64,000 nucleotides of DNA from an uncultured bacterium. GTDB taxonomy: Bacteria; Krumholzibacteriota; Krumholzibacteriia; LZORAL124-64-63. The stretch's first letter is position 1. Each line of letters opens with the position of its first letter. The notes beneath the pieces are model-generated. The model saw only the letters and a program-made list of their open reading frames with translations. It ran no database searches and was not told where the DNA came from. Both the position numbers and the translations under genes were made by a program. Below are positions 1 to 64,000 of this stretch, piece after piece. The stretch is from contig CAVSGO010000007.1 in assembly GCA_963727525.1 (NCBI GenBank), positions 32,001 through 96,000 of the forward strand, read 5' to 3'.

Positions 1-216
1 TACCGAGATTCAATCTATCTATCATACGGTCAGGATCGCCAGGGGCAAATTGAACAGATGATTGACGGACTGGAGGTGACATTGAGGTGCTTTCTACGAA
101 TGGCGTGCAGGTTTGCTGAGCGACGTGTAGAACGCGGTACTTGGACACTGTTGTGCGATGACCTCCAGAATCACTGCATTTTCAGTCTTGATACCGAACT
201 ATTTCGTGGGCGTTGA
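1..216 (+). CDS. 3' end of hypothetical protein (runs off window)
   Basis: Frame 1 is open from base 1 to TGA at 214-216 (YRDSIYLSYGQD...ELFRGR*); lower GC than the window. Confidence 0.4.
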   Translation, partial: YRDSIYLSYGQDRQGQIEQMIDGLEVTLRCFLRMACRFAERRVERGTWTLLCDDLQNHCIFSLDTELFRGR

Positions 217-299
217 GCTCCGAATCGCGCGGATTGCCGTGCTGAGGTTCGTGGTTCCAGAAGGTGAATGTACTGCCGCGGTCAAGGTCGTCCCGACCG

Positions 300-370
300 C
301 CGGCCGAGAGCCGCGGGGAGTCCAGTAGCGAAGGAATGCGGCACTGGATCTCGCCCGTATTGGACTCGCT
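300..370 (+). repeat. Imperfect hairpin repeat, possibly degenerate attC-like (copy A)
   Basis: agccgcggggagtccagtagcgaaggaatgcgg...ttggact matches 3868-3947; partial relatives at about 425-508 and 5640-5750. Confidence 0.5.
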
Positions 371-1191
371 GCTTGCCTGGCGCCGCCGTCTCCCGCCGCG
401 ACGACGGACCCTCGGCCCGGCGGGTGGAAGCCGCGGGGAGCGCCGGTAAACTGAAAATCGCGGGGGAATGTCTCGCCTCTATCGGACCATTCGCGCAAGT
501 GTTAGCTTGAAGCAGCTCCCGCCGGCGAAATACCGCGCCGGTTTGATCATGGCGGAGGAGCTGGGTATGTTGGCGAAACTGCTCTACGTCCGAACCAAGA
601 GTGCTTGAGAACGACCTAATTGCGATAGTTTTCGCATGAACGACGGGAGTAGATGGTGAAGCGAGGGCACCACGTCTATGGAAGCCGCGTAAAGTCGGAC
701 TCTAGGAAGTACATCTGGGCTGTCGGGGGTTTCGTCGTGGCGTCTGTATTTTGGCCTGCAGTTAACTACTTTCAACAACAGAAGAACGTTTCAGCAAACA
801 ATATTCAATTGATACTTAGTCTCCAGGCACGAAAGATCGAAGTACTGGCTCAAATTAGCGAATTGTCGGATGACTACAGTCGCATTGCCGGCACAGATGG
901 CGCATATGGCGATCCTGTGTTTACGAAGCGGATAGAAGAACTTGGGAATCGCCTGAAGCTCGAAAAGAAACTCTACCGTTCAACTGAACGCTATTTAGCG
1001 GCCATTGCGTATTCCGATGCAAACCGGCCACCCATTCCGATCGATGCCGGCCACCGATTCCGACGGAAGCCGGCCACCCATTCCGATCGATGCCGGCCGC
1101 CAATTCCGACGCAAACCGGCCACCTGTTGAGGTGACCACCGGCGGTCAGTGACGCGGGGCAACTCAGCCGGTACCGTGCTCGCTTTCTCGA

Positions 1192-2799
1192 TTGACCCAG
1201 AGGAAGGAGTCCGCGGTGCCGCAGAAGAGGTTGTCCATGCGCAAGATCAAAGAAGTCTTGAGGTTAAAGTATGGCTGCGGGCTGAGCGATCGTGCGATCG
1301 CCCGCAGCTGCAGCATCGCTCGCAGCACCGTGGCCGAGTACCTGCGGCGTACCGAGGGGGCCGGCCTCACCTGGCCGGTACCCGACGACGTCGACGAGGC
1401 GACGCTCGAGGCTCTGCTGTTTCCGCCGCCACCGGCGATCTCGGCCGATCAGCGTCCCCTGCCGAACTGGCGCGACGTGCACCTGGACCTGAAACGGCAT
1501 AAGGGTGTGACCCGGTTCCTGCTCTGGCAGGAGTACAAGGCGGGGTATCTCGACGGCTACCAGTACAGCCGCTTCTGCGAGCTGTACGATCAGTGGTGCG
1601 GCCGCCAGGACCTGGTGATGCGCCAGACCCACCGGGCGGGCGAGAAACTGTTCATCGACTACGCGGGCCAGACCGTGCCGATCGTCGACCGCGGGACCGG
1701 CGAGATGCGTGAGGCTGAGATCTTCGTCGCCGTACTCGGGGCCAGCAACTACACCTACTGCGAGGCGACGTGGACACAGTCCCTGCCGGACTGGATCGGC
1801 TCCCACGTGCGCGCGTTTCGCTTTCTTGGCTCCGTGCCTGAGGTCCTCGTGCCGGACAATCTGAAGGCCGGCGTCACCAGTCCTCACCTCTACGAGCCGG
1901 ACCTGAATCCGACGTACCAGGAGATGGCCGACCACTACCAGGTGGCGGTGATGCCGGCCCGGGTGCGCCGGCCAAAAGATAAGGCCAAGGCCGAGGCGGG
2001 CGTGCTGCTGGTCACGCGGTGGATCCTGGCGCGGCTGCGCCACCGGACCTTCTTCTCGCTCGCGGAGCTGAACGAGGCGATCGGCGAGCTGCTCGTGGAG
2101 CTGAACGAGCGGCCATTCCAGAAGCTCGAGGGCAGCCGGCGCAGCCTGTTCGAGGAGTTGGACCGACCGGCGCTGCGGCCGTTGCCAGAGGCGCCGTACG
2201 AGTACGCCGAGTGGTGTCAGGCCAAGGTGAACATCGACTACCACGTGGACGTCGCCCGGCACTACTACTCGGTGCCTCACGAGTTGGTCGGTGAGCGCTG
2301 CGAGGTGCGCCTGACCGACGCCACGGTGGAGGTCTTTTATCGCAGCCGGCGAGTGGCCAGCCATCGGCGCAGCCGGCGCCGGGGCGGCCACACGACCGTG
2401 CGTGCACACATGCCGGAGTCGCACCGCCAGCACGCGGAGTGGACACCCGAACGCCTGGTCCGCTGGGCGAGTGAGTCCGGTGAGGCCGTCGCCGAGGTGG
2501 CGCGGCAGATCCTCGATCGGCGCCCGTTGCCTCAGCAGGGATTCCGCTCCTGTCTGGGCGTGATCCGTCTCGGCGAGCGCTACGGTCACGATCGCCTCGA
2601 GGCCGCCTGCCGTCGCGCTCTCGCGACCGGGGCGTGCAGCTACCGCAGCCTCGAGTCGATCCTCAAGAGCGGCCTGGACCAGAAGCCGCTGCCGCAGCCG
2701 GATGCGCCACCACCGCCGATCACGCACGGCAATATCCGCGGTGCTGACTACTACGCGCCCGAACTGCCGCTGCTCGAGGAAGGAGGCCGGCCATGCTGA
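1192..2799 (+). CDS. istA: IS21 family transposase IstA (true start may be GTG 1216 or ATG 1237)
   Basis: N-terminal HTH, LFIDYAG, VPDNLKAGV, PKDKAKAE, HGNIRG motifs. Confidence 0.96.
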   Translation: MTQRKESAVPQKRLSMRKIKEVLRLKYGCGLSDRAIARSCSIARSTVAEYLRRTEGAGLTWPVPDDVDEATLEALLFPPPPAISADQRPLPNWRDVHLDLKRHKGVTRFLLWQEYKAGYLDGYQYSRFCELYDQWCGRQDLVMRQTHRAGEKLFIDYAGQTVPIVDRGTGEMREAEIFVAVLGASNYTYCEATWTQSLPDWIGSHVRAFRFLGSVPEVLVPDNLKAGVTSPHLYEPDLNPTYQEMADHYQVAVMPARVRRPKDKAKAEAGVLLVTRWILARLRHRTFFSLAELNEAIGELLVELNERPFQKLEGSRRSLFEELDRPALRPLPEAPYEYAEWCQAKVNIDYHVDVARHYYSVPHELVGERCEVRLTDATVEVFYRSRRVASHRRSRRRGGHTTVRAHMPESHRQHAEWTPERLVRWASESGEAVAEVARQILDRRPLPQQGFRSCLGVIRLGERYGHDRLEAACRRALATGACSYRSLESILKSGLDQKPLPQPDAPPPPITHGNIRGADYYAPELPLLEEGGRPC

Positions 2800-3551
2800 C
2801 CAACCCGACGGTGGAGAAGCTGCGCGAGATGAAGCTCGCTGGCATGGCCGATGCCCTGGTCGAACAGCTGAGCGACCCGGACACCACGGCGCTGTGTTTC
2901 GAGGATCGGCTCGGCCTCTTGGTCGATCGCGAGCAGACCGCGCGGGCGAACCGTCAGCTGAAGACGCGATTGACCCAGGCCAGGCTGCGGATGTCTGCCT
3001 GCGTCGAGGACATCGACTACCGCAGCCGGCGCGGCTTAAGCAAGACGGTGATCCGAGGTCTGACCGATGGCCGCTGGCTCGCCGAGTACCTCAACGTGCT
3101 GATCACCGGGCCGACAGGCGTCGGCAAGACGTACCTCGCCTGTGCCTTGGCCCAGCAAGCTTGCCGCCGGGGCCGGCGGGCGCTGTACCTGCGGCTGCCG
3201 CGGCTGTGCCATAGTCTGGAGATCGCTCGAGCTGACGGCAGCTACCACGACCAGCTGGCCAAGCTCGCGCGGCAGGACTTGCTGGTGCTCGACGACTGGG
3301 GCCTGGCGCCGCTGTCGCCAGCCGGCCGCCGGGACCTGCTGGAAATCCTCGACGACCGCTACCAGCGGCGGTCGACCCTGATCACCAGCCAACTGCCCGT
3401 CGCGAAGTGGCACGAGTATCTGGACGACCCGACGCTGGCCGACGCGATCCTCGACCGCGTGATCCACAATGCCCACCGGATCGAGCTGAGCGGCGACTCG
3501 CTGAGAAAGAAGAAGGGAGAATCGTTGACGACGACGAACGAGGCAGGTTAG
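2793..3551 (+). CDS. istB: IS21 helper ATPase IstB
   Basis: Walker A GPTGVGKT, LLVLDDWG, ITSQLP, DAILDRVIHNAHRIEL; overlaps the istA stop. Confidence 0.97.
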   Translation: MLTNPTVEKLREMKLAGMADALVEQLSDPDTTALCFEDRLGLLVDREQTARANRQLKTRLTQARLRMSACVEDIDYRSRRGLSKTVIRGLTDGRWLAEYLNVLITGPTGVGKTYLACALAQQACRRGRRALYLRLPRLCHSLEIARADGSYHDQLAKLARQDLLVLDDWGLAPLSPAGRRDLLEILDDRYQRRSTLITSQLPVAKWHEYLDDPTLADAILDRVIHNAHRIELSGDSLRKKKGESLTTTNEAG

Positions 3552-3859
3552 AAGTAAACTCCCGCGTCACTGCGCTCCGGCAGGTGGCCGGAACGCTTCG
3601 GAATGAGCGGCCGCTTTGCTCTGGATTAGGCGGCCGGCATGCGTCGGATCAGGTGGCCGGCATCGCTTGGATTCGGTGGCCGTTTTCGTCGGAATACGCA
3701 GCCATCGAGAAAAGAGATGAAGAGCCTCCGCTACAACTTGAATTCCGGCAGTTGGGTATACCGGGCGCGCCTAGTCATCTGCAGTGGCGCTAGCTGCGTC
3801 ATAGATATGGAGAACGACGCAGGATTGCGGCGAGTGCCGGTTGCACCACTTGGCTCTTG

Positions 3860-3947
3860 AATGCAGCGGTCGAAAGCCGCGGGGAGTCCAGTTGCGAGGG
3901 AGTGCGGAGTGGGGCTTTGATCCTTCGTTGGACTGCTTGTGTCAGCG
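3860..3947 (+). repeat. Imperfect hairpin repeat, possibly degenerate attC-like (copy B)
   Basis: agtcca...cgaggga / tccttcg...tggact arms ending in GTCAGCG; downstream of the stop at 3793, as copy A is downstream of the stop at 216. Confidence 0.5.
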
Positions 3948-4062
3948 GCTGGCAGAAATAGCGAACAGCCCTTGGCGGGTAGCTTTCTTCAGGCTTGCCG
4001 ACGGGACATCTCCAGCCTGTGCCCCCGGGACTTTTGATATAGGTGCTTACGGCTGTGTGTGG

Positions 4063-5535
4063 CTATGTACCCAGTGAGAGGTCGCGCTTACCGCGGTTAC
4101 ATTCGCGACATAGCGTCCATAGGTTGTCTTCGACCGTCCTCCCCCAAGCGGATACGGCAGTCTTGTGGTCGACCTCGAGGTGAATACCTGAGTCTTCGGC
4201 CGCCGACCGTCCGCATAACTGGCAGCGGAAACTATCCCGTTTCATGATCAAAAACCGCAGGCCAGCGGTCAACTTCGAACGCTCCGTAGCCATCCACTCG
4301 ATTGTCGGTTTCTCGTGAGATGATACGTTCTTTGGAGACTTGCCGGGCGCAGGCGGGGCGGGTGACTGTGTGGCAGAATGGGCGGCAATGACGTCTCTGC
4401 CATATGCGAGGCTCTGCTTTATACTGATGACGACACCCGGCTCAGAGACAAAGCAATCTGTGTCTTCGCTTCGCGGTGGTCTCCCGGTTCCCTTCGTGTA
4501 GCCGGATACCCAAGTCTTTCCGAAAACCACATTCCCGGCAGGGTCATGCCCACACACGGATTTGTCCTGATAGCTTCGCCAGTGTCCCGCAACTGCATAG
4601 CTGTAAGGAGGGGGAGTCCAGGATCTAGTACTTGGGCGGATCTCAACATGCGGACGAATGATGCGGACGCTTTTTATGACTCGAAACTTCGGCGCGTGAT
4701 TTCGTGAGACGCGCTTTCTGGACCGCTTGCGCGGACGATCAGACTTGCTTGTCGAAATCGAAACCGGCTCGTCGGCTACAAGATCATACATAAAATCGAT
4801 ATATGACGGAAGATAAAGGCCAAGACGTGCAAGTTCAAACAAACCGCCAAAACGATCGTGATTCTCCGCGCCGGTTTCCCGTACGTTTTCGATTATTTGC
4901 GGTGATGGCGTGGCAGGTCGGTAAAGATGCGCTTGCATTTCATCGAGTAAGTAATCTGTGTAGACCCCGCTCATAATAAAGCGCCATTCCGTTTCTCCGG
5001 GATCCGGTCCAAGAATCGTGTATCGATCCCACTCCACAAGAGGCGCCGACTCAATTTCCGGATCACGGGAGGACCGCGACTCAGGCATAGCCGCAAAAGT
5101 TATAGTCGTAGCGAGCAGGCAGGCCGGAAGGTCACCGAAATTCTGAAACCTCATAGTAACGGAAACGAACGGGCCAGACCTAGCAAGGGCGGCGTCTATG
5201 ATACCGAGACCGCCACTGAACCAGGGAAGTGAAATAAGCGGTTCGGACAAGGGCAGCGTCAAGGACTGATAAAACGCTGCATGACCGTCTGAAAACAGCG
5301 AGAGGGTTGGTGGGGCAGGTAAACTCGAGGTTGCGTAGTCGAGGAAATCTTCGAAGTCGAGACGCAAATAATCCCGCTGCGTGGATAACCTACGAATAGT
5401 CGGACTAGGTACTAGGCACCCTAACACCGGAGCTAATAGAGGCTTAACGCCTCGATTCTTTCCCCTCACTATGGGGAATATCTCGTCGAAGAGATCGGCG
5501 ACCACAGCTTCGAGCTGATGGATGAAGTCGGTCAC
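4063..5535 (-). CDS. HNH endonuclease domain protein (C-terminal HNH)
   Basis: LRFLIMKRDSFRCQLCG...LEVDH...NLWTLCRECNRGK; long uncharacterised N-terminus with VAGHWR...WVSGYTKG motif. Confidence 0.85.
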   Translation of the reverse strand: MTDFIHQLEAVVADLFDEIFPIVRGKNRGVKPLLAPVLGCLVPSPTIRRLSTQRDYLRLDFEDFLDYATSSLPAPPTLSLFSDGHAAFYQSLTLPLSEPLISLPWFSGGLGIIDAALARSGPFVSVTMRFQNFGDLPACLLATTITFAAMPESRSSRDPEIESAPLVEWDRYTILGPDPGETEWRFIMSGVYTDYLLDEMQAHLYRPATPSPQIIENVRETGAENHDRFGGLFELARLGLYLPSYIDFMYDLVADEPVSISTSKSDRPRKRSRKRVSRNHAPKFRVIKSVRIIRPHVEIRPSTRSWTPPPYSYAVAGHWRSYQDKSVCGHDPAGNVVFGKTWVSGYTKGTGRPPRSEDTDCFVSEPGVVISIKQSLAYGRDVIAAHSATQSPAPPAPGKSPKNVSSHEKPTIEWMATERSKLTAGLRFLIMKRDSFRCQLCGRSAAEDSGIHLEVDHKTAVSAWGRTVEDNLWTLCRECNRGKRDLSLGT

Positions 5536-5770
5536 AACGCTACCTCAGTCGATTACACCATCACTCGATCAGCGGCTTCGTGTATTGTATAATGCCGGCG
5601 TGGCGTCTCGGTGTCCACAACGTACTGGTTGGCCGGCGAACCGGAGCGTCCAGATAGGAGCTATAGTCCCTGGGATGCTGCTCGTATCGGACAAACCGGT
5701 CAGATAGCAACCCCGTCTCCCGCCCGCGGACCGACTCTCGCCCCGGCGGCCGGCCGTAGCCAGTCGTGTC

Positions 5771-6250
5771 CTATTCCGAGCCAAGGTCCATTGGGATCGC
5801 ATATGTGTGGCCGAATTTGGGAGCGACCTGGTCCAAACGGTGAATGAATTCATCCCACGTCTGGCACAAACGCATGACGAATACCACGCCGCCTAGGTGT
5901 TCGCGGAGCTTGGGGTGCCCAATGTCTGCCGTCAGACGTCGGTGGTAGTGAGTCTTGAGTGCACCCCTGCTGTTGCGGGGCGTAATACGGCGCAGTTCTT
6001 CAAGGACGCCAGGCGCAAGCCGCGAATAGACAACTTCGTTCGTTAGCTTCCCAACCTGCCATGGCTTGCTGACGCCCTTGTCAGGCGGGTACTCCCATCC
6101 CTTCAGACGGTACATATGGCGGTAGAAGTCGTCTGGGAAAGTCTTTACCCACGGCCGGATCTCGTCCGCTATAAATCTCTCCAGAATGACGGCCAGAGCA
6201 TTCCTGGCGCGCTCATCTTGATAGCCGGTTGCTTCGTCAACCAAGGCCAC
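5771..6250 (-). pseudogene. P63C-domain protein, C-terminal part only
   Basis: ALVDEATGYQ..R..AL..IL..FI..E...WVKTFPDDFY...LKGW and VYSRLAPGVLEEL motifs; the usual N-terminal half is absent. Confidence 0.75.
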
Positions 6251-6411
6251 CTCTTCTTGCTGTATTTAAATATGTTACACAAGTTCGCGGCCCCAATAAG
6301 AGCACCGGATGCAGCTACACCATTGGGTCGCGGCAATCATGTAGGGGGTATGTGCAACGAGATCACCCTGGGCGGCATTGGAGCGGGGAGGGCCAGAAGC
6401 CTATCGCGTTC

Positions 6412-6567
6412 TCATTCCCGGTTCAGCATCTTCCGGCGTTCCTTCGGGTCGTCGAACGAGACCGCCATCGGGTCGAACTCCTCGGGGGCGTGCGAACCGC
6501 CGCACCACTTCAGATAAGAGTCGTGTTCCTTGTGTTTGGAAGTGTGGATCGCCTTCAGCGCTTCCTG
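6412..6567 (-). pseudogene. C-terminal fragment resembling plasmid pRiA4b ORF-3 family
   Basis: Manual translation QEALKAIHTSKHKEHDSYLKWCGGSHAPEEFDPMAVSFDDPKERRKMLNRE*; no start. Confidence 0.55.
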
Positions 6568-6587
6568 TTATTCGCATCACGTCCGCC

Positions 6588-7142
6588 TTATTCCTCGCCT
6601 ATCTTTTTTTCCAGGTTGAGCGACGATAGAGCAAGTTGGAGATCATCGAAGTTGCACACCCATTGTGTTCCATCGGCCAACCTAACTCGCGCAACATAGG
6701 TGACTGTTGTTAGCAGTTCCGCCGCATCATTATCTCGCGCCCGCCATTCGCCACTAATGGTCGCAGGCCCGGTCGAAAAGTCCTTCGGCTCCGTGTTCGC
6801 GAGGTTCTGCATATGTTTCCCAAATACATCGTAAAGCGCGGTCCGCACCTGTATAGCCGTAATCGGCTGCTGTGCGATCAATTCGGTCTTGCCGCTTATG
6901 CGAAATCCGCGGTCTTTGTAGATGAAAGAACTCGTATGGCTGACAATCTGCACCGGACAACTGGCCTCATTGAACAGCACGCTTTCGCGCTGCATTGACG
7001 AGCCTTCATTGATATCCACCCCAGAAATCTTGAATGAAAATGGGCCATCCGGTTGCCTCGAGATATTGTAGTCGCCCGCGTATACCGGGCCGGCGATAGC
7101 GGCTACGAAAGCGATCACTGCGACGCACAATTCCTTATTCAT
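6588..7142 (-). CDS. Secreted hypothetical protein (gene cassette)
   Basis: Signal peptide; begins 18 bp after the attC R' box; RBS-like GAGGGG upstream. Confidence 0.8.
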   Translation of the reverse strand: MNKELCVAVIAFVAAIAGPVYAGDYNISRQPDGPFSFKISGVDINEGSSMQRESVLFNEASCPVQIVSHTSSFIYKDRGFRISGKTELIAQQPITAIQVRTALYDVFGKHMQNLANTEPKDFSTGPATISGEWRARDNDAAELLTTVTYVARVRLADGTQWVCNFDDLQLALSSLNLEKKIGEE

Positions 7143-7159
7143 CCTGAGCCCCTCTGTAA

Positions 7160-7261
7160 GTATAACGCCTACGGCGAGCAGCTGGTGGGCCTAACGCAAC
7201 GCCTGCGCGTGCGGACGAGGTGACGGACCGATCCGGCTGCCTCATGGCTAACTAGATAGCC
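7160..7261 (-). other. Integron attC site (R'' degenerate)
   Basis: Minus strand GGCTATC...gcagc...gtcac...gctgc...GTTATAC; same layout as the attC at 33426-33525; starts right after the stop of 7263..7886. Confidence 0.7.
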
Positions 7262-7262
7262 T

Positions 7263-7886
7263 CTACTTCCAACCGCAAGTGGTTTGCAAGGGTTTCACTG
7301 CTTCTGCGAGTCCCCGAATGTCGAATACGGCTGTTACGGGACTTTCGCTATAGGGAGTAACCTGCGCAACTAACTTATCCGCTTTGACTAGGCGGCGTAT
7401 GAGGTCGATCGCACTTGCGGGATAGAAAGTCGCTTGGCTGTCGGTGGAAAGCCCCCACTGGGAAGTCCTAGCCTGTTCCGTCCCTACGCGGTAAGTAACT
7501 TGCGCTTCGCTTCCGAGGTAGTTATTCCAATTTATATAGATTTCTGTCTTGTTGCTCTGGCACCTGAGAACGAGAACGATCGGTTTGCCCCACGTCGACT
7601 GGCCCGTATCTGCCTCGAGCGCCAATACAACAGTTTTTGTGTCGTCGATGGGGTTGACATTTTGCTTAATCTTCCACTTTCCAGACCCAGCGACCGCAAC
7701 TTCAGACGAGGTCGCAACCAGACCTAGTTCGCGAGCGATAGAATCGTAGCATTCCAAGCGTTCGAGGTCCCCGTCTATACCGGCACACTTTGCAATTCGC
7801 GACCGCAACTCGCCTTCCTGTGCAACTGAGTATGTTGGGATTGCGACTACTGTTGCAATTCCAATTAACAGGGTGAGCGCCTTCAT
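7263..7886 (-). CDS. Secreted VasI/TagO-like (T6SS-associated family) protein (gene cassette)
   Basis: Signal peptide; CAGIDGDLERLECYD, GKW..NPIDDT, LVLRC..NKTEIYINW, STDSQATF, PL...CGW. Confidence 0.7.
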   Translation of the reverse strand: MKALTLLIGIATVVAIPTYSVAQEGELRSRIAKCAGIDGDLERLECYDSIARELGLVATSSEVAVAGSGKWKIKQNVNPIDDTKTVVLALEADTGQSTWGKPIVLVLRCQSNKTEIYINWNNYLGSEAQVTYRVGTEQARTSQWGLSTDSQATFYPASAIDLIRRLVKADKLVAQVTPYSESPVTAVFDIRGLAEAVKPLQTTCGWK

Positions 7887-7969
7887 CGTGCCTCCGCTCC
7901 GTTAGCCTAGCTAGAATTATTGATGCCTTGGTATCTCGATACGGAGCCCTGAGTGGCTGGACGGCGCAG

Positions 7970-9800
7970 GCGTATAGGTCAAACAGACCACGTTTTCGGA
8001 ACCCCTCCCCCACATGGCGCCGACTCGCGAGCTCGATTCTACCACACTTTTGCCGCGCCTTCGCATGAGACTCGTCCGTGAACCTCGCGACACGCCCGTT
8101 GTGAGCGGCTCGAGGCGTCATTCCGCGGTGCCAATCGCCAGATTTCGTCCCCGCCGCGCAGACTGCTCCCACCGGCCGACTGTCGGGCCTCGCCCCTTGA
8201 CGATTCCGAAGCTCGGGTTCTCAGTCCGCGTCCGGCAGGCCGGCTGTCTGATCCACCTCGTCCCAGATCACTGGACCGCTCGCCTGCGCGAACTCCAGTT
8301 CTCCTTGCGGCGGTGAGCGCGCCGGCAACGTGGCCGGCGGCTCACTCTCCAGATCGAGGTGATCGAGGATCCGCTTGATCACCACCGGGTCCAGGATGAA
8401 GGACAGGATCGTCATCGGACTACCGCAGCGCGGGCATTGCAAAGGCCGCGCGTCGTAGATGCGAGCCAAGAGCAGCGCCCAGCTACGCGACGCTTTGGGG
8501 CGCGGCTGGGTCGCTTCCGTCATCCCCATCGCAGCCCTGGCGCGCTCGAGCGCGAGCAGCACCGTGCCGGCGGGACCGGCGGTCTGTGTGACCGCCCGGC
8601 GCAGCTTCGCCCCTGGAGCGAAGACCCCACAGTACCGATGGCGGTGCTTGCGTGGTGGGGCGAGCAAGTCGACCACGCGCTCGAGGAACTCCAGCGGGCT
8701 CAGCAGGATCTCCGTGCGGCCGTCTGGTCGTGGTCGGCGCAGGCGGTACACCAGGGTGTCGGCATTGAGGCGGCCCAGGCGGCCGGCGGCCAGGGCCGGT
8801 CGCGCGCAGTAACGCACCAGTCGCTCCAGGCCCTGGCGGTCCCAGTCGGCAAGCCTGACCTCGGCGTGCACGGACCAGCCGCCGCCGTGTTGCCAGGTGC
8901 GCATCTCGCTGGCGGCGGCGGCGTCCAGGTGGCCGTGTTTCACGAGCCAGCGCAGGCCGCGGTGGCGGAGCTGATCGCGGACGCGCGTGATGGCGGCCTC
9001 GTCGAGATGGGTGGCCGGATGGAAGACCGCAGCTTCGGCGTCGTCCTCGTCGGCGCTGAACACCCCGTCGGTCACCAGCACATGGAAGTGGACGTGGCTG
9101 TTGAGAGCGTCGCCGAAGCGGTGGACGAAGAGGATGGCGCCGAACTGGGCGTCCGGTGGCGCACCGGGGCTCGCCCGGCGCACGGCTGCCTGCACCGCCC
9201 GCAGGAAGATCCTCGCCAGGCCGTCGACGACCTCGGGCTTGTGCTTGAGGAACCAGCGCACCCGCTTGGGCATCGAGACCACCCACTGCCGGTATGGGAC
9301 GCGTGGCAACACCTCGTCGACGAGGTGGGCGGCTGTCTCCACCATGCGGCGCGTGCCGCAGGATGGGCACAGGTCACGGACCTTGCAACTGAAGGGCACC
9401 AGGATACTCGTGTTTGCACGATGCGCAGCGCACGCGGGCGAAGCCGTGGGCCGGGATGCCGCAGCGCAGGTACTCGCGCAGGGCGCGCTCGGCGGCCGGG
9501 CGCACCGGGCGCAGGTCGGGATCGCGGGATCGCGCCAGGGCGAGGAACGTCTCCAGGTGCTCGCGCACGGTGCGGTGCATGACCGTCGCGGCGGGCTGGC
9601 GGGGGCGGTAGATGGCGGGGCAGGTGGCGGTGTCGGTGGCGAAGGGCATGGTCGCCTGCCGTCGCCGCGGGGCGTCGGGAGGCGGGTGATGGCGTCAATG
9701 GTGGGAGACGGGAGGGATCGCGCACGGAGCGCGAACGCCGGAGATGCATGTCGCGGGCCTCGCTTCGGCGACAGGGGACGAAAGTCATGTCACGTCGCCG
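7970..9800 (-). mobile_element. IS91/ISCR-like rolling-circle element, copy 1 (type-A ori end at 7970; ter end undefined)
   Basis: Transposase followed by about 250 bp of 3' region ending GTTTGACCTATACGC; no terminal inverted repeats or target duplication. Confidence 0.88.
8221..9649 (-). pseudogene. IS91-family Y2 transposase (Zn-binding + HUH), +1 frameshift near 9405
   Basis: YLRCG..HGFARVRC, PFSCK...CPSC, YRQWV, HRFGDALNSHVHFHVLVTDG, LVRYCARP, HRYCGV, CPRCG; split over ORFs 9374..9649 and 8221..9399. Confidence 0.9.
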
Positions 9801-9804
9801 CTGG

Positions 9805-10086
9805 TCAGCGACGGTCGATGAGCACCAGCAAGCTGCGGATGTAGTCGCTGCCCACCCAGGTGTGGGGCATGTCGCCGATGAAGTGGGCGGTCTGCGGATT
9901 GTGCCATACCACCTCGGGCCACTGGCGCCAGCCGACGGGGGTGCGGTGGGCGAGAAAGAACGTGAGCGCCTCTCGAGCGCGATCGTCCCAGCCCAGGCCC
10001 GCGAAGGCGCCGATGTTGCGGATCTCGTACGGCGTGAACGCATCCCATGGCGCGCCGTCGCGGCGAGCGGTGAAGAAGTCCCAGTA
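9805..10086 (-). pseudogene. 3' fragment of six-hairpin glycosidase-like gene (copy 1)
   Basis: WDAFTPYEIR...GWRQWPEVVW...FIGDMPHTWVGSDYIRSLLVLIDRR*; near identical to 19278-19559. Confidence 0.8.
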
Positions 10087-10254
10087 ACGAGTCGATCATC
10101 CTGACGCCGGCAGCCCTCGTATCAGGTTGATAATGATTTCTGGGAATTTTACTAAAGAAAACATCAAAGACAAGAAAACGCGGCCGATCACTCGGGGACA
10201 TGGAGGGTTCATGGCTGAATACCGCAAGGGTGCTACAAGCAGGAGCGCGAGAGC

Positions 10255-11976
10255 ATGAAGGTCAACCTCAGGAACCGTTTTCTCATCCCGACCACCGCGG
10301 CCCTCGTCGTGTCCCTCGGTTCCTATCTCCTGATCACGACCCGACAGACGAGCACCGCCCTCAACGCCTCGGCCCATGACGAGATGACCGAACTGAATCG
10401 CGTCGTCCAGGAAGAGATCGTGTCGTGGTACGACCATCGTCGTCTCGATGTCGATCGCTGGAGCGGTTTCGACGCGGTCGCGGCGGCCGCAGCATCACCC
10501 ACCGAACAGAACGTCGCGACGGCCGGCGCCCTCCTCGCGCACCTCAAGGAGCACACCGAGGATTTCGAGGGCATCCATCTCGTGAATGCGGACGGGCTCG
10601 CCATCGCGTCGAGCAATGCGGGGAGCGCGGGAACGCTCGACGTCCATGAACGCGATTACTTCCAGGCCTGCCTGCGCGACAGTAAGCCGACGCTCTCCCG
10701 GGCCCTGGCGAGCAAGGTGACGGGAAACGCGGTCGTGGTGATCTGCTACCCGGTGACGGCACCGGCGGGCGGGACCGCGGGCGCGCTGCTCGGTGTCGTC
10801 GACCTCGGGCACTTCACGTCGAAACTCGTCGACCCGATCAAGATCGGGAAGACCGGGTACGTCTACGTCTGCGACGACGAGGGCACGTTCCTCGCCCATC
10901 CCCGCAAGGACCTGATCCTCAAGAGCAAGCTGACGGAGTGGGACTTCGGCAAGCGGATCATGGAGCAGGGCAACGGGCTCATCCGCTACAACTTCAAGGG
11001 CATCGATCGTCAGTCGGCGTTCGCGCGGATCGACGAGCTGGGGTGGGTCACGGCGGTGGCCCTGGACGACGATCAGGTGTTCGCCGCGTCGCGTCGGTTG
11101 CGAAACCTCGGTGCGCTCATCACGCTCATCGCGCTGGCCGGCGTGAGCAGCATCCTGTTCATCGTGTCGCGGTCGGTCACCGGTCCCATCAACCGTATCA
11201 TCGCGGAGCTGACCGCGGGGTCGGACCAGACGACGGCGGCCGCGACCCAGATCGCCGACGCGAGCGTCATGCTGGCCGAACAGGCCAGCGAGCAGGCCGC
11301 CGCGGTCGAGGAGACGTCGGCGAGCCTGGAGGAGATGTCGTCCAACGTCCGGCACACGACGGACGCGACGAACCGTTGCCAGGAACTTATGGACACCACG
11401 CGTCAGGTGGTGCACGACGGGCTCGCCTCGATGGCCGAGATGGTCGAGGCCATCGGTACGATCAAGACGAGCGCCGACGAGACCGCGCGGATCGTCAAGA
11501 CCATCGACGAGATCGCCTTCCAGACCAATCTCCTGGCCCTGAACGCCGCTGTCGAGGCGGCGCGCGCCGGCGAAGCCGGCAAGGGCTTCGCCGTCGTGGC
11601 CGAGGAGGTCCGGAACCTGGCGCAACGCGCCGCACGGGCATCGCAGGAAACGTCCACGCTCATCGAGGAGTCGGTCAATCACGCCGATCGCGGCGTGCGC
11701 GTCACCGACTCGACGCGCCAGGCCTTCGACACCACGTCGAAGACCGCCGATCAGCTCGCCACCCAGATCGAGGCGATCCTCGCCGCCGCGCGTGAGCAGT
11801 CCGACGGGATCGACCAGATCAACACGGCCGTCCGCCAGCTCGACCAGGCCACGCAGGGCGCCGCCGCCAACGCGGAAGAGACCGCCTCCTCCGCCGAGGA
11901 ACTCAACGCGCGCTCGGTGGAACTGGACCAGGTCGTCGGCCAGTTGCACGCGATCGTCACGGGAAAGACGCGGTGA
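10255..11976 (+). CDS. Methyl-accepting chemotaxis protein (dCache sensor)
   Basis: Two TMs, Cache motifs ([13 protein letters not shown]), [40 protein letters not shown]. Confidence 0.95.
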
Positions 11977-14900
11977 CCGTGTCGACGACATCGATGTGGG
12001 AGACGTTGGCCGTCTCGAACGACGATCAGGTCCGGACAGGTGACGAGGTCAATCCGTCGACGGTCGCCGACGTGGTCGACCGTCTCGTGCGGTTGCTCGC
12101 CACGCCGGACAAGGACGTGGGCGATGCGGCAGCCGTCACGCTGGAGTTCGCGCTCCAGGCCACCGGCGCCTCCCATGGCCTGGTCGGTTCGATCGATGCC
12201 GAGAACGGGGACCTCGTCGTCCACCGTCATACGGGCCTGATGGCACCGGACTCGTCGGACGGGGCGGCGGACGGTCTTCGTCTGCGTCTCGGCAGCCACG
12301 GCCACGCGACCGGTCTCTGGCAGCACTGTCTCGCCGCACGGCAGCCGTTCTTGACGAATGACGCGAAGCACCACCCTGCGGCACGTGGCCTGCCCACCGG
12401 GCACGGCGATGTGACGAGTTTTCTCGCAGCGCCGGCAATGTATGGCGACTTGCCGCTCGGCATGATAGCTCTCGCGAACCGACCGGGCGGCTTCGTCGAG
12501 CGCCACCTCGGCCTCGTGGCCAGGCTGGCCGAGGTCTTCGGTCTCGCGGTGCAGCGCACGCGATATCTGGCGGCGCTACGACGCAATGAGGAACAGTATC
12601 GAGGGTTCTTCGACGCCTTCACGGACATGATGCTGGTACTCGACGAGCGGGGAAGGATCCGAGCCGTCAACCCTGCCGGCGTGGCTCTCACGGGGTTCGC
12701 AAAGGACGAGTTGATCGACCACGAGGCTTCATTGCTCCTGCGGCAGGATCAGCGGGCGGTATTCGAGACCGTGCGGCAGGAAGCCGTGGCTTGCGGTGCT
12801 ACCGAATGGAAGACCGTGCTGGTCGCCAAGGGCGGTGAAGAGAGGACCTGCGAGGTTCGTGCGCAGTTCGTATCCGGCCAGAAGGTGTTGTTTCTCAGCG
12901 CTCACGACATCACCGAACGGCTCGCGACGCGTTCGGCACTCCAGACCGAACGGTTGCGGCTGCGCCAGCTCGTCAACAATGCACCCATCATCATCGGCGG
13001 TATCGACGGCGACGGACACTTGACGTCTCTCAATCCCGCCGGCCTGCGCCTCGTCGGCCTGCCGGCGGGTGACGTCGCGGGGACACCTTGTGCCGACTTG
13101 CTCGGCTTCGCACCCGATGTCGCCAAGCCGCTGATCGATCGCGTCTGGCGGGGCGAGCACGCCGACGGCGAGTCGACCGTGATCGACCTCTTCGGTCGAA
13201 CGCGGAACCTGGCCTGGAGCTTCGTGCCCCGCCGACGGGCATCGGGCGCGGTGGAGGAGGTCTGGGCGTTCGGCATGGACATCTCCGATCGCGCGGAAGC
13301 CGAGAACCGAGCGACAGGCCAACGCGAACGTCTGCGCGCTGTCCTCAACGCCATTCCCGACTTCGTCTTCTTCAAGGACGCCGCCGGCACCTATCAGGAC
13401 TGTAACCCGGCTTTCGCCGCCTTCGTGGGCCGCCCAGAGTCGGAGATCGTCGACCGGCGCGACGCCGATCTGTTCCCCGTCGACGCGGCGAAGGCATTCC
13501 GCGCCGATGACCAGCGCGTCATGCGACGCCGGTCTGCCGAGCGCATCGAGGAGTGGGTGGACTATCCCGATGGCCGTCGTGCTCTGGTCGAGACCATCAA
13601 GCAACCCCTCTTCGGCACCGGCGAAGAATGTACGGGTCTCGTCGGCATCAGTCGCGACGTCACGGATCGCTGGCGCGTCGCCGAGGGCCTCGGCAAGCGT
13701 GAGGCGATCTTCGGGGCGGTGGTGCGAGCCGCACGAGGATTCCTGGGCGGTACGGCGTGGGACAGCTACATCCCGGCCTTCCTCGCGGAGCTGGGAAAGG
13801 CTGTCGACGCGAGCCATACCTACATCCTCATCAACGATGTCGCCGAAGGCGGATTGCACTCGCCACGGACCCGCGACGCCTGGACGGCCGTCGGCGCCCC
13901 GTCGCCCTGGCTTGCGGCCGATCGTTCTTACGCCGAACTGGGTCTCTCGGCCTGGGAAGAGGAGCTGAGCCGTGCCCGCACGATCACGGGCAGGGTGGCC
14001 AGCCGCGCGGAATCCGCGTCGACGGCGCTCGCGGACGCAGAGATCGGCTCGTTTGTCGCGGCGCCCGTCTTCGTCGCTGATCAATGGTGGGGCGTGCTTC
14101 TCGTGACGGATACCGAGCCTCGAATCTGGCTACCCGACGAGATCGAGGCCCTGGAGATTGCGAGCGCGGCCATCGGCTCCGCAGTCGTGCGAGAACGCGC
14201 CGTGCGGGCCGTGGTCGCCGCGAAGGATGAAGCGGTGACCGCCAACCGGGCCAAGAGCGTATTCCTGGCGAACCTGAGCCATGAGATCCGCACGCCGCTC
14301 CATGGCATCCTGAGTTATGCGCGCTTCGGCACGAAGAAGTATGCGACCGCGTCGCCCGAGCGCCTGCGCGAGTATTTCGAGACGATCACGGTGAGCGGCG
14401 TACGTTTGCTCGACCTCCTGACCGGTCTCCTGGAGATGTCCAAGCTCGACGCCGGCCGCGTTTCCTTCGAGATGCGTGAACTCGACATCACCACCGTGCT
14501 CAAGGCGCTATCGTCCGAGATGAACGTCCGCCTCGCCGAGCGCGGCATGTGGCTCGAGGTGGAACCCATCGCGGTGTCTCCGGTCGCCTATTTCGACGAG
14601 CGCGCCATCAGCCAGGTTTTGAGCAACCTCGTGAACAATGCCGCTCGCTACGGCAAGTCCGACACGGCGACGCGGGTGTCGCTGCACGATCGCCGCGACC
14701 GCGCCGGCAGGTCCTGGCTCGAGATTCGCGTGGCCGATCGTGGCATGGGAGTGCCGGAAGGCGAGCGCGAATCGATCTTCGGTGAGTTCGTGCAGAGTAG
14801 TCGGACGAGTAGCGGGGCCGGCGGCACGGGCCTCGGCCTCGCGATCTGTCGCCGCATCGTGCGACAGCACGAGGGCCAGATCTGGTACGAGCCACAGCCG

Positions 14901-15014
14901 GATGGAACCGGCAGCATCTTCTGTTTCACCCTGCCCCGTCATTCCCAAGCTGTCACGCCACGGTCCGAGGAGGAACGCGGTCATGAGACCCATGAATACG
15001 ATCCTGGTCGTTGA
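11973..15014 (+). CDS. GAF/PAS sensor histidine kinase
   Basis: GAF, three [20 protein letters not shown]-box, [17 protein letters not shown] overlap with the MCP gene. Confidence 0.93.
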
Positions 15015-16074
15015 CGACGACCCGATCAATATCGACATCGTCCAGGAGACCCTTGGCGAATGCTGCCGCGTGCACGTGGCGCACGATGGCGAAACCGCAC
15101 TCGCGGCGCTCCCGCAAGTGCGACCCCACATCGTCTTGCTCGACATCATGATGCCCGGAATCGACGGCTATGCCGTGTGCCGCGCTATCCGCGAGGACCG
15201 TCGTCATGCCGCCATCAAGATCATCCTCTTGAGTGGGCGCGCTTCCATCCAGGAACGCCTCGAGGGCTATGCGGCGGGTGCTGACGACTACATCGTCAAA
15301 CCGTTCGTCGACGACGAGCTGCTCGCCAAGGTCCGGGTCTACACGCGCCTCAGCCGCACCGAGGAAGTCGACGAACTGAAGAGCGATCTCTTGAAGCTCT
15401 TCTCCCATGAGACCCGCACGCCCTTGAACGCGATCCTCGGGCTCTCGGAAGTCATCAAGGACGACAGCCGCGTGCCCCCGGACGTCCGTGACCTCGCCGA
15501 CGACATCAAGTTGAGTGGCCGTCGCCTCCTTGAGTTCTTCCGCAAGGCACAGCTACTCTTCGACATCAAGAAGGGCGCCGACTGGGAATTGCAGGAGGAC
15601 TCGTTCGGAGATCGGGCATTGGCCTGGGCCGATGATCTCCATCAGACACTCCAGGCTGGTCGGATCGAGCTCGATGTGACGGGCGACCCGACTCTGATGG
15701 CCAACTGGGACCTGCTCGCCGAGGTATTTCGCGCGCTCGTCGAGAACGTGTGGAAGTTCGCCGACCGCAGCACGACGGCCGAGGTCACGGTCCGCGGTGA
15801 CGCGGATTCCGTCGTCCTCGAGGTCGCCGATCGCGGCCCGGGCGTCAACGCCGGCAAACACGAGGAGATCTTCGAACCCTTCACCGTGCAGGACATCGCT
15901 CATCACGGGCAGGGTCAGGGCCTGAGCCTTGCCATCGCCCGCGAGATCGCGTTGCTCCACGGTGGCGATCTCACCGTTCGCGATCGACCTGGCGGCGGGG
16001 CCATCTTTCGGCTCGTGTTGCCCACCAGACTCGAGGCCGGCGCGGAAACGCTCACCGCGACACGGACGCGGTGA
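14983..16074 (+). CDS. Hybrid response regulator-histidine kinase (REC-HisKA-HATPase)
   Basis: ILVVDDD, LLDIMMPGIDG, DDYIVKPF, SHETRTPL, GQGLSL; RBS GAGGAGG before ATG 14983. Confidence 0.92.
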   Translation: MRPMNTILVVDDDPINIDIVQETLGECCRVHVAHDGETALAALPQVRPHIVLLDIMMPGIDGYAVCRAIREDRRHAAIKIILLSGRASIQERLEGYAAGADDYIVKPFVDDELLAKVRVYTRLSRTEEVDELKSDLLKLFSHETRTPLNAILGLSEVIKDDSRVPPDVRDLADDIKLSGRRLLEFFRKAQLLFDIKKGADWELQEDSFGDRALAWADDLHQTLQAGRIELDVTGDPTLMANWDLLAEVFRALVENVWKFADRSTTAEVTVRGDADSVVLEVADRGPGVNAGKHEEIFEPFTVQDIAHHGQGQGLSLAIAREIALLHGGDLTVRDRPGGGAIFRLVLPTRLEAGAETLTATRTR

Positions 16075-16792
16075 GCGCCGCCACGAGCAGGTCGGCGAGA
16101 CTCTGACTCGAACGCGGGTTCTGGCCGGTGATCAGCTCGCCGTCGCGGACGACGTGATCGGCGAAGTCGGTGCCGGGCAGGAACCTCGCGCCCAGGCTCG
16201 TCAGCTTCTGCTGCAGCGAGAAGGGCACGGCGTCCTGGAGCTGCGCCGCCACCTCCTCGGCATCGGTGAACGACGTCACGCGCTTGCCCCTCACCAGGGG
16301 CGTGCCGTCGGCGAGGGTGGCGCCCACGAGCGCCGCGGGGCCGTGGCAGATCGCGGCCACGATCTTGCCCGAACGCGCGAAGTCGCTCACCAGGGCGGCC
16401 ACCGCCGGATCGACGGCGAGGTCCATCATCGCGCCATGCCCGCCCGGGACGAAGAGGGCGTCGTAGTCGGCGGCGCGGTAGGAGTCGTCGAGCTTCGCGG
16501 TCTGTCCCAGCTCGTCGATCGCCGCTCCCCAGTCGTCGCGTTGCACGGCCGACGGCTCGCTACGCGGATCGATCGGCACCTGTCCCCCCAGCGGGCTGAC
16601 CACGGTGACGTCGACCCCCGCTCCGCTCAGCGCCACGTACGGCACCGCGAACTCCTCGAGCCACAGCCCGGTGGGATGGCCGTCGGGAAAGTGATCGGCA
16701 CTGGTGGTCAGGATGAGCACGCGCGGTGCGTCGGCCGCGGCCAGCGGTGCGAACAGGGCGACGAGCAGCAGGGACACCATCATCCGGCGCAT
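16052..16792 (-). CDS. DJ-1/PfpI (Hsp31-like) protein with signal peptide
   Basis: TGLWLEE, YDALFVPGGHG, AAICHGP, LITGQNP. Confidence 0.92.
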   Translation of the reverse strand: MRRMMVSLLLVALFAPLAAADAPRVLILTTSADHFPDGHPTGLWLEEFAVPYVALSGAGVDVTVVSPLGGQVPIDPRSEPSAVQRDDWGAAIDELGQTAKLDDSYRAADYDALFVPGGHGAMMDLAVDPAVAALVSDFARSGKIVAAICHGPAALVGATLADGTPLVRGKRVTSFTDAEEVAAQLQDAVPFSLQQKLTSLGARFLPGTDFADHVVRDGELITGQNPRSSQSLADLLVAALTASVSR

Positions 16793-16874
16793 GGCGAGCC
16801 TTTCCGTTCAGGCCGGGAGAGTGCGACGAACAGGCACAGGATAACGTCGGTCGGCGAGAACTCCACGGCAGCGC

Positions 16875-17446
16875 TCAGTACAGATCGATGCCGGCCGTGA
16901 ACGTCCACTGGTGGCTGGCGCCGTCGTCGAGCGGCGCTCGGTCGAGGTTCGAGCCGTAGTCGAGCGCGGCGTGGAGGCCGTGGTAGGCGTCGAAACGGTG
17001 ACGTAGCCCCGCGCCCCATGCCCAGCCGTCCTCCCAGCTAGAGTCCGTGTGCGTGTGGCTGCCGCGCAGCGTGACGACCTGGCCATAGGTCATCTCGATA
17101 CCGATCGCGGTGCTGGCGAACGACGGGCGGTGATCCTCGAGATCGTCTCGCCAGGCGAGCAGGACGCGGGTGACCAGAGGTCGTGCTCCGCGAACGGGAT
17201 GACCGAGCGCGGCCACACCGCCAATCCCGAATCGGTAGTGGCGAAAGAATGTCGCGCTGGGGAGACCATTGACCGATCCCTCCAGCAGGTTGCGCACGCT
17301 CGCCGTGCCCACGAGGCGAAGGGCGACATCCTCGGTGGTCGCGAACGGCCCGGACACGGTCAGGCCCAGATCGGGGCAGAACACGTCGTCGCCGGATCCG
17401 CCGATGTCGAGGGTGTACTGCTTGAGGCTGGCCCCGATGCTCAGGT
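16875..17446 (-). pseudogene. C-terminal fragment of outer-membrane beta-barrel (PorV-like), truncated at an ori end
   Basis: LSIGASLK, DLG, amphipathic strands, WAWGAGL, LDYG, terminal TAGIDLY; the coding sequence begins at the ori junction 17447. Confidence 0.55.
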
Positions 17447-19273
17447 GGGGGATAGGAATTTCTGCCGCCCTTTTTGACGTTCGTCTCGCCGAGCCCTCGA
17501 CGCGATATCTCGATTCTACTACCTCTTCGCGACGAGATCGCGCTCGCAGTGTCCGTAGACCTTGCGACATGACCATCGTGGCCGGATCGCATCGTGTTTG
17601 ACGACCCGCTGACCGCCGATTTCGCGTCGAGAACGCAGACCTCTGCGATCGGCCGGCTCCCCGGCTGCGGCTGCTCTTGCCTCACGGGGCGGATCTCAAT
17701 CTGCGTCCGGCACGCCCGCCGTCTGGTCCACCTCGTCCCACGTCACTGTGGTCGGGGTCTGTGCGAACTCCAACTCGCCCTGCGGTGGTGAGCGCGCCGG
17801 CAACACCTGCGGCGGCTCACTCTCCAGGTCGAGGTGTTCGAGTATCCGTCTGATCACCGCCGGGTCCAGGATGAAGGCGATGATCGTCGTGGGGCCTCCG
17901 CATCTGGGGCATTGCAGAGACCGAACGTCGTAGATGCGCGCCAGCAGCATCGCCCAGCTGCGCGAAGCCGTCGGCCGCGGTTCGGTCGGCTCGGCCAACC
18001 CCATGGCTGCCCGCGCGCGGTCGACGGCCAGCCGCACTGTGCCCGCAGGGCCGGCTGTCGCGGTCACTGCCCGGCGCAGCTTCGCACCCGGGGCCAGCAC
18101 GCCGCAGTAGCGGTGGCGATGCTTGCGCGGTGGGGCGAGAAGATCGACCAGGCGCTCGAGGAACTCCAGCGGACTCAGCAGAATCTCCGTGCGCCCGTCC
18201 GGACGCGGTCGGCGCAGGCGGTACACCAGGGTGTCGGCGTTCAGGCGTCCGAGGCGGCCGGCGGCCAGCGCCGGGCGTGCACAGTAGCGCACCAGGCGCT
18301 CGAGGCCTTGGCGATCCCAGTCGGCGATCCGCACAGCCGCGTGCACGGACCAGCCGCCGCCGTGCTGCCAGGTGCGCATCTCGCCGGCGGCGGCGGCGTC
18401 GAGATGGCCGTGTTCACAAGCCAGCGCAGGCCGCGGTGGCGGAACTGGTCGCGGATGCGCGCGATGGCCGAGTCGTCGAGGTGGGTGGCGGGGTGAAAGA
18501 TCGCCGCATCCGGGTCTGCGGCGTCGCGGCTGAAGACACCGTCAGTCACCAGAACGTGGAAGTGGACGTGGCTGTTGAGGGCGTCACCGAAGCGGTGCAC
18601 GAAGAGCATGGCGCCGAACTGGGCGTTGCGGGGCGAATCAGGGCTCGCATGGCGCAGTGTCGTTTGCACGGCCCGCAGGAAGACCCTGCCCAGGCCGTCG
18701 ATGACCTCGGGTTTGGTCTTCAGGAACCAGCGCACTCGCTTGGGCATCGACACCACCCACTGGCGGTACGGGACCCGGGGCAGGACATCGTCGACGAGAT
18801 GGGCGGCTGTCTCCACCATCCGGCGTGTGCCGCACGCGGGGCACAGGTCACCGACCTTGCAGGAAAACGGAACCAGGAACTCGTGCTTGCAAGACGCACA
18901 GCGGACGCGAGCGAAGCCATGGGCCGGGATGCCGCAGCGCAGGTACTCGCGCAAGGCGCGGTCGGCGGCCGGACGCACCGGGCGCAGATCGGGATCGTGG
19001 GATCGGGCCAGGGCGAGGAACGTCTCGAGGTGCTCGCGCACGGTGCGGTGCATGACCGTGGCGGCGGGCTGGCGGGGACGGTAGATGGCGGTGCAGGTGG
19101 CGGTGTCGGTGGCCGAAGGCATGGTCGCCTGCCGTCGCCTGGGGGCGTCGGGAGGCGGGTGATGCCGTCAATGGTGGGAGACGGGAGGGATCGCGCACGG
19201 AGCGCGAACGCCGGAGATGCATGTCGCGGGCCTCGCTTCGGCGACAGGGGACGAAAGTCATGTCACGTCGCCG
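17447..19273 (-). mobile_element. IS91/ISCR-like element, copy 2 (type-B ori end at 17447)
   Basis: Transposase plus 3' region ending CAGAAATTCCTATCCCCC; upstream region near identical to copy 1. Confidence 0.88.
17696..19122 (-). pseudogene. IS91-family Y2 transposase, -1 frameshift near 18415
   Basis: Same motifs as copy 1; gtgaacac here versus gtgaaacac in copy 1. Confidence 0.9.
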
Positions 19274-19277
19274 CTGG

Positions 19278-19678
19278 TCAGCGACGGTCGATGAGCACCA
19301 GCAAGCTGCGGATGTAGTCGCTGCCCACCCAGGTGTGGGGCATGTCGCCGATGAAGTGGGCGGTCTGCGGATTGTGCCATACCACCTCGGGCCACTGGCG
19401 CCAGCCGACGGGGGTGCGGTGGGCGAGAAAGAACGTGAGCGCCTCTCGAGCGCGATCGTCCCAGCCCAGGCCCGCGAAGGCGCCGATGTTGCGGATCTCG
19501 TACGGCGTGAACGCATCCCATGGCGCGCCGTCGCGGCGAGCGGTGAAGAAGTCCCAGTATTTCTCGAAGGTGGCCTCGAGGGCGCCGGGGGGCAGGATGG
19601 CGCGGGCCTGGCAGGGGTCGAGGGCGATGGTGGTGGAGGTGGCGTCGAAGTCGCCGAGGTCGGCGCAACCGGGAATGT
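19278..19678 (-). pseudogene. 3' fragment of six-hairpin glycosidase-like gene (copy 2)
   Basis: IPGCADLGDFDATSTTIALDPCQAR...YIRSLLVLIDRR*. Confidence 0.8.
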
Positions 19679-21199
19679 GCCGTACGGGAAGGTGGCGCGG
19701 CCGAACGTCCCGAAGGTGTTGTCGTACCCGCCGTCGGGCAGGAGGCGGGCGACCCCGATGTCGCTCTCACTGCCCCCCACGTTGGCGACGGTGCCGGCGA
19801 TGACCAGCTTGTCGTCGGGCTGGACGACCAGGCCGTACGCAGTCGCCTGCGTCCAGCCGGGGAAGCCGATCGCCTGCTGACGGCCACCGTCGAGCCATCC
19901 CTGGGGCCAGATACGAAGCAGCAAGTGGGACTCGTTCCACGCGCCGTAGATGACGGCACGTCCGTCGGGCAGGAGCGCCAGGGAGTAGCCCGAGCAGAAA
20001 GCCCCACTGCCATTGTAGAGGAAGTCGTGCTGGCCGCCGAGGAATGACAGGTCCAACGAGCCGTCTGCGTTCAGGCTCTTGACCATCACGAAGCCTTTGC
20101 CGTTGGAGTTCTGGTATTCGCCCAGCATCAGGATCCCGCCGTCGGGCCGCACCGCGATGTCCCGGACGGTGAAGTGGTCCGAGACCTGCAACTTGCCGTC
20201 GCCGTCGAACGAGTTGTCGAAGGTCCCGTCCGGGTTGATCCGGACTGCGTAGGCCGGGCCGCTTTCGTTATTGGGATAGGAGATGTACGAGCCGACGACG
20301 ACGATCTTCCCATCGGGCGCGACCGCGACGCCATGCACTTCGTTGTCCAGTGGCCCGATGTCGAATTGTTTCTTTCCCGTCCCATTGAAAGTCGAATCCA
20401 GGTAGCCGCCTGTCGTCAGGCGCACGATCTTGAACACACCGTCCGTGACGACGTCGGTTCCCCCGCCGGCCATCACCAGGCGCCCACTGCCGTCGAGGGT
20501 GGCATCGTAGCAGGCCACGTTGCTGTTGGGCCCCAGGTCGCCAAAGCCGACGGTGATCTTTCCGTCGCCGTTGAACGTGGTGTCCAGGGAGCCGTCCGCA
20601 TTATAGCGGGCGGCGGAGAAGTCGTAGTCGTTGCTGACGAGCGAGCGGCCGGCGGCGATGATCTTCCCGTCGGCCTGAATCATGACGGCATAGGCCTGGT
20701 CGGCGTCCTCCGAAAAGTCCGTCAGCACCCAACCGCCCGAGCCGAAGGTGTGGTCGAGGTGGCCGTCGATGGTCAGGCGGGCCAGCATATAGTTGGCGGG
20801 ACTCGTGTTGGCCCAGCCGGCGACCACGATCCTGCCGTCGGTCTGCACGGCGACACATGTGGCCCGGGTCTGGAACGACGGGTTCAGGATCGCCGCGGCG
20901 CCGGTCCCGTCGGCGAATGTGGTGTCGACGGTGCCGTCGGGAAGGAAGCGCATGACCAGATTGCCCAGTGACGTGTATCCGGCCGTGAGGATCTTCCCGT
21001 CCGGTTGCACGACCATGCCCCGCGCGGCGCAACACATCGGGTAGCCGTACCGGACGACGACCCCGCGGTCTCCGAACCCGGCGAACTCGGTGTCGTCCCG
21101 CTGTCCGCCGAGCGCCGTCTCGGCGCCGCCTGCCACTAGTGCCAAGGCGACTAGCGCGGCGGAGATGCCAACCTGGATGGATCTGACGTAGTCCCTCAT
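19679..21199 (-). pseudogene. Delta-60-repeat beta-propeller secreted protein, 3'-truncated
   Basis: Signal peptide; repeated VQPDGKI / R...DGSLDTTF.G.G motifs; breaks mid-repeat at 19679. Confidence 0.82.
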
Positions 21200-21568
21200 G
21201 ATTTCCTCCGCTCCCGGGTTGCGGCCGGACGGGGTCGCCCGCACCGGTCGTTCTTATCGTTCTTACGCTGGCTTGTCTTGCCCCTACGCACCAGCGTCCC
21301 CCGGCGAACACACGAATCTGTTCGTCAGCCGGCGGTGTCACCGACGCACCGACCGACCAGACGGCATTGGGGCAGGCCGGCACTGCCAGGGGTAGAAAAC
21401 GACGGGGATTGGGAATCAGCCAGGCGGATGGCGCTCATCAACTGGTCGGGCAGGGGTCGGTTGGCGACAAGAACCAACCGGGCTCGTGGCAGCCCGCCCA
21501 CTCGTATGCAAATGACAGCCAAGCATCGGCTTGGCCCAGCGCGTAGCGGTATTGCAGAGTCGACGCCG

Positions 21569-22993
21569 CTACGGCCGGCGCTCGTATACGTCGCGGCCCA
21601 CGAGCATTCGAACGATGTGGTCGTTCTCGTCTGCCTGAAAGACGATCAGCGTTCCGTCCTCGCGTTGGAAGAGGAGGTTTCCCACCGGATAGGCCCTTTT
21701 CCTTTGAAAGACAATGGCGCCGTTGTCGGACGCGGCGACCTCGACCGGCGTTGCCTTCCAGCCGCCCTTTTCCGGCCGGGTGTGGTTGCACATGGCGCTC
21801 GTGTACGATCCCGTCACGCGCGCGAGGCCGCCCCCCCTGCGGCGCGGAAGTTGTTCAGCCGCGTGGGTTATCTGCGGAAGCATGGCGTGCGTGAGAGCCG
21901 GGACGACGGCGTCTGCGAGGGTGGCGGACTCCTGGTTGCAGGCGACGAAGACACCGAGATGCTCGGACGGCACCAGATAGAGGAAACACCCGAACCCTGC
22001 CATGGATCCACCGTGACTCATGGCCGCTACACCTTCGCGCCTGTCTTCCATCAAGATCAGGCCATAGCCTGGGAGGCGTGGGTCGTTGCGAAACTGGGTC
22101 GCGAGCATTGCGCCGGTCGACTCGCGCGAGAGGATGCGCGCGCCGTCACACGCGCCACCTTCGAGGAGTGCGATCATCAGGCGTGCCATGTCGGTGACCG
22201 TGCTGTTCACCGACGAAGCGGGCGCGGTATTCATGTACTCCCACGGCATCGGCTCCCACTCCCCGGCAAAACCGTAGCCGGTGGCGATATCGTCCCGAAA
22301 TTCCGTGGGCACGGCAATGCCGCTTCTCGTCATGCCGAGCGGCGTAAAGATATGGCGCTGGAGATAGTCCTCGTACGCCACGCCGGAAACATCCTCCACC
22401 AGCACGCCGGCAAGCGTGACCGCGTAGGTGTCGTATATGGCCAACTCTCCCGGCGGGCGAATACGCACGAGGTTTCCGCGCAGGAATTCGGCGAGCGGAA
22501 GCACGGAGTCCGGCCCGGCGGCATGGCGCCCATAACCCAACTGGTCGAACCCCGCGGTATGGGTCAGAAGATGCCGGACACGCACGGGCTCATCGAAGGG
22601 GCCGTCCACGTGGATCGACTGCAAGTGCAAGTTCACATCGTCGTCGAGATGGACCTTGCCCGCGTCCACCAGCTGCATCACTGCGATCCCGGTCAACACT
22701 TTGGTGACAGACCCGATGCGAAAGATCGTCTCTTGCGCACTGACGGGCCTCTCCTGGAACACCTCGCGCCGCCCGAATCCCTGCGCGTACACCATCGCGC
22801 CGTCTTTCACGACGGACACCGCGGCGCCGGCGATGTAGCGGTCGGTCATCTTGTTGATGAATACGGGCCGCAGGATTGCATCGACGACTTCGCGCGTCCA
22901 GGCACCGGGGCCACCGACGTCTTCGGCGAACACCCGGATCGGGGCAATCGAGCAAAGCGCTGCTGCCACCGTCAATAAAAGGAACCGCTTCAT
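21569..22993 (-). CDS. Serine hydrolase, beta-lactamase/AmpC-like family, secreted
   Basis: FRIGSVTK, LLTHTAG, YDT at the YxN position, IFTPLGM, HGG. Confidence 0.9.
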   Translation of the reverse strand: MKRFLLLTVAAALCSIAPIRVFAEDVGGPGAWTREVVDAILRPVFINKMTDRYIAGAAVSVVKDGAMVYAQGFGRREVFQERPVSAQETIFRIGSVTKVLTGIAVMQLVDAGKVHLDDDVNLHLQSIHVDGPFDEPVRVRHLLTHTAGFDQLGYGRHAAGPDSVLPLAEFLRGNLVRIRPPGELAIYDTYAVTLAGVLVEDVSGVAYEDYLQRHIFTPLGMTRSGIAVPTEFRDDIATGYGFAGEWEPMPWEYMNTAPASSVNSTVTDMARLMIALLEGGACDGARILSRESTGAMLATQFRNDPRLPGYGLILMEDRREGVAAMSHGGSMAGFGCFLYLVPSEHLGVFVACNQESATLADAVVPALTHAMLPQITHAAEQLPRRRGGGLARVTGSYTSAMCNHTRPEKGGWKATPVEVAASDNGAIVFQRKRAYPVGNLLFQREDGTLIVFQADENDHIVRMLVGRDVYERRP

Positions 22994-23456
22994 CAGAGAT
23001 CTCCCCGTAGTCCGCTCGTCTCCCCCCTGGCCACAACAATCCCCATAGTCGATCAGTTACTCGGCCGTATAGGCCGCCCTCCTGCGCTCGCGTAACCTCT
23101 ACCAGGAACCGCGATGCCAACCAGGCTGTGGCGATGAATATCACATCTGCTCTCCCCATTCAAGATCCTCGCTCGGGCTGGCTCGCGCACCGCGGGATCG
23201 CGACCCGATCCCGCCTTCGGCAATGAGGGCACACTGTCAGGGAAGGCGCTCGGAGATGCGGGTCGGCAGCAGGGCCCTCAGCGATGGCAAAACCATTGTG
23301 CGCCCGGCACGGCCGGAAGTACGCATTTTTCACATGCCGGACCGAATTAGTTACCAAACGACCCGTAACTGGCTTCAATTACAGCAGTTCAACTAGCGAT
23401 TCTCAAGTTGCGTAAACCGGATAATATTAGTAATCTTACCGCAAATGGCTCACAAC

Positions 23457-24176
23457 GGGGGATAGGAATTTCTGACCCCCTTTTCGACGTTCGTCTCGCC
23501 GAGCCCTCGACGCGATATCTCGATTCTACTACCTCTTCGCGACGAGATCGCGCTCGCAGTGTCCGTAGACCTTGCGACATGACCATCGTGGCCGGATCGC
23601 ATCGTGTTTGACGACCCGCTGACCGCCGATTTCGCGTCGAGAACGCAGACCTCTGCGATCGGCCGGCTCCCCGGCTGTGGCTTCTCTTGCCTCACGGGGC
23701 GGATCTCAATCTGCGTCCGGCACGCCCACCGTCTGGTCCACTTCGTCCCAGGTCACGGCGGTCAGGGTCTGTGCGAACTCCAACTCGCCCTGCGGTGGTG
23801 AGCGCGCCGGCAACACCTGCGGCGGCTCACTCTCCAGGTCGAGGTGTTCGAGTATCCGTTTGATCACCGCCGGGTCCAGGATGAAGGCGATGATCGTCAT
23901 GGGGCCTCTGCATCTCGGGCATTGCAGAGACCGGACGTCGTAGATGCGCGCCAGCAGCATCGCCCAGCTGCGCGAAGCCTTCGGCCGCGGTTCGGTCGGC
24001 TCGGTCAATCCCATCGCTGCCCGCGCGCCGTCGAGGGCCTGCCGTACTGTGCCCGCAGGGCCGGCCGTCGCGGTCACTGCCCGGCGCAGCTTCGCGCCCG
24101 GTGCCAGCACGCCGCAGTAGCGGTGGCGGTGCTTGCGCGGTGGGGCGAGTAGATCGACCAGGCGCTCGAGGAACTC
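23457..24176 (-). mobile_element. IS91-like 3' fragment with type-B ori end (copy 3)
   Basis: 720-bp near-identical direct repeat of 17447-18166. Confidence 0.9.
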
Positions 24177-24291
24177 TGATCATGAAAATGTAAAGACATG
24201 ATAATAATAGTCCTGTATAATGCGCCCGGGGTTCCGGCCCGGGCCCGCGTCACGCATGCGATCCGGGAGGGACCATACGGGAGGAGTGATC

Positions 24292-26061
24292 ATGTCTATC
24301 CCTAGACCCAACCCATTCAAGAATGGTCCCGTCCTCGCCGGGTTGCTGCTCGCGGCCCTGGCTCCGGCGTCGACCGGCGCGATTCGCACGGACGATCTGA
24401 TGTTCGAGTACGGGGACGCTCCGGAGGACTACCTCGCGTACCCCAGCTCAGGTCAGCAGGGCCACTTCCCCACATGCTTCGACCCCGTCGGGTACTACGT
24501 GCGTCACGCGAATCCCGGATCCTATTTCGGACCATCGGCGGACCTGGAGGTCGACGGCAATGCGGGCCTCTGCTTCGTGGAACCCTACGACCAGGACGAG
24601 TGCTGGGGACCCCTGGACGGCGATTCCGGACTCGTGAAGCCGACCCCCTTCACGGTCTTCAACGGTACCGTCGTTCTGTGCAGCCAGCCGCCGGGCACCG
24701 CACTGGGCACGGTCTGCGGCTTCGCCCAATGGGGCACCGACATCGACATCGAGGTGCACAACACCTTCAACTTCCCGCAAGCGGTGAACATCCTTTTCGA
24801 CTGGGACCAGGACGGTTCTTGGCATGGTCAGAGCCAGTGCAACGGCGGCACCCCCGTCCCGGAGCACGCCGTCTGGAATCTCCAGGTCCCGGGGAACTTC
24901 AGCGGGCTACTCTCGCAGCTAGGCCCCCCCGCCATCCAGATCGGTCCCAACTCGGGCTACGTCTGGGTGCGCTTCACCATCACCGACCCGGGCGCGATCC
25001 CCGCCCCCGGCTGGGATGGCACCGGCAATTTCGACACCGGCGAGACCGAGGACTACCTACTGCGCATCGATCCCATCCAGGAAGCCGCCGAGCTGGGTGA
25101 CGCGCCCGAGGATGTGATCGCCTACCCGCTGACCAACATCGTGGGCCATTTCCCGACCTGTTACGGAGGTTCGGCCGGCTACGTGCGCCACGCCAACATC
25201 ACGAACACCCACCTGGGAGCCACCGTCGACCTCGAACCGGACGGGAATCACGGTGAATGCGGGTTCATACCCTACGACTACGACGAGTGCGGTGAGCTCA
25301 TCGAGGCCGGCCTCCAGATCGCCCAGCCGTACACCATCGGCCTGACCGGAAACATCGAGCAATGTGCCGGCACCACCGGCGGCAACATCGGCTATCCCTG
25401 CGATCCCATGGTCTGGGGCACCGATTTCGATGTCTTCGTGACGAACAACCGGGCCGAGGTCATGTACCTGAACGTGCTGGCCGACTGGAACGGCGACGGC
25501 ACCTGGGGTGCGACCGTCACCTGTCCCTCGGGCATCGTGGGCGACGAGCACCCCCTGAAGAACGCGGTGATTCCCGGCGGCTTCAACGCCAGCGCCTCAA
25601 GCCTCTCGCTCCCGGACTTCCGGATCCTCTCGGGCGAGCAGTGGGTGTGGTTCCGGATCACGCTGAGCGATATGCCCGTGTCCCTGCCGTGGGACGGGTC
25701 GGGCGACTTCCTCTACGGGGAGACCGAGGACTACCTGCTACGGGTCGGTGACGCCGCGTCGGCCGTGCCGACGGCGCAGGAAGCCGGTCTGATCCTCGAG
25801 CCCAGTTTCCCCAATCCGTTCAATCCCCGCACGACCATCGCGTACGGCCTGCAGAAGGCCGGACCGGTGCGCGTGGACATCCTCGATCCCCGCGGCCGCC
25901 GCGTCGTCACGCTGGTTCAAGGCGACCAGGACGCCGGCCAGCACTCGGTGACGTGGGAGGGGCGGGATCAATCCGGAAGGCTGGTGCCATCGGGCGTCTA
26001 CATGGTGAGCGTCACCGCGAACGGCACGGTGCGCACGGGCAAGCTGTCCCTGTTGAAGTAG
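24292..26061 (+). CDS. Secreted tandem GEVED-like domain protein with FlgD-Ig/T9SS-like C-terminus
   Basis: Two repeats GDAPED..AYP...DW..DG.W...RFT/RIT...GETEDYLLR; C-terminal PNPFNPRT...WEGRDQSG..VPSGVY; RBS GAGGAG. Confidence 0.88.
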   Translation: MSIPRPNPFKNGPVLAGLLLAALAPASTGAIRTDDLMFEYGDAPEDYLAYPSSGQQGHFPTCFDPVGYYVRHANPGSYFGPSADLEVDGNAGLCFVEPYDQDECWGPLDGDSGLVKPTPFTVFNGTVVLCSQPPGTALGTVCGFAQWGTDIDIEVHNTFNFPQAVNILFDWDQDGSWHGQSQCNGGTPVPEHAVWNLQVPGNFSGLLSQLGPPAIQIGPNSGYVWVRFTITDPGAIPAPGWDGTGNFDTGETEDYLLRIDPIQEAAELGDAPEDVIAYPLTNIVGHFPTCYGGSAGYVRHANITNTHLGATVDLEPDGNHGECGFIPYDYDECGELIEAGLQIAQPYTIGLTGNIEQCAGTTGGNIGYPCDPMVWGTDFDVFVTNNRAEVMYLNVLADWNGDGTWGATVTCPSGIVGDEHPLKNAVIPGGFNASASSLSLPDFRILSGEQWVWFRITLSDMPVSLPWDGSGDFLYGETEDYLLRVGDAASAVPTAQEAGLILEPSFPNPFNPRTTIAYGLQKAGPVRVDILDPRGRRVVTLVQGDQDAGQHSVTWEGRDQSGRLVPSGVYMVSVTANGTVRTGKLSLLK

Positions 26062-26248
26062 GCGAATGACCTGCACGCGGGCGGGCCATGGCGATCTCGC
26101 CATGGTCCCTCGCGTGCGCATCCCCCGGAAAGGGAATGCCGGGCGCGCTCGCTCTGGCGCGAACGACCCCGTGGTCCCTGTCGAGTATTGGCGCTCACGC
26201 CGATCTCGGCTATGCCAGAGACCACCGCCAGCAAGGACGCGCGAGGGC

Positions 26249-26557
26249 ATGCCGCACGGTCACGACCTCGATCCACCGATCACCCGCATCACCGAGGTCC
26301 GCTCGGAATACACATCGGCGCGGCTGATCTGCGCCAACCTCGCGTACCGGCTCGCGGGCACCCGCTATCAGCGCGCGCCGGGCTACCTGCCGGCAGAGAT
26401 CGATTTTCCTCGACCCGACGGCAAGCTGGCGACGCTCGAGGTGCGCGACTACGACGTCCGCCATCTCGACCGCGTCGCGAAAGGCCGCGCGGTTCGTCGG
26501 GGCCGGACCTCGTCTGATCAGCGGCGGTCGATGAGTGTCAGCAAGCTGCGGATGTAG
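26249..26557 (+). CDS. Small hypothetical protein or fragment
   Basis: Coding-like codon usage MPHGHDLDPP...LEVRDYDVRH; 3' end overlaps the glycosidase fragment. Confidence 0.3.
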   Translation: MPHGHDLDPPITRITEVRSEYTSARLICANLAYRLAGTRYQRAPGYLPAEIDFPRPDGKLATLEVRDYDVRHLDRVAKGRAVRRGRTSSDQRRSMSVSKLRM

Positions 26558-27615
26558 TCGCTGCCCACCCAGGTGTGGGGCATGTCGCCGATGAAGTGGG
26601 CGGTCTGCGGATCGTGCCATACGACCTCGGGCCACTGGCGCCAGCCGGCAGGGGTGCGGTGCGCGAGGAAGAACGCGAGTAGCTCCTGGGCGCGGTCGTT
26701 CCAGCCCAGGTGGACGAAGGCGCCGATGGTGCGGATCTCGTAGGGCGTGAACGCCTCCCATGGGGCGCCGTCGCGGCGAGCGGTGAAGAAGTCCCCCAGT
26801 ACTTCTCAAAGGTAGCGTCGAGAGCGCCGCGGGGCAGGATGTCGCGGGCCTGGCAGGGGTCGAGGGCGATGGTGGTGGAGGTGGCGTCGAAGTCGCCGAG
26901 GTCGGCGCAGCCGGGGATATAGGGGATGTTGTGCGCTTTCATCGCGGCGGCGATGGAGGCGCCGAGGTCGGTGGCGAAGCGGTCGCGCAGGGTGGCCAGT
27001 CGTGCCTGCTGGGCGGGGTCGCCCATGGCGGTGGCCAGGTCGACGGCGTCCTTGTAGCCGCGCAGGGCCCAGAAGTCGTCCCAGTAGGAGTGCATGGGCT
27101 TGGCCGAGTAGCCCTCGTGGCTGATGTTCGGCGGGAGGATGCCGTAGAACTCGGTGCCCGCGAACTCTGGCGTGCGGCGCTCGTCGAGCAGGCTCTCGAG
27201 GTAGGCGATGCCGTTCAGCACGCGCGGCCACATCGCGGTGAGCACGTCGCGGTCGCCGGTGGTGCGCCAGTACTCGGCGACCAGGAAGATGAACTCGCCG
27301 GTGGAGTCGTGCTCGGGCACGGGGTCGGCGCCGCGGCGATCGACGACGCAGGGGATCTTGCCGTTCTCGTACTGGTGGGGCGCGAACCAGAGCAGGAAGT
27401 CGCGTGCCGCGTCGGTGAAGCCCAGGCGCAGCAGGGCCTCGCTCGTGAGGGCGCCGTCGCGGATCCAGCTACGCGCGTAGGCGCAGGTGCCCGGCTGGAT
27501 GGCCGGACCCGCGCGGTTGACCAGGATGAAGCCGAGCTGGGCCTTCAGCGTGAGCAGTGCGTCTTCCATTCCAGGCGGCGCGACCAGGTCGACGCGTGCC
27601 AGTTTTCCCTCCCAG
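26518..27615 (-). pseudogene. Longest 3' fragment of six-hairpin glycosidase-like gene (copy 3), frameshift near 26795
   Basis: QPG..AYARSWIRDG, GKIPCVVD, EHDSTGE, SHEGY, HSYWDDFWAL, GDFDATST, TPYEIR, GDMPHTW. Confidence 0.85.
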
Positions 27616-27659
27616 CAATCGGTGGCGGCGCGGGTCACCGATACGGGATTGACGGGCTG

Positions 27660-27830
27660 CATCGGCGAGGTTGGCTCGTCTGATGGTCTTGGGTACTGTC
27701 GCGGCCGTCGCCGGACAGAGTGGTTCCCCGCGATGTCAACGATCGTCGCGTCCGGGGTTACGCGGCTTCGCGGTAGTACCGGCTATGTAACCCACCCAGA
27801 AATTGGCGGCGTCTCACCGGCCCAACGTCG
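27660..27830 (-). repeat. Duplicated 3' end of the rve element at 38473-39842
   Basis: Matches about 38595-38760 (tgatggtcttgggtactgtcgcggccgtcg...cccaacgtcg; encodes FLGGLHSRYYREAA*). Confidence 0.88.
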
Positions 27831-28871
27831 TCCATCTCGACGAAGCCGCCATCACGCGCGGCCGCGATCAGCCCGTCACCGCGGACTGCGCTGGCTCGTG
27901 ACGCACGGCCACCTGGATGCCGCTGCCGCCAGCGAGATGCGCACCTGGCAGCACGGCGGCGGCTGGTCCGTGCACGCGCAGGTCAGGATTGCCGATTGGG
28001 ACCGCCAGGGCCTGGAGCGACTGGTGCGTTACTGCGCGCGACCCGCCCTGGCCGCCGGCCGCCTGGGCCGCTTGAACGCCGACACCCTGGTGTACCGCCT
28101 GCGCCGCCCACGACCGGACGGCCGCACGGAGATCCGGCTGAGTCCGCTGGAATTCCTCGAGCGCGTGATCGACTTGCTCGCCCCACCACGCAAGCACCGC
28201 CATCGGTACTGCGGCGTGCTCGCTCCAGGAGCGAGGCTGCGCCGGGCGGTGACGCAGACCGCCGGTCCCGCCGGCACGGTGCTGCTCGCGCTCGATCGCG
28301 CCAGGGCTGCGATGGGCATGGCGGACGCGTCCGAGCCGCGCCCCAAGGCGTCGCGTAGCTGGGCGATGCTGCTGGCGCGGATCTACGACGCGCGGCCTTT
28401 GCAATGCCCACGATGCGGCAGCGCGATGACCGTCCTGGCGTTCATCCTGGACCCGGCGGTGATCAAGCGGATCCTCGATCACCTCGATCAGGAGAGTGAG
28501 CCGCCGGTCACATTGCCGGCGCGTTCACCGCCGCAGGGAGAACTGGAGTTCGCGCCGGCGAGCGGTCCAGTGATCTGGGACGAGGTGGATCAGACAGCCG
28601 GCCTGCCAGACGCGGAATGAGAACCCGAGCTTCGGAATCGTCAAGGGGCGAGGCCAGACAGTCGGCCGGTGGGAGTGGTCTGCGCGGCGGCGAGGAAATC
28701 TGGCGATTGGCACCGCGGAACGACGCATCGAGCCGCTCACAACGGGCGTGTCGCGAGGTTCACGGGCGATTCTCATGCGAAGGCGCGGCAAAAGTGTGGT
28801 AGAACCGAGCGCGCGAGTCGGCGCCATGTGGGGGAGGGGTTCCGAAAACGTGGTCTGTTTGACCTATACGC
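27831..28871 (+). mobile_element. IS91-like 3' fragment with type-A ori end (copy 4)
   Basis: Transposase C-half (stop 28620) and 3' region ending GTTTGACCTATACGC; inverted relative to copy 1. Confidence 0.9.
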
Positions 28872-28876
28872 TCACG

Positions 28877-31720
28877 TCAATGGGCGGCCTCATACAGCTT
28901 CCGGAACTCCGGCATATCGCGCAACGACGCGAACACCGGCGACACGCCCAGCAACTCGCGCGACGGGAGATACGGCCCGGGCTCGTCGACGACCGTCTTC
29001 CACTGCGCCACCGCGGCATCACTGTCGCCCAGCAGCATTAGCGTGTATCCCTTGAGGGCGTCGTGTTCGGACCGGATCCATTTGTCGCGGGTCGCGGGAT
29101 AAGTGACTTCCGCGGCACTCGCCTCGCGCAGGGCCGCGTCACGGTTCCCGACACCGGCATAGGCCAGCGCCAGCGAAGCCCGGATCCGCGAGTCGTTGGG
29201 TGATGCCTTCACCTCGCGCTCCATGATCTCGAGGCCCTTGCGGAACAACGGCTCAGCCGCCTCGCGGCTCCCAAGCAGGGCTTCGGCCAGCCCGGCGAAC
29301 AGCGGTGTCGAGTAGGTGATGAACTGTTCGGACATGACTTCGCCCATCTCTCCCGCTGCCGCGATGGCGGCCTCGCGGTCGCCGCGATAGAAATTGACTT
29401 CGTAGGTGTCGATCGTAAGGTCGCGCGGATCATCGGAAGCCGGCCCGCGCGCCAGCCACTCCTGTGCTGACGCGAAGTCTCCCTTGGCCAGGTAGGCATC
29501 CGCCTTGAGGCGATAGCCGATGCCCGCGTCCGGGGACAGTGAGATGACCTCGTCGAGCGTGGAGATGGCGCGGTCGAAACGGCGGAGCAGGCAATTGGTC
29601 TCGGCGACCCCCCACATCAGCCGTGTGTTCCGGGGGTCCTTGTCCATCGCCTGCTGGAGCAACACCAGGCCGTCCTCGTAGCGCCCCTGTCGACGACGGA
29701 TGAACCCGATGGCCTCGAGCACGTCGGCGGTCCCGGGCATCTCCTGCCGCACGCGCTCCATCTGGTGCACCGCTTCATCCAGGTCCTTCCGGCCCCAGTA
29801 GGCCACCCAACCCCGCGCGTAGGGAAGCCAGGGCGAGTCCGGAGCCAGCGCCTCCACGCGTTTGATCTCGGCGTCGGCCATGTTTAGCCGCGCCGGCGAC
29901 GCATCGTAGCCGAAGTGGATCAGGCCGGCGTACTGCTTCGCCAGCATCGCATGGGCCACCAGGAAATCCGGATCCAGCTCGATCGCGCGCTTGAGCATAT
30001 CGATGGCCGAGCGGGTGGTCGGCTCGTCCAGGTTGATGCCCTCGGCGTACCCGAGCGCCTTGAGATAGGCATGGTAGGCGTCAACGTTGTCCGTTAGCTT
30101 GACGCCCAGCGCCATGCGGGCCGGCTCCAGCAGCGTCACCCCGAGGGCGTCGACGACCTTGGTGGAGATCGTGGACTGGATGCGGAAGATCTCTTCCATC
30201 GACTCTTCGTAGCGGTCGGACCAGACCGGCGTGTCGTCAGCGGCGCGGATGAGCTGCGGCACCACGCGCACGCGGCTGGCGCCGCCAGCCATCTTCTCCC
30301 AGCGGACCGTCCCCTCCAGCACGTAGCTGACGCCCAGTTCCTGACCGATCTGCCGGGTGTTCTTGCCCGTCTTGTCGTACTGGACGGCGGTCGTGCGCGA
30401 GAGCACCGACAGCCCGTCCACGTTGGCGAGCCGGCTCATGATCTCGTCGGTGATGCCGGCCGCGAAGTAGGCGTCTTCGGGCAGACCCAGGTTGTCGAAG
30501 GGGAGCACGACGATCGATTTGACCGCTTTCTCACCCTTGACCGCAACTTCACCCGAAGCGCCGCGCACCGACTTGCCGTCACCGCCGCCGCCGCGCAGAC
30601 CGAAGAAAACGGCCGCAGCGATGGCCACGATCGCGATCGCACCCACGCCCAGCATCCGCCGGGAGGGGCGACTCCCTGCCGGCGGCATGACACCGCTGGC
30701 GGTCGAAGGTCCCGCTCCCGGGCTCGAAGTCGCGGACGGACCCGCAGTTGACGGCGCCATGGCGGGGTGCGAGGCGGATGACACAAGTGAGGACGGCTGC
30801 CCCGCCCATGAACCGCCGGCGGTGGACAGGCCCCCGGCGGAGGTGCTCAGCGGACCGGCGTCCGACTGCACCTCGTCGCGCAACCCTTCCAGTTCGTTTC
30901 GCACGTCGAGCGCGGTCTGGTAGCGGCGGTCCGGCTCCTTGGCCAGGCAGCGGTTCACGATGCGCCCGAGATGGCGCGGCAGCTCCGGCTTCACTTCATT
31001 GACGCCCGGCGGCATGTCGCGCAGGACCGAAGACAGCGTGGACATCTGGCTGTCCCCGGTGAACGGGCGACGGCCGGTGAGCATCTCGAACAGGATGACG
31101 CCGAGCGAGAAGATATCCGTGCGCGCGTCGATGGCCTTGCCCTCGGCCTGCTCGGGCGACATGTAGGCCGCCGTACCGAGGATCTTCCCTTCGCGCGTGG
31201 CCACATCGGCCACGGTCATCGTGTTCATCCCGTGCTCGGCCGGCGCCGCCTCGAACAGCTTGGCCAGGCCGAAATCGAGGATCTTCACGCGACCTTCGTC
31301 GTTGATCATGACGTTGTCGGGCTTCAGGTCCCGGTGCGTGACGCCCTGCCGGTGTGCGCCGTTGATGGCATCGGCCAGCGGGATGGCCGCGGAGAAGAAA
31401 TCGCGCAGCCGCATCCCTTCGGGCTGGATCATCTGCGTGAGCCGCCGCCCGGTCACGTGCTCCATGGTGAGGAACGGGATCTCGCCGTCGTCTTCCACCG
31501 AATGGATGACCACGATGTTGGGATGGTTCAGCGCCGCCACGGCGCGCGCTTCGCGCACGAAACGGCCGCGCCGTTCGGGATCACGGGCCATCTCGGCGGG
31601 CAGCACCTTGAGCGCCACGTTGCGGCCCAGTTTCGTGTCCTCCGCGAGGTACACGGTGCCCATGCCGCCGGAGCCCAGCTCGCTGACGATGCGGTAGTGA
31701 CCGAGGGTTTGTCCGATCAA
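28877..31720 (-). CDS. Ser/Thr protein kinase with TolB-N-like and TPR domains
   Basis: GSGGMG, VALK, HRDLKPDN, DFGLAK, YMSPEQ, SIVVLPFDNL, TPRs; TTG start after AGGAG. Confidence 0.93.
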   Translation of the reverse strand: MIGQTLGHYRIVSELGSGGMGTVYLAEDTKLGRNVALKVLPAEMARDPERRGRFVREARAVAALNHPNIVVIHSVEDDGEIPFLTMEHVTGRRLTQMIQPEGMRLRDFFSAAIPLADAINGAHRQGVTHRDLKPDNVMINDEGRVKILDFGLAKLFEAAPAEHGMNTMTVADVATREGKILGTAAYMSPEQAEGKAIDARTDIFSLGVILFEMLTGRRPFTGDSQMSTLSSVLRDMPPGVNEVKPELPRHLGRIVNRCLAKEPDRRYQTALDVRNELEGLRDEVQSDAGPLSTSAGGLSTAGGSWAGQPSSLVSSASHPAMAPSTAGPSATSSPGAGPSTASGVMPPAGSRPSRRMLGVGAIAIVAIAAAVFFGLRGGGGDGKSVRGASGEVAVKGEKAVKSIVVLPFDNLGLPEDAYFAAGITDEIMSRLANVDGLSVLSRTTAVQYDKTGKNTRQIGQELGVSYVLEGTVRWEKMAGGASRVRVVPQLIRAADDTPVWSDRYEESMEEIFRIQSTISTKVVDALGVTLLEPARMALGVKLTDNVDAYHAYLKALGYAEGINLDEPTTRSAIDMLKRAIELDPDFLVAHAMLAKQYAGLIHFGYDASPARLNMADAEIKRVEALAPDSPWLPYARGWVAYWGRKDLDEAVHQMERVRQEMPGTADVLEAIGFIRRRQGRYEDGLVLLQQAMDKDPRNTRLMWGVAETNCLLRRFDRAISTLDEVISLSPDAGIGYRLKADAYLAKGDFASAQEWLARGPASDDPRDLTIDTYEVNFYRGDREAAIAAAGEMGEVMSEQFITYSTPLFAGLAEALLGSREAAEPLFRKGLEIMEREVKASPNDSRIRASLALAYAGVGNRDAALREASAAEVTYPATRDKWIRSEHDALKGYTLMLLGDSDAAVAQWKTVVDEPGPYLPSRELLGVSPVFASLRDMPEFRKLYEAAH

Positions 31721-31866
31721 GAGGTCTCCTGGGGAGCGACGGCGGTCCGGATCGTGGCCATGGCCAAGCACCGTGCGCGGCGGATCCGCGCACGGTGCTG
31801 CTTCAATATTATTGTATTGATCTTATCATGATTGTTGTGCCGCGGCAATGCCGCGGAAATCCACCC

Positions 31867-32527
31867 GGTGACGCCCTCAACAGCCACGTCCACTTCCACG
31901 TTCTGGTGACTGACGGTGTCTTCATCCGCGACGCCGCAGACCCGGACGCGACGATTTTCCACCCCGCCACCCACCTCGACGCGGCCGCAGCCAGCGAGAT
32001 GCGCACCTGGCAGCACGGCGGCGGCTGGTCCGTGCACGCCGCTGTGCAGATCGCCGACTGGGATCGCCAAGGCATCGAGTGCCTGGTGCGCTACTGTGCA
32101 CGCCCGGCGCTGGCCGCCGGCCGCCTCGGACGCCTGAACGCCGACACCTTGGTGTACCGTATGGGGTGACCGCGCTCCGATGGCACGACGGAAATCCTGC
32201 TTACCCCGCCGGAGTTTCTCGAACGCCTAGTCGACCTGCTCGCTCCATCGCGCAAGCATCGCCACCGTTACTGCGGCGTGCTGGCCCCGGGCGCGAAGCT
32301 GCGCCGGGCGGTAACCGCGACGGCCGGCTCCGCGGGCACGGTACTGCAGGCTCTCGAAGGTGCACGGGCAGCGATGGGATTGGCCCAGCCGACCGAACCG
32401 CGGCCGAAGTCTTCGCGTAACTGGGCGATGCTGTTGGCGCGCATCTACGACGCTCGGGTTTTGCAGTGCCCCCGCTGCGGCGGTCCCATGATGATCATCG
32501 CCTTCATCCTGGACCCCGCGGTGATCA
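31867..32527 (+). mobile_element. IS91-like internal transposase remnant (copy 5)
   Basis: GDALNSHVHFHVLVTDG...CPRCGG...LDPAVI; deletion between the two HLD repeats; frameshifts. Confidence 0.88.
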
Positions 32528-32533
32528 CCTGAT

Positions 32534-32630
32534 CGCTAACGAGGACTTGCACCTGACAACGCCGCTTGTCACGCACCTGGCTTGCGCCAGGTCGCGCCAA
32601 CCGGCGTTGCAGGTTTAGCCAACGTTTTCC
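32534..32630 (+). other. Integron attC site
   Basis: R'' CGCTAAC, arms cacctgacaacgccg / cggcgttgcaggt with an extrahelical base, R' GTTTTCC. Confidence 0.82.
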
Positions 32631-32636
32631 GAAAAG

Positions 32637-32665
32637 TTGACGTCGGGTATAACCCGGGTTATACT
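32637..32665 (+). promoter_or_regulatory. Sigma70-type promoter with palindromic operator of the TA operon
   Basis: TTGACG-17 bp-TATACT; perfect palindrome GTATAACCCGGGTTATAC at 32647-32664. Confidence 0.85.
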
Positions 32666-32671
32666 GAGAGC

Positions 32672-32911
32672 ATGAAAACTGCGATTTCAATTCCTGACGA
32701 GCTTTTTGCCGCGGCGGACCGGGTGGCTAAGCGTTTGGGGCTGTCGCGCAGCGAACTGTATCAGAAAGCCTTGGCGACGTATCTCGAGGGACAGGACAGC
32801 ACCGCCGTAACGGAACAGCTCAACCACGTGTACGCAACGGACGACGTGGGAGAGATCGATCCCGTTCTTTCTGCGATGCAACGGGGGAGTATAGTACGGG
32901 AGAACTGGTAG
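32672..32911 (+). CDS. Ribbon-helix-helix antitoxin
   Basis: MKTAISIPDELF..AD..AKRLGLSRSELY..AL; overlaps the toxin start. Confidence 0.88.
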   Translation: MKTAISIPDELFAAADRVAKRLGLSRSELYQKALATYLEGQDSTAVTEQLNHVYATDDVGEIDPVLSAMQRGSIVRENW

Positions 32912-33264
32912 CTAAACGCGGCGAAGTGTGGTGGGCAGAGCTTGCTGCTCCGCAGGGGTCGGGGCCTGGCTTCCGTCGACCGGTGCTGATCATTCAAGCT
33001 GATTCGTTCAATCGGAGCCGCATCGCGACTCTGATAGTTATCGCGATTACATCGAATCTCGCTCTCGTGGACGCGCCGGGGAATGTGTTGCTTAAGTGCC
33101 GCGAGAGTAAGTTGCCTCGCGACTCCGTCATCAACGTCTCGCAAGTACTCACACTTGATCGGCGTTACTTGGTTGAACGGGTGGGCCGTCTATCAGCCAA
33201 GTCGCTTCGCGAAGTTGAAGCCGGATTGTACCTCGTGCTAGGGCTGCAGGCGAGCGTGGGATAA
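32905..33264 (+). CDS. PemK/MazF family toxin (probable CTG start)
   Basis: KRGEVWWA, GSGPGFRRPVLIIQ.D.FN.S, AITSN, DSVINVSQ; stop lies in the attC R'' box. Confidence 0.92.
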   Translation: MVAKRGEVWWAELAAPQGSGPGFRRPVLIIQADSFNRSRIATLIVIAITSNLALVDAPGNVLLKCRESKLPRDSVINVSQVLTLDRRYLVERVGRLSAKSLREVEAGLYLVLGLQASVG

Positions 33265-33356
33265 CGAACTGTTGCAGCTGACGGATCGCGCTCGTCACGG
33301 CCCGCGCCGAACACGGCTCGCGCCAAACGCGCCCGCCGCTCAACGCGGCGTTATGG
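33259..33356 (+). other. Integron attC site
   Basis: GGATAAC...ttgcagctgacgg...gtcacg...ccgccgctcaa...GTTATGG. Confidence 0.82.
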
Positions 33357-33425
33357 GCCGACTACGACTACGCCGATCGGTATTCGGTTTGCAAACGCGC
33401 CGAAGTATGCGCGATACGGGTAGGC

Positions 33426-33525
33426 GGCTAACGGAGCGTTTGCGCAGCCAGCTCGGCCCTGTCACGCCGCTGGCGGAGCCAGCGCGCGCGGCAGGCCCGC
33501 CCGCTGTTCAACGCAGACGTTAGCG
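33426..33525 (+). other. Integron attC site
   Basis: GGCTAAC...ttgcgcagc...gtcacg...gctgttcaa...GTTAGCG. Confidence 0.8.
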
Positions 33526-33609
33526 TTTATTCGCTATAATGGTGCTCCTTGACGACCCGTCGAACTAAGCGGAGTCTTACCAGTAAGACGTGCACTGATC
33601 GAGGAGGTC

Positions 33610-33876
33610 ATGGTGTCTAATCCCGCAACAACCCGGATGTCATCCAAGGGGCAAGTCGTTATTCCTGAGGAGATTCGCGATAGACTCGGCCTCACCGCGG
33701 GGCTCAGTTTATCGTCATTGGGGACAATGGCGTCGTCATCCTCAAGACTCTGGCGCCGCCCAAAATGAGCGATTTCGACCAGTTAGTAGGCCAAGCGCGA
33801 CGTCAGGAGCGGAAGGCCGGTCTCGAGCGGTCGGATGTTTCGAAAGCGGTGAAGGCTGAGAAGAAAGCAAAAATAA
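33610..33876 (+). pseudogene. AbrB/MazE-like antitoxin, frameshift in G-run near 33700
   Basis: MVSNPATTRMSSKGQVVIPEEIRDRLGLTAG then shifted QFIVIGDNGVVILK; RBS GAGGAGG. Confidence 0.8.
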
Positions 33877-34045
33877 GGTCGTTCTCGACACGAACGTCTT
33901 TGTATCCGGGGTCTTTTTCTCTGGGCCGCCGTTGGAGATCCTGAGTGCGTGGCGCGACGGACGCTTCCAGATGGTCGTGTCGGCCGAGATGCTGGATGAA
34001 TCCCGACGGGTCGGGGAACGTCTTGAGGCCGGTTATGTCGGGGAC
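33875..34045 (+). pseudogene. PIN-domain toxin, N-terminal fragment
   Basis: KVVLDTNVFVSGVFFSGPPLEILSAWRDGRFQMVVSAEMLDE; start codon lost, truncated. Confidence 0.8.
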
Positions 34046-34253
34046 GCATTTTCGCGGGTATATCTGCTTGTCGCACTACAATTGCCACGCGATTCGCCTT
34101 GTAGCCGAGATTCCTGGTGAATGGGTCCATGTTGTACTGGCTGTTCGTGTTCTGTATGTGGCCGAGAAAATCGGCGCGTTTTCTGGTGAGGTGATTGCGT
34201 GATTGGTCTCATCGCAGCTTACCGCGCCTAGCGCGGAATGAGGAGGCCTCAAT

Positions 34254-34347
34254 GAGCATCAAGTGCTTGCGCCCGACATTCGCGTCTGTCACGTCTTGTG
34301 TTGGCGCCCCAACCGCGCCAGCCACGCTGTTCAACGCAACGATTGCC
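34254..34347 (+). other. Degenerate attC site
   Basis: ttgcgcccgaca...tgtcacg...cgcgcc...gctgttcaacgca shared with neighbouring attCs; both R boxes mutated. Confidence 0.55.
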
Positions 34348-34431
34348 TACTATACATCCTAGGTGGGCTTGTCCCGACGGCCGTCGCGCTCTCGCCCTTT
34401 GGCGGACGTCATTCTTGCCCGGGAGGAAAAT

Positions 34432-35075
34432 ATGGCTCGCGTACGCGTACACAACTTTGCGATCTCGATCGAAGGCTACGGGGCCGGCCCGCGCCAGACT
34501 CGCGAGGAGCCCCTCGGTGTCGGCGGGGAGGCGCTACACGAATGGCTATTCCCGACGCGCATCTTCCAGCGCATGGGGGGGAAGACCGGCGGCACCACCG
34601 GCGTCGATGACGAGTTCGTTGGGCGATTTGGCGATGGCGTCGGCGCATGGATCATGGGTCGTAACATGTTCGGTCCGATTCGAGGTGCCTGGCCCGATGA
34701 CACGTGGCGCGGCTGGTGGGGAAAGAATCCCCGTACCACGGCCCGGTTTTCGTACTGACGCATCATGCCCGCACGTCGGTCGAGATGGAAGGGGGTACGG
34801 TCTACCACTTCGTTACTAAGGGTATTCGCGGGGCGATGGAGAGCGCCGTGGCGGCCGCGAAGGGCAAGGACGTGCAGATCAGCGGCGGCGTGGCGACGGT
34901 CCGCCAGTACCTCGAGGCGAGACTCATCGACGAGCTACACGTGGCGATCGCACCCAAGCTGCTCGGCTCCGGCGAACATCTCCTATACGGCCTCGATCTC
35001 GCTGGCCTGGGCTATGAGTGCACGACTCATGTCCCGACCGCCGCCGCAACTCATGTCGTGCTGACACGCCGCTGA
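34432..35075 (+). pseudogene. Dihydrofolate reductase/RibD C-terminal family protein, frameshift near 34730
   Basis: ISIEGYGAGP, IMGRNMF, PVFVLTH, DVQISGG, IDELHVAIAP.LLGSG. Confidence 0.85.
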
Positions 35076-35189
35076 ACCTGGCGTTATCGGGACCGCAGCG
35101 ATGCATCGCGTGCGTTGAAGAGGTTCCGGAAGCGCTGTGCATTGACCGCGATGGTCCTGGCATTTGCTACCTGAAACCGAGGAGCGGCC

Positions 35190-35435
35190 ATGAAGGCGGA
35201 TTTCGATAGTGCATTCCGGGGCCATCTCGACGCTATCGCCAATCGCGATATCGAAGCGTTCAAAGCCAATCTCACGCGCGGCGACAAGCTCTACACGATT
35301 GTCCAGAATGGGCACGCGTTCACGACACCGTCGGAGTCGATAGAAGTCCACGAGCAGTGGTTAAAGGACCGGAACTGGATCTGGGCGCTTGACTATGCGG
35401 CCTTTGCCCGGTCAGCCGGCATGGAAATCAAGTAG
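35190..35435 (+). pseudogene. NTF2/SnoaL-like protein, truncated
   Basis: HLDAIANRDIEAF...HEQW; RBS GAGGAG; too short for a full fold. Confidence 0.55.
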
Positions 35436-35639
35436 GAGGGCCGCGGGGGTGGCACTTGATTTCCTGAACGCGGTCTCGACTACTCGCGAGGTTTGTCGCG
35501 ATGTCGAGGGTCGTCAGCATACTGTCCGGGTTGCCAGAGGGCCACATCGCCGATGTCAATGATCGGGTGGCCGACGCTGACTGTTTCTGGGAATAGTGCT
35601 ACGGTCGTGCCACCACGCCTGCTCTCGCGGACAGCATAC

Positions 35640-35780
35640 CTGGCCGAGAAGCTCGAGCCTCCTCTTCACGTCCAGGTCGCCGCCATCGACGGGATCGAAG
35701 CCACGATCAGCGACGGGGCGGAGCACCTCGGGCCTGGTGTTGACCGGATCGCCACAGACCGAGAGAGCGCTCCGCCCCGG
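35640..35780 (-). pseudogene. Remnant of NADP oxidoreductase/F420 reductase-like C-terminus
   Basis: VCGD....EVLR.VADRGFDPVDGGDLD..RRLE. Confidence 0.5.
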
Positions 35781-35884
35781 CGTGCCCCCCGGAACGCCCT
35801 TCCTGCGTAGTCCGCGCCTCGCATTCGCGATCGAGACGAGATGGCCGAGGCTTGCGCGGTGGCGGGCCGGGGTCGACGCGCGTG

Positions 35885-36358
35885 TCAGCCCTTCGCCTTG
35901 TTCTTCATCATCTCCTGCATGCGCTTCTTTAATTCCTCGGGAGCGACGTCCTCGACGTGGGTGGCGATATTCCATATGTGGCCGAATGGATCGGCGAGCA
36001 TGCCCGAGCGATCGCCATAGAACTGGTTCTCCACGGGGCGGGTTTGCCTGGCGCCCGCATCGATCGCACGTTTGAACACGGCGTCGACGTCGTCGACGTA
36101 GACCAGCAGGCTGATGGACATGCGGTCGTCGCTCGCCGGCGCGAAACAGCCCATCTGCGGCATCTCGTCGGCAAGCATCACGTGGCCGGCGCCGATCTTC
36201 AGCTCCGCGTGTCCGATCTTGCCGTCAGGGCCCGGCATCCGCATCGTCTCCCTGGCGCCGAAGACTTTCGTGTAGAAGTCGATCGCTTTCGCCGCGTCCT
36301 TGACGACCAGGTAGGGTGTCAAGGCCTCGTAGCCCTCGGGAATCTTGCGGGTCGTCAT
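35885..36358 (-). CDS. VOC/glyoxalase (PhnB-like) protein
   Basis: LTPYLVVKDAAKAIDFY, HAELKIG, QFYGDRSG..ADPFGH.W. Confidence 0.93.
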   Translation of the reverse strand: MTTRKIPEGYEALTPYLVVKDAAKAIDFYTKVFGARETMRMPGPDGKIGHAELKIGAGHVMLADEMPQMGCFAPASDDRMSISLLVYVDDVDAVFKRAIDAGARQTRPVENQFYGDRSGMLADPFGHIWNIATHVEDVAPEELKKRMQEMMKNKAKG

Positions 36359-36624
36359 GGTGGTGTGCCTCCTCTTCGGTGTGGGGTGGACAAGACAAGT
36401 AAGTCCACTTCGAGACGTCTCGCATCGCGCGCAATTTTTGAAAACGAGGACTCGGCGCCTGTTCCTGGACGCGGATTATCAGAATCGGGCGACCGCGATC
36501 CGGATCCTCGTTTCGGTCGAGCTGCGCCGTGCCCTCGCCGCGTCGTCAATCATACCTAACATGGTGCGCAGCGGGGCGTGACCGTGCGCCACGGTGAAGA
36601 TGTTCCCTCGCCAAGGCGGTCAAC

Positions 36625-38424
36625 GTGGTGGAGTCCATCGTACTGGCGGCGTTGCTGGTGGGCGCAATCGTCCTGTTCTGGACGCAGAAGCTGCCCTCGG
36701 ATCTCACGGCCGTCCTGCTGATGCTGGCGCTCATCGTGCCGTGGCCTCATGGCGACGGGGCCTGGCATGGCCTGCTCAGCTATACCGACGCCTTCGCGGG
36801 GTTCGGCAGCTCGGCCGTGATCATGATCGCGTCCATGTTCGTGCTCGGCGGTGCACTGGTGCAAACAGGCGCGGCGGAATCGCTCGGGGTGACCGTGTTC
36901 CGCGCGGTGGCGGCCCGGGAGTGGTCGTTGCAGCTCGCAATTCTCGGCGTAACGACCGCGTGCTCGATGTTCGTCAACGACACCACGACGGTGCTCGTGT
37001 TCATGCCGGTGATCATGACCATCTGCCACGAGCGCAATCTGGCGCCCTCGCGCTATCTGATCTTCGCGGCCTACGGCGCGCTGCTCGGAGGTCAGTGGAC
37101 GCTCATCGGCACGCGCAGCAACATCGTGATCAGCGACATCACGCGCTCGGTCACCGGTCACGGGCTGGGGTTCTTCGACTTCGCGCCCACGGCGGCCGGC
37201 ATCCTGGGCCTGGGGGCGATCTACCTCGTGACCGTGGGGCGTCGTCTCCTGCCGCGCACGCGACACCTGCGCCCGGCCGCGGCTGACGGGACGGACGACC
37301 GCGCGTACCTGACCGAGGTTGCCGTCGCGCCGGCGTCGGACGCTGTCGGCAAGCCGGTGCGCGATCTCGAGTGGAGCAAGCGGCAGAACGTGGCGGTCGT
37401 GGACATCCTGCGCGGCGAGCGCCGTCTGCCGCCGTCGTTCCCGCTTGCCGAGGGGGACATCCTCATCGTGCGGGGATCACCGAAGGTGATGCAGGATCTG
37501 CTCAAGACGAGCGATTTCCAGCTCAAGGGGGAAGTGGCCATCGACCCCGAGACCCTGCAGAGCGTGGATCTGGTGACGGTGGAAGCGGTGCTCGCGCCGC
37601 AATCGTCGTACATCGGCCGCACGCTCGACGAGGTCGACTTCCAGACCCTTTACCGGTTCACGATCATGGGGGTGGCCCGCACCGGCCGGGAGCTGAGCCA
37701 GCGACCGGGATCGTTGCGGTTGCGGTTCGGGGACTACCTGCTGCTGCTGGGCAACGTCGCCGACCTGCCGCGGCTGCGCCGCAATCGCAACCTCATCCTG
37801 CTCGGCGAGCGCGCGATTCCCGCGCTTGGTCGCCGCAAAGCCGTGATGGCCATCGCACTGCTCCTGGCGGTCATCGGCACCTCCATGGCGGGACTCGTAC
37901 CCCCGCCGGCATCGATCCCGGTGGCCGCGGCGCTGGCCGTGATCCTCGGCTGCATCAGCCCCCAGCGCGCCTACGAGAGCATCGACTGGTCGACGGTCAT
38001 CACGCTTGGCTCGATGATCGCCTTCGGTGTGGCCATCGAGAAGACCGGGACGGCAGCCAGCGTGGCCCGGTTCCTCGTCGAGTCCCTCGCGGGTTCTCCG
38101 CCGGTCGTCCTGATGGGGGCACTGCTGATCGTGGCCTTGCTGCTCACGCAGCTCATCGAGAACGTCGCCGTGGCCATCATCATGGCGCCGATCGCCCTGG
38201 CCGTCGCCAGCCAGGCCGACGCCGATCCGCGCCCTTTCATGGTCGGCCTGGCGGTGTGCATCTCGTCGGCGTTCTGCACGCCGGTAGCCCACGAGAGTAC
38301 GATCCTCGTGGTCGGACCCGGCGGCTACCGTTTCAGCGACTACCTGCGCGTGGGCAGTTTCCTGGTCTTCCTCACGTGGTCGATCACCTTGCTGATCACG
38401 CCGATGGTGTGGCCATTCAAGTGA
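36625..38424 (+). CDS. SLC13 family permease with two TrkA-C domains
   Basis: Many TMs, SMFVNDT, TLIGTRSN, two RCK-C domains, TPVAH, GPGGYRFSDY. Confidence 0.92.
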   Translation: MVESIVLAALLVGAIVLFWTQKLPSDLTAVLLMLALIVPWPHGDGAWHGLLSYTDAFAGFGSSAVIMIASMFVLGGALVQTGAAESLGVTVFRAVAAREWSLQLAILGVTTACSMFVNDTTTVLVFMPVIMTICHERNLAPSRYLIFAAYGALLGGQWTLIGTRSNIVISDITRSVTGHGLGFFDFAPTAAGILGLGAIYLVTVGRRLLPRTRHLRPAAADGTDDRAYLTEVAVAPASDAVGKPVRDLEWSKRQNVAVVDILRGERRLPPSFPLAEGDILIVRGSPKVMQDLLKTSDFQLKGEVAIDPETLQSVDLVTVEAVLAPQSSYIGRTLDEVDFQTLYRFTIMGVARTGRELSQRPGSLRLRFGDYLLLLGNVADLPRLRRNRNLILLGERAIPALGRRKAVMAIALLLAVIGTSMAGLVPPPASIPVAAALAVILGCISPQRAYESIDWSTVITLGSMIAFGVAIEKTGTAASVARFLVESLAGSPPVVLMGALLIVALLLTQLIENVAVAIIMAPIALAVASQADADPRPFMVGLAVCISSAFCTPVAHESTILVVGPGGYRFSDYLRVGSFLVFLTWSITLLITPMVWPFK

Positions 38425-38472
38425 TCGATCGTCATCGTCACCGAGGGCAACGGCCACTCGTTCTCCTTCTCC

Positions 38473-39842
38473 TGTGCCTAATCAAAACTCCATCTGCCGC
38501 GCGATCGGCGTCGTAAATCGGCGTTCCCGGGTTTGCTGACGCCGGAAAGCTGAGAATGGCGGCCGGAATCGGCGCCGGTCGGCTGGGCTACTCGTCGAGG
38601 TTAGCTCGTTTGATGGTCTTGGGTACTGTCGCGGCCGTCGCTGGACAGAGTGGTCCCCAGCGATCTCACCGACCGTCCCGACCTGGGTTACGCGGCTTCC
38701 CGATAGTACCGGCTATGTAACCCACCCAGAAATCGGCGGCGTCTCACCGGCCCAACGTCGGGCGGTTCGACCGGTCGTCCATCCGGCGTGTCCTTGCCGA
38801 GGCCGAGGTGGGTTCGCGAACCATGGTAGTACTCGAGATACTGCTTGAGGAGCTTCGTGCGTGGGGCTCGTTGAAGACAATGACGTGATTCAGACACTCG
38901 CGCTTCAGGGTGCCGACGACACGTTCGCAGTAGCTGTTCTGCCACGGCGATCGCGCGCTGATCACCCTCTCCTCGATGCCCCTTACGCGTAGGACGGTTT
39001 CGACCTCGCCACTGTAGATCCGATCGCGATCGCGAATGAGGAACCGCGGTGCGGTATCGAAGGGGAATGCCTGGATGATCTGGCGAGCGGTCCATTCGCC
39101 GGTCGGGTGGGCGGTGACGTTGAGGTGGACGATCTGCCGTCGGTCGAGAGAGAGAATGACAAAGATGTAGATGGTCTTGAACATGACGGTGGGGACGGTG
39201 AGGAAGTCGATGGCGCAGGTCTCGCGGAGGTGGTTGTCGAGAAACGTCCGCCAGTTCTGGGTAGGTCGGCCTCGTCACTTGACCATGTACCTCGCGACGG
39301 TCGCTTCCGACACGAAGTAGCCGAGTTTCAGGAGTTCGCCGTGGATGCGCGGCGCGCCCCAGGTGGGGTTCTCGCGTGACACGCGGCGGATCAGCTCGAC
39401 AACGTCAAAGGGGATGCGGGGCCTACCTACCGCCTGTGGTCGGCTCTTGCGCCTCCACCAGAGGCGCCATCCCTTTCGGTGCCAGGCGATCACGGTCTCA
39501 GGTTGGACGAGGCGCAGCGGTCGCCGCCAGCCTGCCCAGTAGCGGCAAAGCAGGAGCCAGAAAGTCCGGTCCAGAGCTGTGAATGGTGGCCTGGGATTCG
39601 ATCGCTGCAGCACGAGGATCTGCTGGCGCAGGGCGAGGTTCTCGATGACCAGGTCACGGCGCGGGCGAACGAGGTCGCGCAGGAATTCGAGGACGATGTT
39701 TGGCATGGGTAGGGATCGGCCGTTTGAGCGACTAGTTGAGACCCACGGAATTGGTCAGCAGCGACGATTTAGAGCGTCGGCTTGTGGTATACTCGTGAAG
39801 TCGTAACTCTGGTCGTGGCAATGCCGACGGGGTTTTGAGGAG
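38473..39842 (-). mobile_element. Decayed rve (integrase core/DDE) IS-like element
   Basis: End TGTGCCTAATCAAAACTCCATC (38473-38494) with an imperfect truncated inverted copy GACGGGGTTTTGAGGAG (39826-39842). Confidence 0.7.
38688..39706 (-). pseudogene. Integrase core domain transposase; in-frame TGA at 39275-39277 and frameshift near 38855
   Basis: ENLALRQQ, ENPTWGAPRIHGEL, AIDFLTV, LIRDRD, SPWQN..CER, LGGLHSRY. Confidence 0.88.
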
Positions 39843-39923
39843 AAAGTATGGTAGGATCGAGGGAGAGAGCTGGCGCCATGGGGGAAAGGCGTTTCGAAAA
39901 CGTGATCTGTTTGTCGTATACGC
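39843..39923 (+). mobile_element. Isolated type-A ori end (copy 6)
   Basis: aaagtatggtagga...gcgccatgggg...cgaaaacgtgatctgtttgtcgtatacgc matches 28791-28871. Confidence 0.82.
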
Positions 39924-40089
39924 CGGCACCGACTACGAGCTCGACGGCGGGACCACCCGCTTTTCCATCGAGATCGCGGGCCTGACCATCGAGTGGCTCA
40001 CCGCCATCCGTATCCTGAACGACACCTTTTCGCGCGACGGCTTCGAGATCACGCCCGCCGACGCCGACGCCGACATCGTCGGGCGCTAG
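39924..40089 (+). pseudogene. 3' fragment of unknown gene cut at the ori junction
   Basis: GTDYELDGGTTRFSIEIAGL...DIVGR* with strong GC3 bias; no start. Confidence 0.45.
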
Positions 40090-41942
40090 CGCCGCCGCAG
40101 CAACATCATGCGCGTGGACTGGGTCCGTCCGTCCGCCTGGATGCGGCACACGTATACGCCGCTGGCGGCCCGCTGACCGCGCTCGTCGCGGCCGTTCCAG
40201 CGCACGCTGCGATCGCCTCGCTCGAGACCGGCGCCGTCCACCAGCGTCCGCACCAGGCGGCCCCGCAGATCGTAGACGCTCACCGAGACGGGGCCCGAGC
40301 GGGCCACGCCGAAGCGGACGACCGTCTCGCCGTCGAAGGGATTGGGCGCGACGATGGGCGCCAGGGCCACGGCGGGTTCGCCATCGCCGACGGCCGTCGT
40401 GCCGCCGGCCACGGTCACCAGCACGTTGTCGGCCATGAAGGCGCGGATGAAGTCCTGGCAGGTGGGCGGATCGGCGTCGTAGGTGATCACCATCTGGTCG
40501 AAGGTGCCGGGGCTGGCGAAGTCCAGGGTGCCGGACGGCCAGGTGCCGGGATTGTCGGCGTTGGCGGTGCTCGTACCGACGAGAACTCCGCCGAGGTACG
40601 CCGTCGCCCGGATGGTCGATGTGTCGTTGCAGTTGTATTCCTGGGGCGCGAACATGATCGAGAATTCCGTGATGGGCGCCGAGAAGTCGACCTCGAGCGT
40701 CGCCTGATAGAGGCTGCTGGGATAGACGCACTTGCCGGCGAAGCCCGTGGGCAGGAACCCGGTGAAGTCGGCGTACTGGATGTAATAGCCGAAGGTCCCG
40801 GGCGCCCAGACGTGGGCCGTCAGCCCGCCGCGGGTGATGTCCAGCGGTAACGGTGCGTACAAGGTCTCGTCGTCGAAGTCGAAGAGCACGACGCCGGGCG
40901 CGACGGCGTAGTGGGCGACGAGGTTGCGGTTGGCCGCGGCGGTGAACGTGTAGCTGGGCGACGAACTCACCGGCGAGCCGTACTCGGTCCAGTTCACGAA
41001 TTCCCAGCGCGGATTGGTCGTCGCGGTCACCGTCACAATGGTGCCGCCGATGTAGAGGCCGTCGCCGGTGGTGGTGCCACCGATGAACGGCGCCGACGAC
41101 GTCGTCACCGTGTAGGCGGGCTGGAAGTTCGCCACCAGGTTGCGGTCGGCGTTGACTGTGAAGGTGTAGCTGGCGTTGCTGCTGACGTGGACGCCGCTTT
41201 CGGTCCAGTCGACGAAACCCCAGCCCACGTTGCCCACCGCCGTCACCGTTGCCGGCGTGCCGGCCGGATAGGGTCCGTCGCCGGTGGTGATGCCCGTGCC
41301 GGCGGGCGAGGCGGAGGTGGTGACCGTGTAGGTGGGCGCCGCGGTGGTGTGCAGCGAGAAGGCCAGATCGTGCGGCCAGAACTGGAACATGTGGCTGCCG
41401 CCGGTATACCGGAAGTGGTTGCCGTTGCCGCCGGTGCCCCACGCGACGCCCCAGAATGGCGAGCCGCTGACCTCTCCCTCGATCTGGACCCAGTACTTCA
41501 CGCCGGCCGTGGCCGGGAAAGCCTGGGTCAGCGTGGCGTGGTAATCGTACATGGTGATGCCGCCGTAGACGCCGGCGGGCGTCTGGCCGGCGTTGCCGGC
41601 GATGAAGAACCGGGCGAGGTAGGTGTCGTTGTCGCCCGGCAACCCGCAGAGCGGCTCGCTGCCCGTGGAATTCGTCGCATAAAAGGTGATGGTGAAGTCG
41701 GTCACGAGGCCGTAGCCGACGTATTGATAGCCGCCTCGCCAGTGGACCTCGGTGATCGGCACCGTGGCGTCCAGCACGAAGCTCTCGTAGCACCAGACAT
41801 CGTTATCAGTGCCGTCGGGCGGTGCCCATGAGGACGGCGCCACGCCACCGGCGGGATCGGGTGTCTGTTCGTAAATCATGACGGCCGGGACCTGGGCGGC
41901 GAACAGGCAGACGACGAGCGCGGTGATCAGTGGCGTTTTCAC
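40086..41942 (-). CDS. Secreted protein with two InlB-B/Flg_new-like repeats and FlgD-Ig C-terminus
   Basis: Signal peptide; YTVTTS..P..G.TTGDG.Y...F..WTE.G..VS....YTFT two times; PNPF...WNGRDERG...SGVY. Confidence 0.88.
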   Translation of the reverse strand: MKTPLITALVVCLFAAQVPAVMIYEQTPDPAGGVAPSSWAPPDGTDNDVWCYESFVLDATVPITEVHWRGGYQYVGYGLVTDFTITFYATNSTGSEPLCGLPGDNDTYLARFFIAGNAGQTPAGVYGGITMYDYHATLTQAFPATAGVKYWVQIEGEVSGSPFWGVAWGTGGNGNHFRYTGGSHMFQFWPHDLAFSLHTTAAPTYTVTTSASPAGTGITTGDGPYPAGTPATVTAVGNVGWGFVDWTESGVHVSSNASYTFTVNADRNLVANFQPAYTVTTSSAPFIGGTTTGDGLYIGGTIVTVTATTNPRWEFVNWTEYGSPVSSSPSYTFTAAANRNLVAHYAVAPGVVLFDFDDETLYAPLPLDITRGGLTAHVWAPGTFGYYIQYADFTGFLPTGFAGKCVYPSSLYQATLEVDFSAPITEFSIMFAPQEYNCNDTSTIRATAYLGGVLVGTSTANADNPGTWPSGTLDFASPGTFDQMVITYDADPPTCQDFIRAFMADNVLVTVAGGTTAVGDGEPAVALAPIVAPNPFDGETVVRFGVARSGPVSVSVYDLRGRLVRTLVDGAGLERGDRSVRWNGRDERGQRAASGVYVCRIQADGRTQSTRMMLLRRR

Positions 41943-42348
41943 GATATGATCCCTTGAACCGCCGCGGCGGCGTTTGGCGATGACAGTCCTGAGTCAGGGG
42001 AGTTGGAACCCCCGATGGAGATCATAAATCATTCGGCGAAACCAAGTCTAGACATAAAAAGTTTTAGACAATCAAAGTTCATGAATCCCGGCGATTTCAG
42101 CTGGTTCAACGTCGGAAGAATACCGGCGAAGATCGGTCCCAGGGTCTGGCCCAGACGCAGCACCGTGCCGTCAGGGTCATCAGGGGCATCAGGGCCTTCC
42201 CGAAGTCGATGGGCTGGCTGCTGCCGCGCAGGCTAGAGACATCCGACCCATTTTTTTAGAAATCCGTGCACTAATTCGGCGCGACCGCGCATGGGGGAGT
42301 ATCCTTATTGGCACCATGACGGCATGTTCCACCAGCCTGGAGCTCATC

Positions 42349-45300
42349 ATGACGAACGGACCTCGACGTTTCGCCCTTTGGGGAATCAATCTATCCATCA
42401 TCCTCCTGATTGCCGCAGGGCCCGCACTGGCCACGCCGCCGCGCGACCGTCTGGCCGGCCGCGAAGCCGCGCGCCAGGCGTTTCTCGCCTCCGGGTACCA
42501 GTCGCCGACTGTGGTCGTCGACGGCACCCCGCGGGCGCTTCCCACGGGTGAGGCCGTGGCTGCCCCGAGTTTGCCGCGAGCCGCGACCGGGCGTTCCGGT
42601 GACGTCCAACCTACCCCCGGTGCGGTCACCAGCCTCTCGACGATCGTCGACGAGGCCGGCATGGGAGTCCCGCTGGGCGGCGATGATGTGGAGGTGGCCT
42701 GGTCCACAAGCTTCTCGGGGTCAGCGTTTCTCCAGATCACGAGCGACGGGCGCTACTTTGGTGCCGTTGCCATCGGGGGGAGTGTGTTGGTGTACCGCTC
42801 CCTCGACCATGGCGAAACGTGGACACTGTGGAGCGAGTTCATGGACCCGACGGGCTATGTACTGTGGGTCACCGAGTTCATTGTGGCCGAGGGCGCCGCG
42901 AACCGCGCCATGTTTGCATACTCAAGTGGCGGCGAGGTGCGTCTCGCCTATGCCGACATCGATGTCCCGGCCGCGCCGTGGACCATCGTCACGGTGCTTT
43001 CCGGGGGCGGCGTAACGCACGGTGCGAACAACCGCATCGACATCGCGACCGACGCGGAGGCGTACAGCTCGTACTTTGTGTACGTCGTGGCGCAGAGCGA
43101 CGATGGCAACGGGGACGACATCTGGTTTGCACGCTCCGTGAACATGGGGACGTCGTTCGAGCCGGGCTACCGGATTGCGACGTCCGGCGTGGGCGGATAT
43201 GAATATCACTCGGATCCGTCCATCGACTATGGGTTCGACGACTATCTGCACGTGTCGTGGTCGGCACATGACACGACACCCACAGCGGCCACCGACGGGC
43301 GCTATCGGCGCGCGGCCAGCTGGGCCGACGGTGGCGTGGCGGCATGGCAGGCGGAGCAGACGCTCACCCCCCAGCTTCCCACCGGCGACTCTGTGCCACT
43401 TCGGATTGGTGCATCGGTCAACGACGGCCATGTATTCGTCACCTTCTTGAACTTCACCACGACCCAGCCGGAACTGCAATTCTCCACGGACAGTGGTGCG
43501 ACCTGGCCGGTTGCCAATCGCGCGTACTCGGACGTGCCGCAAGGATCCGGTATGACCCCGGTGGAACTCCCGGGCGGGAATCTCGCCATGATCGGAGCAA
43601 AGAGCTCCGGCACTATCGGGGACCTCTTCATGGATATTGTCGTGTCCCGCTCCACGCTGGTCGACCCCACAGCGTGGGGCGCCTTCGAGAGCTTCTCGCA
43701 TCATTCGTGGCCGGGTGGAGCTTATGGCCGAGCGGAATCACTGATTTCAGACCCGGCCTTTGGCAACCGCCTCGCCACGTTGTGGGTGCAGACCGCGGAC
43801 TCGCGCAAGGTTCTGCGTTTTGATGCCGAGTGGCGCCGCGACCCCGGCTATCCCAACACCGACATCGGTTTCCCGATTGCGATCAGCGGTGGCGGCCAGA
43901 CCCCGCCCGCGGTGGCCGAAGTGGATGGCGACCCCCAGAAGGAGATCGTCTTCGCGACCATCTCCGGTGACATCCATGTCGTGAACCACGACGGCACGCC
44001 CGTTTCCGGGTGGCCGGTCAACATTGGTGCGATCCCGTACGACGCGCCGGTTGCGGTGGGCGATCTGGTGGGCAACGGCATCCCGTACGTCGTGTGCGGC
44101 AACGCCGCGGGACAGGTTTACGCGTTCAAGCCGGATGGAACGCCGGTTCCAGGCTGGCCGGTGTCCATGAACGCCGCCGCGTCGGTGTACGTTTCTATCG
44201 GTGCGCTCGGACCGCCCAATCCGCGCTACGTGGTGGCGGTGTGTAACCACGAGATGCGCGTGATTCGTTACGACGGCACCAACGTCTCGCCCGCGTGGGG
44301 CACATTTACCGATGCCTTTACGCGGCCGGCCGCAATTGGTGACATCGACAACGACGGTGTCACGGAGATCGTCACACTCAAGGGTGCCTGGTTCCATGCC
44401 AACCGGCTGGATCAAGGGTCACCGGCGGCGTTCCGCAACTTCCCGGGCGAGGTATTCAGCGACGCGCCGACGCTGGCGGATATCGATGGCAACGGCACGC
44501 TGGAGATTGCCGCGCCCACGGTGAGCGGCAAGATGTTCTTGCTGAAGAACGACGGAACCAACTACTCGGCCTCATGGCCCATCACCGTGTCGCCGGGTAT
44601 CGCACTGACGTCGGCCGCCATGGGTCAGATTCTCGGCACAAGTGAGCCCGAACTCGTGTTTGGGGAGGCAACCGGAGCCGTGCACGTCCGCTACTTCACC
44701 GGGGCCGAGCAGACCGGCTACCCGCTGGCGTCGGGTAGTTCGTCGCTGTACATGCCGCCCATGCTCTCGCCGGTCAACGTCAGCGGATCCAACGTCAACG
44801 TCGGGACCACCGGTGGGCTCTATGGAACCGCGCTGAGCTGGCGGAACATCCCGGGTAGTCCTGTCGTGGGCTGGCCGAAGAACCTTCCCGGATTTGTCGA
44901 AGAGACCTTTGCCAGCGGGGACATCGACCTCGACGGCCGCAACGAACTCGTGGTGTTGGGCCTCGACTTCCTGACCGTGCTCGACGTGGGAACCCCGCCG
45001 ATGGCCACGCCGCGCAACCACTGGCCCATGTACGGCTACAACGCGCAGCGCACCGGATGCCTGGCGTGCGCCGACATTCTCACGGGTGTGGGGGATGAAC
45101 CCGGGCTCGAGCTGTCGACGACGCTCAACGCGCACCCCAATCCCTTCAACCCGGCCACGACCATCGAGTATGATGTGGCACGTGCGGGCACGGTGTCGCT
45201 GGAGATCTTCGATGTGGCAGGGCACCGCGTGGCGACGCTGATCAACCGTGAGTATCGCCCCGCGGGCCACTTCTCGTTCAGCTACAACGCCAAACTGACG

Positions 45301-45372
45301 AGCGGCGTTTACTTTGCGCGTCTGCGCACCGCCGGAGGCGAAGCCACGCGCAAGATCTTGCTACTGAAGTAA
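42349..45372 (+). CDS. Large secreted BNR/FG-GAP repeat protein with T9SS/FlgD-like C-terminus
   Basis: Asp-boxes (SLDHGETW, STDSGATW), D.DGD..EIV and GWP repeats, PNPFNPAT...SGVYFARL...KILLLK. Confidence 0.88.
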   Translation: MTNGPRRFALWGINLSIILLIAAGPALATPPRDRLAGREAARQAFLASGYQSPTVVVDGTPRALPTGEAVAAPSLPRAATGRSGDVQPTPGAVTSLSTIVDEAGMGVPLGGDDVEVAWSTSFSGSAFLQITSDGRYFGAVAIGGSVLVYRSLDHGETWTLWSEFMDPTGYVLWVTEFIVAEGAANRAMFAYSSGGEVRLAYADIDVPAAPWTIVTVLSGGGVTHGANNRIDIATDAEAYSSYFVYVVAQSDDGNGDDIWFARSVNMGTSFEPGYRIATSGVGGYEYHSDPSIDYGFDDYLHVSWSAHDTTPTAATDGRYRRAASWADGGVAAWQAEQTLTPQLPTGDSVPLRIGASVNDGHVFVTFLNFTTTQPELQFSTDSGATWPVANRAYSDVPQGSGMTPVELPGGNLAMIGAKSSGTIGDLFMDIVVSRSTLVDPTAWGAFESFSHHSWPGGAYGRAESLISDPAFGNRLATLWVQTADSRKVLRFDAEWRRDPGYPNTDIGFPIAISGGGQTPPAVAEVDGDPQKEIVFATISGDIHVVNHDGTPVSGWPVNIGAIPYDAPVAVGDLVGNGIPYVVCGNAAGQVYAFKPDGTPVPGWPVSMNAAASVYVSIGALGPPNPRYVVAVCNHEMRVIRYDGTNVSPAWGTFTDAFTRPAAIGDIDNDGVTEIVTLKGAWFHANRLDQGSPAAFRNFPGEVFSDAPTLADIDGNGTLEIAAPTVSGKMFLLKNDGTNYSASWPITVSPGIALTSAAMGQILGTSEPELVFGEATGAVHVRYFTGAEQTGYPLASGSSSLYMPPMLSPVNVSGSNVNVGTTGGLYGTALSWRNIPGSPVVGWPKNLPGFVEETFASGDIDLDGRNELVVLGLDFLTVLDVGTPPMATPRNHWPMYGYNAQRTGCLACADILTGVGDEPGLELSTTLNAHPNPFNPATTIEYDVARAGTVSLEIFDVAGHRVATLINREYRPAGHFSFSYNAKLTSGVYFARLRTAGGEATRKILLLK

Positions 45373-45432
45373 TCGCGACGTCCACGGCGGGCGCGGAACC
45401 CAGTCCATTCCGTGCCCGCCGCCGGAGTCGTC

Positions 45433-45685
45433 CTATCGGTAGAACGTTTTCACGCCACACCAGATCTTAGATTCCACCGGATTGGGTGCACTGAACTGAC
45501 AAAAGGCAATGTTGTCGATGGCGACGTTGTCGCCGGTTGCCCCGAGACTACACGTGTCGATGGCAATGATGAGAACCTGCGCCTGAAGCGGGGGGCTGAA
45601 GGTCGGCGTGTCGTGCCCGATGGCGGTGGTCGGCACGTCGCTCTGGCTGAACAGCACCGTCCCCTGCCCGTCGCGTACGCTCACG
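45433..45685 (-). pseudogene. C-terminal fragment of secreted protein with WGxVKxLYR-like tail
   Basis: ...VAIDNIAFCQFSAPNPVESKIWCGVKTFYR*; cut by IS91-like copy 7. Confidence 0.55.
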
Positions 45686-45692
45686 GGGCTGA

Positions 45693-46357
45693 TACTCGCC
45701 CCACTGCGCAAACACCGCCGCCAGTAAAGCGGGGTGCTGGCGCCGGGGGAGAGGTTACGCACGGCGGAGACGTAGACCGCCGGCCTCGCACGTACAGTGT
45801 TGCAGGCACTTGAGCGCGCACGAGTGACGATGGGGATGACGGAATCGACCGCGCCGCGTCCCAAAGCTTCTCGCAACTGGGCGCTGCTGCTGGCGCGGAT
45901 CTACGACTCTCGGCCGTTGCAGTGCCCACGATGCGGCAGCGCGACGACCGTCCTGGCATTCATCCTGGACCCGGCGGTGATCAAGCGGATCCTCGATCAC
46001 CTGAACCTGGAGAGTGAGCCGCCGGTCACATTGCCGGCGCGTTCACCGCCGCAAGGGGAACTGGAGTTCGCGCCGGCGCCGGGTCGAGTGACCTGGACGA
46101 GAGCTGAGAATCCCGGACCTGAGATCGCACGACAGCGAGGCCCGACAGTCGACCGGTGGGGGCGGTCTGCTCAGCAGGGGCGCAATCAGGCGATCCGCAT
46201 CGCCGAACAACGCCGCGGGTCGATGTTGGCGGGCGCGTCGGGAGGTTCACAGGCGAATCTCGTGCGAACGCGCGGCGAAAGTGTGGTTGAAACGAGCCAG
46301 AGAGCTGGCGCCATGGGGGAAAGGGGGTTCGAAGACGTGGTCTGTTTGTCTATACGC
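45693..46357 (+). mobile_element. IS91-like 3' fragment with type-A ori end (copy 7)
   Basis: Decayed LAPLRKH...CPRCG...GELEFAP; ends GTTTGTCTATACGC. Confidence 0.88.
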
Positions 46358-46517
46358 ATACGCTCAGGTGGAGTTTCCGAACATCGACGAGGGATTTCGC
46401 AAGCAGCACGCTTCCGCCGCGTTCTGACGCACGGTGCCGTCGCGGCGCCGTGCAACTTCTCTGGCTCCCCTGCGTCCAGATAGCCCCGACCCGGTCACTC
46501 CACTCCAGGGGGTTCCC

Positions 46518-47813
46518 ATGGCCCGCAAGATGACCATTCTGATCGCCGCCGTCGTCGCCCTTGTCGCTGCCGGCGCCCGCGCCGACACGCCGCTCGCCGC
46601 ACGCATCGACGCCTACCTCGCGCCCCTCGTCGACGCCGGTCAGGTGTCGGGCACGTTGCTGGTGGCACGCGGCGACGATGTCATCTACGAGCGCTCGTTC
46701 GGCCTCGCCGATGCCGAACGCAGCATTCCCAACGCGCCCGACCTGCCTTCATGCGTCGCGTCGATCACCAAGCCGATGACGCTCGTCGTCGCCATCAAGC
46801 TGATCGAGGCGGGAAAGATCGGGATGAACGATCCGCTGGAGAAGTGGTTTCCCGGGTTCCCGCGTGGCGACCGCATCACGTTCCTCCACGTGCTACGCCA
46901 CCGTGCCGGGTTTCCCCACCGGGTGACGACGGATGAGGAGGAGAATTCGCCCATCACGGGCGCCGAGATGGTCGAGCGGATGATCGCGCAGGTGACCAGG
47001 GACGGCTTCCTCGCGGAACCGGGCGCCCGGAGTATTTACAGTTCGGCCGGCTACAGCGTGGCGGCGCGCATGTGCGAGCTGGCCGCCGGCGCGCCGTTCC
47101 AACAGGTGATCCGGGACAGCATCTTCGCGCCGGCCGGTATGACGCATAGCTTCGATCCCAGGCCCGGTGAGGCGCTGCCGCCGCACGCGGAAAGCTACAC
47201 CGACACCTGGCCGGGAGTCCGCGCGACCGACACCAAGGATTATGCCTTCCTCGTCGGCGCGGGGTCGGTGTTCTCGACCGCGCACGACGTATACGCGTTC
47301 CTGCACGCCGTCGTCGATACCGTCTATGGTGCCGGCGCACGCGCCTCCCTCGACCGCGACGGCGGCATGAGCGAGAACGGCATCACCAATGGCTACCGCG
47401 CCTTCGCCGACTACACCGACTCCACCGGCGTCTACGTCGTCTTCACCGGCAACCGCTACACCGGCGCGACCGATTGGCTGCGCGCGGACATCCCGCGCAT
47501 CGTCGCCGGCGAGGACGTGGCCGCACGCGCGATTCCCAGCATCACGAGGGCCGCGCTCACTGACGAGCAGGCGCAAGCCCTCGCGGGGGCGTGGGTGTCG
47601 ACGCAGGGAAGCCCGATGACGGTGACCGTGCGCGACGGACTCGTGTACGCGGGGTGGTACTCCCTCATCCCCACGTCGCCGACGACGTTCTTTGCGCCCG
47701 GCGGCTACGGCACCGCGACATTCACGGTCGAGCATGGGCGCGCGGTACGCCTGGACTGGGCGATGGCCGATACGACGCAGCCGAACCTGGTCTGGACGCG
47801 ACCGGAGGATTGA
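46518..47813 (+). CDS. Serine hydrolase, beta-lactamase family, secreted
   Basis: Signal peptide; ASITK, VLRHRAG, IYSSAGY, IFAPAGM. Confidence 0.88.
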   Translation: MARKMTILIAAVVALVAAGARADTPLAARIDAYLAPLVDAGQVSGTLLVARGDDVIYERSFGLADAERSIPNAPDLPSCVASITKPMTLVVAIKLIEAGKIGMNDPLEKWFPGFPRGDRITFLHVLRHRAGFPHRVTTDEEENSPITGAEMVERMIAQVTRDGFLAEPGARSIYSSAGYSVAARMCELAAGAPFQQVIRDSIFAPAGMTHSFDPRPGEALPPHAESYTDTWPGVRATDTKDYAFLVGAGSVFSTAHDVYAFLHAVVDTVYGAGARASLDRDGGMSENGITNGYRAFADYTDSTGVYVVFTGNRYTGATDWLRADIPRIVAGEDVAARAIPSITRAALTDEQAQALAGAWVSTQGSPMTVTVRDGLVYAGWYSLIPTSPTTFFAPGGYGTATFTVEHGRAVRLDWAMADTTQPNLVWTRPED

Positions 47814-48139
47814 CGATCGGCCGCGGCACAGGTCCACTCGTCGAAGAGACCATTCCTGTCTCGATGTCCTTGTTCTCGCCGGTGGTTTCAGCGGATGGTA
47901 ACGTCACATGTGGTACAATCGGCAAGGTGCGACGGCGTGCCGGAAAAGCACCCTACCTCTGTCCGCCACGTGGGGGGAGCAACGATGAAGACTGCCATGG
48001 CGATCCTGCTGGTCGGCTTCGCCACCACCACGGCGGATGCCGATCCACCGTGTTTCGGCTACGCGACGGCACCACGCCCGCGTGGTCGGCGCCGAACTCC
48101 GTCCAGAAGAAGAGCCAGTCCTTGCGCCAGATGGCCACG

Positions 48140-48545
48140 GATCGGATTTGGCGCTCGAGATGATTCGTGTCCAGAGGGACGGCGCGGTCATCGAATTCGA
48201 TCAGTACTCCGTGGGCCGTGGCGAGGGGTGTACGGATCACACAATGCCAATCACCGGGCATGGGAATGGGTTCTCGGGCGGCTCGGACGCCACCGTACTC
48301 CTCGGAAGGCGGGACGGGAATCAGATCGAATTGCATGACAATCACATCCTCAACAACGGCGGTCTGAGCGTACGGGTATACGCGCAGAGGACGGATGAAG
48401 ACCCGGACCACATCGATCTGAGTGACAACTACTGGGGGACGACCGATCCGGCGCAGATCGCAATGTGGATCAACGACTAGAACGACTATGATCCGCGAGA
48501 CAACTTCTATTCGTGGGTCATCGTGGATTACGCACCGTTCTTGTT
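48140..48545 (+). pseudogene. Remnant of beta-helix-type secreted protein
   Basis: IDLSDNYWGTTDPAQIAMWIND*NDYD...VDYAPFL with internal TAG at 48478-48480. Confidence 0.5.
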
Positions 48546-48615
48546 GTATACTCGTGTTCATCTTGTCGCGGCAGCTAGGCCGCATCGGCCGATGACATGA
48601 ACATGGGGAGGCATC

Positions 48616-49524
48616 GTGGTGAAGCTCTTGAAGGTGCTGGCTATCGCTCTAATGGTGGTCCTGGTCTGCGGATGGCCCCGGGCGAGTCGGGCGGCGGTCA
48701 CGGAGTACTTCTTCCCCAACCAGATCGGCACCATGGTGGAAGAGGGCCCGGATTACGACACCATCAGCTGCCAGGGCTTCCAGTTCACCTATACCCGGGA
48801 CAAGTTCTTCACCGGGGGTGGCAGCGAGCCCATCGGCCGCCCGGTCAGCGTGGCCTGGCCCGACGGAATCGAGGCACAGTACGTCTCCGCCGGCCCGAAC
48901 CCCCGCAAGGCGGAGATTCTGGTGCGGCGCGTCGACGGTCAGATCTTCGACCTCACCGCCTTCACGGTGCAACTGCTGGCCAACGCGGGTGCCGGTCGGG
49001 CCATCGAGATCGTCCCCATGCTCAACGGCGAGGAACCCCTGAACGACCCGCTGTACTTCGACGTCTCGGGGGCCTACGGCCAGTCCTTCTCCTACGACAC
49101 CTCGCCCAATCCCCAAGGGTCAACCGCCGAGCTCGTGAATTACGATGCCTACAGGATCACCCTCACACTCGACTTCGCGCTCACCGCCCTGACCCTCAGC
49201 GACCAGTACCCGCCGTCGGCTGTCGAGATCGGCGCTCTGGCCGCGTCCGGGCTCCTCGTTTCGCCCAATCCGACCGGCGGACGCGTGCAGATCAGCCACG
49301 CCGGCGCCAAGTCCGCCGGGGCCGGCCCGGTCTCGGTGTACTCGATCCGGGGAGTCCGCGTGCGTTCCGTCGCGCTGGACGGCGCCGGGAACGCGACATG
49401 GGACCTGTGCGACGACCACGGCCGACTGGTACCCGCCGGCGTCTATTTCCTGCGCGAGGATGCGCGGATGGGGGCGTCGGGCTCGCGGAAGGTCTCTGGT
49501 CGTGAGGTGATGGGGAACGCCTAG
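48616..49524 (+). CDS. Secreted hypothetical protein with FlgD-Ig-like C-terminus
   Basis: Signal peptide; VSPNPT...VYSIRG..VR...WD..DDHGRLVPAGVYFLR. Confidence 0.8.
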   Translation: MVKLLKVLAIALMVVLVCGWPRASRAAVTEYFFPNQIGTMVEEGPDYDTISCQGFQFTYTRDKFFTGGGSEPIGRPVSVAWPDGIEAQYVSAGPNPRKAEILVRRVDGQIFDLTAFTVQLLANAGAGRAIEIVPMLNGEEPLNDPLYFDVSGAYGQSFSYDTSPNPQGSTAELVNYDAYRITLTLDFALTALTLSDQYPPSAVEIGALAASGLLVSPNPTGGRVQISHAGAKSAGAGPVSVYSIRGVRVRSVALDGAGNATWDLCDDHGRLVPAGVYFLREDARMGASGSRKVSGREVMGNA

Positions 49525-49721
49525 TCGAGCCCCGATTTTCGTCTCCCTGGGCCCCGGCAAGAGTCGGGGCCCTCTCTCCATGTTGCCGAGACGACTCGCG
49601 CGGTCCGGCTCGCGCGGTGAGGGCGCCGTCGCAGCCGTGGGGTGGGCGCCCGGTTGTGCTCGACAGCGACACCGCGGCTGCGTAACCTCGGGCTCCATGT
49701 CGCAGGACCGAGGAGTCGACG

Positions 49722-50465
49722 ATGCCCTGGACCCCCACGCAGCTCGCAGCCTTGCCGTGTCACGACGGCTTCCGCTTGCGCGGCCTCGAGATGACGCGCC
49801 TGGAGACCTTCTGCGATGCCGCGTTCGCCTTCGCGGTGACGCTGCTGGTCATCTCCGGCAGCGGCATCCCGCGCAGCTATGACGAACTGACCCTTGCGCT
49901 CAAGGACGTGCCCGCCTTCGCGGCGAGCTTCGTGGCCATCGCGCGCGTCTGGTGGTCGCATCGCCAGTGGAGCCGGCGGTTCGGCCTGGAGGACGGAGTC
50001 ACTACCTTTGTGAGCCTGGGCATGGTGTTCGTGATGCTCGTCTACGTCTATCCGCTGAAGATGATGTTCGGCGCATTCGCTGCCTACGCGAGCGGCGGAT
50101 ACTTCCCCTCGCGGTTCGTCATGGCGGACGCGACGGACCTGACCGGGCTGTTCGTCATCTACGGTTTCGGGTTCGCGGCTCAGATGGCCATGCTGGCCCT
50201 GTTGCACGTGCGCGCGCTGAAGGCCGGCGCCGACCTCGGTCTCGATGCCGGCGAGCGGTTGCGCACCCGCCAGTCAGTGGCGAGCAACGTCCTGCTCACC
50301 CTCACCGGCCTCGCATCGGCCCTGTTCGCCCTGGCAATGCCAACGCGCTGGGGCGTGTGGGCGGGATTCGTCTACATGACGCTGCCGATCACCATGCCAC
50401 TTCTCGTGCGCCACCAGGCCCGGCAACGATCCCGCGTCGTCGCGGCGTCCGTGGCGCCGGACTAG
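49722..50465 (+). CDS. TMEM175 family (DUF1211) potassium channel-like protein
   Basis: RLETFCDAAFAFAVTLLV, W..H, about six TMs. Confidence 0.85.
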   Translation: MPWTPTQLAALPCHDGFRLRGLEMTRLETFCDAAFAFAVTLLVISGSGIPRSYDELTLALKDVPAFAASFVAIARVWWSHRQWSRRFGLEDGVTTFVSLGMVFVMLVYVYPLKMMFGAFAAYASGGYFPSRFVMADATDLTGLFVIYGFGFAAQMAMLALLHVRALKAGADLGLDAGERLRTRQSVASNVLLTLTGLASALFALAMPTRWGVWAGFVYMTLPITMPLLVRHQARQRSRVVAASVAPD

Positions 50466-50600
50466 TGTGATTGGTTCCGGCGCCACTGGCATAAGATGTT
50501 GATATAAAATGAATTGTATAATATACGACGAAACGTCGACCGCTGGCGATCGCCAGTTTCCGGTTGCCTGTTCACGCCGTGAACAAACATCATTCACGGT

Positions 50601-50846
50601 ATGGATACCGTTCACCGGGCCGTCGAGAAGGCGCGGCGGGCGGGTCTGGATGCCATGCCGGCGGTGGTCGTCACGGGTTCCGCAAACCTGCTGTCCATGC
50701 GCCGGGTTTCCGGATCCCTCGCCGGACGTACGAGCTAGGTCACGCTCTGGCCGATGACCCGCCACGAGTCGCTCGGTCTGGGGCGGTGCGCCTTATGGGA
50801 GGAACTCATCGCCGCCAGGGACGCGGACTGGCGCGAACTCCTGGCC
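50601..50846 (+). pseudogene. Remnant of AAA_14/DUF4143-type ATPase
   Basis: MPAVVVTG|SANLLSMRRVSGSLAGRTS*VTLWPMTRHE; Walker A region deleted, internal stop. Confidence 0.65.
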
Positions 50847-51232
50847 GACGCGCAAGCTGCGATCTTCGATCCCGCCGTTCATCTCGACGAGGCCTCCATC
50901 ACGCGGTTCGCGATCAGCTGCATCACCGCGGCCTGCGCTGGCTCGTGAAGCACGGCCACGTGGACGGCGCCGCGGCCAGCGAGATGCGCACCTGGCAGCA
51001 CGGTGGCGGCTGGTCCGTGCACGCGCAGGAGGGAGCAGTCGGCGCGGCGGGCGCGGCATCACGCGATCCGGCTCGCGGAACGACGTAACCAGCCGGTCGC
51101 GGTGGACAGGTCGTGAGGTTCACAGGCGATTCTCGCGCGAGCACACGGCGAAAGAATAGTGGAATCGAGATGACGCGGCCGCGTGTTGGCGGAAACCGCG
51201 GTTCGAAAATGGCGTCAGTTTTTACTGTACGC
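50847..51232 (+). mobile_element. Internally deleted IS91-like remnant with degenerate ori end (copy 8)
   Basis: AAIFDPAVHLDEASI...WQHGGGWSVHAQ, then a jump to the 3' region ending gtttttactgtacgc. Confidence 0.8.
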
Positions 51233-51489
51233 CGTTCTTCCTGCCGCTAAATGCCTTTAGTATTGTATGAATTCAGGAGTCGGCCATGTAAAGAACCGTC
51301 TGCCCTGTCTTACGGTTTTTACCGAATTGAATATATGGATCGGTTGGCATATGTTCGGCCAAAGGTCGCATATCCGGCTACCATCTGAGCGAGTATTCAA
51401 CAGTAAGAAATTTTTACCGGGGCGCAGCAGTATTTGCATGCGCTCTCGGAGTAACCACCAGTCCAACTCTATCAAAGAAGGAGGCCGTT

Positions 51490-52026
51490 ATGAAACGACT
51501 CACCCTCATACTGCTCGCCTTTCTCCTGATGGCCGGACTCCTCGGCTGTTCGGAGAACAGCCCTATCAATGCCACGGAGCCCAGCGCGAACGACCTGGAG
51601 GGCGAAAAGACCAATCCCTGGGTTTACGGCGAGATGTATCAGGATATCATCCAGCCAGCCGAGTGCCTGGGTGAGGACATCCATTTCCTTGGTTCGTTCC
51701 GGCATCGGTACATGGAAGTATCGAACGCGGGCGGTCTCTACCACTTCCGCTGGCAGGCTCTGCCCCACACTCCGAGCAGTCCTGAATTCGTCGCCATCGG
51801 GATGACGAGCGGCACGGTATATGAGCTGAGCAATCAAGGCGGTAGGACTTTCCAGATGATCCTGGAAGGAGCTGCCGACGTCCAGATCATCAATGATACC
51901 GAGGTCTGGATCGCTGAAGACGGCAGCTCATTCACGGTGACCTTCGGTTGGCACTACGTCACCAATGGCAACGGCGATCTGGTCGTTTCTCGTGATGACT
52001 CCTGGAGTATCGACTGCTCGGATTGA
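51490..52026 (+). CDS. Hypothetical lipoprotein
   Basis: Lipobox LLGC; RBS AAGGAGG. Confidence 0.82.
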   Translation: MKRLTLILLAFLLMAGLLGCSENSPINATEPSANDLEGEKTNPWVYGEMYQDIIQPAECLGEDIHFLGSFRHRYMEVSNAGGLYHFRWQALPHTPSSPEFVAIGMTSGTVYELSNQGGRTFQMILEGAADVQIINDTEVWIAEDGSSFTVTFGWHYVTNGNGDLVVSRDDSWSIDCSD

Positions 52027-52110
52027 CCATCGCGGTGCTTTTCCGATCGGCACTCAACCAGGTCACCAGCGAAGTGACAGCAGTGAAGCAAGTATAGCGG
52101 ACATTACTTC

Positions 52111-52171
52111 AGCTAACACCGGTTGCGGCGGGCGGCGCTGGCGTGCCGCCCGCTGTACCGGAGCGTCAAGA
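52111..52171 (+). other. Short attC-like site
   Basis: AGCTAAC a ccggttgcggcgggcggc...gccgcccgctgtaccgg agc GTCAAGA; one extra base in the left arm; R' is GTC instead of GTT. Confidence 0.6.
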
Positions 52172-52600
52172 CGAGAGAGGTCTGCGAGACACAAAGGGCT
52201 TCCGAACAGTCGGCCCGATATGATACGAGATTTACATCGATGGCCAGACATTTTGGTGGGTTCTTCCGTGGCCTGGACAACGATCTCGTCAGTTGATGTC
52301 GGGCAACCCTTCTGCGTCGTTGAGGATGCCGATGACGAGGCCATGCACCCGGCGGATGCGAGTATAGGCGCCGGTGCCGGGTCCGTCGAGGGTGTCGATC
52401 GAGCTGGAACCCGGGGGTCGTGACGGCGCCGGCGCCCGGCAAACCGATCGCCAGCGGCTTTCGCGGCCACCAACGACGATGCAACCGGATCCCCCCATTG
52501 ATACGTAGATGGCGACGTGGCCGCGCGCCTGCGCTAATCGAGGCCGGCTGCCGGCAAAGACACAGACCCTGGACCGCCGCCGCGGCGCCGCGAGGAGCGA

Positions 52601-53509
52601 GTGATGAGCCATTTCAAGGGATGTTTGCGTGGGACCCTGCTCGGCTGTGGCGGCCTGATCGTGGTCGGTATCGTGGTTGCCGGTGTGGGGGCCATACTGG
52701 CCCACCGCGCGGTCGAGCGGCAGGAGATCGCCGATACCGAGCTGAATGCCCCGTCAATGACCGCCATGCCGGCGGTGGCGGACGCGCCAGTTCGCGCCGG
52801 TCGAGTGATCCTCGACCTGCACCAGGGCGAATTCCACATCCGTCCGGCCAAACCGGGCGAAGGCCTCCACGTCGAGGCCCGCTTCGACCAGAATTCTTAT
52901 GTGATCCAGGACAGCTACGAGGTCCTACCCGATTCCACCTGGGTCTATCGCGTCCATTACCGCCGCACGACGTCCGGTTTGCAAGCGCTGCTGGTCGCCC
53001 TGATGGACCATGGCACCGATTCGCGCGTCGATGTCTTCCTGCCCGTCGATGTCCCCATCGCTCTGGAGGTCAACTGCGAGGAAGGGGGCACCGAGGCCCA
53101 GTTCGGCGGCCTCTGGCTGACCGAGATCGACCTGCGTTACCGCAAGGGCGGTTTCGATCTGGGCATCGACGACCCGTTGCGCGAGCCGACGACGCTGCTG
53201 CGCATGAACGGCGCCATGGGCGGCTTCTCGGGCAACCATCTCGGCAACGCCAGTCCGGCTGTGCTGGACATTGACTGCGCCATGGGCGGTGCCGATATCG
53301 ATCTGCGCGGCAGCTGGCTGAACGACTGCGCCGCGCGCCTGAACGTGAAGATGGGCGGCATGTCGGTGCGTTTGCCGCGCGACGCCGATGTCGAGGGCAC
53401 TGCCGACGGCGGCGATACACTGCGGCTTGCCAATCCGGAGATCACGCTGCCGGTGTTGCGATTCTCGACAAGCGCGCACATGGGCAATATCGATTTCAGC
53501 GGCCGGTGA
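52601..53509 (+). CDS. Membrane-anchored protein with LiaF/DUF2154-like beta repeats
   Basis: N-terminal TM; repeated MGG...IDL motifs; RBS GAGGAG. Confidence 0.7.
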   Translation: MMSHFKGCLRGTLLGCGGLIVVGIVVAGVGAILAHRAVERQEIADTELNAPSMTAMPAVADAPVRAGRVILDLHQGEFHIRPAKPGEGLHVEARFDQNSYVIQDSYEVLPDSTWVYRVHYRRTTSGLQALLVALMDHGTDSRVDVFLPVDVPIALEVNCEEGGTEAQFGGLWLTEIDLRYRKGGFDLGIDDPLREPTTLLRMNGAMGGFSGNHLGNASPAVLDIDCAMGGADIDLRGSWLNDCAARLNVKMGGMSVRLPRDADVEGTADGGDTLRLANPEITLPVLRFSTSAHMGNIDFSGR

Positions 53510-53599
53510 GGTCGGCAGGTCCGGCCGACTAGGCTGGAGGGGATGGTGACGATGCCGGCCGTCCGGGCCGTATGATCGCCGATACGGCGGCCGCGGAGT

Positions 53600-53890
53600 A
53601 CAGGTGACGGCCGCGTCGACCGGCGGCCGGTCTGAGTAGAACAGGAACGTGGCGTCGCTCGAGCTCGGCATGCCGCAGCCGCCCGATGTGTCCGGGGTGA
53701 ACGTCACCGGGATCCCTTCCAGATCGCTATTGTGATCGCCATCGCACTCGAGGGCAGCCGTGTCGGCGAGGGTGCAGTTGTCCGGCTCGCCGATCCCCGC
53801 TCCGACGGGATCTGGCAGCACCAGGGCGGCTGCTGTGTCGTCGCAGGTGCACCCGCCATCGAAGGTGTCGATGCTCAGAACGAGATGATG
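53600..53890 (-). pseudogene. Remnant of Cys/Asp-rich secreted protein
   Basis: VLSIDTFDGGCTCDD...ECDGDH...ATFLFYSDRPPV; no clear start or stop. Confidence 0.3.
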
Positions 53891-54214
53891 GAGGTCTAGG
53901 TACGTGATCCACTGGACGTTGACGATGTAGGTTCAGGGCGGGAGGTCAGGGGTGTTCGTCGGCATGGCCGCGGACTCGGGTTGAATGTCGCAGATGGCGA
54001 AGGCCGACAACCCGCTCCCCACCTGAACCAGGAACACGAACGACAGGACGAAACGGCGCTTGGTAACGAGATCCCCCAAGCTGGCGTCGATACGCGGTGA
54101 GATGTCGATCAGGAGCCTTCATTGTATCGAATCGTGAAGGGGATTGTCAATTCTCGACCCTCACGGCCCGTAGCGCCTCAGTGACGGTTACCGGAAGAGC
54201 GACTTGATCGCGCC

Positions 54215-54551
54215 CCAATTCGCGGTCGATCTGTCGGTTGACGGTGGTGGAGCAGACGGCGAGATCGCGAGCGGCCTGGCGATTGGCCATCGCGCCGCAG
54301 GTCGTGGTCATGAGCTGGGGGAGGATGTCGGGTCGCTTGAGCCAGTAGTCCGGGGAGAAGGTCTGTGAACTGAAGGAGACGCGGCAGTGTAGGCAGAGAA
54401 ACCTGGGGATACGCTGGGTATGGGCCTGGCGGGTGAAGAAGCCGATGCGTTTGAATCGCCAGCCTGGCTGGAGTTCGCTGTGGAACAGGCAGTTATGGTT
54501 GGGGCAGAAGGGCGGCAGCCAGCTGGGATGGTGGGATTCGATGCACGCCAT
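54215..54551 (-). pseudogene. N-terminal fragment of Zn-ribbon (InsA-like) transposase
   Basis: PPFCPNHNCLFH, RFLCLHCRVSFSSQTF, HTH-like RQAARDLAVCSTTV; no catalytic domain. Confidence 0.6.
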
Positions 54552-54729
54552 GGCCCCCGGCTAGGGCAAGCCGGAGGCCGGACACATTTTCGAGGGCACA
54601 ACCAAAGGAATCTATTCTCGGACGCGATTGAGATCGGGCCACCTTATTGGATTCGATATGCAATTGTCAATACGGCTGAAACCGTTCAAACCAGGCGCGA
54701 TCACGCGGCAAATTCGGTCGGGGTGCGGC

Positions 54730-54878
54730 GGTCGCGTTCAGTCCCATCGCCGCTCGAGAGCATGCAGCACCGTGCTCGCCGGGCCGGTCGTCTTTGTGAC
54801 TGCCGTCCGCAGCTTACCCCCCCCCAGCGCCGGCACGCCGCGGCACCGGTGGCGATGTCGGCGCGGTGGGGCGAGAAC
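54730..54878 (-). mobile_element. IS91-like transposase remnant (copy 9)
   Basis: LAPPRRHRHRCRGV...KLRTAVTKTTGPASTVLHALER. Confidence 0.75.
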
Positions 54879-55133
54879 CAGGAATCGGCAGGCGAGCGGC
54901 GGGAAGGTCTGCGGTGCCGATGCGAGATTATGCGATCCGGTTCGATTGATGCCGAAATGATCAACTCGAGGTAGCTGGTCGCGAGGTCGCCGCATATTCC
55001 CGCAGCGACCGATCGACGAAGACGTGGTAAGATCGGAACGCCGTCTCGATAGGTTGGCGGGGATGGCGGGGGAAACATGATCTGCTTCTCGAAACACATT
55101 CCCATTCAAGTTATTCCGGCAAAGAGCTGACTC

Positions 55134-58100
55134 ATGCCCATGGATCCCGATCTATACCAGCGGTTGAAGGAACTCGTACAACGCGCACTCGATCTCGAGC
55201 CGGAAGACCGTCGGGCGTACCTCAGGCAAGCGTGTGGTTCCGACGAGACTCTCTATGACGGAGCGCTGAGTCTGTTGAACCAGGACGTCCCCGACGACGA
55301 CGATGCCGCGAAGATCGTCGCCGACGATCTTCACGATCTGGAAGGCCGCGCGGTCGGCCCCTACCAAATCGAGCGAAAGATCGGCGAGGGAGGTATGGGT
55401 ATCGTCTACCTTGCGACCCAGCGCGTCCCACTGCGCCGCCGTGTGGCGCTGAAGGTCATCAAGCTGGGGATGGATACCCGCGAAGTCGTGAGTCGTTTCG
55501 AATCCGAGAGGCAGGCGCTCGCACTCATGGCCCACCCGTGCATCGCCACGGTGCTGGACGCCGGCTCGACCGCGGCGGGCCGGCCGTATTTCGTGATGGA
55601 GTATATCGACGGTGTCCCGTTCACGCGCTATTGCCGGGAGCATCACTACGATCTGCGTCAGCGGCTCGATCTCTTTGTCCACGTTTGCCGTGGCGTGAGC
55701 CATGCCCACCTCCAGGGTGTGATCCACAGGGACCTCAAACCAGGCAACATCCTGGTGACGGAGGTCGAGGGCCGGCCGGTTCCGAAGATCATCGATTTCG
55801 GTGTGGCGAAGGCGACACGGCACCAACTTTCGGAGCAATCGACCTTCACGCAGCCGGGCCGCATGGTCGGCACGCCGGAATATATGAGTCCCGAGCAGGC
55901 CAGTGGAACCTTGCCCGATGTCGACACGCGTAGCGACGTGTACTCGCTTGGCGTGGTCCTCTACGAACTGTTGACCGGGGAATTGCCCATCGGCCGCAAT
56001 GACCTCCTTCACGCGGGCCGGGACCGGATCGGAGAGGCGGTTCGCGAGCGAGTCCCCCGCAAGCCGAGCAGCCGGATTTCCGACGCGCCAGAGGAGTCGA
56101 AGAGCGGATTACCGGGCGGGTCTTCGCACACCCGGTTCTGGGCCAGGCGGGTCACAGGCGATCTCGACTGGATCACCATGAAGGCGCTCGAGAAGGAACG
56201 CAGCCGGCGGTACCAGTCGGTAGCCGACCTGGCGGACGACATCGTGCGTCACCTCGAGCACCGGGCGGTGGGCGCGGGGCCCCCCAGCGGCGTCTATCGG
56301 GTGAAGAAATTCGTGCGGCGCAACCGGTTGGGAGTCTCGATCGCGGCCGTCTTGCTGCTGCTGCTGGTCGGCTTCGGGATCTGGCAGACGCTCCAGTCGC
56401 GCACGATCGCTCGCGAACGAAATCTGGCCGTGGCCAATGAACGCCTTTCGCTGGCCCGGGGATGGGTTGAACGCGATCCGACCGTGGCGCTCGCATACGC
56501 GCTCTCGAGTCTCGAGATCCTGGACCAGCCGGGAACCCGCGAGGTCGTGCGACAGGCGATCGCAAGTGGACCGATCCGCGACGAGTTTCCTCGCTGGGGG
56601 CAGAGAGGTAACCCCATCACTGTCGACGCCAGCTCCGACGGCCGCCTTTGTGCCGTGGCCTGGTCGCAGTCGGAACATCCGACCGTGGGGATCTACGATC
56701 TCAACGATCTCACGATGAGAGTGCTGACCGACTCTAGCCGCGGAATCGTCTACGAGGCCGTTCTCAATGCTGACGCGAGCCAGGTCATAGGCAAAGGGGA
56801 AGGCGGATTGCATGTGTGGCGGGTGGCCAATGGCGAGCATCGATTCCACTTGCCCGAAATCCAGCGGTTTGCGACCAGCCGTATCTTCCGGCTAAGCGAT
56901 CCGGATCTGGTCGCCATCTGCGGCAACGACAAGGACCGGCCTACTCGCTGGTTCACGTTGCACCTGAGCGATGGACGTCTCTCGGACCTTGGTGAATCTC
57001 ATGGCGCGCTCCGAACCCTCTCGCTGTCGCACGCGCCGGCAATCGATCCGACGGGGAACTGGGTGCTCGATTACGACGGCCGTGACGTCTTTTTGCAACG
57101 ATTGCATGACCCGGGAAACGCGGGGACCATCCTGGTCGGTCGGCACAACGCGCCGATCTCGGGGGTGGCCATGGACGGGGATCACCGCTTCGCAGCAGCC
57201 GCGGACCTGGAGGGGACGATCGAGGTCTGGGACCTGACGGTATCTCCACCCCGTTCGATGTGCACCTACCAGGAACGGCCAGGCGAGTACTTCCTGGAAT
57301 TCGATCCTACCGGCGAACGGCTCTTCTCGGCGTGGGGTTCGGAGTCCCTCAACGTGTACGACTTCATGGCACTTCCGCCACGGCAACGGCTGCAGACTCG
57401 GGACCGGACGCAGTGGACCCACGATGGTTCGTTCCTGCCTGATGGTTCGGTTCTGGCGGCCCGCAACGGTGTTGCGACCGGTCCGCTCGCGCGCTGGCGC
57501 CTGCGAGGGCCGGTGGCGTGGAGAATTGGGCTGGTGTCGATGCCCGGCGCGGCCGCGACCTGCCAGCTCGCACAGGATGGCCAAACCCTGTTCACATGGT
57601 CGAGCAATGGCGAGATCCGTGGTATCCCGCTGGCGGCTGGAGTCACCCAGGATATCGGGCTCATCGGCCGGGTGGGTGCTCACTATGGAGGATTGGAACA
57701 GGCATTCCTGCTCGACACGCGGCAACGACGTGGATTGGTGCTCTGTCAAGCGACCGGCGGTGCCTTGGCATACGATTTCGCCACCAGCTCCATTCACGCG
57801 ATCGCCGGGCTGGCAGACGACGCCGTCCCCATGACCATGAGCACAAGTGGGAAGCTCGTCGGCTGCGTGAATCTCGAAGGCGACCTCGAAACGAGCATCG
57901 TCGATCTGGACTCGCTGCGCGTTGTGGCCACGATCGAACTGGGGAATCGCCGACCCGAGAGCCTATGTTTCGCCGGCGATTCCCTGCTCGTCGCCTGCGG
58001 TGACGATCACCTCGCCCGATTCGATCTGAAGCATCCACTGGCCGCCCCCGACACGCTGTGGCGAGGTGACGCTTCGCGGTGGGGCGTCGCGCTCGACGAG

Positions 58101-58550
58101 GCGCGCTCTCTCGCGGTCGTGGATGCCGAACTCAACCTCACGTGGATCGATCTCACATCGGCCCGTCACGTTCCGCTGGGCACGCTGCCCTCGGCGAAAA
58201 TCAGAGCAGTCGATTACGATCCGGCGCAGGGGTTGCTGGCTGTCGGCGGTTGGTGGGACACGATTCACGTATTCGACGTGACGACAGGTACCGCATGGCA
58301 GCTCCCAGCCCCGGGAGAGGGCCGCCGCTTGACGAGCTTCGTCGCCATAGATCCAGGCGGCCGCTGGCTGATCTCGGTTCACAAGGACCAGTTCGTGGCC
58401 TGGTCATTACCCCTCGATCCTCTATTCACGGACCTGGACTGTTCTGACCTTCTGGCCAGGCTGCGGGCCGCGACGAATGTCCGGGTGTTTCCCGATCGGG
58501 ATCAAGCCGACGGTTTCGATATCCGGCCCGTCGTTCCGGCGGCTCGATAG
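55134..58550 (+). CDS. Ser/Thr protein kinase with TM and WD40-like propeller
   Basis: [47 protein letters not shown]-like repeats. Confidence 0.93.
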
Positions 58551-58567
58551 GGGTACCCGGGGACGGA

Positions 58568-59143
58568 TCACGAACTCGCGAGTTCCCGGTACAACCACCG
58601 GATGGCAAACTGCCAGTCCTTCTGGATCGTACGGCTCGTGACCCCCACGAGGGCCGCGATTTCTTCCAGGCTCAAGCCCCCGAAGATCCGTAACTCCACG
58701 ACCTCGACAGCTCGTGGATCCAGTTCACCCAGCTGATCCAGTGCCTCGTGCAGCGCGATGACGTCGAGCAGTTCGAGACGGGGTATATCTGGCAGTCCGG
58801 CAAGTGTGACGCGCTGGCGGCCTCCCCCCCGCTTGACGGCATCGCGACGCCGGGCGTGGTCGACCAGAACCTGTCGCATGGTGCGAGCAGCGATGTTCAC
58901 AAAGTGCGCCCGGCTATCCGCTGGCAGGTTGTCCACGTCGAATAGTCGCAGGTATGCCTCATTGACGAGTGCCGTGGGCTGGAGCGTGTGGTCGGGACGC
59001 TCCGTCGCCATGATACGTCCGGCGATCGCCCTCAACTCGGCTTGGCAGTTGGAGAACAGATCGCGGAGGTCCGTCGGCGATAGAAATCCAAGCGTCAATG
59101 ACGCCAGCTGGCGGGTATTTACGGCACGGGTTTCATCGGACAT
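58568..59143 (-). CDS. ECF sigma factor of the kinase-associated type (TIGR02999-like)
   Basis: ERPDHTLQPTALVNEAYLRL, MRQVLVDHARRR.A.KRGG, VELRIFGGLS.EEIA; ATG 59143. Confidence 0.92.
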   Translation of the reverse strand: MSDETRAVNTRQLASLTLGFLSPTDLRDLFSNCQAELRAIAGRIMATERPDHTLQPTALVNEAYLRLFDVDNLPADSRAHFVNIAARTMRQVLVDHARRRDAVKRGGGRQRVTLAGLPDIPRLELLDVIALHEALDQLGELDPRAVEVVELRIFGGLSLEEIAALVGVTSRTIQKDWQFAIRWLYRELASS

Positions 59144-59294
59144 TGCGTGCGACTCCGGTATGAGGCGCGAAAACCGAGTTTCTATCCTAGCCCACGGATG
59201 GCCAGGATACAACGGTGCAGCGACTCGGATCCGCGAGCCCGAGTTGCCGACGCCCGGCGAGGCCGCCCTGGGGACGGAACCCCGGGGCGGCCGG

Positions 59295-60394
59295 CAAGCG
59301 GCAATCAGCAGATCGATGTGGCCGAATTCCAGGGCCGGGCTAGACCCGGTCTGGACGACTAGCCGCGTCACATCGTTGCTGCCGAGCAGATCCACGCTGG
59401 CGGACGTGTACCCGCCCAGACCGCCGGCGGCATCGATCGCGAGAACGGGCACCGCGACCTGAGCCAGGTCGTCGTCGTAGGGAAGGTCAGCGTACGCTCC
59501 GATGAGGCGGGTTTGGTCCAGTTCGAACGCCGTGGCGCCGAACGGCTCGCCGCTGGCCAAAAAGTTCAACCACCGCTCGGCCGTCGTGAACTGGAATCCC
59601 GTCGGCAGATCGTTCGTATCGAACACGCCGGCGACGAAGTGTCCGGTGAATGGATCGCCAAAGATGGAACCTGCGCCCACGGCAAGTGCGAACTGGAAAT
59701 TCGTCAGCCCGGGCACGATAGGAGACTCACCGTCAGGGTCGGTCTGGGCCGGTTCCGCGATGGTCGAGAAGCCGCTCGAGTACGAGTACTGGCCGGTATC
59801 CATGTTCGCAGGTCGTCGATCTGATGCTGCATGTCCCAGTCCGCCATGAAATCGAAGTTGTGAGGTCCGACGGCAACAGTGCCCAGCCCAGATCGATGCC
59901 CCAGACGTCGACGTCATGGGCGGCAAGAAACGGCGCTATGCCGTCGTCCGTAGGCGTCGAAGCCGAGTTGGGGCCCGGCGCGAAACACCCGACGAAATCC
60001 TTGTAGTCGCCGTGGACCATGAAGAGGGACGTCCCGGTTCGGATCGGGCGATGCGGCCGTCTCTCCCTGACGATCCGGTGGATGCCGATCACACCGTGTT
60101 CACCGGGCCCGACCCGCACCGGAAGGAGTAGTGAGCCACATCGCCGCCAATCACCTCTCGGGATCAGTCGTCGATCCAGACGAATTGCTCGGCGTTGCGG
60201 TCGGGAATCTCCGCATCCTCACCAAACTCCCAGCCCGAAACCAGCATGATCTGATCGGCCACCTGTGCGGGGTCAAGGTTTGAGGAGATGATGGTTGATT
60301 CGAGGACGATGGGGCCCGTAGCCGGATCGTTCTGGCCGCCCGCAACGAGCGCGATGAGCGCGGCGAGGCCGACGAGAACGCGACGAGTATCCAT
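59295..60394 (-). pseudogene. Degraded alpha/beta-hydrolase-like secreted protein
   Basis: Pieces in several frames: IGIHRIVRE, LFMVHG, DVWGID, VPVLAI..AGG, FGHIDL. Confidence 0.55.
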
Positions 60395-60688
60395 GGGCAA
60401 CCTCCCAAGATTCATGGCGATGAGAGGTCAGGGACGAGGTGTCTCATGGATGACTGCGAAGTGCGGGAACGAAACTGGAACCGGTCTCGCACTCCATGAT
60501 CACCGCCCGCGGTGCGCGCCCCCGGCAGATCCCGCTTCGCGATAGAGGCACGAATTGCGCAAGTACCCTGGCAGGGTTCGCGTTGAACCCGCCGTTCTCA
60601 GCACCGCGCCCATCATACCCGTACGTGCGGGACTGGCCCATCAGTGTGCCGAGAGCTCGCAAGTCATACGCTTCGCGGAGGTAAGTCC

Positions 60689-61477
60689 ATGCGAACGATC
60701 TGGATAGTGGCAATATTGTGCCTTGTGGCGTCTTTCGTGGCCGGCTGCTCGAACGATGCGGCTAGCGATCCGTCGGCTCCTGGCGAGGTTCGCCCGGCGC
60801 CCAGCGTCGCGGACAAGTGCGGCGGCAGCCCGGCAGTCTTTCCGCCTGACGCCCATCCCGGCGGCAACTCCTATGCAGCCTGGTCGACACTGGCGTGGCA
60901 GTGGCTCGCGTCCTGCCCCCTCGACCACAATCCCGCGCTGGATGAAACAGGTGAAGACATGGACTATCTGCAGTCCGGCTCAGTGTGGTATCTCGTGGCG
61001 AACTTCACTGGAGGTCAGACCATCCGCACGGGGATCGTGCCGACGGGAACGATGCTGTACCTCAGTTTGATCGGGTTCGAGGCCTCGACCCTGGAAGGTC
61101 TCGGCGAGACCGAAGCGGAGCTTCGGGCTGCCGCGGCTGGCGCGATCGATATCGTCACCAATTTGAGTTGCGAGATCGACGGCGAGCCCGTCCCTGACCT
61201 GGAAGACTATCGGTTCACGAGCCCCGAGTTGTTCTGCTTGACCGTGCCCGAAGACAACGTCTTTGACCTCTGGATCCCGGATACCGACACACCCGCGGGC
61301 ACCTACTATCCGAGCGTCGCCGACGGCTACTACCTCATGGTGCCGCCGCTGTCAGCCGGCGAACACACGATACACTGGCACGCCGAGATTCCCGATTTCG
61401 GTTACACACCTGACATTACATACAACATCACCGTCGTCGGCGGCCACCACCACCACCGACACCATCATCACCGCTAG
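60689..61477 (+). CDS. Lipoprotein with His-rich tail
   Basis: Lipobox VAGC; W...AWQW...P...NP..DETG...Q.G.VWYL...ADGYYLM.PPLSAGEHTI; ends HHHHRHHHHR; RBS GGAGGT. Confidence 0.85.
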   Translation: MRTIWIVAILCLVASFVAGCSNDAASDPSAPGEVRPAPSVADKCGGSPAVFPPDAHPGGNSYAAWSTLAWQWLASCPLDHNPALDETGEDMDYLQSGSVWYLVANFTGGQTIRTGIVPTGTMLYLSLIGFEASTLEGLGETEAELRAAAAGAIDIVTNLSCEIDGEPVPDLEDYRFTSPELFCLTVPEDNVFDLWIPDTDTPAGTYYPSVADGYYLMVPPLSAGEHTIHWHAEIPDFGYTPDITYNITVVGGHHHHRHHHHR

Positions 61478-61724
61478 AAGTTCGGGCGGCCCGCGGCGCT
61501 CGGTGTAGCGCCGCGGCGCCGTGCGTCCTCGTCGCCTGGTTGCGGTTTGATTGCTACCGGCGTGCCATCGGGCACGTATCGATAGAGTTCGCGGATATCG
61601 GAAATGGTCAGGGAAATGGCGCCAAGCGTCCGTTCGTAGCAGGTCGTGAGCGAGGCGGGATCGAGGTCGCCGGCGGTTCACTTTCCATATCGAGGTGTCC
61701 ACGGACGCGGTGGCGGAGCGTTCG

Positions 61725-61800
61725 TCGTCCGCCGAGCGCGCTACGCAATTGCCTGCGCGACGGCATCCCGGATCATGGCTTAGCCCGCGTGCGCAGCGAG
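61725..61800 (+). mobile_element. IS91-like transposase 5' remnant (copy 10)
   Basis: AERALRNCLRDGIPDHGLARVRS versus AERALREYLRCGIPAHGFARVRC in copy 1. Confidence 0.7.
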
Positions 61801-62067
61801 GCCGGGCGCCGGCTGCTGGGGGAGAACGCCAGCGCACGGTGGGCAGTGTGATTTGGCGGGCAGAGCTGATGTCAGGGGCGGACGCCATACCGCATGATGC
61901 CTACACCCATACTCCACACCCCATACCCCACTGCAAAGATCGAGCCGTGTAGTTGCGCGCCATGAGCATTCATGGCTTGAATACCAGCTGGCGCCTTCGT
62001 TCTCAGGACGGGCAGGATATGGTACCATGGTACGGCTTGCTGTTGCCGTCTCGCCGAAGGTAGAGTC

Positions 62068-62265
62068 ATGAGTCGATTCATCTGCAACTTTGACGGCAGG
62101 TTCGCGTTGTCGCTGCGGTTCATACTTTCGCTCATCGCCGTTGGGTCCGGCCTGGCCCACGCCGATTTCGTGTTCGTGCCCGATACCGATCAGCTGCCGC
62201 TATACGTGGACAGTTTTCCCAAAGCGATCGTCGCCGGCCAATTCGCAGGCGATGAGCGACCGATG
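62068..62265 (+). pseudogene. N-terminal fragment of secreted (FG-GAP-like) protein
   Basis: Signal peptide ...GLAHA-DF, then AIVAGQFAGDERP; degenerates before the IS4. Confidence 0.35.
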
Positions 62266-62382
62266 CGGGCGCATCGCATTGGGCCGGCGTCTGTCAATTC
62301 TTCGCGTGGGGATGGGGGGCCAGGACAATCGTCGCCAGATTGGGTGATCTGCGCCATCGGTGCGGCGTTTATCAGTTCAATT

Positions 62383-63804
62383 CACTGCTGTCCTAAACAG
62401 GACAGGGTTGTCGCACCGACCCCCGATTTGTATCGACTTACCCGCCTGAGATTCCAAAACGTGGGATGAGGTTGCCCTCTTTTACCGTGCTCTGCCCTGC
62501 CCCTGTTTTACTCGGCTGTCCAAATCAGCGTAGGTTCAGCTCCATCTGCTCTGGTAGCGGTGTCAGCGGTGGTGTCCGGAACGGATCATCGAGCCAGTCC
62601 CTCAACTCCCTGTACGTGAACAGGTTCAGCCTCAGCATGGCCGCCAAATTCGACAACGACCAGTTGGCCTTCGACAGGTGGTGCAGCCACTTCAGCAGGA
62701 GCATCGCGATCAGTGCTGTCCAAATCTGGATGCGTAGAGCGTTCTCGCTCGTGCCGACGAAGCTGCGCACCTTGAGGTTCTGCTTCAGCGCCTTGAAGAA
62801 CAGCTCGATCTGCCAGCGCTCTTTGTAGATGTCAGCGATCGTCGTGGCACCGAAGTCGAGGTGATTGGTGAGCAAGACGATCTCGCGTTCGTTCAGGCAA
62901 TCCCAGACGACAATGCGGCGCAGGTAGCAGGGGCACTTCTTCTCGGCCTGCGGTCCGGCAAGTGCGATCACTTCGTCGGACAGGATGTTGCGGTTGACGG
63001 GAACAGGGAAGCTCTGGACCACCTCGTAGACGGCGTTGGCCTTCATCCGGGTCACGAAGTAGATCCCCTCTTCGGTCCAGCGGGCGAACTGTCCGTAGTC
63101 GTTGTACGCACGGTCCATGGCCACGATCGAACCAGGCTGCAGCTTCAAGGAGTTGAGCACCTTGGCATCGTGCATCTTCGCCTCGCTGATCAGCACATAC
63201 GACGGCAGGTAGTCCGTGTGGTTGAGCAGGACATGGGCTTTGACCCCTCCTTTGGCTCGGCGGAACTTCGCCCAGGGAAACAGCGCCAGGCAGAGGGTGA
63301 TCGTCGTCGAGTCCAGCGACAGCAGCTTGTTCTTGAAGCGGAACTTGTGCTTGCGGCCGCCGAACCGCCCTTCGCTGCGGAAGCGGTCCGTCATCGCCCA
63401 GAACAGGTCCTCGAACATCGCGGCAGGACGATGGGCGTTGGCGTAGGACAGGTTGGACTTGGTCGGTTTGCGGGCGATACCCAGATGGACGAGTTTGCCG
63501 AGGCAACAGGCCAAGCCATTGCAGATCTCCCGCAGGGAGTCGGCTTGAGCCATCTGACAGAACAGCATCGCCGTCAACTGGGCCCAGCAGGTAAAGCCCT
63601 TGGCATGGCGTTCCCCCTGGTGCTGGCGGACCAAACTGGCGAACTCGTTGCGGGGAATCTGCTGCAGAAGTTGACCGAACAGGCTGGATGACCGTACCAT
63701 CGGGATGCCCTCCGGGTGAGAAGTGAATCTGGTCTCTTGGTCGAAACCGATTCTCTCACAAGCCCGGGGGGCCTTCAACTCAAGGGCTGTTTAGGACAAG
63801 AGTG
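62383..63804 (-). mobile_element. IS4 family insertion sequence, intact
   Basis: Inverted repeats CACTGCTGTCCTAAACAG / CTGTTTAGGACAAGAGTG (16/18); 9-bp direct repeat AGTTCAATT at 62374-62382 and 63805-63813. Confidence 0.96.
62525..63700 (-). CDS. IS4 family transposase (DUF4372 + DDE)
   Basis: SLREI, LDSTTI, KAH, MDRAY, YKERWQIELFFKALKQ; likely ATG 63700. Confidence 0.95.
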   Translation of the reverse strand: MVRSSSLFGQLLQQIPRNEFASLVRQHQGERHAKGFTCWAQLTAMLFCQMAQADSLREICNGLACCLGKLVHLGIARKPTKSNLSYANAHRPAAMFEDLFWAMTDRFRSEGRFGGRKHKFRFKNKLLSLDSTTITLCLALFPWAKFRRAKGGVKAHVLLNHTDYLPSYVLISEAKMHDAKVLNSLKLQPGSIVAMDRAYNDYGQFARWTEEGIYFVTRMKANAVYEVVQSFPVPVNRNILSDEVIALAGPQAEKKCPCYLRRIVVWDCLNEREIVLLTNHLDFGATTIADIYKERWQIELFFKALKQNLKVRSFVGTSENALRIQIWTALIAMLLLKWLHHLSKANWSLSNLAAMLRLNLFTYRELRDWLDDPFRTPPLTPLPEQMELNLR

Positions 63805-63882
63805 AGTTCAATTTTCGGAGAGCAGCAGATCGGTTGTGCGATCGCTGACCACCCCGGCAACGGCGGACCCCTTCTGAACGAG

Positions 63883-64000
63883 CTACTCGCCCCACTGCGC
63901 AAACACCGCCACCGGAATTGCGAGGTGCTGGCCCGGGGGTGAGCCTACGCGCGGCGGTGACGCAGACAGCCGGTCCCGCAGGTTCTTGAGTGCGCACGTG
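63883..64000 (+). mobile_element. IS91-like transposase remnant (copy 11, runs off window)
   Basis: ctactcgccccactgcgcaaacaccgcc shared with copy 7; ...AVTQTAGPAG. Confidence 0.75.

Follow-up and report, generated by a model that had tools for sequence, protein, structure and literature searches.

Pieces of a single transposable element recur throughout the window, i.e., the whole 64,000-nt stretch of contig C7 analyzed here from an uncultured Krumholzibacteriota bacterium, where they lie mostly in intergenic positions, one every 4-9 kb. Has this element assembled and shuffled the genes that separate its pieces, as an earlier note on this DNA proposed, or have its copies landed and decayed among genes that it did not bring? 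The second answer is the one that we consider probable: the window would be a variable, transposon-rich zone of the chromosome, the principal site where copies of an ISCR-like insertion sequence of the IS91 family have landed and decayed over the long term, and the pieces would be the known by-products of one-ended rolling-circle transposition, altered afterwards by recombination and deletion.

The element, its termini and its pieces in the window

The element is ~1.77 kb in length and encodes a 475-aa HUH transposase, for which one intact gene is present at C5:7669-9093. The open reading frame matches Pfam PF04986 Y2_Tnp (E 1.7e-36) and PF14319 Zn_Tnp_IS91, in agreement with the HUH/tyrosine transposase and N-terminal zinc-binding domain that characterize the IS91 family, and scores 129.3 bits with the NCBIfam model NF033538 transpos_IS91 (cut-off 125); the highest-scoring NCBIfam model is ISCR_clade_Ia, at 237.3 bits far under its cut-off of 925, which sets the protein apart from that clade. 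Its closest named relatives are ISCR2 (ISVsa3), with 33.5% identity over 92%, and ISCR1, with 30.4% identity over 91%. The transposases align from end to end and share the HUH (HxH) motif and the RY..RP tyrosine motif, whereas a segment of ~45 aa in ISCR1 and ISCR2 is absent from the Krumholzibacteriota protein. The presence of a single catalytic tyrosine in the conserved motif is the defining feature of ISCR elements. In an alignment that used ISCR1 and ISCR2 as the comparison, the motif holds one invariant tyrosine, i.e., Y280 (RYCARP), aligned with RYISRP of both relatives. The Pfam and NCBIfam matches and the likeness to ISCR2 and ISCR1 support the identification of an IS91/ISCR-like rolling-circle element in the earlier note. 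On sequence grounds, the pieces all belong to one IS91-family, ISCR-like element with at least two subfamilies, which differ in their ori ends.

The A-type ori end, ...GTCTGTTTGACCTATACG(C), is sharp and identical in nine unrelated contexts, and the B-type ori end, ...AATTCCTATCCCC, is sharp and identical in four. Elements of the IS91 family have a specific target tetranucleotide beside the ori end. Eight of the nine A-type junctions read ...CCTATACG and then C, where CGCN is attributable to either the target or the element. Neither GTTC nor CTTG is present at the ori junctions, and no tetranucleotide of the GAAC/GTTC/CTTG type was recognized at element ends or targets. Consistent with the earlier description, no target duplication was seen in the flanks of the nine A-type and four B-type junctions; in a related genome, two copies that are 100% identical likewise lack one, and define exact ends with a comparable ...GCCTATTCGC terminus. 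The element thus has two different ends, no terminal inverted repeats and no target-site duplication, the combination by which the IS91 family is recognized. The ends of IS91-family elements contain subterminal palindromes. Folding of the ori ends was no better than that of shuffled sequences (z -0.88 for the A-type and +1.15 for the B-type), and a related element has a clear hairpin (z -2.67). At the left end, the copies on contigs C5 and C8 agree with copies A and B from ~65 bp upstream of the start codon, and the copies in relatives have an exact, discrete left end, in which they differ from ISCR elements, whose terIS is missing or unrecognized and whose read-through is obligatory. The 13 mapped 5' breakpoints have no clear common motif; CG starts five of them, against a background of 0.14 (p ~0.03), in a comparison chosen after looking.

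Self-BLAST of the window recovered related sequence at all 11 places where pieces had been reported (Table 1). Identity to the reference copies ranges from 68% to 100%, and the copies are of very different ages, from near identical to badly decayed, as had been claimed. At a strict threshold, the ori terminus is present in six pieces (A, B, C, D, K, and F), and the 5' part is absent from four of them; the earlier count of seven ori ends, five without the 5' part, is obtained only if copy G is included, which ends ~60 nt before the ori terminus. The pieces form runs of one orientation, with A, B, and C on the minus strand and D, E, K, F, and G on the plus strand, and just downstream of four of the six ori ends lies a gene that reads away from the ori end.

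Table 1. Pieces of the element and adjoining features in the window (positions are those of the whole 64,000-nt stretch)
Feature	Position	Strand	Description
Copy A	7964-10086	-	Full-length A-type; ori end at 7964; tnpA frameshift near 9400
Copy A flank	~9801-10086		Gene X C-terminal fragment, 94 codons; captured or shared flank
Partial gene	16878-17441	-	C-terminal 188 codons of 352-aa protein, no family assigned; cut at B ori end
Copy B	17447-19676	-	Full-length; B-type ori end at 17447-17690; tnpA frameshifted
Copy B flank	19281-19676		Gene X fragment, 132 codons; captured or shared flank
DUF5122 (delta-60 repeat) gene	19682-21244	-	~430 C-terminal codons missing; cut at far edge of B flank
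Copy C	23457-24176	-	5'-truncated; B-type ori end present; 96% identical to B
Gene X, fuller-length paralogue	26538-27662	-	No Pfam family; sub-threshold six-hairpin glycosidase matches only
IS3 fragment	27654-27830		Adjoins 5' break of copy D
Copy D	27832-28871	+	5'-truncated at reference position 728; A-type ori end at 28871
Copy E	31866-32527	+	Internal piece without either end
IS3-family element	38471-39842		1372 bp; its end directly adjoins stub K
Stub K	39843-39924	+	Ori-end stub, ~82 nt
Copy F	45693-46363	+	Old (76%); 5'-truncated; ori end present
Copy G	50843-51233	+	Decayed; internal deletion; extends to reference position 1709 of 1772
Piece H	54713-54877	-	Short, decayed, internal; 71-75% identity
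Piece I	61726-61798	+	73 nt, internal, from the element's 5' third
Piece J	63875-64000	+	Decayed copy; runs beyond window end to C7:96417

Gene X and the genes between the pieces

The full copies A and B carry 381-500 bp of an upstream gene, i.e., the 3' end of gene X. The region 26514-26918, at the locus of the fuller-length paralogue in the window, is 90% identical to the flank of copy B, and a second paralogue is found at C3:407322-408343 (87%). Because neither of these fuller paralogues has the element alongside, gene X was rejected as a part of the element, and the fragments on A and B represent captured or shared flank. Between A and B the flank is 100% identical, the body 75-95% identical and the ori ends unrelated, which gives a mosaic profile; gene conversion or segmental duplication could have produced the common flank in place of read-through. 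The flank of A and B indicates that DNA alongside the element has been captured at least once, but what was captured is a gene fragment, and it is the sole demonstrable capture. Support for the cargo mobilization proposed earlier extends to this fragment and not to the whole 4-9 kb blocks.

None of the blocks between the pieces has a close duplicate elsewhere in the genome, and the claim that the element brought or shuffled them is not supported. Of what the window contains, repeats elsewhere in the genome are limited to gene X, a glyoxalase gene (85%) and other IS elements. We propose that what separates the pieces is the zone's ordinary complement of accessory genes. Also located in the window are transposases of the IS21, IS3, IS66 and IS4-like types, together with an HNH/P63C block and a gene for a MazF toxin, and matches to rve and DDE_Tnp_1 occur in the same element-rich zones.

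Many neighbors had been described as cut at the junctions, and comparison with paralogues confirmed two of these: the partial gene at 16878-17441 covers only residues 227-413 of its paralogue, and the DUF5122 gene, over 19682-21094, corresponds to no more than residues 55-529 of a paralogue of 958 aa. For the fragment labeled 'PorV-like', no Pfam match was found with either the fragment or its full paralogue. A passenger gene tied to the ori ends was also considered and rejected, since the PF00144 genes beside the ori ends of copies C and F are only 23% identical; 71 bp separate copy F from the serine-hydrolase gene of this family downstream of it. IS3 sequence is present at two or three 5' breaks, including those of D and K, which suggests later rearrangement. 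Simple insertion of a truncated copy into IS3 was not supported, in that the flank beyond the ori end at C7:21230 did not look, by eye, like the remainder of the IS3 gene; the IS3 element beside stub K has no matching 3-bp flanks. Several junctions, i.e., the cuts on both sides of B, the A/B mosaic and the breaks with IS3 sequence, look like recombination or deletion between copies.

A more far-reaching reading of the array is as a gene-capture platform, where the ori-end stubs act as repeated start, and perhaps preferred insertion, sites and units of 'cargo plus ori end' are added singly, as in ISCR arrays or Helitron capture. The spacing of the intergenic pieces in one-orientation runs, the genes reading away from the ori ends, the heterogeneous composition of the blocks (GC per kb 0.54 to 0.71) and the real capture of gene X sequence all fit such a platform, and co-oriented arrays of C-terminal pieces recur in other Krumholzibacteria genomes, with seven of seven places on a single strand in genome G041 and nine of nine in genome G042, where the pieces are 88-94% identical. 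We nevertheless regard it as unlikely. In addition to the lack of close copies of the blocks and the fragmentary nature of the one capture, no ori end was found joined head-to-tail to the start of another unit, the supposed cargo is of gene types common in the lineage (e.g., the kinase-TPR family, with 26 matches in the genome), and the unrelated transposons abundant in the zone are alone able to explain the mosaic. It is more doubtful still that the ISCR-like stubs are re-usable start or attachment sites at which a transposase provided in trans builds co-oriented 'cargo-ori' arrays along the direction of replication. If this were true, the stubs would form a system that shuffles genes on the chromosome with an integron-like outcome, one widespread among Krumholzibacteria and other environmental phyla although until now it has been seen in clinical ISCR loci alone.

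Distribution in the genome and retention of the ori end

Genome-wide, 47 pieces of the element were found, and 35 of them fall within two terminal zones of contig C7 that together make up 333 kb of 4.66 Mb (7% of the genome), a clustering far from chance that bears out the earlier expectation. The ends are retained unequally: 15 pieces have the ori end only, one has the ter end only (the near-complete copy on C8), three have both and 28 have neither, in line with the preferential keeping of the ori end that had been suggested. In five other genomes, matches merged into 31 places comprise 12 with the C-terminal end only and two with the N-terminal end only. The nearest genomes available for comparison belong to other genera of the same family. 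Three of the 5'-truncated copies match the intact type at 98.7-99.9% identity, and are therefore recent.

Rolling-circle transposition in the IS91 family proceeds by way of a single-stranded circle. In the landing-ground reading that we favor, the transposase would nick at the ori end downstream of its own gene, and rolling-circle replication would copy the element from ori towards the 5' (ter) end, with sloppy termination. An early stop would leave 5'-truncated copies with an ori end, and a run past the end would give copies with upstream DNA, as in the case of A and B with their piece of gene X. The mosaic and the cuts in neighboring genes would be due to later events, namely homologous recombination among copies, deletions and the arrival of other IS elements. 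Whereas the family membership, termini, copy map, end asymmetry, common flank and mosaic copies are established, that the truncated copies and the common A/B flank arose by rolling-circle transposition is what we infer. Ori-only pieces together with an upstream flank constitute the pattern of IS91-type one-ended products, seen here as a pattern in the sequence and not as an observed event. For none of the truncated copies did an intact empty site demonstrate simple insertion, so that any single copy may have been truncated after insertion.

Both types of product are described in the IS801 study (PMC3189936), according to which right-end fragments, 229-679 nt long and beginning at a defined tetranucleotide, made up 26% of the insertions trapped, and some of the insertions brought along 290-1431 nt of DNA from upstream. 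For IS91 and IS1294, one-ended transposition rates of 1-14% are quoted in a further source (PMC13181058). Since the IS801 experiments gave truncated ori-end pieces as well as upstream capture, the array is not the undescribed system for which it had been taken, and the stretch reveals no new mechanism or gene-capture system.

A plain graveyard, with ordinary full insertions followed by random deletion and decay and no rolling-circle by-products, is improbable. The 28 pieces with neither end, the identities as low as 68% and the IS3 sequence at some breaks agree with it, as does the verdict in the IS801 study that most IS801 fragments in Pseudomonas syringae genomes are rearrangement products (PMC3189936). 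However, random decay predicts equal loss of the two ends, in conflict with the asymmetry here and in the other genomes, and three of the 5'-truncated copies are recent. An assembly artefact, i.e., an unreal array of collapsed or misjoined repeats, is very improbable: the ends of contigs C3, C5, C7, and C8 are all located in or near DNA rich in the element, but the copies differ from each other by 0-30% and have unique flanks, every ori junction is distinct, and arrays of a similar kind recur in other genomes that were assembled independently.

Comparison with known elements

In its distinct ori and ter ends, lack of target duplication and ori-end pieces beside unrelated gene blocks, the element resembles ISCR elements; it differs in its setting, which is the chromosome of an uncultured environmental host, where neither an integron or ICE nor a known resistance gene accompanies it. 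With IS801, IS91 and IS1294 it shares right-end (ori) fragments and copies carrying upstream DNA (PMC3189936, PMC13181058), whereas its terminal sequences are unrelated to theirs, and no tetranucleotide of their type was recognized at its ends or targets. The share of ori-keeping fragments is much higher here than the 5/17 given for IS801 in P. syringae (PMC3189936). Helitrons, the rolling-circle transposons of eukaryotes (PMC4778049), are similar in that they initiate at one end, terminate imprecisely, leave truncated copies and pick up fragments of flanking genes; the likeness is mechanistic only, in that the present element is much smaller, has no helicase domain and resides in a prokaryotic host.

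ISCR and IS91 elements are known mostly from resistance plasmids and from virulence plasmids of plant pathogens, and in the uncultured lineage examined here it is a distant relative of these that dominates the chromosome's variable part. The ori-only to ter-only imbalance and the captured gene fragment would make up a very clean natural record of one-ended transposition, and the copies a natural data set on termination and landing sites of a rolling-circle IS; ~330 kb of this genome is flagged as a plastic zone. A strand bias with replication is also on show: 38 of the 47 pieces are oriented with the replication fork, whereas in a survey of Proteobacteria the orientation of the IS91 family was biased against it (PMC3971601).

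Copies and ends of the element

The earlier note had described about eleven pieces of one IS91/ISCR-like element in this window, and self-BLAST of the window found element-related sequence at all eleven places, labelled here A to J and K (an ori-end stub). We mapped copies by BLAST across the whole genome (4.66 Mb, eight contigs, 67% G+C) using seven reference pieces as queries, which returned 47 pieces with a total of 19.8 kb. Twenty of these are in C7:1-102 kb, on the contig that holds the window (C7:32001-96000), 15 are in C7:2.11-2.34 Mb, and the same seven queries found none in the 2.0 Mb of C7 separating the two zones. The other 12 are on C1, C2, C3, C5, C6 and C8, mostly close to contig ends; tblastn with the intact transposase protein gave a distribution in agreement with this map. 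The observation is real, and the array is therefore part of a larger zone beginning at the first base of C7.

The long ORF of copy A contains the Pfam domains Y2_Tnp and Zn_Tnp_IS91, and the transposase ORF is frameshifted in both A and B. The intact transposase encoded on C5 passed NCBIfam transpos_IS91 (129.3 bits against a cut-off of 125) and scored higher with ISCR_clade_Ia, at 237.3 bits, far under that model's cut-off of 925. Its best named relative in plasmid records was ISVsa3 (ISCR2; 33.5% over 92%), and ISCR1 matched at 30.4% over 91%. When the three proteins are aligned, all share the HUH motif and an RY..RP tyrosine motif; a segment of ~45 aa present in ISCR1 and ISCR2 is missing here. 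Overall, this is an ISCR-like element and a new member of the IS91 family.

The ori end, which lies downstream of the transposase gene, is sharp. In nine contexts the A-type end reads ...GTCTGTTTGACCTATACG(C) and is followed by unrelated sequence, whereas a different end, ...AATTCCTATCCCC, is found in four contexts (B, C and two further copies that precede the window); given these differing ori ends, there are at least two subfamilies. Two 1756-nt copies of a related element in another genome, 100% identical, define its exact ends: the terminus ...GCCTATTCGC is comparable to the ori ends here, and neither copy is flanked by a target duplication. At the opposite (ter) end, agreement between the four 5'-complete copies (C5, C8, A and B) starts ~65 bp ahead of the start codon.

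Origin of the partial copies

The ori end is reached by 18 of the 47 pieces and the ter end by four: three have both ends, 15 the ori end only and 28 neither, and the single ter-only piece, the copy on C8, is nearly complete, with a match that ends at 1709 of 1772. Immediately ahead of the window lie three ori-only copies that share 98.7-99.9% identity with the intact type and, judged by this identity, are recent. Transposase relatives in five other genomes, with hits merged into 31 places, were full length at five, internal at 12, restricted to the C-terminal (ori-side) end at 12 and to the N-terminal end at two, one of which covers residues 7-431. Arrays are also present in these genomes; in G042, one of the genomes with relatives, at least four pieces (88-94% identity) lie no more than 16 kb from a full copy.

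There are also signs of rearrangement. Copies A and B are 100% identical across a flank of ~400 nt and 75-95% across the body, and their ori ends are unrelated, so that at least one of them must be a recombinant. Both genes flanking B are cut on the side facing B, the 5' break of D adjoins an internal IS3 fragment, and K adjoins the end of a complete IS3, with matching flanks absent. The pattern of pieces fits one-ended rolling-circle transposition, which would generate ori-end pieces, and later recombination and decay, all in a zone that is generally rich in transposons.

That the locus is a platform for accumulating cargo, as the earlier note proposed, is a less likely possibility. Upstream of the 5' ends of A and B are the last 94 and 132 codons, respectively, of a gene (gene X) with a fuller version in the window, and this fragment is the one capture that can be demonstrated; for none of the cargo blocks is there a close copy at another place in the genome. 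The proposal of a gene-capture platform was not borne out beyond this fragment. For IS801, 26% of trapped insertions are reported to be right-end fragments of 229-679 nt, and some insertions carry 290-1431 nt of upstream DNA, yet in P. syringae genomes the majority of fragments were attributed to rearrangement (PMC3189936); for IS91, rates of one-ended transposition are given along with the target tetranucleotides, and the substrate is described as a single-stranded circle (PMC13181058). As these accounts have it, both by-products seen here, ori-end fragments and carried upstream DNA, are thus already known behaviour of the family.

Orientation relative to replication

The transposase sense strand is the leading strand in 38 of the 47 pieces, with strands assigned from the GC-skew sign within 100 kb; a binomial test gives p = 2.5e-5, which overstates the bias because the pieces are not independent. 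The bias reported for the IS91 family in a survey of Proteobacteria is the opposite, against replication (PMC3971601). The skew of C7 flips sign at ~940 kb, a switch point that is likely the replication terminus; two tyrosine-recombinase genes are located at this sign change (C7:933120-943581). In G042, 9 of 9 places fall on the minus strand (2.81-4.20 Mb), where sampled skew is mostly negative and the coding-strand excess mostly minus; by this sampled skew, all nine belong to the leading strand of a single replichore. The principal departure from the bias is a run of six successive minus-strand pieces, including A, B and C, with plus-strand pieces on either side (C7:21230-56176; window to 24176). 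This segment is possibly inverted.

Genes and other transposons around the pieces

The blocks between pieces encode a chemoreceptor, two histidine kinases, a DJ-1/PfpI protein, two PF00144 serine hydrolases, two Ser/Thr kinases, an ECF sigma factor, a CitMHS transporter and several secreted proteins ending in FlgD_ig or Por_Secre_tail. Other transposases in the window are of IS21, IS3, IS66 and IS4-like types, and G+C per kb ranges from 0.54 to 0.71.

Positions of features in the window and of the intact transposase gene
Feature	Position	Details
IS21-family element, IstA (rve + Mu-transpos_C_2) and IstB	1006-3700	inverted ends 1006-1126, 3581-3700
Low-GC block: HNH endonuclease, P63C-domain and VasI-like proteins	4063-7886	G+C 0.54-0.56
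Ori end-to-gene interval, A	7886-7964	
Ori end-to-gene interval, C	22993-23457	
Ori end-to-gene interval, F	46363-46434	
Gene X, fuller version	26538-27662 (-)	paralogue on C3
MazF/PemK-like toxin gene	32926-33264	E 2.1e-22; lower-GC stretch following piece E
IS66-family transposase fragment	47953-48585	
385-bp repeat	54222-54606	~93% copies at C5:301620, C7:1557246, C7:2084358
DUF4372 + DDE_Tnp_1 transposase gene	62525-63778	77% identity to C8:121135-122556
Intact transposase gene	C5:7669-9093	475 aa

The three other copies of the 385-bp repeat fall outside the IS91-rich zones, and a 134-aa ORF overlapping the repeat had no match in a Pfam search. The low-GC block terminates at the ori end of A. 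Downstream of the ori ends of A, C and F (n = 3), at 71-464 bp, is an intact outward-reading gene, a layout that may be analogous to that of ISCR1, for which element structure and outward promoters in the ori end have been described (PMC13393415).
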